A stretch of 64,000 nt of DNA from Polaromonas sp. (GTDB lineage: Bacteria; Pseudomonadota; Gammaproteobacteria; Burkholderiales; Burkholderiaceae_C): positions 11,531-75,530 of the forward strand of contig JAKFXR010000065.1 of the NCBI GenBank assembly GCA_021731285.1, written 5' to 3'. Both the position numbers and the translations under genes were made by a program. Below, in pieces: positions 1-64,000 of this stretch (its first letter is position 1; every line of letters starts with the position of its first letter). The notes beneath the pieces are model-generated. The model made no database searches, was not told where the DNA came from, and saw nothing but the letters and a program-made list of their open reading frames with translations.

Positions 1-1
1 G

Positions 2-2713
2 GTGGTGGAAACGGGCTCGGCCCGGGAAGTGCATCACTTTGCGGTGCTGGCAGGTTATGGCGCGGAAGCCGTGCACCCCTACCTTGCCATGGAAACTTTG
101 GCGGAGTTGTCAAAGAACCTGCCGGGTGACCTGAGCACCGACAAGGCGGTTTACAACTACATCAAGGCAGTTGGCAAGGGCTTGTCAAAAATCATGTCCA
201 AGATGGGCGTGTCCACCTACATGAGCTACTGCGGCGCCCAGCTGTTTGAAGCCATCGGCCTGAACCGCCACACCATCGACAAGTTCTTCACGGGAACGGC
301 CAGCCAGGTCGAAGGCATGGGCGTGTTCGAAATTGCTGAAGAGGCGCTGCGCATGCACAAGGCCGCGTTCAGCGGCGATCCGGTGCTGGCCCACATGCTG
401 GACGCCGGTGGCGAGTACGCCTGGCGCGTCCGTGGCGAGGACCACATGTGGACGCCGGATGCGATTGCCAAGCTGCAGCATTCAACCCGCGCCAACAACT
501 GGAACACCTACAAGGAGTATGCGCAGCTGATCAACGACCAGAACCGCCGCCACATGACTTTGCGTGGTCTGTTTGAGTTCAGGATTGATCCCTCCAAAGC
601 CATTCCGATCGACGAGGTCGAGTCGGCCAAAGAGATCGTCAAACGCTTTGCCACTGGCGCCATGTCACTGGGCTCCATCAGCACCGAGGCGCATGCCACG
701 CTGGCGGTAGCGATGAATCGCATAGGCGGCAAGAGCAACACCGGGGAGGGCGGCGAAGACCCGAACCGCTACCGGCAGGAGCTCAAGGGCATACCGATCA
801 AGCAGGGCGAAACGCTCAAAAGCGTGATCGGGGAGGGTGTGGTCGAAGTCGATCTGCCATTGCAGGATGGCGATTCGCTGCGCTCACGCATCAAGCAGGT
901 GGCTTCCGGACGCTTCGGTGTCACTGCTGAATACCTGGTGTCCGCGGACCAGATCCAGATCAAGATGGCGCAGGGTGCCAAGCCCGGCGAAGGCGGCCAG
1001 TTGCCCGGTGGAAAAGTCAGCGAGTACATCGGTCAGTTGCGCTACTCGGTCCCGGGTGTGGGGCTGATTTCGCCACCCCCGCACCACGATATTTATTCGA
1101 TCGAAGATCTGGCGCAGCTGATTCACGACCTGAAAAACGTCAACCCACGTGCAAGCATCAGCGTCAAGCTGGTCAGCGAGGTCGGTGTCGGCACGATTGC
1201 AGCGGGTGTGGCCAAGGCCAAGTCCGACCACGTGGTGATCGCCGGGCATGACGGCGGCACGGGGGCTTCACCCTGGTCGTCGATCAAGCATGCCGGCTCA
1301 CCCTGGGAAATCGGGCTGGCCGAGACCCAGCAGACCCTGGTGCTGAACCGCCTGCGCGGCCGCATCCGGGTGCAGGCCGACGGCCAGATGAAAACCGGCC
1401 GCGACGTTGTTATCGGCGCGCTGCTGGGCGCCGACGAGTTCGGTTTCGCCACCGCTCCCCTGGTGGTCGAAGGCTGCATCATGATGCGTAAATGCCACCT
1501 CAACACCTGTCCGGTAGGAGTGGCAACGCAAGACCCGGTGCTGCGCCAGAAGTTCAGCGGCAAGCCCGAGCATGTCGTCAACTATTTCTTCTTTGTGGCC
1601 GAGGAAGCCCGCCAGTTGATGGCGCAGTTGGGTGTGCGCAAATTTGACGAGCTGATTGGCCGTGCCGATTTGCTGGATACCCAGAAGGGCATCGCCCACT
1701 GGAAGGCCAGTGGGCTTGATTTCAGCCGGCTGTTCTACCAGCCCAATGTGCCCGCCGACGTGCCGCGTTTGCATGTCATGGATCAGGACCATGCCCTGGA
1801 GAAGGCGCTGGATGTGCGCCTGATTGAAAAATCAAAGGCGGCGCTCGAAAAGGGAGAAAAGGTCCAGTTCATCGAAGTGGCGCGCAACGTCAACCGCACC
1901 GTGGGGGCCATGCTGTCGGGCGAACTGACACGGCGCCACCCCGAAGGTTTGCCGGACGACACCCTGCGCATCCAGCTTGAAGGCACGGGGGGGCAGTCCT
2001 TCGGTGCCTTCCTGGCCAAAGGCATCACCATGTACCTGATTGGCGATGCCAATGACTACACCGGCAAGGGCTTGTCGGGTGGCCGCATCGTGGTGCGCCC
2101 CAGCATTGATTTCCGCGGTGATGCGGTCAAAAACACCATTGTCGGCAACACCGTGCTTTATGGAGCCACGACGGGCGAGGCTTTCTTCAGTGGGGTGGCT
2201 GGCGAGCGTTTTGCAGTTCGCCTGTCGGGCGCCACGGCCGTGGTCGAAGGCACGGGTGACCATGGCTGCGAATACATGACCGGCGGTACGGTTGCGGTCC
2301 TGGGCAAGACCGGCCGCAATTTTGCAGCCGGCATGAGTGGCGGTGTGGCGTATGTCTACGACGAAGACGGGCAGTTTGCCAAGCGTTGCAACACGGCCAT
2401 GGTGTCGCTCGAGAAGGTACAGCCCGCTGCCCAGCAGGAAGCCGGCGCCGACCAGGGGCTCTGGCATGGCGGCAAGACGGATGAGGCCCAGCTGAAGAAA
2501 TTGCTGGAAGACCACAACCGCTGGACCGGCAGCAAACGGGCCCGTGAGCTTCTGGACAACTGGGCGGAGGCGCGCGGCAAGTTCGTCAAGGTGTTCCCGG
2601 TGGAGTACAAGCGGGCCCTGGGGGAAATGGCAGCGAAGAAGGCCGCTGCCGAAGGCGTGGCCAAAGGCGCAACCAGGACAGCAGCGACCAAGGCTGCCAA
2701 AGCCGCAGCGTAA
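2..2713 (+). CDS. gltB: Glutamate synthase large subunit (5'-truncated by window edge)
   Basis: FMN-domain motifs ([23 protein letters not shown]), 3Fe-4S Cys cluster [13 protein letters not shown]-terminal GXGXG repeats; followed by gltD. Confidence 0.98.
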
Positions 2714-2736
2714 TCAAGAAGATCTGGAGTAGAGAG

Positions 2737-4215
2737 ATGGGAAAAGTCACCGGTTTCATGGAATACGAGCGCATCGAGGAGGGCTACAAGCCTGTGCCCG
2801 AGCGGCTGAAAAACTACAAAGAGTTTGTGATCGGACTCGATGACGCGCAAGCCAACAAGCAGGCGGCGCGTTGCATGGATTGCGGCACACCGTTTTGCAA
2901 CAGCGGCTGTCCGGTCAACAACATCATCCCGGACTTCAATGACATGGTGTTTCGCGCCGACTGGAAAAGCGCCATCGACACGCTGCACAGCACCAACAAT
3001 TTCCCCGAATTCACCGGGCGCATTTGCCCGGCGCCCTGTGAGGCAGCCTGCACCCTGAACGTCAATGACGACGCCGTGGGGATCAAGTCCATTGAACACG
3101 CCATCATCGATCGCGCCTGGGCCGAAGGTTGGGTCAAACCCCAACCATCCCCGCACAAAACCGGCAAGAAGGTGGCCGTCGTCGGTTCCGGACCTGCCGG
3201 AATGGCCGCCGCGCAGCAGTTGGCCCGGGCCGGTCACGCCGTGACCCTGTTCGAGAAAAACGATCGCGTTGGCGGCTTGCTTCGCTATGGAATTCCCGAT
3301 TTCAAGATGGAGAAAGTCCATATCGACCGCCGTGTCGAGCAGATGCAGGCCGAAGGGGTGACCTTCCGAACGGGGGTCATGGTGGGCGCCGTCAAGGACC
3401 CGCTGGGCAAAGACTCCAGAGTCACCAATTGGGCCAGGGAAACCATCACGCCCGAGCAACTGCAAAAGGAGTTCGATGCAATTCTTCTGACCGGTGGAGC
3501 CGAACAGTCACGTGATTTGCCGGTGCCGGGCCGTGATCTCACGGGCGTTCACTTTGCCATGGAGTTTTTGCCGCAACAAAACAAGGTCAATGCAGGTGAC
3601 AAGGTCAAAGACCAGTTGCGTGCTGATGGCAAGCACGTGATTGTCATTGGCGGCGGCGACACCGGCTCCGACTGCGTAGGCACCAGCAATCGCCACGGCG
3701 CGGCAAGCGTGACGCAGTTCGAACTGATGCCCCAGCCACCGGAGGAAGAAAACCGGCCCATGACCTGGCCGTACTGGCCCATCAAGCTGCGTACCAGCTC
3801 AAGCCACGAGGAAGGTTGTGAGCGTGAGTTCGCCATTTCCACCAAGGAGTTGTTGGGGGAAAAAGGCAAGGTCACCGGCTTGAAGACGGTGCGCGTTGAG
3901 TGGAAAGACGGAAAGATGCAGGAAGTCGCTGGCTCGGAGCAGACGCTCAAGGCCGATCTGGTCTTGCTGGCCATGGGTTTCGTCGCCCCTGTATCCGCAG
4001 TGTTGACGGCTTTTGGCGTCGAGAAAGACGCGCGTGGCAACGCCAGGGCAACCACAGACTTCGTTGGTGGCTATGCCACCAATGTGCCCAAGGTATTTGC
4101 GGCGGGCGACATCCGGCGCGGGCAGAGCCTGGTCGTGTGGGCGATCAGGGAGGGTCGACAGGCCGCGCGTTCGGTGGATGAATTTCTGATGGGGTACAGC
4201 GACTTGCCGCGCTAG
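2737..4215 (+). CDS. gltD: Glutamate synthase small subunit
   Basis: [10 protein letters not shown] and GRICPAPCE Fe-S motifs, GSGPAG FAD motif, GQSLVVWAI. Confidence 0.98.
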
Positions 4216-4255
4216 GGCGCAAGCCCCTTCGTATCGTCGCAGAGTGGGCATGTTT

Positions 4256-4309
4256 GCTATTACATTCATAGCAAACTTTCTCCGTGGTTCAAGGGCAAAA
4301 GCCGAATTT
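4256..4309 (+). repeat. 54-bp fixed-spacing motif, copy 1 (gltD-mlaF intergenic)
   Basis: GCTAT-tacattc-ATAGC-N18-AAGGGC-N9-ATTT; palindrome extends to GTTTGCTAT/ATAGCAAAC. Confidence 0.9.
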
Positions 4310-4439
4310 TTCCCATAAGATGGCGTGAAGAGGCCGTTGGTGCGCCTCAGGCGCCGAATCTACGCGTTCAGGGCAAACCCTTTATCATTGAGGCATTGCA
4401 ATCAAAGTCGGCATTCAGGCTGGCTTTTTCATTCTCCCC

Positions 4440-5285
4440 ATGTCAGACGCGCCTTCCCTTGTTGAATTCAAAGATGTGACCTTTGCCTACCCGGGCTCCA
4501 AAGGCGATCGTGTGATTTTGAACAAGGTCACGCTGTCCGTGCCCCGGGGAAAGGTGACGGCGCTGATGGGCGCCTCCGGCGGAGGCAAGACCACGGTGTT
4601 GCGCCTGATTGGCGGGCAACAGAAGGCCGTGAGCGGTGAAGTGCTGTTTGACGGCCAGGACATCGCGGGCCTTGATCTGGCAGCCTTGTATGCGGCCCGT
4701 CGGCGCATGGGCATGCTGTTCCAGTTTGGCGCACTTTTCACTGACTTGAGCGTGTTCGATAACGTCGCCTTCCCCCTGCGTGAACACACGGGCCTGAGTG
4801 AAGAGCTGGTGCGCGATATCGTTTTGATGAAACTCAACGCGGTCGGACTGCGCGGCGCGCAGGCGCTGATGCCCAGTGAAATTTCGGGCGGCATGGCCAG
4901 ACGCGTGGCGTTGGCCCGGGCGATCGTGCTGGATCCCGAACTGATCATGTACGACGAGCCGTTCGCCGGGCTCGATCCCATCTCCCTCGGTACCGCCGCG
5001 AAACTGATACGCCAGCTCAACGACACCTTGGGCATCACCAGCATTGTGGTCTCGCACGACCTGGAGGAAACCTTCCGGATTGCCGACAAGGTCGTCATTC
5101 TTGCCAATGGTGGTATCGCCGCGCAGGGGACGCCAGACGAAGTCCGCAACTCCACCGATCCGCTGGTGCACCAGTTTGTCAATGCGCTGGCCGAAGGGCC
5201 TGTGCAATTTCATTACCCCGGCCCTGCGGTCGCGGACGATTTCGGCCCGCGGCTTGCCAACACAAAGACAAGGCGCCGGCCATGA
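4440..5285 (+). CDS. mlaF: Phospholipid ABC transporter ATP-binding protein
   Basis: Walker A-like GASGGGKT, SGGMARR signature, YDEPFAGLDP; first gene of mla operon. Confidence 0.95.
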   Translation: MSDAPSLVEFKDVTFAYPGSKGDRVILNKVTLSVPRGKVTALMGASGGGKTTVLRLIGGQQKAVSGEVLFDGQDIAGLDLAALYAARRRMGMLFQFGALFTDLSVFDNVAFPLREHTGLSEELVRDIVLMKLNAVGLRGAQALMPSEISGGMARRVALARAIVLDPELIMYDEPFAGLDPISLGTAAKLIRQLNDTLGITSIVVSHDLEETFRIADKVVILANGGIAAQGTPDEVRNSTDPLVHQFVNALAEGPVQFHYPGPAVADDFGPRLANTKTRRRP

Positions 5286-6076
5286 GCAGGTTTGCCATCA
5301 CTGATCTGCTGGCCGATCTCGGTTATGCCACCCGTGGCAAGCTGACCGAACTGGGTTACGGTGCCCGCCTGATGGCGCGCCTGCTCGTCCTGACGGGACC
5401 TGCGTTTCGCCGCTTTGGCCTGATCCGCGACCAGATTTTCTTTCTGGGTAATTACTCCCTGGCCATCATCACGGTTTCGGGCCTGTTTGTCGGGTTTGTG
5501 TTGGGGCTGCAGAGTTATTACGCGTTACAGCGGTATGGTTCGTCGGAGGCGCTTGGCTTGCTGGTGGCGCTCAGCCTGGTGCGCGAACTGGGTCCGGTGG
5601 TCACCGCCTTGTTGTTTGCAGGGCGTGCCGGTACCGCCCTGACGGCTGAAATTGGCCTGATGAAGGCCGGCGAGCAACTCTCGGCCATGGAGATGATGGC
5701 GGTCGACCCGGTGCGGCGGATTCTCGCCCCCCGCTTTTGGGGCGGGGTGATCGCCATGCCCTTGCTGGCAGCGGTTTTCAGTGCCGTGGGCATTATTGGC
5801 GGGTGGGTGGTCGGTGTGTTGATGATAGGGGTCGACGCCGGTGCTTTCTGGAGTCAGATGCAGGCCGGGGTCGATGTGTGGCGGGACGTCGGCAACGGTG
5901 TGGTCAAGAGCTTTGTCTTCGGTGTCACCGTTACTTTCATCGCACTTTTTCAGGGCTTTGAAGCCCAGGCGACCCCGGAGGGCGTGGCCCGGGCCACCAC
6001 CCGTACTGTGGTGCTGGCCTCTCTGGCTGTACTCGCGTTGGACTTTGTCCTGACGGCACTGATGTTCAGCGTGTGA
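5282..6076 (+). CDS. mlaE: Phospholipid ABC transporter permease
   Basis: RELGPVVTALLFAGRAG and EQLSAMEMMAVDP motifs. Confidence 0.96.
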   Translation: MSRFAITDLLADLGYATRGKLTELGYGARLMARLLVLTGPAFRRFGLIRDQIFFLGNYSLAIITVSGLFVGFVLGLQSYYALQRYGSSEALGLLVALSLVRELGPVVTALLFAGRAGTALTAEIGLMKAGEQLSAMEMMAVDPVRRILAPRFWGGVIAMPLLAAVFSAVGIIGGWVVGVLMIGVDAGAFWSQMQAGVDVWRDVGNGVVKSFVFGVTVTFIALFQGFEAQATPEGVARATTRTVVLASLAVLALDFVLTALMFSV

Positions 6077-6173
6077 CTTATGTCACGCCAGACAATTTCT
6101 TATTAAATGCGAAAATTCATCACTTATTCACCGCTTGACGCATGTCCAGGCTGGTGCCGTCCAAGGAATCAAG

Positions 6174-6680
6174 ATGCAACGCTCTAGAAATGACCTGTGG
6201 GTCGGCCTGTTTGTGCTGGCAGGTGCTGCAGCAGTCCTGTTTTTGGCGCTGAAATCTGCCAACTTGTTGAGTCTGAACTTCGACAAATCCTACGCGGTGG
6301 TTGCCAAATTCGACAACATTGGTGGTTTAAAACCACGTGCCGCAGTCAAAAGTGCGGGAGTCATCGTCGGTAGAGTGGAAAATATTACTTTTGATGACAA
6401 AAGTTACCAAGCAAGTGTTAATCTGGCCATGGAAAGCCGATATGTCTTTCCCAAGGACAGCTCACTGAAAATCCTCACCAGTGGCCTGCTTGGGGAACAA
6501 TACATCGGCGTTGAAGCGGGCGCTGACGAGAAGAATCTTGCGGCGGGCGACGTGATCAAGCAGACGCAGTCGGCCGTCGTTCTCGAAAACCTCATCAGCC
6601 AGTTTTTATACAGCAAGGCGGCGGACAGCAGCACCGGTACGACCACTGCTCCGCCAGCAGGGACCAGCGACAAGAAATGA
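6174..6680 (+). CDS. mlaD: MCE-domain lipid asymmetry protein
   Basis: WVGLFV TM segment, FDNIGGLK, LTSGLLGEQYI; ATG at 6174 preceded by AAGGA. Confidence 0.95.
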   Translation: MQRSRNDLWVGLFVLAGAAAVLFLALKSANLLSLNFDKSYAVVAKFDNIGGLKPRAAVKSAGVIVGRVENITFDDKSYQASVNLAMESRYVFPKDSSLKILTSGLLGEQYIGVEAGADEKNLAAGDVIKQTQSAVVLENLISQFLYSKAADSSTGTTTAPPAGTSDKK

Positions 6681-7444
6681 AAACACGAACCACGATGAAA
6701 TGGCCAGCCCTTTGCGCAGCGTTGCTGGCTTTGGCCATGTTGCAGGGCTGCGCGACCGGCCCCAACCCGCGCGATCCCTTTGAACCCTTCAACCGCAGCG
6801 TCTATCGCTTCAACGAGGGGCTGGACGAAGCTGTGGTCAAACCCGTGGCCAAGGCCTACCAGGCCGTCCTGCCTTCACCCATTCGTACGGGCGTCAACAA
6901 CTTTTTTGGCAACCTGTCGGATGTGTGGTCCGCAGTCAACAGCATTCTTCAGCTCGATCCACAAGCGGCGACTACCAGCGTGATGCGTGTCAGCATCAAT
7001 ACCGTTTTTGGTTTGGGCGGTGTTCTGGACTGGGCCAGCGAAATGGGCCTGGAGCGCAACCGCCAGGATTTTGGAAAAACCCTGGGTCGATGGGGCGTCG
7101 CGCCAGGGCCTTACCTCGTACTGCCGGTGCTCGGGCCTTCCACGGTCCGGGACACCAGCGCCCTGGTCGTGGATGCCAAGGGTGATCTGGTGGGGCATGT
7201 CGATCATGTGCGCACCCGCAACTCCCTGTATGTGCTGCGTGCGGTGGACCTTCGTTCTTCCCTGCTGCGAGCCAGCGACGTTCTGGACCAGGCGGCGCTG
7301 GACAAGTACAGCTTTACCCGGGACGCCTATTTGCAGCGCCGCGGTGCACCGGTGGATACCAACGGCAACGGGAACGGCGAAGCAACTGAGGTTGAGGAGC
7401 GTTACGACCTCCCCGAGGCGGCACCGAAAGGGACGGCCAGGTAA
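6677..7444 (+). CDS. mlaA: VacJ/MlaA outer-membrane lipoprotein
   Basis: Lipobox LQGC, DPFEPFNR, DFGKTLGRWG, GPYLVLPVLGPST. Confidence 0.95.
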   Translation: MKTRTTMKWPALCAALLALAMLQGCATGPNPRDPFEPFNRSVYRFNEGLDEAVVKPVAKAYQAVLPSPIRTGVNNFFGNLSDVWSAVNSILQLDPQAATTSVMRVSINTVFGLGGVLDWASEMGLERNRQDFGKTLGRWGVAPGPYLVLPVLGPSTVRDTSALVVDAKGDLVGHVDHVRTRNSLYVLRAVDLRSSLLRASDVLDQAALDKYSFTRDAYLQRRGAPVDTNGNGNGEATEVEERYDLPEAAPKGTAR

Positions 7445-7485
7445 AGAATACTTACAAGGCTGTCGAAAAACTTCACCGGACTCAC

Positions 7486-7513
7486 GAACTAACGAAGCAC
7501 GCCCCTCGTCCAA
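7486..7513 (+). promoter_or_regulatory. Putative ECF sigma (RpoE-type) promoter upstream of mlaC
   Basis: GAACTA-N17-TCCAA resembles the RpoE/AlgU consensus GAACTT-N16/17-TCNAA. Confidence 0.5.
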
Positions 7514-7589
7514 TCAACACTTGGCACCTGGCAATGCGCATTGGCTTGCAATGCATGGGCGACAAGTTTTGACTTCCACGAAAGAATCC

Positions 7590-8222
7590 ATGAACCGTCG
7601 AAATTTCAGTCATATTGTTGGCGCATCCTTGGCATTTGTCCTGATGGCAGCCGGCCCTGGCGCGCGCGCCGCCGACGAAGCGCCTGATGCCCTGATCAAA
7701 CGCACTTCCAGCGAAGTACTTGAGAGCATCAAGAGCGACAAGGGGATCCAGGCGGGCGACTCGACGAAGGTCATCGCTCTGGTGGACGGAAAGGTCATGC
7801 CCCACGTCAACTTCACCCGGATGACTGCCGCCGCCGTAGGCCGCAACTGGCGTCAAGCCACGCCGGAACAGCAAAAGCGGCTGCAGGACGAATTCAAGAC
7901 GCTGTTGGTACGTACTTATTCAGGGGCGCTGTCCCAGGTCAAGGACCAGGGCGTCAACGTCAAGCCCCTGCGGGCCGCGCCTGCCGACACGGAAGTGGTG
8001 GTCCGCACCGAAATTACTGGCCGTGGTGACCCCATCCAGCTGGACTACCGCATGGAAAAGACGGCCACCGGATGGAAAATTTATGACCTGAATGTCCTGG
8101 GCATCTGGCTCGTGGAAACCTACCGTACGCAATTCGCCCAGGAAATCTCCACCAAAGGCGTGGACGGGCTGATCGCCGCACTGGCGCAGCGCAACAAGTC
8201 CAACATCGAAAAGAAATCCTGA
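7590..8222 (+). CDS. mlaC: Periplasmic phospholipid-binding protein MlaC/Ttg2D
   Basis: Signal peptide, FKTLLVRTYS, WKIYDLNVLG; ATG 7590 (the ORF-track extension to 6987 overlaps mlaA). Confidence 0.95.
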   Translation: MNRRNFSHIVGASLAFVLMAAGPGARAADEAPDALIKRTSSEVLESIKSDKGIQAGDSTKVIALVDGKVMPHVNFTRMTAAAVGRNWRQATPEQQKRLQDEFKTLLVRTYSGALSQVKDQGVNVKPLRAAPADTEVVVRTEITGRGDPIQLDYRMEKTATGWKIYDLNVLGIWLVETYRTQFAQEISTKGVDGLIAALAQRNKSNIEKKS

Positions 8223-8235
8223 GCCGGGCGACGCC

Positions 8236-8508
8236 ATGTTGACGCTTCCCGCCGACCTGACGCATGAGCGGGCTGTACCGACCATGCTGGCTCTCTCGCA
8301 GGCCTTGTCCCGGGAGGCAGACGCTTCGGTGGTGGTAGATGCCAGCGGGTTGAAAATTTTTGATTCTTCGGCGCTCGCCGTTCTGCTGGCCTGCCGCAGG
8401 GAGGCCTTGGCCAAGGGCAAAACCTTTGCTGTCATGGGCTTGCACACACGCTTGCGCCAACTGGCTGGCTTGTATGGGGTGGAGCCCCTGTTGCCTGTTG
8501 CTGCGTGA
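8236..8508 (+). CDS. mlaB: STAS-domain protein
   Basis: DSSALAVLL and LAGLYGV motifs; last gene of mla operon. Confidence 0.88.
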   Translation: MLTLPADLTHERAVPTMLALSQALSREADASVVVDASGLKIFDSSALAVLLACRREALAKGKTFAVMGLHTRLRQLAGLYGVEPLLPVAA

Positions 8509-8601
8509 TGCCGTGATGCCGCGGGTTGTGTCAGGGGACGAAGACCGGATTTATCCCTGCTCCGGTGCCCCTGCAGCGTGAGCCCTTAAAATAGCCGGCT
8601 C

Positions 8602-9543
8602 ATGCCTGCTATCTCTTTCCAGTCCGTCTCCAAAAACTACCACAGCAAACGCAACCGGCCTGACTCCGACATCCGGGCTCTCCAGGAGGTGAGCTTCGAC
8701 ATCCAGCCTGGAGAGTTCTTTGGCCTGCTCGGCCCCAATGGTGCCGGAAAAACCACCCTGATCAGCATTCTTGCGGGATTGACCCGTGCCAGCTCGGGTC
8801 GGGTCATGGTGCACGGCAGCGATGTCCTGACCGACTTCGCCAGCGCCAGGCGCAAATTGGGTGTGGTGCCGCAGGAGCTGGTGTTTGACCCGTTTTTCAC
8901 AGTGCGTGAAGCGCTTCGCATCCAGTCAGGCTACTTCGGGGTCAAGAACAACGATGACTGGATCGATGAGTTGCTGGCCAGCCTGGGCTTGGCGGACAAG
9001 GCCAACGCCAATATGCGCCAGTTGTCGGGCGGCATGAAGCGCAGGGTGCTGGTGGCGCAGGCGCTGGTGCACAAGCCTCAAGTCATCGTGCTCGATGAAC
9101 CCACCGCCGGGGTGGATGTCGAGCTGCGCCAGACCTTGTGGCAATTTATCGCCAAACTCAACAAACAAGGCAGTACCGTGCTGCTGACCACCCACTACCT
9201 GGAAGAGGCCGAAGCCCTGTGCAGCCGCATCGCGATGCTCAAGCAGGGCCGCATGGTTGCGCTGGCGCAGACCTCGGAGTTGCTCAAAGCCGCTTCGTCC
9301 AATGTGCTGCGTTTCAAGATTGACAGCGAGATACCGAAAGCCCTGGCGGACAAAGCCCGCATCACTGGCCGGATTGTTCAGCTCCCGGCCCACAACGCGC
9401 ACGAAATCGAGCAGTACCTCAGCGCCATCCGTGAAGCAGGGTTGGTGGCTGAGGACGTGGAAATCCGCAAGGCCGACCTTGAAGATGTTTTCCTGGAGGT
9501 GATGGCCCGAAAAGTCGGGGAACAACCGGGGGTTGCGGCATGA
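8602..9543 (+). CDS. ABC transporter ATP-binding protein (YadG-like)
   Basis: GPNGAGKTT, LSGGMKRR, LDEPTAGVD. Confidence 0.93.
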   Translation: MPAISFQSVSKNYHSKRNRPDSDIRALQEVSFDIQPGEFFGLLGPNGAGKTTLISILAGLTRASSGRVMVHGSDVLTDFASARRKLGVVPQELVFDPFFTVREALRIQSGYFGVKNNDDWIDELLASLGLADKANANMRQLSGGMKRRVLVAQALVHKPQVIVLDEPTAGVDVELRQTLWQFIAKLNKQGSTVLLTTHYLEEAEALCSRIAMLKQGRMVALAQTSELLKAASSNVLRFKIDSEIPKALADKARITGRIVQLPAHNAHEIEQYLSAIREAGLVAEDVEIRKADLEDVFLEVMARKVGEQPGVAA

Positions 9544-10295
9544 CCGGCTGGCAAACGCTGTTTTACAAGGAAGTCCTGCGGTTCTGGAAGGTCGGCTTCC
9601 AGACGGTAGGCGCGCCCATACTCACGGCGGTCATGTACATGCTGATTTTTGGCCACGTTCTGCAGGACCAGGTCAAGGTGTATGGCACCATCGGCTACAC
9701 CGCGTTTCTGGTGCCCGGCCTGGTGATGATGAGCGTGCTGCAAAACGCATTTGCCAACAGCTCATCCTCCCTGATACAGAGCAAGATCATGGGCAGCCTG
9801 GTGTTTGTCCTGCTCAGCCCGCTGTCCCACTGGCACTGGTTTTTTGCCTATGTCGGCTCGTCGATTGCGCGCGGGCTGCTGGTGGGCCTCGGCGTGTTCC
9901 TGGTGACCGTCTATTTTGGACAGCCCGGGTTTGTGGCGCCGCTGTGGATTGCGGTGTTTGCCGTGCTGGGTGCTGGTTTGCTCGGGGCTTTGGGTCTGAT
10001 TGCCGGCCTGTGGTCCGAGAAATTTGACCAGATGGCAGCCTTCCAGAACTTTGTCATCATGCCCATGACCTTTCTCAGCGGCGTTTTCTACTCCATCCAT
10101 TCGCTGCCGCCTTTCTGGCAGACCGTGAGCCACTTCAACCCCTTCTTCTACATGATTGACGGGTTCAGGTTTGGGTTTTTCGGGGTTAGCGATGTGTCGC
10201 CCTGGTTGAGCCTGGCGATCGTCGGTGGGGCCTTGCTGCTTGTCAGCGGCGTGGCGGTGAACCTGCTCCGGATCGGCTACAAAATCAGACACTAG
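9540..10295 (+). CDS. ABC-2 permease (YadH-like)
   Basis: KEVLRF, FLSGVFYS, NPFFYMIDGFR; ATGA-coupled to the ATPase. Confidence 0.92.
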   Translation: MTGWQTLFYKEVLRFWKVGFQTVGAPILTAVMYMLIFGHVLQDQVKVYGTIGYTAFLVPGLVMMSVLQNAFANSSSSLIQSKIMGSLVFVLLSPLSHWHWFFAYVGSSIARGLLVGLGVFLVTVYFGQPGFVAPLWIAVFAVLGAGLLGALGLIAGLWSEKFDQMAAFQNFVIMPMTFLSGVFYSIHSLPPFWQTVSHFNPFFYMIDGFRFGFFGVSDVSPWLSLAIVGGALLLVSGVAVNLLRIGYKIRH

Positions 10296-10303
10296 AAATA
10301 TGA

Positions 10304-10395
10304 CCCCCACGCTTCTCGCTTCGCGTAGTGCCCCGCCCCCCGAGGGGGCGCTGCGTCTGCGGGCCGGCGAAGCCGGACCCGCGGCCCCTGCTTGA
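10304..10395 (+). repeat. ~90-bp multi-hairpin REP/MITE-like repeat, copy A1
   Basis: CCCCCACGCT...GCCCCCCGAGGGGGC...CCGGCGAAGCCGG...GCGGCCCCTGCTTGA, shared with six other copies. Confidence 0.9.
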
Positions 10396-10436
10396 CAATG
10401 CGCAGTCAGCGATTGATGACCACCGACAAATAAACT

Positions 10437-10682
10437 ATGACCAGCGAAGAACTCCAAACCATCATTGCCGCGGGCCTGCCGTGCGAGCACATTGAGTTGA
10501 CCGGGGACGGCAGGCATTGGTATGCCACCATTGTTTCCGCGCTGTTCGAGGGCCAGCGACTGATCCAGCGGCACCAGCGCGTCTATGCCACGCTGGGCGG
10601 GCGGATGCAGACCGATGAAGTGCATGCCCTGTCCATGAAAACCTACACGCCCGCCGAGTGGGCGGCCAACCAAGCACAATAA
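10437..10682 (+). CDS. BolA/IbaG family protein
   Basis: GDGRH, QRHQRVY, VHALSM; canonical position before murA. Confidence 0.93.
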
Positions 10683-10686
10683 GAAC

Positions 10687-11961
10687 ATGGACAAACTACG
10701 CATCAGGGGCGGCAAATCGCTGGCCGGGACGGTGGATATTTCGGGCGCAAAAAATGCGGCCTTGCCGGAGTTGTGCGCGGCATTGCTGACTGCCGACCCT
10801 GTGATCCTGGAGAACGTACCCCGTTTGCAGGACGTCAGCACCATGCTCAAGCTGATCCGCAACATGGGGGTGACGGCGGAACTGAGCGCGACCACGCCGG
10901 GTACTGTGCACATCAACGCCGGGCCCCTGAGCTCGCCTGAAGCCCCGTACGAGCTGGTCAAAACCATGCGCGCGTCCGTGCTGGCGCTGGGCCCTTTGCT
11001 GGCGCGGTTTGGCGAGGCTACGGTATCGCTGCCTGGTGGTTGCGCCATCGGCTCACGGCCGGTAGACCAGCACATCAAGGGCATGCAGGCCATGGGTGCC
11101 GAGATCGTGGTGGAACACGGTTACATGATTGCGAAATTGCCACCGGGGCAAAAGCGCCTGAAAGGCTGCAGCATCACCACCGACATGGTGACTGTCACCG
11201 GCACCGAAAACTTCATGATGGCTGCCAGTCTGGCAGAGGGCGAAACCATTCTGGAAAATGCCGCGCAGGAGCCGGAGATCGGCGATCTGGCGGAGATGCT
11301 CATCAAGATGGGCGCCAACATTGAAGGCCATGGCAGCTCCCGCATCCGCATCCAGGGTGTGGAGCGCCTGCACGGCTGCACACACCAGGTGGTGGCTGAC
11401 CGGATCGAGACCGGTACTTTTCTCTGCGCCGTCGCGGCTGCGGGGGGTGACGTTGTGCTGCGCCACGGCCGCGCCGAGCACCTCGACGCGGTGATCGAAA
11501 AGCTGCGCGAGGCGGGTGCCATCATCACGGCGGGGGACGGATTTATTCGCATTCAGGCCCAGGGCCGCATGCAGGCACAATCCTTCCGTACCACCGAATA
11601 CCCCGGTTTTCCAACCGACATGCAGGCCCAGTTCATGGCGCTCAATGCGATTGCAGAGGGCTCGGCCAAAGTGACGGAAACCATTTTTGAAAACCGTTTC
11701 ATGCACGTCAACGAGATGGTGCGGCTGGGCGCGAAGATTGAAATCGATGGCAAGTTTGCGGTGATCGAAGGGGTGGAAAAACTCTCGGGTGCCACGGTGA
11801 TGGCGACCGACCTGCGGGCCTCCGCCAGTCTGGTGATTGCCGGGCTGGTCGCCGAAGGCGAAACGCTGATAGACCGCATCTACCATCTGGACCGCGGTTA
11901 CGACCAGATGGAAGCCAAGCTCCGTGCCATAGGTGCTGACATTGAAAGAGTGAAGTCATGA
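10687..11961 (+). CDS. murA: UDP-N-acetylglucosamine 1-carboxyvinyltransferase
   Basis: [34 protein letters not shown]. Confidence 0.99.
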
Positions 11962-12599
11962 TCACGCTCGCGCTGTCCAAGGGACGCATTTTCGACGAAA
12001 CCCTGCCGCTGCTCAAAGCGGCCGGCATTGAGGTGCTGGAAGACCCGGAAAAGTCCCGCAAGCTCATTTTGAGCACCAACCGCCCCGATGTGCGTGTGGT
12101 GCTGGTGCGCGCCACCGATGTGCCGACCTATGTGCAGTACGGCGGCGCCGACATTGGCGTGACCGGCAAGGACACCCTGATTGAACACGGCGGCCAGGGG
12201 CTTTACCAGCCGCTGGACCTGCAGATTGCCAAATGCCGCATGAGCGTGGCGGTGCGCGCCGGTTTTGACTACGAAGCTGCCGTGAAACAGGGCTCGCGCC
12301 TGAAAGTGGCGACCAAGTTTGTCAGCATCGCGCGGGATTTTTTCGCCACCAAGGGTGTGCACGTGGACCTGATCAAGCTCTACGGCAGCATGGAGCTGGC
12401 GCCCCTGACCGGCCTGGCTGACGCGATTGTTGATCTGGTCAGCAGTGGCAACACCCTCAAGGCCAACCAGCTGGTCGAGGTCGAGCGCATCATGGACATC
12501 AGCTCACATCTCGTCGTCAACCAGGTGGCGCTCAAGCTCAAGCAGACGCAGCTGCGCAGCATCATCGATGCATTTGCGTCGGCCATCGGCAAACCTTGA
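11958..12599 (+). CDS. hisG: ATP phosphoribosyltransferase, short form
   Basis: [26 protein letters not shown]; 213 aa, so lacks the regulatory domain (HisZ expected elsewhere). Confidence 0.97.
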
Positions 12600-12609
12600 A
12601 CCTGACAGC

Positions 12610-12663
12610 GCTATGGTTTTTGTAGCTAATCCCTCCCGTCTTTCAACGGCCAGCAGCACATTT
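12610..12663 (+). repeat. 54-bp motif, copy 2 (overlaps hisD start)
   Basis: GCTAT-ggttttt-GTAGC-N18-AACGGC-N9-ATTT. Confidence 0.85.
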
Positions 12664-13932
12664 GAAGCGGAGTTGAAGGCGCGCCTGCACTGGTCTGCAG
12701 AGACCGATCAGGAGATCGAGCAGGTGGTTGCCGGTATTTTGGCGGATGTCCAGCAGCGCGGTGATACCGCCGTGCTCGAGTACACCCGCCGCTTTGACCG
12801 CCTCGATGCGGCCTCCATGCAAACGCTGGAGCTGACGCAAACCGAACTCAAGGCAGCGTTTGACGCCATACCTGCCGCCCAGCGTGATGCGCTGCAGGCC
12901 GCGGCCCGGCGGGTGCGCAGCTACCACGAAGCCCAGAAGAAGGCCAACGGCGAAAGCTGGCAGTACCGCGACGCTGACGGCAGCTTGCTTGGCCAAAAAG
13001 TCACCCCGCTGGACCGCGCCGGCATTTACGTGCCGGGCGGCAAGGCCGCTTATCCCTCCTCGGTGCTGATGAATGCCATCCCCGCCCACGTGGCCGGCGT
13101 CGGTGAAATCATCATGGTGGTGCCCACGCCCGGCGGTGAAAAAAATCCGCTGGTGCTGGCCGCGGCTTATGTGGCCGGCGTCACGCGGGCTTTCACGATT
13201 GGCGGCGCGCAGGCGGTGGCAGCTCTGGCCTACGGCACTGCCACCATTCCTGCGGTGGACAAGATCACCGGCCCCGGCAATGCCTACGTAGCGGCTGCCA
13301 AGCGCCGGGTGTTTGGCACTGTTGGCATCGACATGATCGCTGGCCCCAGCGAAATCCTGGTGCTGGCTGACGGCACAACGCCGCCGGACTGGGTGGCCAT
13401 GGACTTGTTCAGCCAGGCCGAGCATGACGAGCTGGCGCAAAGTATTTTGTTGTGCCCTGACGCCGCCTACATTGACGAAGTGCAGGCGGCCATCCACCGT
13501 TTGTTGCCTGGCATGCCGCGCGCTGAAATCATTGCCAAATCGCTCAACGGCCGGGGCGCCCTGATCCACACCCGCAACATGGAAGAAGCCTGCGCCATCA
13601 GCAACCGCATCGCGCCCGAGCACCTGGAGGTGTCAAGTCGCGACCCACACCGGTGGGAGCCCTTGCTCAAACATGCCGGCGCCATTTTTCTCGGGGCCTA
13701 CACCAGCGAATCACTGGGGGACTACTGCGCCGGCCCCAACCACGTGTTGCCCACCAGCGGCACGGCGCGCTTTTCCAGTCCGCTGGGCGTTTACGACTTC
13801 CAGAAACGCAGCAGCCTCATTGAGGTCAGTGAGGCGGGCGCGCAGACTCTGGGAAAAATTGCCGCCGAGCTGGCGTATGGTGAAGGCCTGCAGGCGCATG
13901 CCCGGGCTGCTGAAATGAGGCTGAAGAAATGA
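12613..13932 (+). CDS. hisD: Histidinol dehydrogenase
   Basis: [32 protein letters not shown]; start taken as first ATG after hisG. Confidence 0.97.
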
Positions 13933-15008
13933 GCGCGGGTGAACGTTTGGACATCAAAAAGCTGATCAGACAGGACGTGCAGTCCATGCACGCTTACGCG
14001 ATCCAGGATTCGGTGGGCATGGTCAAGCTGGACGCCATGGAAAACCCGCACCGCCTGCCCGCTGCCTTGCAGGCCCACCTGGGGCAGCGCCTGGGCGCTC
14101 TGGCGCTCAACCGTTATCCGGACGGGCGGGTCAACGACCTGCGCAAGGCGCTGGCCGACCATGCGCAAATGCCCGAAGGCTTTGACATCATGCTGGGCAA
14201 CGGATCGGACGAACTGATCTCGCTGCTGGCCATGGCCTGCGATGTGCCCGGTGCGTCCATCCTCGCGCCGCTGCCCGGTTTTGTGATGTATGGCATGAGT
14301 GCGCAGCTCCAGGGGCTGAAGTTTGTGGGCGTGCCTTTGAGCGCCGACTTCGAGCTGGATGAAGCCGCCATGCTGGCGGCCATTGCCGAGCATCAGCCCT
14401 CCATCATCTACATTGCCTATCCCAACAACCCAACGGCCGGTTTGTGGGACGACGCGGTGATCGAGAAAATCGTTGAGGCCGCACCCGGCCTGGTGGTTTT
14501 TGACGAGGCCTACCAGCCGTTTTCCAGCAAGAGTTACATAGCCCGCATTCACAAGCACAGCCATGTGCTGCTGATGCGCACCATGAGCAAGTTTGGCCTG
14601 GCCGGCGTGCGCATTGGCTACATGATCGGCCCCAAGGCGCTGATTGCCGAGGTGGACAAGGTGCGTCCGCCCTACAACATCAGTGTGCTCAACTACGAAT
14701 GCGCATTGTTTGCACTGGAGCACGCAGACGTGTTTGCGGAGCAAGCCCGGGAGCTGCGGGCGCAGCGTGCCGTCGTTTTTGAAGCGCTGGAACGCATGGC
14801 AGGGGTCAAGGCGTGGAAAAGCGACGCCAACATGATCCTGACCAGGGTGCCTGACGCGTCCAAAACCTTCGAAGGCATGCGCTCACGCGGGGTGCTTGTC
14901 AAAAACGTTTCTAAAATGCATCCATTGCTGGCCAATTGTTTGCGCCTGACCGTGGGCACCGCTGACGAAAACCTGCAAATGCTGGCAGCCCTTAAAGAAT
15001 CACTATGA
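13929..15008 (+). CDS. hisC: Histidinol-phosphate aminotransferase
   Basis: [22 protein letters not shown]. Confidence 0.97.
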
Positions 15009-15601
15009 CCACTTCCCGCACCGCCGAAGTTTCGCGCAACACCGCCGAGACCAAAATCACCGTCAAGCTCAACCTGGACGGCACTGGCCAGGCGAAGCTG
15101 GCCACCGGCATCGGTTTTTTTGACCACATGCTGGACCAGATTGCCCGGCACGGCCTGATCGATCTGGACATCCATGCCGACGGCGACCTGCACATTGACG
15201 GCCATCACACGGTCGAGGACGTGGGCATCACGCTGGGTCAGGCCGTGGCCCAGGCCATCGGCGACAAAAAAGGCCTGCGCCGCTACGGTCACGCCTATGT
15301 GCCGCTGGACGAGGCGCTGTCGCGCGTGGTGGTTGATTTCTCCGGCCGCCCCGGGCTGGTGATGAACGTGCCCTTCAAGAGCGGCATGATTGGCGGTTTT
15401 GACGCACAGCTTGCACACGAGTTCTTCCAGGGCTTTGCCAACCACGCCTTTGTCACCTTGCACATCGACAATCTGCGCGGAGAAAACGCCCACCACCAGG
15501 CCGAGACCGTGTTCAAGGCCTTTGCCCGCGCCCTGCGCATGGCGCTGGAGATCGATCCCCGGTCTGTGGGTGTGATTCCTTCGACCAAAGGCTCGCTGTA
15601 G
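15005..15601 (+). CDS. hisB: Imidazoleglycerol-phosphate dehydratase
   Basis: DGHHTVED and NAHHQAE metal-binding motifs. Confidence 0.98.
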
Positions 15602-15638
15602 ATGCCTTTTGGGGCGGCCCACCCGAAAGCTTTGCGAC

Positions 15639-15692
15639 TTTTCGGGGCTTTGCCCTTTGGCGGCGGGAATAGTTCGCTATAAAATCAGTAGC
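15639..15692 (-). repeat. 54-bp motif, copy 3 (hisB-hisH)
   Basis: Plus strand GCCCTT(15652)-N18-GCTAT-aaaatca-GTAGC; distal 4-mer diverged. Confidence 0.85.
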
Positions 15693-15705
15693 AATTGTGG
15701 TTCAA

Positions 15706-16377
15706 ATGTCCAAGGTGAAAAAAGTAGCGGTGGTTGACTACGGCTCGGGCAACCTGCGCTCGGTGTCGCAGGCCGTCCAGCATGTGGCCCAGGGCAGCGG
15801 CTATGAGGTGGTGGTCACCTCCAGCGCGCAAGAGGTGCTGGATGCCGAGCGTGTGGTACTTCCCGGCCAGGGCGCCATGCCCGACTGCATGCGTTCGCTG
15901 GCCGAGTCCGGCCTGAAGGACGCCGTGCTGCACGCCGCCGCCAACAAGCCCCTGTTTGGCGTGTGTGTGGGCATGCAGATGCTGCTGGACCGCAGCCATG
16001 AAGGTCTTTCCGCCGCCGGTACGCCCGGCTTGGGCCTGATTCCCGGCGAGGTCGTCAAGTTCGACCTGGCGGGCAAGATCCAGCCCGATGGCAGCCGCTA
16101 CAAGGTGCCGCAAATGGGCTGGAACCAGGTCACCCAGAACGGGGTGCCGCCCCATGCCATCTGGGCGGGCGTGCCTGATGGTTCCTACTTTTATTTTGTG
16201 CACAGCTTTTATGCGCGTCCGTCTGATGCGCGCCACAGTGCGGGCTTTGCCGACTATGGCGCGCCCTTTACGGCGGCAATTGCGCGCGATAATATTTTCG
16301 CGACCCAATTCCACCCCGAAAAAAGCGCAGACCACGGACTGGCCCTCTACCGCAACTTCCTGCACTGGAACCCCTGA
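15706..16377 (+). CDS. hisH: Imidazole glycerol phosphate synthase glutaminase subunit
   Basis: [23 protein letters not shown]. Confidence 0.97.
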
Positions 16378-16448
16378 TTCATCCGGCAAAGCGGTCCCGT
16401 CTTTTTCTTTTCAACCCCTCTTCACCGCCCCGGTCCATTTCCCTGCCC

Positions 16449-17189
16449 ATGCTACTTATCCCAGCGATCGACTTAAAAGACGGCCATTGCGTGCGCCTCA
16501 AGCAGGGCGACATGGATCAATCCACCATCTTCAGTGAAGACCCGGCCGCCATGGCCCGCAGCTGGGTGGACAAAGGCGCGCGCCGCCTGCATCTGGTGGA
16601 TCTCAACGGTGCGTTTGCGGGCAAGCCCAAAAATGAAGCCGCCATCCGCAAGATCCTGGCCGAGGTCGGCAGCGAGATCGACGTCCAGCTGGGCGGCGGG
16701 ATCCGCGACCTGGACACGATTGAGCGTTACCTCGATTCCGGCCTGCGCTACGTCATCATCGGCACGGCTGCGGTCAAAAACCCCGGTTTCCTGCAGGACG
16801 CCTGCACCGCCTTTGGCGGTCACATCATCGTCGGGCTGGACGCCAAAGATGGCAAGGTCGCCACGGACGGCTGGAGCAAGATGACCGGCCATGAGGTTGT
16901 CGATCTCGGCAAGAAATTTCAGGACTACGGCGTCGAGTCCATCATCTACACCGACATTGGCCGCGACGGCATGCTCAGCGGCATCAACATCGAAGCTACC
17001 GTCAAGCTGGCCCAGGCCCTGACCATCCCCGTCATCGCTTCGGGTGGCTTGTCCAACATGGCCGACATTGAGGCGCTGTGTGCCGTCGAAGACGAGGGTG
17101 TCGAAGGTGTGATTTGCGGCCGCTCGATTTACAGCGGCGATCTCGATTTTGCAGCGGCTCAAGCCCGCGCTGACGAATTGAATGGGTAA
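16449..17189 (+). CDS. hisA: ProFAR isomerase
   Basis: [21 protein letters not shown]. Confidence 0.98.
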
Positions 17190-17275
17190 CCCCCCGAAGC
17201 GGCCTCTGGCCGCCTCCCCCCAGGGGGCGCCACCAGCGGCCCGGCAAAGCCGGTTCCACGGTAGCCCTGGCCTCA
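17190..17275 (+). repeat. Multi-hairpin repeat, copy A2 (hisA-hisF, diverged)
   Basis: CCCCCCAGGGGGC and GCGGCCCGGCAAAGCCGGTTCC; begins immediately after the hisA stop. Confidence 0.85.
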
Positions 17276-17299
17276 AACCGCTTTTCTGGTCTGTGCATC

Positions 17300-18079
17300 T
17301 TGCTTGCTAAAAGAATCATTCCTTGCCTCGACGTCACTGGTGGCCGCGTCGTCAAAGGCGTCAACTTCGTCGAACTGCGCGACGCCGGTGATCCTGTTGA
17401 AATCGCCGCCCGTTACAACGAGCAGGGCGCGGACGAGTTGACCTTCCTTGACATCACCGCCACCAGCGACGGGCGCGACCTGATCCTGCACATCATCGAA
17501 GCGGTGGCCTCGCAGGTGTTCATTCCGCTGACAGTGGGCGGCGGGGTGCGCACCGTCGAGGACGTACGTCGCCTGCTCAATGCCGGGGCTGACAAGACCA
17601 GCTTCAACTCGGCCGCCATTGCCAACCCGCAGGTCATTGAAGACGCTTCCGTCAAATACGGCGCGCAGTGTATTGTCGTGGCCATCGACGCCAAGCGCCG
17701 CAGCGACGAAGACGCCCAAGCCCGCGGCGCTGGCTGGGACGTGTACAGCCATGGTGGCCGCAAGAACACCGGGCTGGATGCGGTGGCCTGGGCCACCGAG
17801 ATGGCCAGACGCGGTGCGGGCGAGATCCTGCTGACCAGCATGGACCGTGATGGCACCAAATCGGGCTTCGATCTGGCGCTGACCCGGGCCGTCAGCGACG
17901 CTGTCAGCGTGCCGGTCATCGCATCAGGCGGCGTTGGCAACCTCGATCACCTGGCCGACGGCATTCAATTGGGAGGCGCCGATGCGGTGCTGGCTGCCAG
18001 CATCTTCCACTACGGCGAATACACCGTCCAGCAGGCCAAGCAACACATGGCGGCGCGCGGCATCCCTGTACGGCTTTGA
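17300..18079 (+). CDS. hisF: Imidazole glycerol phosphate synthase cyclase subunit (TTG start)
   Basis: [37 protein letters not shown]. Confidence 0.98.
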
Positions 18080-18082
18080 CCC

Positions 18083-18226
18083 AACCCCCGTCGGACGCTC
18101 ACTGCGTGTAGCGCCTTCCCCCCTGCTGGGGCGGAAAGATTGGCAACCCCCATCGGCTTCACCGTCCCCCCTGCCGGGGCGATATCTGCGGTCCGGCGGA
18201 GCCGGTCCCGCGATATCCTGGCCTGG
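18083..18226 (+). repeat. Multi-hairpin repeat, copy A3 (composite, hisF-hisI)
   Basis: CACTGCGTG hairpin, duplicated CCCCCCTGCYGGGGCG block, CCGGCGGAGCCGG hairpin. Confidence 0.8.
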
Positions 18227-18264
18227 GCAATCTCCAAGCCTCCAAATCCCGGACAATAGACACC

Positions 18265-18654
18265 ATGAATTGGCTAGACGACATCCAATGGGACGACAAG
18301 GGCCTGATCCCTGTCATTGCGCAGGAAGCCTCCAGCGGCGACGTGCTCATGTTTGCCTGGATGAACCGCGAGGCGCTACAAAAAACCGCCGAGCTGGGCC
18401 AGGCGGTGTATTTCAGCCGGTCGCGCGGGCGGCTGTGGCACAAGGGCGAAGAGTCCGGCCATCTGCAGACCGTGCACGAGATCCGGCTGGACTGTGACAA
18501 CGATGTGATTTTGCTCAAGGTCACGCAGCTCGGCCACACCCCGCCCATCGCCTGCCACACGGGCCGCCACAGCTGTTTCTTTCATCTTTACAAGGATGGC
18601 CAGTGGGTGGTGACCGCGCCGGTCTTGAAAGACCCCAAAAACATCTATAAATGA
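18265..18654 (+). CDS. hisI: Phosphoribosyl-AMP cyclohydrolase
   Basis: [24 protein letters not shown]. Confidence 0.98.
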
Positions 18655-19034
18655 CGAATAGCGCCATGACATCCAACGACTCACTGCAACGCCTTGCTGG
18701 CATCATTGAAAGCCGCAAGCCCGGCCAGGGCGGCGATCCCGAGACCAGTTATGTCGCACGCCTGCTGCACAGGGGCCCGGACGCCTTTCTGAAAAAAATT
18801 GGTGAAGAAGCCACCGAAACCGTGATGGCCGCCAAAGACCTGGACCACGGGGGCGACCCTGCCAAACTGGTGGGCGAAGTGGCCGACCTGTGGTTTCACA
18901 CCCTGATTGCACTGGCGCACTACGGGCTCAGCCCGGCCGACGTGATCGCCGAGCTGGACCGCCGTGCAGGCACCAGCGGCATCGAGGAAAAAGCGCTGCG
19001 CAAGGCCCAGGCCCGTGAAGCTGGCGACAATTAA
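18651..19034 (+). CDS. hisE: Phosphoribosyl-ATP diphosphatase
   Basis: [23 protein letters not shown]. Confidence 0.97.
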
Positions 19035-19058
19035 CATTTATCCGACAGGAGCTGACGC

Positions 19059-19430
19059 ATGAGCCAAACCGATCTGGCCGAATTCGACAACAAAAGTGCG
19101 GGCGACCGCACCGTCATGCATGTGCTGTACGGCCTTCATACGCTGGCCTGGTTCAGCGGTGGCGTGTTTGCCGTTGTGGCGCTGATCGTCAACTACATCC
19201 GCCGCGCCGACGAGTCGGACGCGCTTTACATCGACCACCACAACTACATGATCCAGACCTTCTGGTGGACGCTGCTGTGGCTGGTGGTCCTGTCGCCGCT
19301 GTGGCTGCTGCTTTTCCTGCCCGGTGCGATCGCCTACGGCATTGTCTGGCTGTGGTACCTGTACCGCTGCGTGCGGGGCTGGATGCGCTTTAACAGTGGC
19401 CGGCCTGCCCGAAACTCCGCGGACATCTGA
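19059..19430 (+). CDS. Conserved small membrane protein (DUF4870-like)
   Basis: Hydrophobic helices, HHNYMIQTFWW and WYLYRCVRGW; typical position after hisE. Confidence 0.8.
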   Translation: MSQTDLAEFDNKSAGDRTVMHVLYGLHTLAWFSGGVFAVVALIVNYIRRADESDALYIDHHNYMIQTFWWTLLWLVVLSPLWLLLFLPGAIAYGIVWLWYLYRCVRGWMRFNSGRPARNSADI

Positions 19431-19448
19431 TCAACTTCACTTTCACCC

Positions 19449-19823
19449 ATGAGCCAGCCCGCTTCCCCCGCTCCCGACAACTGCATTTTTTGCAAAATTG
19501 CCGCCGGCAAGATACCCAGCCGCAAGGTTTATGAGGACGAAGACATCTTCGCCTTCCATGACATCAACCCCTGGGCACCTGTTCATTTTCTGATGATTCC
19601 CAAGGCCCACATCGCCTCCATGGCCCAGGTCGGTCAGGAGCACGAGGCCCTGCTGGGCCGCATGATGGCCCTGGCGCCGAGGCTGGCGCTGGCCGAAGGT
19701 TGCAGGCCCTATCCCGAAGGCGGCTTTCGCATCGTGACGAACACCGGCGCCGAAGGCGGGCAGGAAGTGCACCATCTGCACGTCCATGTCATGGGCGGGC
19801 CGCGCCCGTGGTTGAAGGGTTAG
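19449..19823 (+). CDS. Histidine triad nucleotide-binding protein
   Basis: CIFCKI and GQEVHHLHVH HIT motif. Confidence 0.95.
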   Translation: MSQPASPAPDNCIFCKIAAGKIPSRKVYEDEDIFAFHDINPWAPVHFLMIPKAHIASMAQVGQEHEALLGRMMALAPRLALAEGCRPYPEGGFRIVTNTGAEGGQEVHHLHVHVMGGPRPWLKG

Positions 19824-19914
19824 CCCCCACGCTCCGCCGCTACGCGGGTCGCTGCCCCCCGAGGGGGCGCTGCGCCTGCGGCCCGGCAAAGCCGGTTCCG
19901 CGGCCCCGGCTTGA
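19824..19914 (+). repeat. Multi-hairpin repeat, copy A4
   Basis: Near-consensus copy directly after the HIT stop. Confidence 0.92.
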
Positions 19915-20154
19915 CTAAGAGTCGATGCGGATGTTCACTTTCTACCGATCGTCCTGAGCCTGTCGAAGGATGCCGCCTAGTGATCGTCGACCTGCGGGTA
20001 AATGCCTGCTTGCAAGTGCGGCGGCGCGCCTCAGATAGGGCAATCATGCGGGCGGGGTGGTCAATGCGGGTCATCCCCCCCGGCTGCATCGGCAAGGCCT
20101 TTAGAATGGCCGCAACCCCGCGCAAATTTGCGTTTAAAGATTTAGGAGAGAAAC

Positions 20155-20403
20155 ATGGGCTCGTTTTCCATTTGGCACTGGCTGATTGTCTTGTTGATCG
20201 TGGTCATGGTGTTCGGCACCAAAAAACTCCGCAACATGGGCGGCGACCTCGGCGGCGCTGTCAAGGGCTTCAAGGACGGCATGAAAGACGGCGGCCAGAG
20301 CGCGGACGAAAAAGCCGCGGCTGCAGCTGCCGCCAGCCAGGTCAGTCACGCTCCCACTGCTGACAAAACCACGATCGACGTGGAAGCCAAGCAGAAGTCT
20401 TGA
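20155..20403 (+). CDS. tatA: Tat translocase subunit TatA
   Basis: [12 protein letters not shown]...FGTKKL; AGGAG RBS. Confidence 0.97.
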
Positions 20404-20583
20404 TGGCCCCCACGCTTGCCACTGCGTGTGCTGCGCGAGGCCTTGCAGGCCGCGGCTCGCGGGACGCTTCGCCTCTGTCGCCTGTCCAAACCTGCGCAGG
20501 CAGGTTTGGAGCCGCAGGCTCCAGCCCCTGGGGGGCCGCTGCGCCTGCGGCCCGGCAAAGCCGGACCCGCGGCCCCTGCTTGA
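20404..20583 (+). repeat. Multi-hairpin repeat, copy A5 with nested insert
   Basis: First 33 nt identical to copy A7; ~85-90-nt insert containing TCCAAACCTGC-GCAG-GCAGGTTTGGA. Confidence 0.9.
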
Positions 20584-20629
20584 AACTGCCATCTCCCTGC
20601 GATAGCCCCCTTCCGCCTGCTGAACTGCC

Positions 20630-21097
20630 GTGATTGACATAGGCCTTTCCAAGATTGCCCTGATAGGCGCTGTGGCGCTGATCGTCATTGGCCCCGAGAA
20701 GCTGCCGCGCGTGGCTCGCACGGTTGGCATGCTGCTGGGCAAGGCGCAACGCTATGTGTCCGACGTCAAGCAGGAGGTCAGCCGCTCGATGGAACTGGAC
20801 GAACTCAAGAAAATGAAGGAGTCTGTCGAAGGCGCTGCCCGGGATGTCGAAAACACCATCCAGACCAATGCCAGTGATTTCGAGAAATCCTGGGCCGAAA
20901 CCACGGGCGCTGCTTCCAGCGATGAGCTGCCGGGCATGATCAGTTTTCCAGAGTACCGCCATCCGAAAAAGAACTGGCGTCTCAAATCCGGCGCCACACC
21001 TCAGTGGTACAAGGCCCGCTCCGGCGTTCGCACCAAGGCGCAGTCCGGCGCCGCCCGTGTGGCACGTTTTCGTCCGCAGCCAGGCCGCAATGTTTAA
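20630..21097 (+). CDS. tatB: Tat translocase subunit TatB
   Basis: IDIGLSK...[10 protein letters not shown]. Confidence 0.95.
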
Positions 21098-21145
21098 ATC
21101 GGGTGCCGGTTTGCCGGCACCGGCGTTTCAGCGACTATCTTCCCC

Positions 21146-21937
21146 ATGAGTGATCCCAGTACCGACAAGCCCGACGAACTCGCGGGTACCGAGCAGCCTT
21201 TTGTGCAGCACCTGATCGAGTTGCGCGACCGGATGATCCGCATCGTTGCGGCCGTCGGGATTGCGGCGATTTTGCTGGCCATCTGGCCGGGCCCGGCCTA
21301 TTTGTTTGACCTGCTGGCCGCCCCGCTGGTGGACACCTTGCCAAAGGGCGCATCGCTGATCGCCACTTCCGTCATCTCCCCTTTCCTGGTGCCTTTGAAG
21401 ATATTGCTGATGGCCGCCTTCATGCTGGCCTTGCCGGTGGTGCTGTACCAGGTGTGGGCTTTCGTGGCGCCCGGGCTGTACACGCATGAGAAAAAACTGG
21501 TGATGCCGCTGGTGGTGTCCAGTACGCTGTTGTTTTTTGTCGGCGTGGCTTTTTGCTACTTTTTTGTCTTTGGCCAGGTCTTCAAGTTCATCCAGGGCTT
21601 TGCGCCCAAATCCATTGTGGCCGCGCCGGACATCGAGGCCTACCTCGGCTTTGTGCTGAGCATGTTCCTCGCTTTTGGCATGGCCTTCGAAGTGCCGATT
21701 GCCGTGGTGGTGCTGGCCCGCATGAACATTGTCAGCATCCAGAAGCTCAAGGATTTCCGCGGCTACTTCATCGTGCTGGCCTTTGTCATCGCGGCTATCG
21801 TCACGCCGCCGGATGTCGTCTCGCAACTGGCGCTCGCCATCCCGATGTGCCTGCTCTACGAAGTGGGCATCTGGGCTGCGCAGATCTTCATCAAGCACAC
21901 CCAGGCGCCTGAAGACGCCGAAGCCGCCAAACCTTAA
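21146..21937 (+). CDS. tatC: Tat translocase subunit TatC
   Basis: HLIELRDR, FVAPGLYTHEKK, TPPDVVSQ. Confidence 0.98.
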   Translation: MSDPSTDKPDELAGTEQPFVQHLIELRDRMIRIVAAVGIAAILLAIWPGPAYLFDLLAAPLVDTLPKGASLIATSVISPFLVPLKILLMAAFMLALPVVLYQVWAFVAPGLYTHEKKLVMPLVVSSTLLFFVGVAFCYFFVFGQVFKFIQGFAPKSIVAAPDIEAYLGFVLSMFLAFGMAFEVPIAVVVLARMNIVSIQKLKDFRGYFIVLAFVIAAIVTPPDVVSQLALAIPMCLLYEVGIWAAQIFIKHTQAPEDAEAAKP

Positions 21938-21942
21938 CACTC

Positions 21943-21996
21943 AAAACCGCAACCCGCCCTTTGATGGCGAGGAAAGTTCGCTATGAAAACAGTAGC
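21943..21996 (-). repeat. 54-bp motif, copy 4 (tatC/degS convergent gap)
   Basis: AAAA-N9-GCCCTT-N18-GCTAT-gaaaaca-GTAGC. Confidence 0.9.
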
Positions 21997-22027
21997 GTGC
22001 GCGAGAAACTGCTGAACAGATCCTCCA

Positions 22028-23176
<1,149 letters not shown>

Positions 23177-23364
23177 GAGGGATCCAGGGTGGCGTGACAA
23201 GGTCGGCAGAAGGCCTGATTTTCCCCCAAATCTGGGGCAGGCCCGCAATGCCACAGCGCGCGCGGGGCATTCATCGCGCGTACAGTGATAATTTGTGAAT
23301 GACCGCGACGGTCATCCGGTCTCAAGCCCTTCCCGGCCACGCCCCATTGCACAAGGACCCCGCC

Positions 23365-24288
23365 ATGAAAGCTTCCAGCGTTCTCGCCACCATAGGCAAC
23401 ACACCGCACATCCGCATCAATCGCCTCTTTGGCGCGGCTTGCCAGACGCACCAGATCTACGTCAAGTCCGAGCGCAGCAACCCCGGCGGCTCCATCAAGG
23501 ACCGCATTGCGCTCAGCATGGTGGAGGCGGCCGAAAAGTCCGGCGCACTCAAACCCGGAGGCACCATCGTCGAGCCGACCTCCGGCAACACCGGTGTGGG
23601 CCTGGCCATGGTGGCCGCCGTCAAGGGCTACCCCCTGGTGCTGGTGATGCCCGACAGCATGAGCATTGAGCGGCGCCGCCTGATGCTGGCCTATGGCGCC
23701 AGCTTTGAGTTGACGCCGCGCGAGAAAGGCATGAACGGCGCCATCGCCCGCGCCAAAGAGCTGGTGGCACAGACGCCGGGCGCCTGGATGCCGCAGCAGT
23801 TTGAAAATCCGGCCAACATCGATGTGCATGTGCGCACCACTGCGGAGGAAATCCTCGCCGACTTCCCGCTCGGCGTGGACTGCCTGATCACCGGCGTGGG
23901 CACCGGCGGGCATCTGTCCGGCGTGGCGCAGGTGCTCAAGGCGAAGTTTCCGAAAACCCGCGTTTTTGCGGTGGAGCCCGCTGCTTCGCCAGTCATCAGC
24001 GGCGGCAAACCCTCACCGCACCCGATCCAGGGCATTGGCGCAGGATTCATCCCGGCCAACCTTCAAACAGACTTGCTCGACGGCGTGATCCAGGTGGAAG
24101 CTGACGCTGCGAAGGACTACGCGCGCCGCTGCGCGGCTGAGGAAGGTTTGCTGGTCGGCATTTCATCGGGCGCGACGCTGGCGGCTATTGCGCAGAAACT
24201 GCCTGACATCGCCGCCGGCAGCACGGTGCTGGGTTTCAACTACGACACTGGCGAGCGTTATCTCTCTGTGGAGGGTTTCCTCCCGTGA
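23365..24288 (+). CDS. cysK: Cysteine synthase A
   Basis: [12 protein letters not shown] Lys, PTSGNTG, GVGTGG, HPIQGIG; AAGGA RBS before ATG 23365. Confidence 0.95.
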
Positions 24289-25067
24289 ATCCGACCTCCC
24301 CGGTAGCGCCCCGTGCGTTGTTGCTCGCGGCATTCGACCAGTTGCTGCAGCCCGATCGCTTCAAGGACTACGGGCCCAACGGTCTGCAGGTCGAAGGCAA
24401 GGCCGAGGTATGCAAAATCGTCTCGGGAGTCACCGCCAGCCTGGCGCTGATCGAAGCCGCCATTGCAGCGCAGGCCGATGCGATTTTTGTGCACCATGGC
24501 CTGTTCTGGCGCGGGCAGGACGGCCGGGTGACGGGCTGGATGAAGCAGCGCCTGGCCTTGCTGCTGGCGCATGACATCAACCTCTATGCCTACCACCTGC
24601 CGCTGGACGCGCATCCGGAGCTGGGCAACAACGCGCAGCTGGGCTTGCGATTGGGGCTGAAGGCGGATCGCTTTTTCGGCGACAACAGTCTGGGTTTTTT
24701 GGGTGTCCGCAGCGAGGCGGCCAGTACCGGCTTTGAAAACGCCGAGAGCCTGGCGGCTCACATCAAGAGCGCATTAGATCGGCCAGTCGTCCTTGTAGGA
24801 CGGGCGCAGGGTGCTATTGAAAATATAGCATGGTGCACCGGCGGCGCGCAGAATTACTTTGAGGCGGCCATCGCCGCCGGAGCCGACGCCTTCATCACCG
24901 GTGAAATCTCCGAACCGCAGGCGCACTATGCCCGGGAAATGGGTGTGGCCTTCATTGCCTGCGGCCACCACGCTTCCGAGCGTTATGGCGCGCCCGCCGT
25001 GGCTGCCCATGTGGCGGCGCAATTCGGGTTGGCGCACGAGTTCATCGATATCGACAACCCCGGCTGA
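24285..25067 (+). CDS. Nif3-like dinuclear metal protein (YbgI family)
   Basis: [29 protein letters not shown]. Confidence 0.95.
24776..24829 (-). repeat. 54-bp motif, copy 5 (inside Nif3-like CDS)
   Basis: AGAT-N9-GTCCTT-N18-GCTAT-tgaaaat-ATAGC. Confidence 0.85.
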
Positions 25068-25081
25068 CCTGCCTTCGTTTT

Positions 25082-26374
25082 TCAGGCCGGCTGGTTGCGG
25101 TGCCGCACCGGGTGCAGGGCGCGCGGCGGGTGCGGGCCGGCCGTGCGCATGGCGCGCCAGCTGGCGCCCAATTCGGCGTTTTCCACTGCCACGGCGTGAT
25201 GGCTCAGCTCGTCTAGCAGCGCGGCCCGTGAGCGCATGGACCGCGCGGCGAGGGCCACGTCCTGCGCTTCGTGCAGCAACTGGTCCACGTCCTTGCTGGC
25301 GCCCGACAGGTGGATCATGCCGACGCCAATGTCGGCGCTGAGCTTGATGCGGTCGCCGTTGAGTGAGGTCACCTCCAGCGGCCGTCTGAGGCTGGAGGCC
25401 ACACGCAGCCCCATGGTGCGTATCCACCGGGGCGAGTGCATGGTCTCTATCACCACGAGGAAACAGCGGTCGTAGTAGCGGCCTGCCGGGTTCACCACCC
25501 CGGTGTGGCGTTGCATGCGTCTGGCCAGCTGGCTGTAGATCTCGTTCAAACCGTATTGCCCGACCTGGACGAGGAGCCGCTCAGGCTCAAACAGCATCAC
25601 CGCCATCAAGGCCCCATCACGCCGCGTGCGCACCAGTCGGCGTTGCGCGCGTATGATTTTCTGCACCATCACCACGCTGCTGTAGAGCTGCGTGATCGGG
25701 TCACGCCGCGCATGCCGGTCGTGGCGGATCTGCAGGTCCTGGCGATTGCGCATCCACAGGATCACGGCGGTGACCGACACACTGAGCAGGCCCAGCATGG
25801 CCACGCCCGCCTGCAACGCCACAGAGGGCCGGCCGATGTTCAGGGCCAGCCAGTACAGGCCCAGTTGCAGGGGCAGGGTCAGCAGGCACCCGGCGGCCAG
25901 GCCCCAGGCAAGGCGGTCACCCAGCAACGCCGCACGCGCCGCGAGCCAAAGCGCCACGGACAGGCTGAAAACCGTGATGGCGCCCGACACCACCAGTTGC
26001 GAGCCGATGGGCAGCAACAGGCACAGCGGCCCGCCGGCCAGACACAGGATGGTGGTGCTGCGAAAAATAACGTCGGTCAGACGGTCGCGTTTGGCCGCCG
26101 ACAGCCAGTGGCTGGCCCAGTGAGCACCCAGCCCCGCGCACAAAGGACCGACAAGCACTTGCGCGGCATGCAACCACGGGGCACTGACTTCAGGCCGGAC
26201 TGCAGCGGGCAGACCGCTGAGCAGGGTGAAGAAGAGCCAGCAGGCACTGAGGTAGACCAGACTCTGCAGGCTGGCCCGGCTGCGGCTGTAAACGGCGTCT
26301 GCGGCGGCCAGCAGCACCACCAGGCCGACCGAGCCGGAGGCAGCGCTCCAGATCACCGTTTCTGCGGCAGTCAT
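25082..26374 (-). CDS. Multi-TM membrane protein with degenerate GGDEF domain
   Basis: ~7 hydrophobic helices, then RDPITQLYS, GRYYDRCFLV (GGDEF position), IGVG, LLHEAQ. Confidence 0.8.
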   Translation of the reverse strand: MTAAETVIWSAASGSVGLVVLLAAADAVYSRSRASLQSLVYLSACWLFFTLLSGLPAAVRPEVSAPWLHAAQVLVGPLCAGLGAHWASHWLSAAKRDRLTDVIFRSTTILCLAGGPLCLLLPIGSQLVVSGAITVFSLSVALWLAARAALLGDRLAWGLAAGCLLTLPLQLGLYWLALNIGRPSVALQAGVAMLGLLSVSVTAVILWMRNRQDLQIRHDRHARRDPITQLYSSVVMVQKIIRAQRRLVRTRRDGALMAVMLFEPERLLVQVGQYGLNEIYSQLARRMQRHTGVVNPAGRYYDRCFLVVIETMHSPRWIRTMGLRVASSLRRPLEVTSLNGDRIKLSADIGVGMIHLSGASKDVDQLLHEAQDVALAARSMRSRAALLDELSHHAVAVENAELGASWRAMRTAGPHPPRALHPVRHRNQPA

Positions 26375-26599
26375 GGCGCAGGCCCGGTCGCGGCGGCGGA
26401 CGCCACCACTTGCGCGAGAATACCGACAGAATGCATTCTTTCGCTTTCTCCCAATCGGCTTGCCATGGGGTACCCGCCTTCGCGCCGGCCTGCTCCTGCA
26501 GGGCAAGCTGTGCCTGTACGGGTGTCGAAACGATTATGGGCCGTTCAGATGTCCAAGGGAAGTCATGAAACGCCGCCTGGGCAGAACCGCGGGTTTCCC

Positions 26600-27628
26600 A
26601 TGAGCAAGCAGGGTGTTTTGGCCATCACCATGGGCGATCCGGCCGGCATTGGCCCGGAGATCATTGCAAGGGCTTTCAGGGAAGCGCCTGCCGATCTCGA
26701 GGGCTGTGTCGTGGCAGGTGACGTGGCCACCTTGCGACGGGCGGCGCAATGTGTCGCGCCGGACGGAGTTGCCATGCCGGTGCTTGAATTGCAGGAGCTG
26801 GCAGGCAGCTTGCCGTTGCCGCCGCGCTGTATTCCGGTGCTACAAAAATGTGAGCTGCCTGCTCCCGTCCCGTATGGACAGGTAAACGGTTTGGCCGGAA
26901 AAGCGGCGGCAGACTGCATAGTCTGGGCGGCCCGCGCTGCCTTGTCCGGGGAGATTGCCGCCATGGTAACCGCGCCAATCCACAAGGAAGCCCTTGCGGC
27001 CGCAGGTGGCCGATTTGCGCTGTTTCCCGGCCATACCGAACTGTTGCAGGCTGAAGCGGCCGCATTCCTTGGTCAACCGCTCTCCGCCTTGCCCGTGCGC
27101 ATGATGCTGGCCAATGACGAACTCAAGACCGTGCTGGTCAGCATTCACCTGTCCCTGCGGCAGGCCATAGAGGCCATCACTCAGGACAGTGTTCTGCAGA
27201 CCTTGCGCATCACGCACCAGGCGGTGCGGGGTCGTACGGGTGGCCAGCCGCGCATTGCCGTGGCTGGTTTGAACCCGCATGCGGGCGAGGGCGGCCTGTT
27301 CGGACGCGAGGAGATGGACATCATTGCCCCGGCCATTGCCGCGGCGCGTGAACTGGGCATGGACGTGAGCGGCCCCTTGTCGCCGGACACCGTGTTCATG
27401 CGGGCACGCAGAGGGGAGTTTGACGTGGTGGTGGCGATGTACCACGACCAGGGCCTGATTCCGGTGAAATACCTGGGGGTGGAGCAGGGCGTCAACGTCA
27501 CGCTGGGTCTGCCGCTGGTGCGTAGCAGCCCGGACCACGGGACCGCTTTTGACATTGCCGGCACTGGCAAGGCCGATGCGTCCAGCCTGATCGCCGCCAT
27601 TCGCATGGCGCGAAAACTGGCCGCCTGA
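26600..27628 (+). CDS. pdxA: 4-hydroxythreonine-4-phosphate dehydrogenase (PdxA family)
   Basis: ITMGDPAGIGPE, GHTE, NPHAGE, MYHDQG, SPDHGTAFDIAG. Confidence 0.93.
   Translation: MSKQGVLAITMGDPAGIGPEIIARAFREAPADLEGCVVAGDVATLRRAAQCVAPDGVAMPVLELQELAGSLPLPPRCIPVLQKCELPAPVPYGQVNGLAGKAAADCIVWAARAALSGEIAAMVTAPIHKEALAAAGGRFALFPGHTELLQAEAAAFLGQPLSALPVRMMLANDELKTVLVSIHLSLRQAIEAITQDSVLQTLRITHQAVRGRTGGQPRIAVAGLNPHAGEGGLFGREEMDIIAPAIAAARELGMDVSGPLSPDTVFMRARRGEFDVVVAMYHDQGLIPVKYLGVEQGVNVTLGLPLVRSSPDHGTAFDIAGTGKADASSLIAAIRMARKLAA
26839..26892 (+). repeat. 54-bp motif, copy 6 (inside pdxA, degenerate)
   Basis: GCTAC-aaaaatg-TGAGC-N18-ATGGAC-N9-GTTT. Confidence 0.65.
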
Positions 27629-27647
27629 AGCGTCCGAGCCAAGGGCC

Positions 27648-27701
27648 AAAAAGGCCTCCGGCCCTTGGGTGGCGGGCGTAAGCAGCTACACAATCGATAG
27701 C
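27648..27701 (-). repeat. 54-bp motif, copy 7 (pdxA/mscL convergent gap)
   Basis: AAAA-N9-GCCCTT-N18-GCTAC-acaatcg-ATAGC. Confidence 0.9.
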
Positions 27702-27719
27702 GACCACCATGTTTCCGAC

Positions 27720-27807
27720 AGCAGGGGCCGCGCGTCCGGCTTTGCCGGCGCGCAGGCGCCGCCCCTGAGGGGGAGGGCCGCTACACGAAGTGAGCGGCTA
27801 ACGGGGT
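27720..27807 (-). repeat. Multi-hairpin repeat, copy A6 (after mscL stop, minus strand)
   Basis: Reverse complement reads CACTTCGTG...CCCCCTCAGGGGCG...CCGGCAAAGCCGG...GCGGCCCCTGC. Confidence 0.88.
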
Positions 27808-27810
27808 GAA

Positions 27811-28239
27811 CTACTTCCTCAGGCTGTCGCGAATTTCGCGCAACAGCACGACGTCTTCGGGTGGGGCGACGGGCGCCGCCGCAGGCTCGGCATGGTGGCG
27901 CTTGAGCCGGTTGATCTGCTTGACCATGATGAAAATGATGAAGGCCAGAATCAGGAAGTTGAGCGCGACGGTCAGGAAATGCCCATAGGCGAACACCGGC
28001 ACGCCGGCCTTGCGCAGGGCCTCGAGTGACATGTCGGTCCCCGCGGGCACCGAGCCCAGCAGGATGTACAGGCTGGAAAAATCCAGCTTGCCGAAGACCA
28101 TTCCCACCACCGGCATGATGAGGTCGCTCACGACGGCATCGACGATTTTGCCGAAGGCCGCGCCAATGATCACGCCGACGGCCAGATCGATGACATTGCC
28201 CTTGACTGCAAATTCCCTGAACTCCTGAATCATTCCCAT
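27811..28239 (-). CDS. mscL: Large-conductance mechanosensitive channel
   Basis: [28 protein letters not shown]. Confidence 0.98.
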
Positions 28240-28444
28240 GCTGATCTCCTGTGGTGGGCGCTTGTTTGCCGGCTTGCATGCAAGACGTGAAACGCACCGG
28301 TGATCTTAGCGGCTGCACCATGATGCGTTCAAGCACCGGGGAAAGGCGCGCAGCCTTGAAAAGGCCGTTCTCGCTCCGTTACAATCCCGGGTTGACCCGA
28401 TACTCCCTTTTTCAAGTTTTCAAGCCATGTTCTGGTAGGACCTC

Positions 28445-29068
28445 ATGACCCAAGCTAGTTCCAGCGTGCCACTCAGCGCACCGATTGACAAAGACAAAAG
28501 AAACTGGATCGTGACCACCGGCGTGATCGGTGGTGCAGGAGCCCTGACCGCTGCCGTCCCCTTTGGGTGCAGCTTCAACCCCTCCGAACGGGCCAAGGCC
28601 GCCGGCGCTTCGGTGGAAGTTGATATTTCAGCCATGAAGCCGGGCGAAAAGCTCACGGTGGAATGGCGTGGCAAGCCGGTCTGGATTGTCAGGCGCACGC
28701 CCGAACAGCTGGCTGGCCTGGCCAAGCTGGACCCGCAACTGGCCGATCCCAAGTCCGAGCGCAAACCCGGTGAACTCACCCCCGAGTACGCCCGCAACGA
28801 GAACCGCTCCATCAAGCCCGAATATTTTGTGGCGGTCGGCATCTGCACCCACCTGGGTTGCTCGCCCAGCGACAAGTTCGCTACCGGGGCCCAGCCTTCG
28901 CTGCCCGATGACTGGGCCGGCGGCTTTTTGTGCGCCTGCCATGGCTCGACCTTCGACATCGCCGGCCGTGTGTACAAAAACAAGCCGGCGCCGGACAACC
29001 TGGAAGTGCCCCCCCACATGTACCTGTCAGATGCCAAGCTGCTGATTGGTGAGGACAAAAAAGCCTGA
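28445..29068 (+). CDS. petA: Ubiquinol-cytochrome c reductase Rieske subunit
   Basis: CTHLGC and CACHGS Rieske boxes. Confidence 0.97.
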   Translation: MTQASSSVPLSAPIDKDKRNWIVTTGVIGGAGALTAAVPFGCSFNPSERAKAAGASVEVDISAMKPGEKLTVEWRGKPVWIVRRTPEQLAGLAKLDPQLADPKSERKPGELTPEYARNENRSIKPEYFVAVGICTHLGCSPSDKFATGAQPSLPDDWAGGFLCACHGSTFDIAGRVYKNKPAPDNLEVPPHMYLSDAKLLIGEDKKA

Positions 29069-29142
29069 AGCTTTGCTGGACAGCCCGCTGGTGCCGTGTG
29101 GCGCCCGCCCCGTCCCCCATCGACTAGCAAATAGGACCCCTT

Positions 29143-30543
29143 ATGGCTGAATTCAAAGAAATTTCCCCTGACGCGCCAGCTGCTGCGAAGCTGATGAACT
29201 GGGTCGATAACCGCTTCCCGGCAAGCAAGCTCCTGAAGGAGCATGTGACCGAGTACTACGCGCCGAAGAACTTCAACTTCTGGTATGTGTTTGGCTCGCT
29301 GGCGATGCTGGTGCTGGTGATCCAGATCGTCACGGGCATCTTCCTGACCATGCACTACAAGCCCGATGCCGCGCTGGCTTTCGGCTCGGTCGAATACATC
29401 ATGCGCGACGTGCCCTGGGGCTGGCTGATCCGCTACATGCATTCGACCGGCGCTTCGGCATTTTTTGTGGTGGTCTATCTGCACATGTTCCGTGGCCTGA
29501 TCTACGGCAGCTACCGCAAGCCGCGCGAGCTGATCTGGATTTTCGGCTGCGCGATTTTCCTGGCCCTGATGGCCGAAGCTTTCATGGGTTACCTCTTGCC
29601 CTGGGGTCAGATGAGCTACTGGGGTGCCCAGGTGATCGTCAACCTGTTCGCGGCCATCCCCTTTATTGGCCCCGACCTGGCGCTGCTGATCCGTGGCGAC
29701 TACGTGGTGGGTGACGCGACGCTGAACCGCTTCTTCGCCTTCCACGTGATTGCCGTGCCGCTGGTGCTGCTGGGCCTGGTGGTGGCACACCTGATTGCGC
29801 TGCATGAAGTCGGTTCCAACAACCCTGATGGGGTGGAAATCAAGGCGAAAAAAGACGCTGCGGGAAACCCGCTCGATGGCGTTCCCTTCCATCCCTATTA
29901 CACGGTGCACGACATTTTTGCCGTCAGCGTGTTCCTGATGATTTTCTCGGCCATCATTTTCTTTGCGCCTGAAGCCGGTGGTTATTTCCTCGAGTACAAC
30001 AACTTCATCCCTGCCGACCCGCTCAAGACGCCTTTGCACATCGCCCCGGTCTGGTATTTCACACCGTATTACTCCATGCTGCGTGCCATCACCAGCGAGA
30101 TGATGTATGCGCTGGTCGTCTGCGTGCTGGCCGGTGCCGTGCTCGGTGTGCTCAAAGCCAAAATCGGAGGCTTGTTCAAGGCCGTGATTGTTGGCGGCGC
30201 CGTGGTACTGGTGGTTGCGATGTTGATGTTCGATCCGAAGTTCTGGGGCGTGGTGGTGATGGGCGGCGCGGTCATCATCCTGTTTTTCCTGCCCTGGCTG
30301 GACAACAGCGAAGTCAAGTCCATCCGTTATCGCCCCGACTGGCACAAATACATGTATGCGATTTTTGTCATCAATTTTGTGGTGCTCGGTTACCTCGGCA
30401 TCAAGCCGCCATCGGCGATCAATGAGCGGGTGTCGCAGCTCGGCACGCTGTTTTATTTCGGTTTCTTCCTGCTGATGCCGTGGTGGAGCCGTCTCGGGCA
30501 GTTCAAGCCCGTGCCTGACCGCGTGACGTTTGCTGCCCACTGA
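29143..30543 (+). CDS. petB: Cytochrome b
   Basis: RYMHSTGAS, LPWGQMSYWG, PVWY (PEWY equivalent). Confidence 0.98.
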   Translation: MAEFKEISPDAPAAAKLMNWVDNRFPASKLLKEHVTEYYAPKNFNFWYVFGSLAMLVLVIQIVTGIFLTMHYKPDAALAFGSVEYIMRDVPWGWLIRYMHSTGASAFFVVVYLHMFRGLIYGSYRKPRELIWIFGCAIFLALMAEAFMGYLLPWGQMSYWGAQVIVNLFAAIPFIGPDLALLIRGDYVVGDATLNRFFAFHVIAVPLVLLGLVVAHLIALHEVGSNNPDGVEIKAKKDAAGNPLDGVPFHPYYTVHDIFAVSVFLMIFSAIIFFAPEAGGYFLEYNNFIPADPLKTPLHIAPVWYFTPYYSMLRAITSEMMYALVVCVLAGAVLGVLKAKIGGLFKAVIVGGAVVLVVAMLMFDPKFWGVVVMGGAVIILFFLPWLDNSEVKSIRYRPDWHKYMYAIFVINFVVLGYLGIKPPSAINERVSQLGTLFYFGFFLLMPWWSRLGQFKPVPDRVTFAAH

Positions 30544-30560
30544 GCTGGAGATCTCGAAAA

Positions 30561-31331
30561 ATGATGAAGACACTGAAAAAAATGGCCCTGGCCGGGTTGG
30601 CCGTGGTTGCCCTGTCGGCCACCGGTCTGCATGCAGCGACCACTGGCATCGCCTGGGACAAGGCGCCTAACAACACCAACGACGTGGCGGCCCTGCAAAA
30701 CGGCGCCAAGCTGTTTGTCAACTACTGCCTGAACTGCCACTCGGCTGCCTACATGCGTTACAACCGCCTGCGGGACATCGGTCTGACCGAGCAGCAAATC
30801 AAGGACAACCTGCTGTTTGCCTCGGACAAGGTCGGTGAGACCATGAAGGCTGCCATTGATCCGAAACAGGCCAAGGACTGGTTCGGCGGCACCCCCCCCG
30901 ATCTGACCGTGGTAGCCCGCTCGCGCTCGGGCCCGGGCGGCACCGGTGCAGACTACCTCTACACCTACCTGCGCACCTACTACCGCGATCCCGGCACCGC
31001 GACCGGCTGGAACAACCTGGCTTTCCCGAACGTGGCCATGCCGCATGTGCTTTGGGAATTGTCCGGTGAGCGCATGCCGCTTTATGACGAGAAGATGGAG
31101 CACGGCCACACGGTCAAGGTCTTCAAGGGTTGGCAACAAGTGACCCCCGGCACCATGACCCCTTTGCAGTATGACCAGTCCATGGGTGATCTGGTGTCCT
31201 ACATGCAGTGGATGGCCGAACCTGCCCAGAACACCCGCGTCCGGGTGGGCGTCTGGGTCTTGATGTTTCTTCTTATGTTTACCTTTGTCGCCTGGCGCCT
31301 GAACGCAGCGTTCTGGAAAGACATCAAGTAA
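30561..31331 (+). CDS. petC: Cytochrome c1
   Basis: CLNCH heme motif, PPDL, C-terminal TM anchor. Confidence 0.97.
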   Translation: MMKTLKKMALAGLAVVALSATGLHAATTGIAWDKAPNNTNDVAALQNGAKLFVNYCLNCHSAAYMRYNRLRDIGLTEQQIKDNLLFASDKVGETMKAAIDPKQAKDWFGGTPPDLTVVARSRSGPGGTGADYLYTYLRTYYRDPGTATGWNNLAFPNVAMPHVLWELSGERMPLYDEKMEHGHTVKVFKGWQQVTPGTMTPLQYDQSMGDLVSYMQWMAEPAQNTRVRVGVWVLMFLLMFTFVAWRLNAAFWKDIK

Positions 31332-31367
31332 AGCTTTTCGCCGGGACGACAGGTCCCGGCATCTTCT

Positions 31368-31399
31368 GGAGTGGATGCCTGACAGGGTTCCACTCCTTT
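31368..31399 (+). terminator. Possible intrinsic terminator after petC
   Basis: GGAGTGGA...TCCACTCC stem followed by TTT; a second hairpin lies at 31340-31360. Confidence 0.5.
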
Positions 31400-31419
31400 G
31401 CATTTAGGAGTTCCGTACC

Positions 31420-32031
31420 ATGATGGTCCTTTATTCAGGCACGACCTGCCCGTTCTCGCACCGCTGCCGTTTTGTGCTGTTTGAAAAAGGCATGGACTTC
31501 GAAATCCGTGATGTGGACTTGTACAACAAGCCCGAAGACATCAATGTCATGAATCCCTACGGCCAGGTGCCCATCCTGGTTGAACGTGATCTGATCCTGT
31601 ACGAGTCGAACATCATCAATGAGTACATTGACGAGCGTTTCCCGCACCCGCAATTGATGCCCGGCGATCCGGTCGATCGCGCGCGTGTTCGCCTCTTCCT
31701 CCTCAATTTCGAAAAAGAGCTTTTTGTGCACGTCAGCACGCTGGAAGCCCGCGCTTCCAAGGGCAACGAAAAGGCGCTGGAAAAAGCCCGTTCGCATATT
31801 CGCGATCGCCTGACGCAGCTGGCTCCCGTGTTCCTGAAGAACAAGTTCATGCTGGGCGACAATTTTTCCATGCTGGACGTGGCCATTGCTCCCCTGCTCT
31901 GGCGGCTGGATTACTACGACATCGACCTGTCGAAGAACGCCGCGCCCTTGCTCAAGTATGCAGAGCGCATCTTCTCGCGCCCGGCCTACATTGAAGCGCT
32001 GACACCTTCCGAGAAAGTGATGCGCAAGTAA
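31420..32031 (+). CDS. sspA: Stringent starvation protein A
   Basis: GST fold, NPYGQVP, YESNIINEYIDERFPHP; canonical position after petC. Confidence 0.96.
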   Translation: MMVLYSGTTCPFSHRCRFVLFEKGMDFEIRDVDLYNKPEDINVMNPYGQVPILVERDLILYESNIINEYIDERFPHPQLMPGDPVDRARVRLFLLNFEKELFVHVSTLEARASKGNEKALEKARSHIRDRLTQLAPVFLKNKFMLGDNFSMLDVAIAPLLWRLDYYDIDLSKNAAPLLKYAERIFSRPAYIEALTPSEKVMRK

Positions 32032-32127
32032 TGGCCCCCACGCTTGCCACTGCGTGTGCTGCGCTGCCCCCCGAGGGGGCCGCTGCGCCTGCGGCCCGGC
32101 TGAGCCGGTTCCGCGGCCCCTGTTTGA
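32032..32127 (+). repeat. Multi-hairpin repeat, copy A7 (sspA-sspB)
   Basis: Near-consensus copy starting at the base after the sspA stop. Confidence 0.92.
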
Positions 32128-32175
32128 AGGGACGGGGTTGCTCGACGCTTGTCTGGATTTGGCTTGGCTGACCTG

Positions 32176-32718
32176 ATGAATGCACTGGACACCAGTTCCA
32201 CACGTCCGTACCTGATACGGGCGCTGTACGAATGGTGCACCGACAACGGCCTGACCCCCTATGTGGCGGTGGCCGTTGACGAAACCGTGCAGGTGCCGCG
32301 TGAGTACGTCAAGAACAACGAGATCGTGCTCAACATCAGTTTTGATGCCACCAGCTCGCTCAAACTCGGCAATGACTTCATTGAGTTCAAGGCACGGTTT
32401 GCGGGAAGCGCCCGCGAAATCATGGTGCCCATTGGCCGTGTCATTGCCATTTACGCGCGGGAAAACGGTCAGGGCATGGCATTTCCTCTGGCTGGGTATG
32501 GCGCGCCGGGGTCACAGCCATCGGCCGACAGCGTTGTCATGCCATCGTCTTTGCCCCCGCCGCCTGCAGAACCATCGCCGGCTCCAGCAGGAAGCGAAGC
32601 CAAGATTGTGCAGCTGGTGCCTGCCAACCATGCGGCAGAGGGACGTGACGGTGAGCCGGACCCCCCTGAACCGAACAAACCATCCGGCAAACGCCCTTCA
32701 CTCAAGCGGATCAAGTGA
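32176..32718 (+). CDS. sspB: ClpXP specificity factor
   Basis: STRPYLIRALYEWCTDN, IYARENGQGM, C-terminal RPSLKRIK. Confidence 0.96.
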   Translation: MNALDTSSTRPYLIRALYEWCTDNGLTPYVAVAVDETVQVPREYVKNNEIVLNISFDATSSLKLGNDFIEFKARFAGSAREIMVPIGRVIAIYARENGQGMAFPLAGYGAPGSQPSADSVVMPSSLPPPPAEPSPAPAGSEAKIVQLVPANHAAEGRDGEPDPPEPNKPSGKRPSLKRIK

Positions 32719-32744
32719 CCGCAGTAACGTAAAATAGAGTTTGT

Positions 32745-32820
32745 GCCGCTTTAGCTCAGTTGGTAGAGCAACCGCCTTGTAAGCGGTAGGTCGTCAGTTC
32801 GAATCCGACAAGCGGCACCA
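32745..32820 (+). tRNA. tRNA-Thr(TGT)
   Basis: 76-nt cloverleaf GCCGCTT...AAGCGGCACCA; anticodon loop CT-TGT-AA; T-loop TTCGAAT. Confidence 0.97.
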
Positions 32821-32872
32821 TTTGATTCTCACTGCCCCGGTCATCGTTGCCGGTGAGCCATTTCACCACAAG

Positions 32873-32889
32873 GCTATCAGTTCGATAGC
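32873..32889. repeat. 54-bp motif, partial copy (palindrome only)
   Basis: GCTAT-cagttcg-ATAGC; only a weak GCCGGT 18 nt upstream. Confidence 0.6.
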
Positions 32890-32938
32890 ACCTCCCTCAA
32901 GCCCCACGAGCTGTCTGCAAGCTAGGCCTCGCAATCGG

Positions 32939-33256
32939 CTAGGTCCGGTTGATTAGTATCTTCAGCCGAATTGAGGTAACCTTCCAACCTTTGCTGGCCA
33001 GTCGGGCCTGGATCAGGGGTAGCAACTGGCGTACCTTGGCTGCGGCTGCATTGCTGCTGAGCAGCAGGCACCAGGCATCGCCATCAATTGGCCCGGCCTG
33101 AACGGCGGGGCGCAGTGTTTGCGGAATCAGCGACTCGATGGCCTTGAGTCTTGCGCTGGAGTCCTCAACCAGCCCGGTCAGCCGGGCCAGCGAGGGTGAA
33201 GCTTCCACCGCCTGGTTGAAGCTGACGGACCGGTGCGGACGGGGGCTGGAATTCAC
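32939..33256 (-). CDS. DciA/DUF721-family protein
   Basis: 105 aa with WCLLLSSNAAAAKVRQ; divergent from M23-secA, a typical location. Confidence 0.7.
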   Translation of the reverse strand: MNSSPRPHRSVSFNQAVEASPSLARLTGLVEDSSARLKAIESLIPQTLRPAVQAGPIDGDAWCLLLSSNAAAAKVRQLLPLIQARLASKGWKVTSIRLKILINRT

Positions 33257-33290
33257 AGGCGTGTACGCTGGGTTTTAAGGGGTAAACAGA

Positions 33291-34292
33291 GTGCATATGA
33301 TTATCACGGATGCGTGGCTTGCCAAAAGCCGGGCGATTTATCTCAGTGGTACCAAGCTGGTGGTGGCGGGTTTTGTCGCGGCTCTGGCGCTGATGCTGGT
33401 GGCTGCGGGCATGTACCACTGGGTCTTTCTCAAAGGCGCCCGGGAAGGCTGGCCGGTGATCGGCACCCTGGTCAAGCTGATGGTCAAGGACGAGTTTGAC
33501 CAGCGCGACCGCTTTCTGCGCGAAAACCTCGACGTCATGGCCAGGAGGCTGGGCGAAATGCAGGCCAAGATGATGCAGCTTGAAGCGCTGGGCGAGCGGG
33601 TTTCCGGCCTTGCAGGCGTCAACCCCAACGACATCAAGACCTTGCCCGGACGCGGTGGTGCCCTGGTGACTGGCCGCTCCCTCACCATGGAGGAGTTGCA
33701 GGCCACCCTGGCCGACCTCGACAAATTGACGGACCAGCGTGTGGACCTGATGACGGTGATGGAGTCGCGCCTGTTTGACCTGAAGATCAAGAAGATGATG
33801 GTGCCTACCCAGCAACCGGTGGCGGGCAGCTCACTGGGTTCATCGTTTGGCTGGCGCATTGACCCCATGAATGGCCGCTCTGCGCTGCACACCGGGCTGG
33901 ATTTCCCGGCCGAACCCGGCACCCCCATCCTGTCGGCTGCTGGCGGCGTTGTGGTTACCCAGGAAGTGCATCCTGCTTACGGCAACATGGTCGAAGTAGA
34001 CCACGGCAATGACCTGGTGACACGGTATGCGCATGCTTCGAGGGTGTGGGTCAAAAAAGGCGACCTGATCAAGCGTGGCCAGAAAATAGCCGAGGTTGGC
34101 ACGACGGGCCGGTCGACCGGCCCGCACCTGCATTTCGAGGTGCTGGTTCAGGGTGTTTTCCAGGACCCCCAGAAGTTCCTGACAGCGGGCCAGAAGCTGC
34201 CTCAGGGAGCACCTGCATTCGCTGTCGCACGGCCACAGCCGCCAACCCAGTTGCCAAGCCTGCAGGTGGCCCAGCCTCCCCGGCCAAAGTAA
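33291..34292 (+). CDS. M23 family metallopeptidase
   Basis: HTGLD, YGN, YAH, STGPHLHFE; N-terminal TM and coiled coil. Confidence 0.95.
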   Translation: MHMIITDAWLAKSRAIYLSGTKLVVAGFVAALALMLVAAGMYHWVFLKGAREGWPVIGTLVKLMVKDEFDQRDRFLRENLDVMARRLGEMQAKMMQLEALGERVSGLAGVNPNDIKTLPGRGGALVTGRSLTMEELQATLADLDKLTDQRVDLMTVMESRLFDLKIKKMMVPTQQPVAGSSLGSSFGWRIDPMNGRSALHTGLDFPAEPGTPILSAAGGVVVTQEVHPAYGNMVEVDHGNDLVTRYAHASRVWVKKGDLIKRGQKIAEVGTTGRSTGPHLHFEVLVQGVFQDPQKFLTAGQKLPQGAPAFAVARPQPPTQLPSLQVAQPPRPK

Positions 34293-34426
34293 CTGCGGGG
34301 GCAGGTAAAATCTGCCATCTGCGCCCGGTTGAACTGACCGCAAGCGCCCACACCTAGTCGTTATTCAATTAAGGGATTTCGGCCGCATCGCCTGTTTTGA
34401 GAAGCAGCCGGAGCGGCCCCGCATGT

Positions 34427-37192
34427 ATGGCCTCCAATATCCTGACCAAAATCTTCGGCAGCCGCAACGACCGGCTGCTCAAAACCTACCGCAAAACCAT
34501 CGAGCGCATCAACTCGATGGAAGCGCCTCTGGAAAAACTCGACGACGAGCAACTGCGCGCCAAGACGCGCGAGTTCATCAACCGTGTGGCGCAGGGCGAA
34601 ACGCTGGATGCCATCCTCCCCGAGGCTTTTGCCGTGGTTCGCGAAGGCAGCAAGCGTGTCATGAAGATGCGTCACTTCGATGTGCAGATGCTGGGCGGCA
34701 TGGCCCTGCACTACGGGAAAATCTCGGAGATGGGCACGGGGGAGGGCAAAACCCTCACCGCTACATTGCCGGTCTATCTCAATGCGCTGACCGGCAAAGG
34801 CGTGCATGTGGTCACGGTCAATGACTACCTGGCCAACCGCGACGCGCGCTGGATGGGCAAGCTGTACAACTTTCTGGGCCTGACTGTGGGTATCAACCTG
34901 CCGCAGATGGAGCGCGCTGAAAAGCAGGAAGCCTACCGGGCCGACATCACTTACGGCACCAACAACGAATATGGTTTTGACTACCTGCGCGACAACATGG
35001 TCTACGAGGTTGGTGACCGCGTCCAGCGCGGCCTGAATTTTGCGATCGTCGACGAGGTCGATTCCATCCTGATCGATGAGGCCCGCACACCGCTGATCAT
35101 CAGTGGCCAGGCTGAAGACCACACCGAGATGTACCTGGCCATCAACAAGGTGGTGCCGCAATTGACGCGGCAGGAAGGCGAAGCCGACCCGCGTACCGGC
35201 GAAGGCATCATCACCCCCGGTGACTTCACGCTCGACGAAAAGACCCATCAGGTTTTCCTGACAGAGCAGGGTCACGAGAATGCAGAACGCATCCTGTTTG
35301 ACCTGGGCCTGATTCCTGAAAATGCCACCTTGTACGACCCGGCGAACATTTCGCTGATGCATCACCTGTACGCGGCATTGCGGGCCAACCATCTCTACCA
35401 CCGTGACCAGCACTATGTGGTGCAGGACGGCGAGATCGTCATTGTTGACGAGTTCACCGGCCGCCTGATGTCGGGCCGGCGCTGGAGCGAAGGCTTGCAC
35501 CAGGCTGTGGAAGCCAAGGAAGGCGTTCAGATCCAGGCAGAAAACCAGACGCTTGCTTCGATCACTTTCCAGAATTACTTCCGTCTCTACGGCAAGCTGG
35601 CAGGCATGACCGGCACCGCCGACACCGAGGCTTATGAGTTCTCCGAAATCTACGGACTGGAGACCACGGTGATTCCGCCCAACCGTCCGAGCCGGCGCGA
35701 TGACCAGCTGGATCGTGTGTACAAGACAACGCGGGAAAAATACGAGGCGGCCATCAAGGATATTCGCGAATGCTACGAGCGCGGGCAGCCTGTGCTGGTT
35801 GGCACGACCTCGATTGAAAACTCCGAAATCATCGACCAGTTGCTCAAGAAGGAAAACCTTCCGCACCAGGTGCTCAATGCCAAGCAGCATGCACGCGAAG
35901 CCGACATCGTGGCTCAGGCGGGGCGCCTGAAAATGATCACGATTGCGACCAACATGGCCGGCCGGGGCACAGACATTGTGCTGGGTGGCAACGTGGAAAA
36001 AATGGTCGAGGCGGTGCAGTCGCTGGAAGGCGATCCCGCGCCCGGGCAGGATGCAGAGATTGCCCGCCTGCGCGCGGAGTGGTCCGCAGAGCATGAACAG
36101 GTCAAAGCCCTGGGCGGCCTGCGCATCATCGCCACCGAGCGCCATGAGTCGCGCCGTATCGACAACCAGCTGCGCGGCCGGTCCGGGCGTCAGGGTGATC
36201 CGGGGTCGTCGCGTTTTTACCTGAGCCTGGACGATCCGTTGATGCGCATCTTTGCGGGCGACCGCGTCAAGGCCATCATGGAACGGCTCAAGATGCCCGA
36301 CGGCGAGGCGATCGAGGCCGGCATTGTGACGCGCAGCATTGAATCGGCCCAGCGCAAGGTCGAGGCGCGCAACTTCGACATCCGCAAGCAACTGCTGGAG
36401 TACGACGATGTGGCCAACGATCAGCGCAAGGTGATTTATCAGCAGCGCAACGACATCATGGACGCGGCCAATCTGCAGGACCAGATTGCTTCATTGCGCG
36501 CGGGGTGTTTTACCGACTTGACCCGTCAATATGTGCCGGTGGAAAGCGTTGAGGAGCAATGGGATCTGGCGGGACTGGAAAGGGTGCTGCAAAGTGACTG
36601 GCAGATCGAGCTGGATTTGCGGGGAGAGGTGCAGGCGGCCGCCGCCATCACCGACGAGGACCTGCTTGAGAAAGTCCTGGCTGCGGCCAACGCCGCTTTT
36701 GCCGCCAAGGTTGAAAAAATCGGCGAAGAAAATTTCACACAGTTCGAACGCATCGTGCTGCTGCAGAGCATTGATTCCAACTGGCGTGAGCATCTCAGCG
36801 CGCTGGACCATTTGCGCCAGGGCATTCACCTGCGTGGCTACGCGCAAAAGCAGCCCAAGCAGGAATACAAGCGCGAGGCGTTCGAGTTGTTCGGCCAGTT
36901 GCTGGACAGCGTGAAAAACGAGGTCACCAAGATCCTCATGACTGTTCAGGTTCAGTCGAGCGAACAACTGGACAAGGCCGCCGAGGAAATGGAGACCCGC
37001 GCCGAGAGCATCTCCAATGTCACTTACACCGCACCAACCGAAACCGGCGGCGTGGAAACCACGGCTGATGCAGAGCAGCCTCTGCGCAAGCAGGCGCTGC
37101 CCGATGGTGCTGTGCCGCGTGTGGGCCGCAACGATCCCTGTCCCTGCGGCTCCGGGAAGAAATACAAGCTCTGCCACGGCAAACTGAATTGA
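34427..37192 (+). CDS. secA: Preprotein translocase subunit SecA
   Basis: [28 protein letters not shown]-terminal [18 protein letters not shown]. Confidence 0.99.
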
Positions 37193-37229
37193 TTGAGCGC
37201 TTGCGTCGGTTATCTGGAGTTACGAGAAC

Positions 37230-38471
37230 ATGCCCGTCAATTTGATTGCCACACCCGCCGCAGAGCTTCATCCTGTGGCCGGTGCACGCTGGGGTATCAC
37301 CGAGGCGGGTATCCGCAAGCAGGGCCGTAAAGACCTGGCGGTGTTACTGCTGGATGAAGGTGCTTCGGTGGGCGCGGTATTTACCCAAAACCGCTTTTGC
37401 GCTGCGCCGGTCCAGATCTGCCGCGATCACCTGGCGAAAAATTCAGGCAAAAGTATGGGCATACGCGCCATGCTGATCAACACCGGCAATGCCAACGCAG
37501 GCACGGGTGCAGACGGGCTGAGCCGCGCGCATGCCAGTTGCATTGCGCTGGCCCGTGAGCTCAACATCGCGCCTGAGCAAATTCTCCCGTTTTCCACCGG
37601 GGTGATCATGGAGCCCTTGCCGCACGAGCGGATTGCAGCCGGCTTGCCTGCGGCGCTGGCAGACGCCAGAGCCGACAATTGGGGCAGCGCGGCCCAGGCC
37701 ATCATGACCACCGACACGGTGGCCAAGGCATTTTCCAGTCGCATCACCCTGGGCGGTGTGCCGGTGAGTATCACCGGCATCAGCAAAGGCGCAGGGATGA
37801 TCCGCCCCAACATGGCGACCATGCTGGGTTTCATGGCAACCGACGCCTGCATTTCGCAGGAGCTGATGGCTCAGCTGGCCAAGGATCTGGCTGAGGGCTC
37901 TTTCAACCGTGTGACGGTTGACGGCGACACCTCCACCAACGACTCTTTTGTGGTTGTTGCCACCAACCAGGCCGAGCACACAGCCGTCACTTCGCTGGAC
38001 AGCGCAGAAGGCAAGTTGCTGTTTGCCGCCATGCTGGATATCGCGCGCAAGCTGGCCCAGGCCATCGTGCGTGACGGTGAGGGCGCGACCAAGTTCATCA
38101 CCATCAGCGTTGAAGGCGGCAGGACCGGCGGGGAGTGCCGGCAGGTGGCTTATGCCATCGCCCATTCGCCTTTGGTCAAGACGGCCTTTTTTGCGAGTGA
38201 CCCCAACCTCGGACGCATTCTGGCGGCGGTGGGTTATGCGGGCATTGGCGATCTGGACCAGACACGCATTGATTTGTACCTCGACGATGTGCTGGTGGCA
38301 AAAGACGGTGGGCGGCATGTCGACTATGTAGAAGCCGATGGCCAGCGCGTCATGAAGCAAAGCGAAATCACCGTGCGTGTGATCCTGGGTCGCGGCGCTG
38401 CCACCGACACGGTCTGGACCTGCGACCTGTCTTACGACTACGTCAAGATCAACGCCGACTATCGCAGTTAA
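37230..38471 (+). CDS. argJ: Glutamate N-acetyltransferase / ornithine acetyltransferase
   Basis: [35 protein letters not shown]. Confidence 0.98.
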
Positions 38472-38486
38472 AAGCAGGCACCACGC

Positions 38487-39461
38487 ATGAACGAGCATTT
38501 TGAACGCCTGATCACGCGGGTCGAATCCCTGATGGCCCGCATTGAATCGGTGCTGCCCCAGCCCCTGTCGGCGCCTGACTGGACGTCCTCGGTCGCCTAC
38601 CGCTACCGCAAGCGCAGCTCCGGTCACGGCGCGCTCGAGCCTGTGCGGCACATCGGCAGCATCAGCCTGGATGACCTCAAGGAAATCGAAGACCAGAAGG
38701 AAAAGATCAAGCGCAACACCGAGCAGTTTGTGCTTGGCAGACCCGCCAACAATGTGCTGCTGACCGGCGCACGCGGCACAGGTAAATCATCGCTCATCAA
38801 GGCCTGCCTCAATGAATATGCAGTGCGCGGCTTGCGTTTGATTGAAGTCGACAAGGCCGATCTGGTTGATCTGCCGGATATCGTCGATGTTGTTGCGGGC
38901 CTGCCCGAAAAATTCATTGTCTTTTGCGACGATTTGAGTTTTGAGGAGGGCGAGCCCGGCTACAAGGCGCTTAAATCCATTCTCGATGGCTCGGTGGCGG
39001 CCGCAACGCCCAACGTGCTGATCTATGCAACCAGCAACCGGCGCCACCTGCTGCCCGAGTACATGACGGAGAACCTGACCTACACCCACAGCGAAGACGG
39101 AGAGGTGCATCCCGGCGAGGTGGTGGAAGAAAAAATCTCGTTGTCCGAGCGTTTTGGTTTGTGGGTCAGCTTTTATCCCTTTACCCAGGACGAATACCTC
39201 ACCATCGTCGCGCAGTGGCTGTCCTCGTTTGGCGTGGGCCAGGAGGCGATTGCGGCGGCAAGGCCGGCTTCTCTGGTCTGGGCGCTGGAGCGTGGCTCGC
39301 GCAGCGGCCGGGTAGCCTTTCAGTTCGCCCGCGACTATGCAGGCCGCGACAGTGCCAGCCGGCCGGTGGCCGCGCCTGCCATCGCAGCCTATGAGCGGCC
39401 AGGGGCAGCTGCTGCCTCGTCGCCCGACCAGAGCGACCAAGCCCCCGATCATTCAACATGA
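38487..39461 (+). CDS. AAA+ ATPase (DUF815 family)
   Basis: GARGTGKSS, FCDDLSF, YATSNRRHL, SLSERFG. Confidence 0.9.
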   Translation: MNEHFERLITRVESLMARIESVLPQPLSAPDWTSSVAYRYRKRSSGHGALEPVRHIGSISLDDLKEIEDQKEKIKRNTEQFVLGRPANNVLLTGARGTGKSSLIKACLNEYAVRGLRLIEVDKADLVDLPDIVDVVAGLPEKFIVFCDDLSFEEGEPGYKALKSILDGSVAAATPNVLIYATSNRRHLLPEYMTENLTYTHSEDGEVHPGEVVEEKISLSERFGLWVSFYPFTQDEYLTIVAQWLSSFGVGQEAIAAARPASLVWALERGSRSGRVAFQFARDYAGRDSASRPVAAPAIAAYERPGAAAASSPDQSDQAPDHST

Positions 39462-39928
39462 GTGTGCTGGTCGCCGACGGTGAGCGCCCGCGCGAAGGCG
39501 GCGCAGACCGCAAGGTGGTTGACGTGGCCGTTGGCGTGCTGATCCGGCCCGATGGCGACTTCCTCCTCACCTCACGACCGCCAGGAAAGGTCTACGAACA
39601 CTACTGGGAGTTCCCTGGCGGCAAACTGGAGCCCGGTGAAACCGTGGAGCAGGCCTTGCGCCGCGAACTTCAAGAGGAAATCGGCATCACCATCGCCGGC
39701 GTGCACCCGTGGAAGATCGAGATGGTGGACTATCCCCATGCGCTGGTGCGGCTCAACTTCTGCAAGGTGTTTGAGTGGACGGGTGAGCTCCACATGCGGG
39801 AAGGCCAGTTGTATGCATGGCAGGGGCTGCCGGTGGCGGTTAAACCCGTTCTGCCCGGCACTTTGCCTGTACTGGCCTGGTTCGCCAGTGAGCGCGGGTA
39901 TGCAGGAGACACCCGCGGCGGGAGCTAA
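39458..39928 (+). CDS. mutT: Nudix hydrolase, MutT-like
   Basis: WEFPGGKLEPGETVEQALRRELQEEIG Nudix box; secA-argJ-mutT synteny. Confidence 0.85.
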   Translation: MSVLVADGERPREGGADRKVVDVAVGVLIRPDGDFLLTSRPPGKVYEHYWEFPGGKLEPGETVEQALRRELQEEIGITIAGVHPWKIEMVDYPHALVRLNFCKVFEWTGELHMREGQLYAWQGLPVAVKPVLPGTLPVLAWFASERGYAGDTRGGS

Positions 39929-39930
39929 TC

Positions 39931-39984
39931 GCTATGCTATTGACAGCAATTGATTCGCGCTGTTTAAGGGCCAGTGGCAGATTT
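39931..39984 (+). repeat. 54-bp motif, copy 8 (mutT/transglycosylase convergent gap)
   Basis: GCTAT-gctattg-ACAGC-N18-AAGGGC-N9-ATTT. Confidence 0.88.
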
Positions 39985-40009
39985 TTCTCTCATTCGCGGT
40001 GGCAGGGAC

Positions 40010-40660
40010 TCAGCCAAACTCCCACAGTTTTTTCGCGCCCAGCACCGCATCGGGATAGGCGGCCTTGCCGCGTGAACCGTTGTAGCGGCCCAGGCCCATG
40101 AACAGGTCGCCTTTTTCCCGGTCCAGGTAGTGCCGCAGGATCACGCAGCCAAAGCGCAGGTTGGTCTGCATGTGAAACAGCTTGGTGGCGTCGCCGTCGC
40201 CGATCACCCGCGTCCAGAAGGGCATGACCTGCATGTAGCCACGTGCGCCGACCGGGCTCACCGCGAACTTGCGGAAGTTGCTCTCAACCTGAATCAGACC
40301 GAGCACCAGGGCCAGGTCCAGGCCGGCGCGTTTGCTTTCGTACCAGACGGTTTGCAGGAATTCCTTGCGGGCCAGCCACTCGGGCTTCTTCTTTTTCAGG
40401 CGTTCACTCATCGCACCCAGCCAGCGCAGGTAGGCCAGGCGGCTTTCGGTGTCCCGGAACTCGGGCACCGGCGGGGCTTGGTTGGCGATGGCTGAACTGA
40501 GCGCGGTGCGCACCGAGTCGATCAGCGGCTCTTCGATTTGCGCTCCAGCGATGGTTTGCTCTGAAAATAATAGCGAACCAGTCAATACCGGTAAGGACAG
40601 AAGGCATTTTCTTCTTGAAAATTTCCCGGTTGCCGGGCTGGGGGACGCTTGGGTGGGCAT
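40010..40660 (-). CDS. Lytic transglycosylase (SLT domain)
   Basis: IQVESNF, GARGYMQVMP, GRYNG; start uncertain (40660 or 40666). Confidence 0.92.
   Translation of the reverse strand: MPTQASPSPATGKFSRRKCLLSLPVLTGSLLFSEQTIAGAQIEEPLIDSVRTALSSAIANQAPPVPEFRDTESRLAYLRWLGAMSERLKKKKPEWLARKEFLQTVWYESKRAGLDLALVLGLIQVESNFRKFAVSPVGARGYMQVMPFWTRVIGDGDATKLFHMQTNLRFGCVILRHYLDREKGDLFMGLGRYNGSRGKAAYPDAVLGAKKLWEFG
40558..40611 (+). repeat. 54-bp motif, copy 9 (inside transglycosylase signal region)
   Basis: GCTCT-gaaaata-ATAGC-N18-AAGGAC-N9-TTTC. Confidence 0.75.
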
Positions 40661-40675
40661 GAGCACGCAGGCAGT

Positions 40676-42424
40676 TTATGCGACTGGCGAAAGTTGTCCC
40701 TTGAGGAAATCCAGCGCGCCAGCCACGTCGATTCTGGTAGAGGCTGCGTCACGGCGATGCTGGTATTCCAGCTGGCCCTCCTTGAGGGCCCGGTCACCAA
40801 TGGTGACGCGGTGTGGCACACCAATCAGCTCCCAGTCTGCAAACATGGCACCGGGACGCTCGCCCCGGTCGTCAAGAATCACGTCTACGCCAGCGGCAAG
40901 CAGGTCGGCATAGAGCTTGTCGGCCGCCGCTTTGACCTCGGGGAAGCGGTCCGGGCTGATCGGGCAAAGCACGACGGTAAACGGAGCGATGGCGTCTGGC
41001 CAGATGATGCCCCGTTCGTCGTGGTTTTGCTCGATGGCTGCGGCCGGCAGACGCGTGATGCCAATGCCGTAGCAACCCATCTCCATGAACTGCGGCTTTC
41101 CGTTCTCGTCCAGGAAAGTGGCGTTCATGGCCTGGCTGTATTTGGTCCCGAGGTAAAACACGTGGCCGACTTCAATGCCGCGTTCAATGGCCAGTTCACC
41201 TTTGCCATCAGGCGATAGATCCCCCGCAACCACATTGCGCAGGTCGGCTACCAGATCAGGCTCGGGCAGATCGCGGCCCCAGTTGACGCCGGTGATGTGG
41301 AAGTCCGGCTCGTTGGCGCCGCAGACCCAATCAGCCATGGCCGCCACTTCCCGGTCAACTGCAAGCTTGACGGGTTGCTGAAGATTCAGCGGCCCGAGGT
41401 AGCCAGGCTTGCATCCAAAGTGACTTTCGATCTCTGCCAGCGTCGCAAACCGGAAACCAGCAAGGCCGGCCACCTTGCCAACCTTGACTTCGTTCATCTC
41501 ATGGTCGCCGCGCAGCAGCAGCAGCCACACCTGGGTTTTGACCACTTTGCCGGCGTCGTCGGTCTGATCGGTGGCGAGCACCAGCGACTTGACGGTGGTG
41601 TCCAGCGCGATGCCCAGCAAGGCGGCCACGTCGGCGCACGTCGCTTTGCCGGGTGTGGGGGTTTTGGTCATCGCCTGGGAGGCTGCTTTGCGCGCGCCTT
41701 GGGGAGCCAGTGCTTCGGCTTTTTCCATGTTGGCCGCGTAGTCGCTTCCCGGACAGTAAACGATCGCGTCTTCGCCGGTGGCGGCAATCACCTGGAACTC
41801 CTCGCTGAGGTCGCCGCCTATGGCGCCACTGTCGGCAGCCACAGCCCGGTAGCGCAGGCCGAAGCGGTCAAATATCCGTCGATACGCCTGCGCCATGACC
41901 TGGTAACTGGCTTTGGCGGCGGTTTGGTCGCGGTCGAAGCTGTAGGCGTCTTTCATGGTGAATTCGCGCCCGCGCATCAGGCCAAAGCGCGGACGGCGTT
42001 CGTCGCGAAACTTGGTCTGGATCTGGTACAGGTTTTTGGGCAGTTGCTTGTAACTGCGGATGTCCTGGCGCATCACGTCGGTGATGACTTCCTCGCTGGT
42101 GGGCTGGATCACAAAGTCGCGGCCATGCCGGTCCTTGATGCGGAGCAGCTCGGGGCCCATTTTTTCGAAGCGTCCGGTTTCCTGCCAAAACTCGGCCGGC
42201 TGGACCACCGGCATGGTCATCTCGACGGCACCGGCGCGGTTCATTTCATCCCGGACAATGGCTTCGACCTTGCGGATCACCCGCAGGCCCATGGGCATGT
42301 AGTTGTAAATGCCGGCCCCCAGTTTTTTGATCAGGCCGGCGCGCATCATCAATTGATGGCTGGCGACCTCTGCGTCGGCGGGGGCTTCCTTGAGGGTGGA
42401 AATGAAGAACCGGGAAGCTTTCAT
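40676..42424 (-). CDS. proS: Proline--tRNA ligase
   Basis: [32 protein letters not shown]. Confidence 0.99.
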
Positions 42425-42547
42425 GGGCTATTTTTTCGGGTTGGGGACTGGAGTCGCTGCAGCGTGCCGAGGGTGGCCCGGCAGAAGCTTGGCTAGACGG
42501 CCTTCGCTGTGCATAATGGACTCAGTTAAAAAATTTGAGGTTTGATT

Positions 42548-43222
42548 ATGCTCGACCGGGACGGCTTCAGGCCCAACGTCGGCATCATCTTGCTCAACCA
42601 GAGAAGTCAGGTATTTTGGGGCAAGCGCATTCGTACCCACTCCTGGCAGTTTCCGCAGGGTGGCATTGACCGGGGGGAGAATCCCGAGCAGGCCATGTTC
42701 CGCGAATTGCACGAAGAAGTGGGGCTGATGCCGCAACATGTGCAGGTGCTTGCCCGAACCCGGGACTGGTTGCGCTATGAGGTGCCTGACCGGTTTATCC
42801 GCCGCGATGCGCGCGGACATTACAAAGGCCAGAAACAGATCTGGTTTCTTCTGCAACTGGTCGGCCACGACTGGGATCTGAACCTGCGCGCGACAGATCA
42901 TCCCGAGTTTGATGCCTGGCGGTGGAACGACTATTGGGTTCCGCTGGATGTGGTTGTCGAGTTCAAGCGTGGTGTCTATGAAATGGCGCTGACCGAGCTC
43001 TCGCGTTTTGTGCCGCGCTTTGACAACCGGTCCGATCCCCGACCCGATCACCGCAACCGTTACCTTCGTGGCGGCATGCGTCAGAGGGACGTGGCGGCAG
43101 GTGATGCAGGCGACAACAGATTGCCCAGTCCATCCTTTGAACTTCCACCTGGTGCGACGTTTGAACCCGACCCCCAAACCGGCCTCAGGCCTGCCCCCGA
43201 CAATGAAAAGCATGACATTTAA
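42548..43222 (+). CDS. rppH: RNA pyrophosphohydrolase
   Basis: [20 protein letters not shown]...[15 protein letters not shown]. Confidence 0.96.
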
Positions 43223-43712
43223 GGCCTTTGCGCTTGCACTCCTCCTGGGCCTTTCGCTGGCAGTCCAGGCGCAAGTTTATCGAAGCGATGCCTTGCTCGA
43301 CTGGAAGGAGGGCGAGGTGCCGCCGCCGCCCGCGTTCAATGTGGACAAGCTGCTGGTTTTTGACGTGTCCACCGCTTCAACCATGGTCTACGGCGTGGAT
43401 CCGGCGACCCTGAGCATTTCAGATGATGGCATCGTTCGATATGTGATCGTGGCGACCAGCCCCAGCGGCGTGCGCAACGCTTTCTACGAAGGCATCCGTT
43501 GCTCCAGCGGCGAGTACAAGACCTACGCGCGTCACACGCTGCAGGGCGGCTGGGCCAAGGTCAACAACCCCGAGTGGAAGACCGTGTTTGGCAACATGCC
43601 CTCCAGGCACGCGCTGCAGTTTGCCAAAACAGCCGCGTGTGACAACGTCGCGCCGGCTTCGACGGTCGATGAAATTGTGCGACACCTCAAAACCGACAGG
43701 TTCAACCGGTAA
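43203..43712 (+). CDS. CNP1-like exported protein
   Basis: Signal peptide, DWKE, DGIVRY, YEGIRC; start 43203 or 43212. Confidence 0.8.
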
Positions 43713-44838
43713 GAACCAGGTTGGTCCGGTGAATCATTTCGGATTCACCCGTGTAGCCGAGAAGTTTTTCGAATTCCACCGAGGGTTTGCGGCAGATCAG
43801 CCGGGCTTCCACACTGGAGTAATTGGCCAGGCCGCGGGCAATTTCGGAGCCGTCGGCGTCATGGACCGCGATGACATCTCCCCGGGAGAATTCGCCCTGA
43901 ACCTCCACCATGCCGATGGGCAACAGGCTTTTTCCTTCGTCTCGCACCTTGGCCGCAGCACCTGGATCGACGGTGACGGTGCCGCGCAGCTGCAGGTGAT
44001 CTGCCATCCACCTCTTGCGCGCCTGGTTTTTGGGTGTCTGGGCCACCAGCAAGGTGCCCAGTGACTCTCCCTGCGCCAAGCGGATCAGCGCGTTGGGTTC
44101 GCGTCCCCAGGCGATGACGGTGGATGCACCGGAGCCCGCGGCGCGTTTGGCCGCCAGTATCTTGGTGATCATTCCGCCTTTGCCAATGCTGGAGCCAGCG
44201 CCCCCGGCCATGGCTTCGAGTGCAGGGTCACCGGCGGTCGCTTCGTCAACAAAGGTGGCCCCGGGGTCCTTGCGTGGGTCGGCGGTGTACAGGCCCCGCT
44301 GGTCGGTCAGGATGATCAGCGCGTCGGCGTCCACCAGGTTGGCGACCAGCGCGCCCAGGGTGTCGTTGTCACCGAAGCGGATTTCATCGTTGACCACGGT
44401 GTCGTTTTCATTGATGACCGGCACCACCCCGAGTTGCAGCAGGGTCAGCAAGGTTGAACGGGCGTTGAGATAACGCTCCCGGTCAGCCAGGTCAGCATGG
44501 GTCAACAGCACCTGCGCGCTGCGCACGCCGTTTTCGCGCAAATGACTTTCATAGGCATGGACCAGACCCATCTGGCCGACGGCCGCCGCGGCCTGCAGCT
44601 CGTGGATGGCCTTGGGCCGTGTGGCCCACCCGAGCCGCTTGATGCCCTCGGCAATAGCGCCGCTGCTGACCATGATGACCTCGCGGCCTTCTTTGACCAG
44701 CGAGGCCAGCTGTTCGCACCATTGCGCAATGGCGCGCGCGTCCAGTCCCCGGCCTTCGTCGGTGACCAGGCTGGAGCCAACCTTGACCACAATGCGCCTG
44801 GCACTGAGTAGGACTCTGGAACCTGTTTTGTCTTGCAT
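43702..44838 (-). CDS. proB: Glutamate 5-kinase
   Basis: [30 protein letters not shown] domain. Confidence 0.98.
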
Positions 44839-44847
44839 ATGTAAGTA

Positions 44848-44901
44848 AATTAACGACCTCGCCCTTGAAGGGCGGGCACATTCAGCTACCAAATATATAG
44901 C
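44848..44901 (-). repeat. 54-bp motif, copy 10 (obgE-proB)
   Basis: AATT-N9-GCCCTT-N18-GCTAC-caaatat-ATAGC. Confidence 0.9.
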
Positions 44902-44918
44902 AACTGAAGGACGGATGA

Positions 44919-46004
44919 CTAGTCAGGCGTGGACGGTGCGGCGGGCAGGTCGACAAAACGCGGGTCGACTTCTTCGGGTTCCTGCTCGCTTTTCTGAACC
45001 GACTTGACATGCTGATAGATGGTTTTGACCAGGTGTTCGCAGCCTTCGCGCGTCAGGGCCGATATTTCGAACACGGGCCCCTTGAACTTGAAGCGCTTGA
45101 CGAAATCCTTGACCAGTGCGGCGCGCTTGTCCGCGTCCACCATGTCCAGCTTGTTGAGCACCAGCCAGCGCGGCTTGTCGTACAGCGCTGCATCGTATTT
45201 TTTGAGCTCGCCCACAATGGCTTTGGCCTGCGCGACCGGGTCGACGCTGTCGTCAAACGGGGCCATGTCCACAATGTGCAGCAACAAGCGTGTGCGCTGA
45301 AGATGCCGCAAAAACAGGTGACCCAGTCCCGCGCCTTCTGAGGCGCCCTCGATCAGGCCGGGCAGGTCGGCAACCACAAAGCTCTGCTCCGGACCGACTC
45401 GCACCACACCGAGGTTGGGGTGCAAGGTGGTGAAAGGGTAGTCGGCAATCCTCGGGCGTGCGTTGGAAACGGCGGTGATGAAGGTGGACTTGCCGGCGTT
45501 GGGCATGCCCAGCAGGCCGACGTCGGCCAATACTTTCAACTCCAGCTTGAGACTTTTTCGTTCGCCAGGCCAGCCCGGTGTTTTGCTGCGCGGCGCGCGG
45601 TTGGTCGAGCTCTTGAAGCGCAGGTTGCCAAAGCCCCCGTCTCCACCCTTGGCGATCAGCACTTCCTCGCCCGGCACCAGAAGTTCAAAGAGAACCTCGC
45701 CGGTTTCGGCATCTGTCAGGATGGTCCCCACAGGCATTTTGAGGATGATGTCGTCGCCCTTGGCCCCAAACATGTCCGATCCCATGCCGTGCTCGCCGTT
45801 GCGTGCTTCGTGGCGGCGCGAGAAACGAAAATCCACGAGGGTGTTCAGGTTGACATCGGCCAGCGCATACACATGCCCGCCACGCCCGCCGTCGCCACCG
45901 TTGGGCCCGCCGAACTCTTTGTACTTTTCATGGCGGAAGGAGACGCAGCCACTCCCGCCATCGCCGGCGGCGATGTCAATGTAGGCTTCGTCAACAAATT
46001 TCAT
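44919..46004 (-). CDS. obgE: GTPase Obg/CgtA
   Basis: MKFVDE, Gly-rich Obg fold, [22 protein letters not shown]. Confidence 0.98.
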
Positions 46005-46069
46005 GGTTTGTAAGGGTGTCCGGCAGTTGCCCGCCATCCCGGGAATAGTTTAAAGAAACAGACTCAAAC

Positions 46070-46095
46070 AAAAAAGCCCCGACCAAGCGGGGCTT
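46070..46095 (-). terminator. Intrinsic terminator after rpmA
   Basis: AAGCCCCG/CGGGGCTT stem with a U-tract on the minus strand. Confidence 0.8.
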
Positions 46096-46117
46096 CGATG
46101 CCATCGAAGTGATCAGC

Positions 46118-46375
46118 TTACGCCGGAGTCACATTGACGGTGTGCTTGTTCAGGGAGCCCTTGATTGCAAATGAGACCTGGCCATCGACCAGAGCAAACA
46201 ATGTGTGGTCCTTGCCAATGCCGACATTGACGCCCGGATGGAACTTGGTGCCACGCTGGCGCACGATGATGCTGCCTGCGTTGATCACTTCGCCGCCAAA
46301 CTTCTTGACGCCCAACATCTTGGGCTGCGAATCGCGCCCGTTTCGCGTAGAGCCGCCGCCTTTTTTCTGTGCCAT
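46118..46375 (-). CDS. rpmA: 50S ribosomal protein L27
   Basis: [16 protein letters not shown]. Confidence 0.99.
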
Positions 46376-46401
46376 TTTTCGTTACTCCTGGTACTTGGCT
46401 G

Positions 46402-46713
46402 TCAGCCGACGATGGCGCCGATTTGCAGCTCAGTGAAGTTTTGCCGGTGTCCCTGGCGTTTTTGATAGTGCTTGCGACGGCGCATTTTGAAAATGCGCAC
46501 TTTGTCGTGCCTGCCGTGAGAAAGCACTGTGACTGTGACAGTAGCGCCGGACACCAAGGGCGTACCAACCGTGATCGTGCTGCCTTCTCCGACAGCCAAT
46601 ACCTGGTCAATAACGATCTCTTGGCCTACGTCCGCAGCAATCTGTTCTACTTTAATTTTTTCACCAGAAGCAACCTTGTATTGTTTGCCACCGGTTTTTA
46701 TGACCGCGTACAT
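46402..46713 (-). CDS. rplU: 50S ribosomal protein L21
   Basis: [14 protein letters not shown]...GHRQ. Confidence 0.99.
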
Positions 46714-46872
46714 GTAAGACCTCGTAATTTGAGTTCTGCGGACGGATTTCCACAGAGCCCTAGATTCTAGCATGTCGGGCCGTTTTGAGGTCAGGAAACG
46801 CCCGGACTGGCCCCGCTGCCCCATTCTGGCAGTGGCCTTCCTATAATCCCACCAACCTCTGTCTGGACCGTT

Positions 46873-47856
46873 TTGTCTGTCAATTCTTCTACTACCGCCG
46901 CCGCCCTCGCCCTGATTGCCGGGGATATGGAGGCCATGGATGCGGTGATCGGGCGCCGGCTCAGCTCGGAAGTGCCGCTGGTCAGCCAGGTGTCCCAATA
47001 CATCATTGCTGCTGGCGGCAAGCGTCTGAGACCCGCGCTTTTGCTGCTGATGTGTGGCGCTTTGGGCTACCGGGGCGATCAACGCTTCAATCTGGCAGCT
47101 GTGGTGGAATTCATACACACGGCCACCCTGCTTCACGACGATGTGGTCGATGAGTCCACCCTGCGCCGTGGCCGCGCCACCGCCAATGCGGCCTTCGGAA
47201 ACCCGGCCAGCGTGCTGGTGGGGGATTTCCTGTATTCCCGGGCTTTCCAGATGATGGTCGAAGCCGGTGACATGCGCATCATGCAAACCCTGGCAGAGGC
47301 CACCAATGTCATCGCGGAGGGCGAGGTGTTGCAGCTCATGAACATGCATGACGCCGGCCTGTCCGAAGAGGGCTATTTGCGTGTGATCCGCTCCAAGACG
47401 GCCAAGCTGTTTGAAGCCAGCGCCCGTCTGGCAGGACTACTTGCAGGTGTGCCCGAAAACATCGAGCATGCCTGCGCGGAGTACGGTCAGGCCCTGGGCA
47501 CTGCATTTCAGGTGGTGGATGATTTGCTGGACTATGACGGCGACGTCGCCGAAATGGGCAAAAACCTGGGGGATGACCTGCGCGAAGGCAAAGCCACACT
47601 GCCCCTGATCATCGCCATGCAGCGTGGTACGCCCGCCCAGCAGACAACCATACGCACCGCCATCGAAACCGGCGCTACGGAACAACTGGCCGAAATTGTT
47701 GCCATTGTCCGGCAGACCGGCGCCCTGCAGGCCACCCGCGATGCGGCGGCTGTCGAGGCGGGCCGCGCAGTGCGCGCGCTGAGCCTCATTGAACACAATC
47801 CCTACCGGGAGGCCTTGCTAGAATTGGCGTCTCAGTTGCTGCAGCGTCGCTCCTGA
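46873..47856 (+). CDS. ispB: Polyprenyl (octaprenyl) diphosphate synthase
   Basis: [24 protein letters not shown]; divergent from rplU. Confidence 0.95.
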
Positions 47857-47873
47857 CGCCTTGACCAGCACTT

Positions 47874-47950
47874 CGGGGTGTAGCTTAGCCTGGTAGAGCG
47901 CTACGTTCGGGACGTAGAGGCCGGAGGTTCGAATCCTCTCACCCCGACCA
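47874..47950 (+). tRNA. tRNA-Pro(CGG)
   Basis: 77-nt cloverleaf CGGGGTG...CACCCCGACCA; anticodon loop TT-CGG-GA. Confidence 0.97.
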
Positions 47951-48063
47951 CATCGCCCTGTCGGCACTTGCGGTTTGGCATGGCCGTTACAACCCGACCC
48001 GTTTTGCCTTGCATGATCCGGTCTATTGGCGATCTTTTGCATTTGAGGTAGATTCGCAGGACT

Positions 48064-49800
48064 ATGGCAGCTGTCGATACTGTGACCAATACGCCCGCTT
48101 CCGTGGCTTTGCCGGGACTGGGACGGGCATTGGTGATGGCCGGCAAACTGGGCCAAAAAGCCGCCGAAGACATCTTTAGAAAAGCCCAGAGCGGGCGCAC
48201 CAGCTTTATTGCCGAGTTGACCGGTTCCGGGGTGGTGTCCGCGTCGGACCTGGCGCACACCATGTCGTCGGCTTTTGCAGCGCCGCTGCTTGACCTGGAC
48301 GCCATAGATACCACCCGCTTGCCCAAAGGTCTGCTGGATACCAAGATCTGTCTGGCCTATCGCATCGTGGTGCTGAGCAAGCGCAGCAACCGCCTGATCG
48401 TGGCCACCGCGGACCCTTCGGACCAGCAGGCGGCTGAAAAGATCAAGTTCTCCACGCAGATGGGCGTGGACTGGGTGATCGCCGAATACGACAAGTTGAG
48501 CAAGCTGGTGGAGACGTCCACCACCACCGCCTCCGAGGCGATGGACAGCATCATTGGCGATGATTTTGAGTTCGACGAGTCGACCGCTGAAGCGGCCAGT
48601 GCCGACACCAACGATACAGGCGTCGCTGAAGTCGAGGACGCGCCGGTCGTCAAGTTTCTGCACAAGATGCTGCTGGATGCCTTCAGCATGAGGGCGTCCG
48701 ACCTGCATTTTGAGCCCTACGAGCACACCTACCGCGTCCGCTTCCGCATCGACGGAGAGTTGCGCGAGATAGCGTCGCCTCCTGTGGCCATCAAGGAAAA
48801 ACTCGCCTCGCGCATCAAGGTCATCTCGAAAATGGACATCTCCGAAAAGCGGGTGCCGCAGGACGGAAAGATGAAGCTGAAAATCGGTCCCGACCGGGTC
48901 ATCGACTTCCGCGTCAGCACGCTGCCCACCATGTTCGGCGAGAAAATCGTGATCCGGATCCTGGATCCCAGCAGCGCCAAGCTGGGTATCGATGCGCTGG
49001 GTTACGAGCCGGTGGAAAAAGAACGCCTTCTCAACGCCGTTCAACGGCCGTACGGCATGGTGCTGGTCACCGGGCCCACCGGCTCCGGCAAAACCGTGTC
49101 CCTCTATACCTGTCTGAACATCCTGAACAAGCCCGGGGTGAACATCGCCACGGCCGAGGATCCTGCCGAGATCAACCTGCCAGGTGTCAACCAGGTCAGC
49201 ATGAACGACAAGGCCGGGCTGACTTTTTCGGTGGCACTCAAAGCCTTTCTGCGCCAGGATCCGGACATCATCATGGTCGGCGAGATCCGGGATCTGGAAA
49301 CCGCAGAAATCTCCATCAAGGCTGCGCAAACCGGCCACCTGGTGTTGTCCACCCTGCACACCAATGATGCGCCGGCGACGCTGACCCGGCTGCGCAACAT
49401 GGGCATCGCCCCTTTCAATATTGCGTCCAGCGTGATCCTCATCACCGCGCAGCGCCTGGCTCGCCGTCTGTGTCCAAACTGCAAGGTGCCCGCGGACATA
49501 CCCAGCGAGACGCTGCTTGACGCAGGCTTCAAGGAGGAAGATGTCGATGGCTCGTGGACGCCGTTTCGACCCGTCGGGTGCTCCATGTGCAACAACGGGT
49601 ACAAAGGCCGCGTTGGCATCTATCAGGTCATGCCCATCACCGACGAAATCCAGCGCATCATCCTGCGCGACGGCAGCGCGCTGGATATTGCAGAGCAGGC
49701 CGAGCGCGAGGGGGTGAAGAGCCTGCGCGGCGCCGGTTTGCAAAAAGTTAAGATCGGGATGACCTCGCTGGAAGAGGTTTTGGGATGTACCAATGTTTAG
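48064..49800 (+). CDS. pilB: Type IV pilus assembly ATPase
   Basis: GPTGSGKT, LRQDPDIIMVGEIRD, two CxxC zinc motifs. Confidence 0.97.
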   Translation: MAAVDTVTNTPASVALPGLGRALVMAGKLGQKAAEDIFRKAQSGRTSFIAELTGSGVVSASDLAHTMSSAFAAPLLDLDAIDTTRLPKGLLDTKICLAYRIVVLSKRSNRLIVATADPSDQQAAEKIKFSTQMGVDWVIAEYDKLSKLVETSTTTASEAMDSIIGDDFEFDESTAEAASADTNDTGVAEVEDAPVVKFLHKMLLDAFSMRASDLHFEPYEHTYRVRFRIDGELREIASPPVAIKEKLASRIKVISKMDISEKRVPQDGKMKLKIGPDRVIDFRVSTLPTMFGEKIVIRILDPSSAKLGIDALGYEPVEKERLLNAVQRPYGMVLVTGPTGSGKTVSLYTCLNILNKPGVNIATAEDPAEINLPGVNQVSMNDKAGLTFSVALKAFLRQDPDIIMVGEIRDLETAEISIKAAQTGHLVLSTLHTNDAPATLTRLRNMGIAPFNIASSVILITAQRLARRLCPNCKVPADIPSETLLDAGFKEEDVDGSWTPFRPVGCSMCNNGYKGRVGIYQVMPITDEIQRIILRDGSALDIAEQAEREGVKSLRGAGLQKVKIGMTSLEEVLGCTNV

Positions 49801-49869
49801 ACGCAAGCCGGATTGCGCCCTGGCTGAAGGGTTCGCAGCGCAACGGTCACGGCAATAGCAAAAGGCACC

Positions 49870-51081
49870 ATGGCAACTGCAGCTACCGTCAAAGAATTCG
49901 TCTTCGAGTGGGAAGGCAAAGACCGCAATGGCAAACAGGTCCGCGGTGAAACCCGTGCCGTTGGCGAGAACCAGGTCAAGGCCTCGCTGCGCCGGCAGGG
50001 CGTGTTTCCTACCAAGATCAAGAAGCGCAGCATGCGCTCCGGCAAGGCCATCAAGCCGAAAGACATTGCCATTTTCACGCGCCAGCTGGCCACCATGATG
50101 AAGGCTGGCGTGCCTTTGCTGCAGGCTTTCGACATTGTCGGGCGGGGCAATTCCAATGCCAGCGTCACGAAACTGCTCAATGACGTACGCACGGACGTCG
50201 AAACCGGCACCTCCCTGAGTGCGGCCTTTCGCAAATACCCGCTGTACTTCAACGCCCTGTATTGCAACCTGGTGGAAGCCGGCGAGGCGGCCGGTATTCT
50301 CGAGGCGCTGCTTGACCGCCTGGCGGTGTACATGGAAAAAACCGAGGCGATCAAGTCCAAAATCAAGTCGGCCTTGATGTACCCCACCTCGGTGCTGGTG
50401 GTGGCGTTTGTGGTGGTGGCGGTGATCATGATTTTTGTCATACCCGCCTTCAAGGAGGTCTTCGCATCTTTCGGTGCCGACTTGCCTGCCCCCACTCTTT
50501 TTGTCATGGCCCTGAGCGAATACTTCGTTGCTTACTGGTGGCTGATTTTTGGCAGTATCGGCGGCAGCTTGTATTTCTTTTTTCAGGCGTGGAAACGCAA
50601 CGAAAAGATGCAGCGGTTCATGGACCGGCTGTTGCTGAAGGTTCCCATTTTTGGGGCCCTGATTGAAAAGTCGTGCATTGCCCGCTGGACCCGGACACTG
50701 TCCACCATGTTTGCCGCGGGTGTGCCCCTTGTCGAAGCGCTCGACTCGGTGGGCGGTGCGTCCGGCAATTCGCTTTACGCTGATGCGACAGTGAAAATCC
50801 AGCAGGAAGTTTCCACCGGCACCAGCCTCACCGCAGCGATGGGCAACGCCAACCTGTTCCCGACCATGGTGCTTCAGATGTGCGCTATCGGTGAAGAGTC
50901 TGGCTCGGTGGACCACATGCTTGGAAAAGCTGCGGACTTTTACGAGGCTGAGGTTGATGAAATGGTCGCCGGCCTTTCGAGCCTGATGGAGCCCATCATC
51001 ATCGTATTTCTGGGTACCCTGATCGGCGGCATTGTTGTTGCCATGTACCTGCCCATTTTCAAGATGGGTCAAGTGGTTTGA
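49870..51081 (+). CDS. pilC: Type IV pilus platform protein
   Basis: FTRQLATMMKAGVPL, GEESG; GspF-type duplication. Confidence 0.96.
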   Translation: MATAATVKEFVFEWEGKDRNGKQVRGETRAVGENQVKASLRRQGVFPTKIKKRSMRSGKAIKPKDIAIFTRQLATMMKAGVPLLQAFDIVGRGNSNASVTKLLNDVRTDVETGTSLSAAFRKYPLYFNALYCNLVEAGEAAGILEALLDRLAVYMEKTEAIKSKIKSALMYPTSVLVVAFVVVAVIMIFVIPAFKEVFASFGADLPAPTLFVMALSEYFVAYWWLIFGSIGGSLYFFFQAWKRNEKMQRFMDRLLLKVPIFGALIEKSCIARWTRTLSTMFAAGVPLVEALDSVGGASGNSLYADATVKIQQEVSTGTSLTAAMGNANLFPTMVLQMCAIGEESGSVDHMLGKAADFYEAEVDEMVAGLSSLMEPIIIVFLGTLIGGIVVAMYLPIFKMGQVV

Positions 51082-51941
51082 TCTCCGAGTTGGCGCTCGG
51101 CCTGCCTTCTGGATTCCATGCCCCTTTGGCTGGCCTTCTTGGCCTGCTCGTCGGCAGCTTCCTCAACGTCGTCATTTACCGGCTGCCGAAAATGATGGAG
51201 CGTCAGTGGGCGGCCGAATGTGCCGAGCTGGCAGGGCAGGAAGCGCCGGCTGCGGAAAAATTCAATCTGATGGTTCCACGTTCGCGTTGCTCGAGCTGCG
51301 GGCATGTGATCGCCTGGTACGAAAACATTCCGGTCCTGAGCTACCTGTTCCTGCGGGGGAAATGTTCTGTTTGTGGCACGCGCTTCGGATGGCGTTATCC
51401 CGTGGTTGAGCTGGCAACGGGCGCCCTGTTCTTTTTTTGCGTGTGGCGCTGGGGCCTGACGCCCATCGGGATGGCCTGGAGCGGGTTTGCGGCGGCTCTC
51501 CTGGCTTTGGCGCTGATCGACTGGGACACCACGCTGCTGCCCGATGACATCAATTTTCCGTTGCTCTGGGCGGGACTGATTGTGGCCGCGCTGGGCTGGA
51601 ATCCCATGACCAGCCTGACCCAGGCGCTGTGGGGCGCGGTAGCCGGCTACCTGTCGCTGTGGCTGGTGTATTGGGCCTTCAAGCTGGTGACCGGAAAAGA
51701 GGGCATGGGTTATGGCGACTTCAAACTGTTTGCGGCATTGGGCGCCTGGTTTGGCTGGTCTGCACTTGTGCCCATCATCCTCATGGCCTCGGTGATAGGC
51801 GCCATCGTGGGCATTGCGATGAAATTTTCCTCGGGATTGCGCGAAGGCGGTTACGTGCCTTTCGGCCCCTTTCTGGCGGGTGCCGGTTTGACCGCCATGG
51901 TCTTCGGGCCCCAATCCATTCTGCGTTTCGCCGGACTTTAG
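51078..51941 (+). CDS. pilD: Prepilin peptidase
   Basis: GSFLNVVIYRLP, two CxxC, GMGYGDFKL, PFGPFL. Confidence 0.97.
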   Translation: MISELALGLPSGFHAPLAGLLGLLVGSFLNVVIYRLPKMMERQWAAECAELAGQEAPAAEKFNLMVPRSRCSSCGHVIAWYENIPVLSYLFLRGKCSVCGTRFGWRYPVVELATGALFFFCVWRWGLTPIGMAWSGFAAALLALALIDWDTTLLPDDINFPLLWAGLIVAALGWNPMTSLTQALWGAVAGYLSLWLVYWAFKLVTGKEGMGYGDFKLFAALGAWFGWSALVPIILMASVIGAIVGIAMKFSSGLREGGYVPFGPFLAGAGLTAMVFGPQSILRFAGL

Positions 51942-51946
51942 GCCTG

Positions 51947-52546
51947 ATGCCTGCGCTGCGAGTCGGGTTGACGGGCGGCATAGGCAGCGGAAAAAGCACC
52001 GTGGCCGCCCTGCTGGCCGACTGTGGCGCCGTCGTTATCGACGCTGACGCGATCGCGCGGCAGGTCACTGCCCCGGGCGGTGCCGCCATTGCGCTGGTTG
52101 CGGCGCAATTCGGCAAACACTTGATCACATCCGAAGGCGCGATGGATCGCGTGCTGATGCGCCAGCTCGCGTTCAGCGATCCCCTGGTCAAACAACAGCT
52201 GGAAGCCATTGTTCATCCCCTGGTGAGCGCCGAAACCGCGCGACTGGCAGCCCAGGCAGACACCGCTTGTCTCGTATTTGATGTGCCCTTGCTTGTGGAA
52301 TCCGGGCGCTGGCGGCAGCAGCTTGATCAGGTACTGGTGGTCGATTGCAGCGAAGAGTCACAGATCAGCAGGGTGATGGCGCGCAATGGCTGGACACGCG
52401 AAGCGGTGCAGCAGGTCATGGCCGCACAAGCCAGCCGCAGCCAGCGGCTGGCCAGCGCCGATATCTGCATCTACAACGACGGCCCCCTGTCGCTGGCTGC
52501 GCTGGCGGTGGAAGTGCGACAACTGGCGCGACGCTTCGGGCTATGA
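51947..52546 (+). CDS. coaE: Dephospho-CoA kinase
   Basis: GLTGGIGSGKST, IDAD, DVPLLVE. Confidence 0.97.
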   Translation: MPALRVGLTGGIGSGKSTVAALLADCGAVVIDADAIARQVTAPGGAAIALVAAQFGKHLITSEGAMDRVLMRQLAFSDPLVKQQLEAIVHPLVSAETARLAAQADTACLVFDVPLLVESGRWRQQLDQVLVVDCSEESQISRVMARNGWTREAVQQVMAAQASRSQRLASADICIYNDGPLSLAALAVEVRQLARRFGL

Positions 52547-52582
52547 TGCGCAGACAAATAACCAGCTGAAAAAGATACCGCA

Positions 52583-53338
52583 GTGATTCTTTACGAGTAT
52601 CCCTTCAACGAACGCATTCGCACCTATTTGAGGCTTGAGCACCTGTTTGGCCGGCTTGGTGAACTGGCCCTTCGGGACAGCCCGACCGACCATCACTTTG
52701 CGATCACCACCATTTTCGAGGTGATGGATGTCGCAGCCCGGGCTGATCTGAAGACCGATGTGCTCAAGGATCTGGACAAGCAAAAGCATGTGCTAAACGG
52801 TTACCGCGGTAACCCCGCGATTTCAGAGACGGTGCTCGACGAGGTGACGTCCCAGCTTGACGAGTGTTTTGCGGCCCTGACCGGCCTGCCCGGAAAGGCC
52901 GGTCAGTCCCTGACTGAAAACGACTGGCTCATGAGCATTCGCAGCCGGATCGGTATTCCCGGTGGAACCTGTGAGTTTGATTTGCCAGCCTATTTTGCGT
53001 GGCAGCACTTTGATGCGCAGACGCGAAAAAGTGACTTGCAGCGCTGGATTGCCACTCTGGTGCCGCTGGCCGAGTCCATCCGGGTGTTGCTCAAGCTGGT
53101 GCGCGATTCCGGTCTGCCGCAAAAAGTGGTCGCCGCCGGGGGGCAGTACCAGCAGAACCTGCCTCAGGGCCGCACCTTTCAGCTGCTGCGCCTGCGCATT
53201 GACACCGCATTGGGCCTGATCCCGGAAATCAGCGGCAACCGCCTCATGACCTCCGTGCGCCTGATGCGCCATGAGAGTGACGACAGGTTGCACCCCAGCG
53301 CCGAAGATGCCGCTTTTGAGCTGACCTTGTGCTCCTGA
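52583..53338 (+). CDS. zapD: Cell division protein ZapD
   Basis: YEYPFNERIRTYLRLE, IPGGTCEFDLP. Confidence 0.96.
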   Translation: MILYEYPFNERIRTYLRLEHLFGRLGELALRDSPTDHHFAITTIFEVMDVAARADLKTDVLKDLDKQKHVLNGYRGNPAISETVLDEVTSQLDECFAALTGLPGKAGQSLTENDWLMSIRSRIGIPGGTCEFDLPAYFAWQHFDAQTRKSDLQRWIATLVPLAESIRVLLKLVRDSGLPQKVVAAGGQYQQNLPQGRTFQLLRLRIDTALGLIPEISGNRLMTSVRLMRHESDDRLHPSAEDAAFELTLCS

Positions 53339-53344
53339 CAGCCC

Positions 53345-53551
53345 ATGGATCGCAGCCCCTCCCCGCCCAAAATGGTGGTTTGCCCCACCTGCCACGGCCC
53401 CAGCCCGTATTCGCCGGACAACCGTTTCCGGCCGTTTTGCAGCGAGCGTTGCAAGAATGTGGATCTTGGCGCCTGGGCCAGTGAGGGTTTTCGCATGCCG
53501 GCCGATGCGCCGCCGGACGATCAGGTTTATGGCGACGCCAAGCTGCAATAA
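53345..53551 (+). CDS. yacG: DNA gyrase inhibitor YacG
   Basis: CPTC...RPFCSERC...DLGAWA. Confidence 0.95.
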   Translation: MDRSPSPPKMVVCPTCHGPSPYSPDNRFRPFCSERCKNVDLGAWASEGFRMPADAPPDDQVYGDAKLQ

Positions 53552-53593
53552 ACCGCTTAGAGAAGGGTTAATTCAAGCAAGAAGGGGGAAGAC

Positions 53594-53842
53594 ATGATGC
53601 ATGCAGAGACAGGCAGGTGGGTGCGGGTGTTGCTGACGGCAGTCAGCGTGTTGCTTGGTTCCACCGCCGCGCCGGCCTTGGCGGCGACGGAAAAAAGCAA
53701 AAAATCCGCGGCACCCCGGGAGAGTAAAAGTGTCAAATTCATGCCCGGTTCTCAGGAAAGCCCGAAGGAGCGGACGGCACGCCTCAAACGCGAATGCAAG
53801 GGCCAGGTCAATGCAGGAGCCTGCGAAGGGCATACCCGCTGA
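53594..53842 (+). CDS. Small exported hypothetical protein
   Basis: GGGGGA RBS, signal peptide ending ALA, basic mature region with two Cys. Confidence 0.65.
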   Translation: MMHAETGRWVRVLLTAVSVLLGSTAAPALAATEKSKKSAAPRESKSVKFMPGSQESPKERTARLKRECKGQVNAGACEGHTR

Positions 53843-53865
53843 GCGCAGGTGTGCCGCAGCAAACT

Positions 53866-54186
53866 TCAGGCTGCGGTGGTGCCCAAAATCTGCTGCAACT
53901 CGCCGTTCTGGTACATCTCCATCATGATGTCCGAACCGCCAACAAACTCGCCTTTGACGTAAAGCTGGGGAATCGTTGGCCAGTTGCTGTATTCCTTGAT
54001 GCCGTGACGGATTTCTTCGTCTTCCAGCACATTCACGGTCTCGGGCTTGTTCACGCCGCACGCCTTGAGCACCTGGATGGCGCGGCCTGAGAAACCGCAC
54101 ATCGGGAACTGGGCCGTGCCCTTCATGAAAAGCACCACGTCACTGGATTTGACGATCTGGTCAATGCGTTGCTGGGTATCGCTCAT
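53866..54186 (-). CDS. grxD: Monothiol glutaredoxin Grx4
   Basis: CGFS motif, WPTIPQLY. Confidence 0.97.
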
Positions 54187-54283
54187 TTCGGGTCCTTTGG
54201 GGTGGGGTCATGCCACGGCCTGTGCTGCTGGAGGGCCATGACTTTCAATAAGTGGCGTTGAAACCTGGAAAATCCAGTCCCGA

Positions 54284-55153
54284 TTATCCTGCGGTTTGCG
54301 CTTGCGGTCTGTACGGCCCCGGATAACGCCCACCCGAGCACCGGTTGATGCCCGCCAGGTCGTTTCGGCTTTGCACCTCTTCGAAACCGTTTTGACGCAG
54401 CAACTGGCACACCGCCCGCGCCTGGTCATAACCGTGCTCCAGCAACAGCCACGACCCGGGATGCAAGTGGTCGGGAGCGCGCTCAATGATCTGCCGAATG
54501 TCCGCCAAACCGTCGGATCCTGCAACCAGCGCAGTCAGGGGCTCATGCTTCAAAGCGCTCAAGTGTGGATCAGCATCGGCGACATAAGGCGGATTGCTTG
54601 CAATCAGGTGAAAGTGTTTGCTTACATTTGAAAACCAGTTGCTTTCGACAAAGTGAATGTCCAGCAGGTGCTGCGCGGCATTGGCGCGGGCCACGGCCAG
54701 GGCGTCCTGGCTGGCATCCACTGCCGTGACTTCCAGCGCGGGCCTGCTTTTTTTCAGGGCAAGGGCGATAGCCCCACTGCCGGTTCCGAGATCCAGCACC
54801 CGTGCGGAGGAAGGCAAGGATGCTTCTGCCAGACATTGCAGCGCCCAGTCGACCAGGGTTTCGGTGTCAGGTCTTGGAACCAGCACACGCGCATCGACCG
54901 ACAACTTCAAGCCAAAAAACTCCTGGCTGCCGACGATATAGGCCAGAGGTTCGCCACCAGCGCGGCGCAGACACAGTTGCTGGTAGGTCCGTGCCACGTC
55001 ACCGGGCAATGCGTCCTGGTCATGCGACGTCAGCCAGGCCCGGTCGCTGGCGGGCTTGGCCATCGCGTGCAGCAGCAGCAACTGGGCGTCCAGGCGCTCC
55101 AGCCCGAGGGCCCGGGCCGCGGACAGGGCTTGGGTGCAGGTGAGGGCGGTCAA
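54284..55153 (-). CDS. prmC: Release factor glutamine methyltransferase
   Basis: PRPDTE, DLGTGSG, NPPY; TTG start uncertain. Confidence 0.95.
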   Translation of the reverse strand: MTALTCTQALSAARALGLERLDAQLLLLHAMAKPASDRAWLTSHDQDALPGDVARTYQQLCLRRAGGEPLAYIVGSQEFFGLKLSVDARVLVPRPDTETLVDWALQCLAEASLPSSARVLDLGTGSGAIALALKKSRPALEVTAVDASQDALAVARANAAQHLLDIHFVESNWFSNVSKHFHLIASNPPYVADADPHLSALKHEPLTALVAGSDGLADIRQIIERAPDHLHPGSWLLLEHGYDQARAVCQLLRQNGFEEVQSRNDLAGINRCSGGRYPGPYRPQAQTAG

Positions 55154-55179
55154 GAGCGAGGTCCGAAAGCACCCACATT

Positions 55180-55233
55180 GCTATTAAATAAATAGCAAAC
55201 TATTGTTGTCACCAAAGGGCAGGTCGGCGATTT
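55180..55233 (+). repeat. 54-bp motif, copy 11 (prfA-prmC)
   Basis: TTGCTAT-taaataa-ATAGCAA; N18-AAGGGC-N9-ATTT. Confidence 0.92.
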
Positions 55234-55252
55234 CATTGCATATCAACGTGTT

Positions 55253-56371
55253 TCAGCCGTTGGAGGCTGTTTCCAGCTCTGCCAGCAGTTCGGCGCCGCG
55301 CGCGACCTGCAGGGCGGTCACCACGTCGTCAAGGTCGCCTTCCATGATGGTCAACAGTTTGTACAGGGTCAGGTTGATGCGGTGGTCGGTCAGCCGCCCC
55401 TGCGGGAAGTTGTAAGTGCGTATGCGGTCGCTGCGGTCGCCGCTGCCGATCAGACCCTTGCGTGTGGCGGCATCCCTGGCAGCCCGCTCGGACCGGTCTT
55501 TTTCATGGATGCGGGCGGTCAGCACCTTGAGGGCCTGCGCCTTGTTGCTGTGCTGGCTGCGGCCATCCTGGCATTCGGCCACGATGCCGGTGGGCAGGTG
55601 GGTGATGCGTACCGCAGAGTCGGTCTTGTTGATGTGCTGTCCGCCCGCGCCGCTGGCGCGGTAGGTGTCGATGCGCAGGTCGGACGGATTGATCTGGATG
55701 GCCACCGCCTCGTCAGGCTCTGGCAGCACGGCCACGGTGCAGGCGCTGGTGTGGATGCGGCCCTGGGTTTCGGTGGCCGGCACGCGCTGCACGCGATGAC
55801 CGCCAGACTCAAAACGCAGCTTGCCATAAACGCCGACGCCCGTGCCGTCGAGGGGGCCCTCCACACGCAGCACCACCTCCTTGTAGCCGCCCAGTTCGCT
55901 GGGCGACTCGCTGATGATTTCACTGCGCCAACCCTTGCGCTCGGCGTACCGGGTGTAGAGCCTGAACAGGTCACCCGCAAACAGCGCCGACTCGTCGCCG
56001 CCGGTACCGGCGCGAATCTCGATAAAAGCCGGACGCGCATCGTCCGGGTCCTTGGGGATCAGCATCAGTTGCAGGGCCTCGTCCAGACGGACGATGTCGG
56101 CCTGCGCGGCGGCAATTTCTTCCTCGGCCATGGCGGCCATCTCGGGGTCGTCTCTGGCTTCAGCCAGCATGGTTTGCGCGCTGGCCAGGTCGGCCTCGCG
56201 CGCTGTCAGTTGCTGGTACTGACCGACCACCACGCTGGCTTCAGAGTGCTCGCGCGTGAGGTTGCGAAAGCGCTCCATGTTGCTGACCACGTCGCTGGCC
56301 GACAGCAGGGCATCGAGCTCGTGCAGCCGGAAAATCTGGCGTTCCAGGGTTTGGCGAAGGAAAGGTTTCAT
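55253..56371 (-). CDS. prfA: Peptide chain release factor 1
   Basis: PAT recognition motif, [12 protein letters not shown]; hemA-prfA-prmC synteny. Confidence 0.98.
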
Positions 56372-56472
56372 TGGAAAAACGCCGTGAGGCAATAAGCGGT
56401 AGGGGCAAGCGTCCGGCCTGAGCCGATGCCGGGGAAGTACTCAAGCCGCAGCTTGAGCCAGCGCCAGCGGCG

Positions 56473-57753
56473 CTAACGCTCCCGGTCTTGTTTGGGCAGG
56501 TCGCCGCGCAGGAAGAGGCGCGAGACGGTTTTTTCAGTGGCTTCGCGGCTGTGGACGTCACCGGCGTGCAGCTCGGCCAGGGCGCCATGCAGCATTTTCT
56601 GGGTCAGTCCGCGTGACAGGGCCTCGAGCACGGCGTCTACCGACTCGCCTTTGGCCAGCAGCTTTTTGGCTCTGGCGATTTCGGCGGCACGCCATTCGTC
56701 GGTCTGTGCATTGAGCTGCTGTATCAGCGGTACGGTGCGGCGCTGACCCAGCCAGTGCATGAAGTTCTGCACCCCGGCGTCAATGATGACCTCGGCCTGC
56801 GCCACCGCGGCCTGCCGGTTGTCCTTGCCGGTTTGCACCACCTGGGCCAGATCATCGACGGTGTAGAGGTAAATGTCGGGAAGCGCCTTGACCTCGGGCT
56901 CGATATCGCGCGGTACCGCCAGGTCGACCATGAACATGGGCCGGTGTTTGCGCAGCTTGACCGCACGCTCAACCGCACCCAGGCCGATGATGGGCAGCGT
57001 GCTTGCGGTGCAACTGATGACCGCGTCAAATTCGTGCAGGCGGCTTGGCAGGTCCGCCAGGCGCATGACTTCGGCGCCAAAGCGGCTGGCCAGCTTTTCG
57101 CCACGCTCCAGCGTGCGATTGGCCACTGTCATGGTTTTCGGGTTTTTTGCGGCAAAGTGGGTGGCGGCCAGGTCGATCATTTCGCCCGCCCCCACGAACA
57201 GCACACGGATATCGCCCAGGTCTTCAAACAACTGACCGGCCAGACGCACCGAAGCTGCCGCCATGCTGATGCTGTGCGCGCCGATCTCGGTGCTGGTGCG
57301 CACTTCCTTGGCCACGGCAAAAGAACGCTGGAACAACTGGTGCAGCGTGCTGCCCATCGCGCCCGCGTCTTCGGCGGCGCGCACCGCGTCTTTCATCTGG
57401 CCCAGAATCTGCGGCTCGCCCAACACCATCGAGTCCAGCCCGCTGGCGACGCGGAAGGCATGGCGCGCCGCATGGTCGTCTTCCAGCGTGTAGGCGTGGG
57501 CACGCAGCAGGCCCGGCGAGACGCCGCCGTGGTTGGCCAGCCATTCCAGGGTGTGGTCCAGGTCGGGCTTGTCGCCAGCGCAATAAATCTCGGTCCGGTT
57601 ACAGGTTGACAGCAACGTGGCTTCCGGCTGGCGCGCCAGGGACTCGCGCAGGCCCTTGAGCGTGGGCTCAACCTGGTCGAGCGCGAACGCAAACCGCCCG
57701 CGTAAATCGAGCGGTGCAGTGGTATGGTTGATGCCCAAGGCCCAGACTGACAT
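56473..57753 (-). CDS. hemA: Glutamyl-tRNA reductase
   Basis: [30 protein letters not shown]. Confidence 0.98.
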
Positions 57754-57856
57754 TTGAGGATTATAAAATTGAAGGGCCGGTTCGCCCCTTACATTCTTTC
57801 AATCACCTTCATATCGGCCCCACCCGGGAGGACCCGGCCCACAGCGACCGCTCTTC

Positions 57857-58147
57857 ATGACCGCACTCAACCTGATCAATCAGTTGCTCAATTTCATGGC
57901 TCCCGCGGCCTTTGTGGCAGGGATCCTTGTGCTGCTGAGCCGGGTGTTTGCCCGCCTCTTCAAGGTAAAACGGCAGTTTTCCCTTTCGTCACCTCAACAG
58001 TTTGCTATTGTTTTTATAGTGTCTGCTCTGCTGTTGCTGGCCGGCCTGGCGGTGTTTGGACGCGACGGAAAGATGGCCAGCTACGCCTTGCTGGCGCTGG
58101 GTGCGGCGACCTGCCAGTGGGTCTTGCTGCGGGGCTGGAGAGCCTGA
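57857..58147 (+). CDS. Small hypothetical membrane protein
   Basis: Three hydrophobic segments, FGRDGKMASY; divergent from hemA. Confidence 0.7.
   Translation: MTALNLINQLLNFMAPAAFVAGILVLLSRVFARLFKVKRQFSLSSPQQFAIVFIVSALLLLAGLAVFGRDGKMASYALLALGAATCQWVLLRGWRA
57967..58020 (-). repeat. 54-bp motif, copy 12 (inside small membrane protein CDS)
   Basis: AAAA-N9-TCCCTT-N18-GCTAT-tgttttt-ATAGT. Confidence 0.8.
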
Positions 58148-58963
58148 TCAGGCGTCAGGCGCGAAAAAGTCCACCCTGTCGGTGATGATGCCGTCGGTGC
58201 CCAAATCCCAGAGCCGTTGCACCGAAGCCTCATCGTTGACGGTGTAGCTTAAGGCACGAAACCCGGCGCTTTTGGCTTGCAACACGCTGGAGTTGTCCCA
58301 CAGGGTGTGCTTGCAGACCACGGCCACGCAGTCCAGCGTCAAGGCTGTTTCCAGCCAGCCTTTCCAGAAGCCGTCCAGCAGCAGGCCACGCGGCAACTGC
58401 GCCTGCGCCAACTGCGCGGCCTGCAGGGCGCCCGGGTGGAAGGAGGTCAGCAGCGGCGGGACCTCAGCACCTTGCCACAGGCGTGCAGCAGCGTCGGCCA
58501 CGGCTGCGCCTGTTTGCGCTTCCAGTCCAGGTGTGGGCTTGATTTCTATGTTCAGAAAATAACCCTTGCCGAGGCAATAGTCCGCCACTTTTTCCAGAGT
58601 GGCCAGTGGCTCGCCAGCGTAAGCGGGTGAATGCCAGGCGCCTGCGTCAAGCGTTGACAGCTGGTCCCAGCTCTGTGCGCCGCCTGAGCCCAAACCGTTG
58701 CTGGTGCGCTCCAGCGTGGCATCGTGCAGCAGGAAAGGCACACCGTCGGCGCTTAATTTCACATCGCATTCAAACATGCGGTAGCCGTGGCTGGCGCCCA
58801 ACTCGAAAGCCGCGAGGGTGTTTTCAGGGGCCAGCATGCCGGCGCCGCGGTGCGCAATCCAGCGCGGGTAGGGCCAGGCGCCATCCGGCTCCACGCTGCC
58901 CTTTGCACCGGCTAGAGGGGCTGACCTTGCTTGAGGCAGCCCAGCTCTGCGTTCGATGCTCAC
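58148..58963 (-). CDS. ugpQ: Glycerophosphodiester phosphodiesterase
   Basis: IAHRG, PENT, ECDV, NIEIK; start could be GTG 58894. Confidence 0.93.
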
Positions 58964-59979
58964 GCGAGCCTTTTCCCGGATTCTGGATCAAACCAGTGCA
59001 TGCGATCAGCCCTAGCCGTGACATGAATATTCGCCCCCAGAGCGGGGCAAACATCGCTTTCGTTCGCCCGCACAATCAGTTGTTCGTCTCCAAAGCGGCA
59101 GTACACCAGCCGCTCGGCGCCCAGCATTTCGATGGTTTCGACCTGCACTGGCCAGCCTGCTGCTGTGATTTGCAGATGCTCCGGACGCACGCCCATGACG
59201 GCGCCCGCGGGCCCGCCCAGCGTGGCGTTGGGGCCGTGCTTGAGGAGGTTCATCGGAGGCGAGCCCATGAAGCTGCCCACAAAGGTGGTGGCGGGCCGGT
59301 TGTAGACCTCTTCGGGCGTGCCAAACTGCTCCATGCGGCCGGCGTTCATGACAATCATGCGCTGCGCCAGTGTCATGGCCTCGACCTGGTCGTGGGTGAC
59401 AAACAGGGAAGTGATGCCCAGTTCGCGGTGCAGCTTCTGGATTTCCAGCCGCGTTTGCACCCTGAGTTTGGCGTCCAGGTTGGACAGGGGCTCGTCGAAC
59501 AAAAACACCTGCGGCTGGCGCACGATGGCGCGGCCCATGGCCACGCGCTGGCGCTGGCCGCCCGAGAGCTCGCGCGGCTTGCGTGCCAGCAAATGGCCCA
59601 GCTCAAGAATGCCTGCGGCCTTGTCGACCCGTGCCTTGATCTCGTCCAGCGGCACCTTCTTGATCTTGAGCCCATAGGCCATGTTGTCGAACACGCTCAT
59701 GTGTGGATAGAGCGCGTAGTTCTGGAACACCATGGCAATGTCACGCTCGGCCGGTTCCAGCTCATTGACCACGCGCCCGCCTATGGAGATTTCACCGCCG
59801 GAGATTTCCTCCAGGCCGGCGACCATGCGCAGCAGGGTGGACTTGCCACAGCCTGAAGGGCCGACGATAACGATGAATTCATGGTCGGCGATGTCAGCAT
59901 TGACGCCATGGATGACCTGCAGCGCCTGCTTGCCCTTGCCATAGCGCTTGACGACGTCTTTGAGTTGTATTGAAGCCAT
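58960..59979 (-). CDS. ugpC: sn-glycerol-3-phosphate ABC ATPase
   Basis: [27 protein letters not shown]. Confidence 0.93.
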
Positions 59980-60833
59980 TATTTTTCAGTGTCCACAAGA
60001 CCTTTGACAAACCACTTCTGCATCAGCATCACCACGATGGCCGGTGGCAGCATGGCCAGGATGGCGGTGGCCATGACCACATTCCACTCGATATACAGTT
60101 CGCCGAAAATCAGGCGCTTGATGCCCATGACGATGGGGTACATGCGCTCGTCGGTGGTCACCAGCAGTGGCCACAGGTACTGGTTCCAGCCATAGATGAA
60201 CTGGATGACAAACAGCGCGGCGACCGAGGTTTTGGACAGCGGCAGCAGCACGTCCTTAAAAAAGCGCATCGGTCCGGCGCCATCCATGCGCGCCGCTTCG
60301 ACCAGCTCGTCCGGCACGGTCAGGAAAAACTGGCGAAACAAAAAGGTGGCAGTGGCCGACGCGATCAGCGGCACGGTCAGGCCCGACATGGTGTTGAGCA
60401 TGCCCAGGTTGGAGACCACTTCGTAGGTCGGCCCTATGCGCACCTCCACCGGCAGCATGAGGGTCACAAAAATCATCCAGAACACCGCGTTCTTGAACGG
60501 GAAGCGGAAGTAGACAATGGCGAAGGCCGACAGCAGGGAAATGGCAATCTTGCCGATCGCGATGATGAGCGCGCTGGCCAGGCTGATGAGCATCATGGGC
60601 CCCGCTGCTCCAATGGTGGCGCCCGCCTCGGTCTTGCCGCCGAACAGCGCGATCCGGTAACTTTCGACAAAATTGCCACCCGGCATCAACGAGATCGGGT
60701 TGCTGGTCTGGATCTGCGCCGCCGTCTGGGTCGAACCGATGAAGGTCACATAGATCGGGAAAAACACGACAAGCACCCCGAGGATCAGGATCAGGTGCGT
60801 GAAAAAATCAAGGATGGGGTTGCGCTGGATCAT
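59979..60833 (-). CDS. ugpE: sn-glycerol-3-phosphate ABC permease
   Basis: [21 protein letters not shown]. Confidence 0.93.
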
Positions 60834-60849
60834 GGCTGGACTCGGGACA

Positions 60850-61731
60850 TCAGTAGTTCACCTTTTTCTCGACAAATTTGAACTGGATCACCGTCAGCAC
60901 GACAACAATCACCATCAGCACCACCGACTGTGCCGCAGAGCCATTGATGTCCAGCGCCTTGAAGCCGTCGTAGTACACCTTGTAGACCAGGATGGAGGTG
61001 TCCTTGCCCGGTCCGCCATGGGTGGCCGCATCGACGATGGCAAAGGTGTCAAAGAAGGCATAAACGATGTTGATCACCAGCAGGAAAAACGTCGTGGGTG
61101 ACAGCAAAGGGAAGACGATGCTCCAGAAGCGCTTCCAGGGCGAGGCGCCGTCAATGGTCGCGGCCTCAATCAGCGAGTGCGGGATCGATTGCAGCCCCGC
61201 CAGGAAAAACAGGAAGTTGTAGGAGATCTGCTTCCACACCGCAGCCATCACGATCAACGCCATCGCGTGTTTGCCATTGAGCAGGTGGTTCCACTCGAAG
61301 CCGATTTCGCGCAGGGCATAGGCCAGCACACCATAAGGCGAGGCGAACATCATCAGCCAGAGCACGCCGGCCACCACGGGCGCGGTGGCGTACGGCCAGA
61401 TCAGCAGGGTCTTGTAGATGCCGGCGCCGCGCACGACACGGTTGGCCATGACGGCCAGCAGCAGGGCAATGGTCAGCCCCGACACGGCCACCAGCGCGGA
61501 GAAAATCGCGGTGGTGTAGAAGGACTCCAGATAGCCCGGGTCCCCGAACAGGCGGCGAAAATTGTCCAGTCCGACAAATTCGCGGGAGGAACCGAAAGCG
61601 TCTTCCAGCAACAGGCTTTGGTACAGCGCCTGACCTGCCGGCCAGAAAAAGAAAACCAGAATGACCGCCATCTGCGGCGCAATCAGCGCCCAGGGCAGCC
61701 AGGCCGATTTGAAAAGTACCCGTTTTTCCAT
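60850..61731 (-). CDS. ugpA: sn-glycerol-3-phosphate ABC permease
   Basis: WKQISYNFLFFLAGLQSIP, SAAQSV. Confidence 0.93.
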   Translation of the reverse strand: MEKRVLFKSAWLPWALIAPQMAVILVFFFWPAGQALYQSLLLEDAFGSSREFVGLDNFRRLFGDPGYLESFYTTAIFSALVAVSGLTIALLLAVMANRVVRGAGIYKTLLIWPYATAPVVAGVLWLMMFASPYGVLAYALREIGFEWNHLLNGKHAMALIVMAAVWKQISYNFLFFLAGLQSIPHSLIEAATIDGASPWKRFWSIVFPLLSPTTFFLLVINIVYAFFDTFAIVDAATHGGPGKDTSILVYKVYYDGFKALDINGSAAQSVVLMVIVVVLTVIQFKFVEKKVNY

Positions 61732-61736
61732 CAGAT

Positions 61737-61790
61737 GCTATAAAAATAGGAGCAAACCGCCCGCACCATTCGAGGGCAGACCGGCTTTTT
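61737..61790 (+). repeat. 54-bp motif, copy 13 (ugpB-ugpA)
   Basis: GCTAT-aaaaata-GGAGC-N18-GAGGGC-N9-TTTT. Confidence 0.82.
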
Positions 61791-61825
61791 TCTTGAAGGC
61801 GGCGGCACGCCCGCCGCGCCGCGCA

Positions 61826-63139
61826 CTAGGACTTGTTGGCTTTCTGAAAACGCTCAAGCTGCTCGTTTCCGCGCTTGACGGCGGCATCCAGCGCCTCTTT
61901 GGGCTGCTTGCTGCCTTTCCAGACGCCTTCGAGTTCTTCGTCGATGATGGTGCGGATCTGAACAAAATTGCCCAGGCGCACGCCGCGCGACTTGTCGGTG
62001 GTTTTGCGGATCATCTGGTTCACAGAGACATCGGTGCCGGGGTTCTTTTTATAAAACCCTGATTTGTCGGTGATCTCGAAAGATGCCTTGGTCACTGGCA
62101 GGTAACCGGTGCGCTGGTGGCTTTTGGCTGCGACGTCGGGTTGGGACAGGTAGTTGAAAAACGCGGCCACGGCCTTGTATTCCTCGGGCTTCTTGCCCGA
62201 CATGGCCCACAGGCTCGCGCCGCCGATGACCGTGTTCTGCGGCGCACCCTGCACGTCGGGGTAATAGGGCAGGGTGCCTATGCCGTAGCCAAACTTGCCG
62301 TTGCGCGTGACGCTGCCGTACAGTGCAGAAGAGCCGGTGGCCATGGCGCACTCGCCCGATACAAATGTGGCGTCAGCGGCGTTGCCGCGGCCTTTGTAGA
62401 CAAACAGCCCGGTCTTGGCCATGTTGGCCAGGTTTTCGATATGCCGTACATGCAGCGGCGTGTTGAAGTTCAAACGGGTGTCCAGGCCGTCAAAGCCGTT
62501 GTTTTTGGTCGCGTAGAGCACGTTGTGCCAGGCCGAGAAGCTCTCCAGCTGGGTCCAGCTGATCCAGCTGGTGGTGAAAGGGCATTTGTGCCCCGAGGCC
62601 TTGAGTTTGGCTGCGGCCAGGGCGACTTCCGGCCAGGTGGTGGGCGGTTTTTCAGGATCGAGCCCGGCGGCTTTGAAGGCGTCCTTGTTGTAGTGGAAAA
62701 CCGGGGTTGAACTGTTGAAGGGGAAGCTCAGCATCTGCCCGTTGGGAGCGGTGTAATAGCCGGAGACAGCGGGAACGTAGGCGGCCGGGTCAAACGACAG
62801 GCCGGACTGCTTCATCACCTCGCCGACCGGCTTGCTCGCGCCTTTGGCAGCCATCATGGTTGCCGTGCCTACTTCAAACACCTGCAGGATGTGCGGCGCA
62901 TTGCCGGCGCGGTAAGCAGCAATGGCCGCCGTCATGGACTCGTCGTAGCTGCCCTTGAAGGTGGGCGTGATCTTGTAGTCTTTCTGGCTGGCATTGAAGT
63001 CCTTGGCCAGGTCATTGACCCATTCGCCGAGTGCGCCGCCCATGGAATGCCACCACTGGACTTCCGTCTGGGCATGGCTGGCAATCGGGCTGAAGAGGGC
63101 GCAGGCCGCAAAGGCGAGCCCGGATAAACGGATTTTCAT
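61826..63139 (-). CDS. ugpB: sn-glycerol-3-phosphate-binding periplasmic protein
   Basis: Signal peptide, WWHSM, QVFEVGTATM, PFNSSTP, TGYLP. Confidence 0.95.
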   Translation of the reverse strand: MKIRLSGLAFAACALFSPIASHAQTEVQWWHSMGGALGEWVNDLAKDFNASQKDYKITPTFKGSYDESMTAAIAAYRAGNAPHILQVFEVGTATMMAAKGASKPVGEVMKQSGLSFDPAAYVPAVSGYYTAPNGQMLSFPFNSSTPVFHYNKDAFKAAGLDPEKPPTTWPEVALAAAKLKASGHKCPFTTSWISWTQLESFSAWHNVLYATKNNGFDGLDTRLNFNTPLHVRHIENLANMAKTGLFVYKGRGNAADATFVSGECAMATGSSALYGSVTRNGKFGYGIGTLPYYPDVQGAPQNTVIGGASLWAMSGKKPEEYKAVAAFFNYLSQPDVAAKSHQRTGYLPVTKASFEITDKSGFYKKNPGTDVSVNQMIRKTTDKSRGVRLGNFVQIRTIIDEELEGVWKGSKQPKEALDAAVKRGNEQLERFQKANKS

Positions 63140-63346
63140 GAAAACTCCTGATGGGTAAGGCTTTGTTGGAAGGGGGCAGTTTAGGAGCCCACTGTGTCAG
63201 CCCGATTTAAGCCAAGCCCTTCTCATGGGACAAGCGGGTTTCCACGAAGCCCCCCGCCTTAAAGCGGTTTGTTGCACTGCGGTAACATAGGTACACAGCC
63301 TCCACCAGCACAGAATGGCTGCTGCCAAAGGCTCAATTTCCCCACG

Positions 63347-64000
63347 ATGAACGCCCCTACCACCCTTCAAGAACTGAATGTTTCCGCCGGCGAAGCGCAC
63401 GGGCATGACCGCATTCGCGAGATCCCCTACAACTACACCTCTTTTTCTGACCGTGAAGTGGTGATCCGATTGCTGGGCTCCCGCGCCTGGGACCTGCTGA
63501 ACCTGCTGCGGGACGAGCGGCGCACCGGGCGTTCCGCCCGCATGCTCTACGAGGTGCTCGGCGATGTCTGGGTCGTGCAGCGCAATCCCTACCTGCAGGA
63601 CGACCTGCTGGACAATCCCAGGCGGCGCAAGATGCTGGTCGACGCGCTTCAGCACCGTCTGGGCGAAGTCGAAAAGCGACGCACGCCCGAAGCAGACAAC
63701 CAGCGTGACGCCATCGTCGGCGAACTGCTGGCGGCGGCCCGGGGCGCTGTCGAACGCTTTGCCGTGTCTTTTCAGGACATGTACGATCTGCGGCGCCAGA
63801 CGGCGCGCAAGCTCGGCAAGTTCACCCTCAAGGACAACATCAAGTTCGACGGACTGTCGCGCGTCTCGCATGTGACGGATGCCACCGACTGGCGCGTCGA
63901 GTACCCCTTTGTCGTCCTGACGCCGGACACCGAGGTCGAGATGGCCGGCCTGGTCAAAGGCTGCATTGACCTGGGCCTGACCATCATTCCGCGCGGGGGC
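63347..64000 (+). CDS. FAD-linked oxidase (DUF3683 N-terminal domain), 3'-truncated by window edge
   Basis: Hand translation from ATG 63347: MNAPTT...[16 protein letters not shown]...[21 protein letters not shown]...IIPRGG; absent from the ORF track because it has no stop in the window. Confidence 0.85.

Follow-up and report, generated by a model that had tools for sequence, protein, structure and literature searches.

The REP and BIME sequences of enterobacteria and pseudomonads (with their RAYTs and REPINs) share many traits with the element described here, which likewise occurs in hundreds of short, mostly extragenic copies in both orientations, is enriched at 3' ends and in convergent gaps, is tolerated in operons, forms some inverted doublets at fixed spacing, has persisted vertically for a long time, and plausibly has a protein-binding role in chromosome organization. 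The two differ in that a REP is a GC-rich imperfect palindrome with a GTAG/CTAC tag, whereas the element has an AT-rich dyad with asymmetric boxes over the next ~55 nt; the only RAYT-like gene in the genome is flanked by other repeats, and its presence does not track that of the element; and about 19% of element copies are in frame in genes, several of them as codon overlays.

Known uptake sequences have 9–12-nt cores and occur about once per kb. The element resembles those of Pasteurellaceae (USS) and Neisseriaceae (DUS) in its equal orientations, preferred coding frames, lineage dialects, even spacing, and scarcity in foreign DNA, but it is about 6 times longer, about 10 times rarer, and multipartite with fixed spacers. 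As with Rickettsia palindromic elements (RPEs), some copies are read in frame in housekeeping proteins (loops of MoeA and SpoU). However, RPEs lengthen proteins, whereas the element copies in NIF3, EarP, MIP, and the hisD start neither add nor replace anything, and RPEs are unrelated to the element in lineage and sequence. Ssn nucleases are associated with NTS/SRM hairpin repeats, and only 2% of NTS are inside genes and NTS cluster around particular genes (Chenal et al. 2025, PMC11893778). Both systems have hundreds of dispersed oriented repeats that combine a short dyad with a conserved flank containing a CGTC-like box, but we found no small single-domain GIY-YIG (ssnA-like) gene in the 87.6%-complete genome, where the sole GIY-YIG match is a UvrC-sized open frame of 772 aa.

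Part of the element has been reported before. Among the motifs listed by Tong et al. 2017 (PMC5217627) is an unexplained "potential novel motif" from Polaromonas naphthalenivorans CJ2, ATAGCT(N)22CAAAAG, which was assigned no function and has 125 mostly intergenic copies (34 between convergent genes); GCTTAT(N)5AAGCG in Acidovorax ebreus TPSY is another. The geometry of the former matches element positions +12 to +17 and +40 to +45. That paper covers just two pentamer/hexamer boxes in a single genome. It describes neither the element at its full 75 nt nor how widely it occurs in the family, how it persists at orthologous sites, or that it overlays coding sequence.

Geometry and consensus of the element

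The pattern GCTAT-N7-ATAGC-N18-AAGGGC has 12 matches with up to two mismatches in the window (the whole stretch of 64,000 nucleotides that was analysed), against 0 expected from shuffles, and 378 matches at the same tolerance across the genome of this groundwater bacterium (4.0 Mb in 169 contigs, 87.6% complete). A profile built from the genome copies yields 431 matches, a density of about one per 9 kb. It recovers all 13 copies of the original prediction in place and orientation, down to the weaker ones at 26839 and 61737, and puts the palindrome-only copy proposed at 32873 outside the family. Among all combinations of loop 4–10 and spacer 12–24, loop 7 with spacer 18 gives 268 genome-wide matches at up to one mismatch and any other spacing 0–4. 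The fixed spacing that had been predicted thus holds throughout the genome, with AAGGGC enriched at 18 nt from the palindrome.

The spacers had been described as unrelated in sequence, and here the profile says otherwise: the consensus spans about 75 nt, from −4 to about +70 (ATT GCTAT nAAATTn ATAGC AAACTATnCCCGTCnnnA AAGGGC AAAAGGCCGATTT..YT..AA), totals 53.8 bits of information, and comes in subfamilies. Its fixed boxes are a 17-bp dyad, GCTAT-N7-ATAGC, with 5-bp arms and an AT-rich 7-nt centre; a lineage-specific box at +17 to +24; CCCG; AAGGGC at exactly +35; GCC; and ATTT. Outside the dyad the element is non-palindromic. Dialects differ by lineage, for example the RAACTNT box has 72 copies in this genome (G000) and 36 in the sister species G023, with 0–3 in G011, G017, and G009. 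The AT content of the element has no significant helical periodicity, so we make no claim of DNA wrapping.

Placement and orientation

Most copies are intergenic, many directly after stop codons, and convergent gaps are enriched: 85 of the 431 copies are in convergent gaps, 28 in divergent promoter regions, and 80 (about 19%) inside ORFs. The genes that adjoin them are functionally unrelated. Convergent gaps, operons, and reading frames all contain copies, in both orientations, as originally proposed; within operons, the copy at 15619–15698 (−, 49 bits) fills the hisB-hisH gap of the his operon, and the copy at 55174–55253 (+, exact pattern) is the entire prfA-prmC intergenic gap. This placement bears out the earlier view of a chromosome-wide set of sites rather than an ordinary regulon.

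The transcription factor named as a candidate at the outset was of LysR type (OxyR-like), for which the copies would be the operators of a very large regulon. The dyad does have the T-N11-A shape, and its N7 spacing is typical of LysR-type boxes. CTAT-N7-ATAG, however, is the junction between OxyR dimer sites and not itself a dimer site, and the placement does not fit promoters: a classical LysR regulon is unlikely because divergent promoter regions contain only 28 of the 431 copies, against 85 in convergent gaps and 80 in ORFs, next to genes without functional relation. We regard such a regulon as very improbable; a LysR-type protein as the reader of the element is possible.

Orientation is nearly independent of replication and shows no preference relative to transcription, with 81 copies in the same and 79 in the opposite direction in co-directional gene gaps, and 36 and 44, respectively, within ORFs. 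An intrinsic terminator, an mRNA-stabilizing hairpin, or a small RNA would account for a short dyad followed by a T-rich patch and for the many copies after stop codons and between convergent genes, and E. coli REPs do stabilize upstream mRNA. Yet an asymmetric element acting as RNA is hard to square with equal orientations, or with copies within the his operon, between prfA and prmC, and in ORFs. Base changes in the 5-bp stem are uncompensated, no long-range Watson–Crick covariation was found, and an Rfam search at the gathering threshold returned two tRNAs only and no family that matches the element. The lack of orientation preference and of covariation favours double-stranded DNA over RNA, and an RNA-level role has, in our estimate, a very slim chance.

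Bins whose codon usage is atypical contain 0.16 copies per 10 kb, compared with about 1.3 elsewhere, an approximately 8-fold depletion in foreign-looking DNA. Site counts in the core genome are modestly under-dispersed (variance/mean about 0.72, with matches less than 200 nt apart merged first). Together with equally common orientations, lineage-specific dialects, codon overlays in a preferred phase, and the presence of ComEC and PilO, these features would suit an uptake-type or "self" signal like USS/DUS, driven by biased uptake or recombination, with the dialect matched to the receptor of each lineage. Against this, about 75 bp with 54 bits at one copy per 9 kb is far from the short, frequent cores of uptake sequences, and element-free congeners also have ComEC and PilO. 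We are not aware that sequence-biased uptake has been reported for any of the Comamonadaceae, in a literature that we searched non-exhaustively, and consider an uptake signal quite unlikely.

While 93% of copies are single, 15 tail-to-tail doublets have a near-fixed total length of 166–179 nt. Identity between their arms is only about 50%, the middles are unconserved, and the doublets resemble BIMEs.

Conservation and loss among relatives

Eleven to 12 of the 13 window copies recur in G023, G006, and G009, with site and orientation unchanged. The copy at 4250–4329 (+, exact pattern, 47 bits), between two plus-strand genes, has orthologous copies in G023 and G009; that at 44828–44907 (−, 45 bits), between two minus-strand genes, in G023, G006, and G009; and the one in the hisB-hisH gap in G023, G006, G009, and G021. 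When copies were ascertained in G023, 26 of 30 had a copy at the orthologous site in G000, all in the same orientation. Between these two genomes, identity is 0.50 in weakly constrained columns; 4-fold degenerate sites reach 0.57 and non-orthologous pairs 0.30. Box identity between orthologous copies is about 0.7–1.0. Change at the free positions is close to the neutral rate, with the boxes remaining constant, and purifying selection acts at the DNA level on boxes and spacing alike. Of the proposed multipartite protein-binding site under selection, the selection on boxes and spacing stands, and the premise of free spacers does not.

The dyad is at background level in G001 (2) and G010 (5), compared with 172 copies in G006 and 183 in G009. 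In G001 and G010, in-gene copies have decayed at silent sites, and intergenic gaps are about 70 nt shorter. A streamlined clade within the same genus has lost its copies, and since the whole clade lost all of them without obvious harm, the function is arguably dispensable.

Species also differ by the presence or absence of about 70–75 nt at three sites in the window. The hisB-hisH gap measures 1–37 nt in element-free congeners. At 21923–22002 (−), between convergent genes, the sister species G023 has no copy and is about 75 nt shorter, and at 27628–27707 (−), where a copy with the ancestral-type box TGCTTACG directly follows the pdxA stop codon, G023 is about 72 nt shorter.

Copies inside genes

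The copies within genes are in frame, 60 of 80 in phase 0. Several overlay native codons without a change in length (NIF3, hisD start, EarP, and MIP), and NIF3, EarP, MIP, P450, RsmB, and PolyA_pol have no length excess despite their copies. The copy at 24756–24835 (−) covers residues ~158–184, including AIENIA, of a NIF3/DUF34 protein that is colinear with E. coli YbgI and with the proteins of element-free congeners; it uses rare codons such as ATA where the element-free congeners have different codons for identical residues. Similarly, the copy at 12604–12683 (+) comprises the hisD start codon (ATG within GCTATG) and about 25 N-terminal codons. The HisD N-terminus has equal length in element-free congeners and in other genera, where the same amino acids are encoded by GC-rich codons with no dyad.

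Two proteins are longer at their copies. MoeA has about 23 aa more than E. coli MoeA, an ancient, genus-wide loop insertion in which the peptide is poorly conserved and the DNA boxes are kept, and SpoU has an excess of 28 aa; such loop insertions range from 23 to 28 aa. The constraint within genes acts at the DNA level and not at the protein level. In the annotation of these genomes, a gene start or an "insertion" is often an element copy.

Three more window copies are within genes. One (57947–58026, −) is inside a small ORF for a 96-aa membrane protein (57857–58147, +), and its flanks align base for base in G023, G006, and G009. The strand opposite the copy at 40552–40631 (+) encodes the signal-peptide region of an SLT-domain protein (ORF 40010–40666, −). 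A weak copy (26833–26912, +, 18 bits) is inside pdxA, at the same site in G023 and G006.

Mobility and partner genes

Identity of flanking k-mers (k = 4–6) equalled that of the shuffled-pair control at all tested boundaries, so the search for target-site duplications, which the original prediction had named as a sign of a decayed MITE, found none above control. Three comparisons of empty and filled sites likewise showed no duplication, and the consensus lacks terminal inverted repeats. No reverse transcriptase gene was found in the genome. Its one RAYT-like Y1 transposase (Y1_Tnp) gene, on contig C3 of G000 at 8556–9254, is bordered by a 17-nt inverted repeat that differs from the element and was found only there. 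All 24 congeners have this gene in synteny, even those whose dyad counts are at background. We rejected it as a cognate RAYT because of the different repeat and the lack of co-variation with element abundance. Among 2.9 million viral contigs, 29 have matches, each a single one.

No recent insertion was seen, given that the two sister species share 26 of 30 copies and the whole genus has the MoeA insertion, and current mobility is absent. Nevertheless, the dialects, the ~70–75-nt indels, and the loop insertions indicate that copies once spread as a unit, which a pure in-situ binding-site model leaves unexplained. The earlier inference that this is not a recently copied element finds no support in the full-length consensus, the length differences between species, and the ancient insertions in protein loops, all of which mark a repeat family.

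A non-autonomous selfish element (REP/REPIN- or MITE-like) could have been spread in the past by an enzyme acting in trans and now be largely immobile, its conservation reflecting what the enzyme needs. The consensus with its subfamilies, the presence/absence sites at 15619, 21923, and 27628, the MoeA and SpoU insertions, the inverted doublets, a synteny breakpoint in G023 that coincides with a doublet, and the RAYT-like gene all fit this explanation. It conflicts, however, with the missing duplications and terminal repeats, with a transposase gene that has its own repeat and is syntenic even in element-free congeners, and with the failure to find reverse transcriptase or small GIY-YIG genes. 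The copies shared with the sister species, the genus-wide MoeA insertion, overlays that leave protein length unchanged, 8-fold depletion in foreign-looking DNA, and the few single viral matches also speak against it. On balance, we consider a selfish element unlikely.

A putative recognition site on double-stranded DNA

Boxes kept at the DNA level even inside essential genes look like the recognition site of a putative protein, and not like a mobile element or a conventional gene switch. The explanation that we tentatively favour, at somewhat less than even odds, is that these old, vertically inherited, Comamonadaceae-specific ~75-bp elements (GTDB family f1) are double-stranded DNA recognition sites that are kept by selection and have a REP/BIME-like role. 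The putative reader would be a sequence-specific protein that binds the dyad as a dimer and makes further one-sided contacts over about 45–60 bp. Its role may be at the level of the chromosome and independent of orientation, such as nucleoid or supercoil organization, as for enterobacterial REP/BIME, rather than gene-specific control. Both the reading by a protein and the function are what we infer.

A bolder version, which we think doubtful, is a chromosome-wide, multipartite DNA code of ~75 bp in Comamonadaceae with a dedicated putative reader, whose drifting specificity would produce the dialects, and with selection or drive that writes sites even into essential genes and signal peptides; such a genome-organizing or self-marking code would have no described counterpart. 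If a dedicated reader exists, the family would possess a DNA signal with several hundred sites per genome that restricts which codons housekeeping genes can use, provides start codons and signal peptides, and was lost wholesale in a streamlined clade. The purpose of dispersed bacterial repeats would then become testable in culturable Polaromonas, Acidovorax, and Rhodoferax. Element-rich and element-free species within one genus offer a natural contrast for phylogenetic profiling of the reader.

Further observations in the window

The copy at 61731–61810 (+, 33 bits) is between two minus-strand genes, with its head 5 nt from a start codon. In pdxA, the match to the PdxA profile begins upstream of the called start. 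The copy at 39925–40004 (+) is between a NUDIX gene and the convergent SLT-domain gene, and another strain has a C>T change at 39944 that restores ATAGC in this copy.

Geometry and anatomy of the element

Allowing two mismatches at most, GCTAT-N7-ATAGC-N18-AAGGGC matches the window (G000:C3:11531-75530) 12 times, as against none in 100 shuffles, and the whole source genome (G000; 4.0 Mb in 169 contigs, 61.6% GC, completeness 87.6%) 378 times; the bare dyad has four exact matches in the window, where 0.01 are expected. Across a genome-wide grid of loops of 4–10 and spacers of 12–24 nt, with at most one mismatch, loop 7 with spacer 18 gave 268 near-exact matches and every other combination 0–4. 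The fixed geometry first noted in the window, with its invariant 7- and 18-nt spacers, is thus real genome-wide, and so is the enrichment of AAGGGC at exactly 18 nt from the palindrome. A profile built from the genome copies found 431 copies in the whole genome at E <= 0.01 and recovered all 13 full copies first listed in the window, among them the degenerate copies at 26839 and 61737. A site at 32873 with the palindrome alone, listed beside them at first, falls outside the element family. This site (GCTATCAGTTCGATAGC, 32873-32889) lies 56 nt downstream of a tRNA gene (32745-32817) and could represent a distinct conserved feature; the congener G009 has an identical 17-mer (C3:64244-64260), placed as synteny would predict.

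Built from 372 copies, a logo gives the element a length of ~75 nt, from -4 to about +70 counted from the first G, with a total information content of ~54 bits. The spacers, which had been described as free and unrelated, carry a consensus at +17..+34 (AAACTATnCCCGTCnnnA) and again 3' of AAGGGC (AAAAGGCCGATTT..YT..AA). Helical periodicity of AT content is not significant (p = 0.12-0.34), and we therefore make no claim of DNA wrapping. Mutual information is dominated by neighbouring positions, which reflects subfamilies, and reveals no long-range Watson-Crick covariation; the fifth pair of the dyad varies (T/C versus A/G) without compensation. RNA structure was rejected, since the mutual information contains nothing beyond these neighbour and subfamily effects. 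That the copies act as an RNA element is highly improbable, given the missing covariation, the lack of bias relative to transcription described below, and the absence of a matching family in Rfam.

Placement in the genome

Genes were called with a home-made caller (3,452 genes, 85% coding). Convergent gaps, of which the genome has 365, hold 85 copies, and the 419 divergent gaps hold 28. Another 160 lie between co-directional genes, 81 in the orientation of the genes and 79 opposite, and at several window loci, such as hisB-hisH and prfA-prmC, the element makes up the whole intergenic gap. Measured against the G-rich strand, orientations split at only ~56:44, a ratio that stronger skew does not widen, and replication polarity was rejected as an orientation rule. 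Asymmetric as it is, the element shows no preference for either direction of transcription and almost none for either direction of replication. Promoter readings (sigma-70, sigma-54, ECF) were discarded because the consensus spacings misfit and the placement is wrong; a LysR-type regulon, in which the copies would be binding sites of such a regulator, is very unlikely.

The 10% of bins most atypical in codon usage have 0.16 copies per 10 kb, versus ~1.3 elsewhere. In the core genome, counts per 5-10-kb bin are under-dispersed (variance/mean ~0.72-0.75, hits <200 nt apart merged). Among 2.9 million viral contigs, 29 have an exact match, one each. A BLAST search with a single 81-nt copy found no match in plasmid and phage collections, though so short a query gives low sensitivity.

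Copies inside genes

Eighty of the 431 copies fall in open frames whose sequence looks coding to either side of the copy, and in 60 of these 80 the dyad is in phase 0 (GCT ATx .. ATA GCx). In the window, in-gene copies occur at the start of hisD, whose start codon is the ATG within GCTATG, in NIF3/DUF34, in pdxA, and in a 96-aa membrane-protein ORF. A further one (40552-40631, within ORF 40010-40666 on the minus strand) encodes, on its opposite strand, the signal-peptide region of an SLT-domain protein, whose signal-peptide-like N-terminus reads KFSRRKCLLSLPVLTGSLLFSEQTIAGA.

Among these window copies, NIF3 is the decisive case of an overlay, a copy written over native codons without change in length. 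Its residues under the element are colinear with E. coli YbgI and with element-free congeners, which encode them with other codons, for example GCG ATT CAA AAT ATC GCT versus GCT ATT AAA AAC ATA GCA with the element. The hisD N-terminus is likewise equal in length across the named Comamonadaceae genera; its sequence resembles the element in Polaromonas, Acidovorax, Simplicispira, Xylophilus, and Comamonas, and is GC-rich and dyad-free in Variovorax, Hydrogenophaga, Ramlibacter, and Limnohabitans. Of the 20 best in-gene copies, six fall within Pfam domain matches with a length excess of 0-4 aa (EarP, MIP, P450, RsmB ferredoxin-like, tRNA U5 methyltransferase, and PolyA_pol). SpoU with a copy has a ~28-aa excess, and MoeA has ~23 residues more than E. 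coli MoeA. The MoeA insertion is found in every congener tested, one element-free congener keeping a shortened remnant; conservation of the inserted peptide is poor, but the DNA boxes persist. Overlays and ancient insertions therefore both exist, and in both alike the constraint acts on the DNA. Selection keeps the element at orthologous sites and in genes, at the expense of codon preference.

Distribution and descent

HisD relatives place the source among Polaromonas, Rhodoferax, Variovorax, Acidovorax, and other Comamonadaceae. Among 24 other genomes of the genus, with 0 to ~100 copies each, 16 contain the exact pattern; 28 of the family's 150 genera have it, whereas 16 other families of Burkholderiales have none. 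The reversed pattern, used as a control, had zero matches everywhere. Dyad counts among congeners are 172 in G006 and 183 in G009, and 2, 5, and 14 in G001, G010, and G007. At orthologous intergenic sites, element-free species lack ~70 nt, and one clade has lost the element completely.

Eleven to twelve of the 13 window copies have a co-oriented counterpart at the corresponding site in the sister species (G023), G006, and G009. The sister species lacks those at 21923 and 27628, and by the same comparison the source genome lacks one at ~18100. Of 30 copies ascertained in the sister species, 26 have a counterpart at the orthologous site of the source genome, all co-oriented. Orthologous pairs are 0.50 identical in weakly constrained columns (0.57 at 4-fold degenerate sites; 0.30 for non-orthologous pairs) and ~0.7-1.0 identical in the boxes. 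The copies have thus descended vertically, with their boxes under purifying selection, and are the product of neither recent copying nor homogenisation. Active homogenisation between the two species was rejected, as orthologous copies have private features in common and drift at a near-neutral rate.

The box at +17..+24 has lineage-specific versions: RAACTNT is found in 72 copies of the source genome, 36 of the sister species, and 0-3 of the congeners G011, G017, and G009, which have TGnTnGCG there, and further versions occur in other genera. Coverage by DNA contigs from four groundwater and drinking-water runs was fragmented and multi-strain and told nothing usable about indels; in one groundwater run with deep coverage, C>T at 39944 makes the imperfect right arm ACAGC the consensus ATAGC. 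A non-coding block upstream of mscL (27710-27810), containing GGCCGCTACACGAAGTGAGCG, is conserved in the source genome, the sister species, G009, and G011, though the adjacent element comes and goes.

The lack of orientation preference, fixed spacing, kept boxes, scarcity in foreign-looking DNA, and loss in a clade are together best fitted by a DNA recognition site. We tentatively favour, at somewhat short of an even chance, a putative sequence-specific protein that would read the element as a double-stranded DNA site and whose role would be chromosome-level, like that of REP/BIME. Literature searches by sequence strings and repeat/RAYT keywords found a published trace of the element only in Tong et al. 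2017 (PMC5217627), who list the unexplained motifs ATAGCT(N)22CAAAAG in Polaromonas naphthalenivorans CJ2 and GCTTAT(N)5AAGCG in Acidovorax ebreus.

Candidate machinery and mobility

Old insertions and the lineage-specific box versions show that copies once spread as units. A formerly mobile selfish element is nonetheless an unlikely reading: terminal inverted repeats are absent, target-site duplications do not exceed a shuffled-pair control, and neither a reverse transcriptase gene nor a small GIY-YIG/Ssn nuclease gene (for an Ssn-type comparison system, see PMC11893778) was found in the 87.6% complete source genome. Its one RAYT-like Y1 transposase gene (233 aa, G000:C3:8556-9254, locus L046:1462-2163) begins the list of candidates 2.3 kb upstream of the window. 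The perfect 17-nt inverted repeat on either side of it (AATTATTGGGGACAGAT / ATCTGTCCCCAATTATT) is confined to this locus, and the gene itself is syntenic in 24 of 24 congeners and present in other families too. Since every congener has this gene, element or not, it is not the partner of the element, and with an inverted repeat of its own it was rejected as the mobiliser.

An uptake-type signal maintained by drive is quite improbable. Congeners rich in the element and congeners free of it both have ComEC and PilO, which makes competence genes uninformative as a discriminator. PilO scores against its Pfam model are 68-90 bits in element-free congeners (G001:C4:7018-7410, G010:C34:15438-15845, G020:C341:6851-7267) versus 173-176 bits in element-rich ones.

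Element doublets and a synteny breakpoint

Contigs of the source genome contain 15 tail-to-tail doublets with total lengths of 166-179 nt, 10 of them 177-179 nt (e.g., C84:12865-13043, C6:42424-42601, and C40:29291-29468). Their arms are ~50% identical, a similarity no greater than that between random copies, and the middles lack conservation. Synteny with the sister species ends just past window position ~58,100, and the breakpoint in the sister species lies at a doublet (C10, ~82,900-83,110) orthologous to that at C84:12865-13043 of the source genome, possibly a rearrangement between copies.
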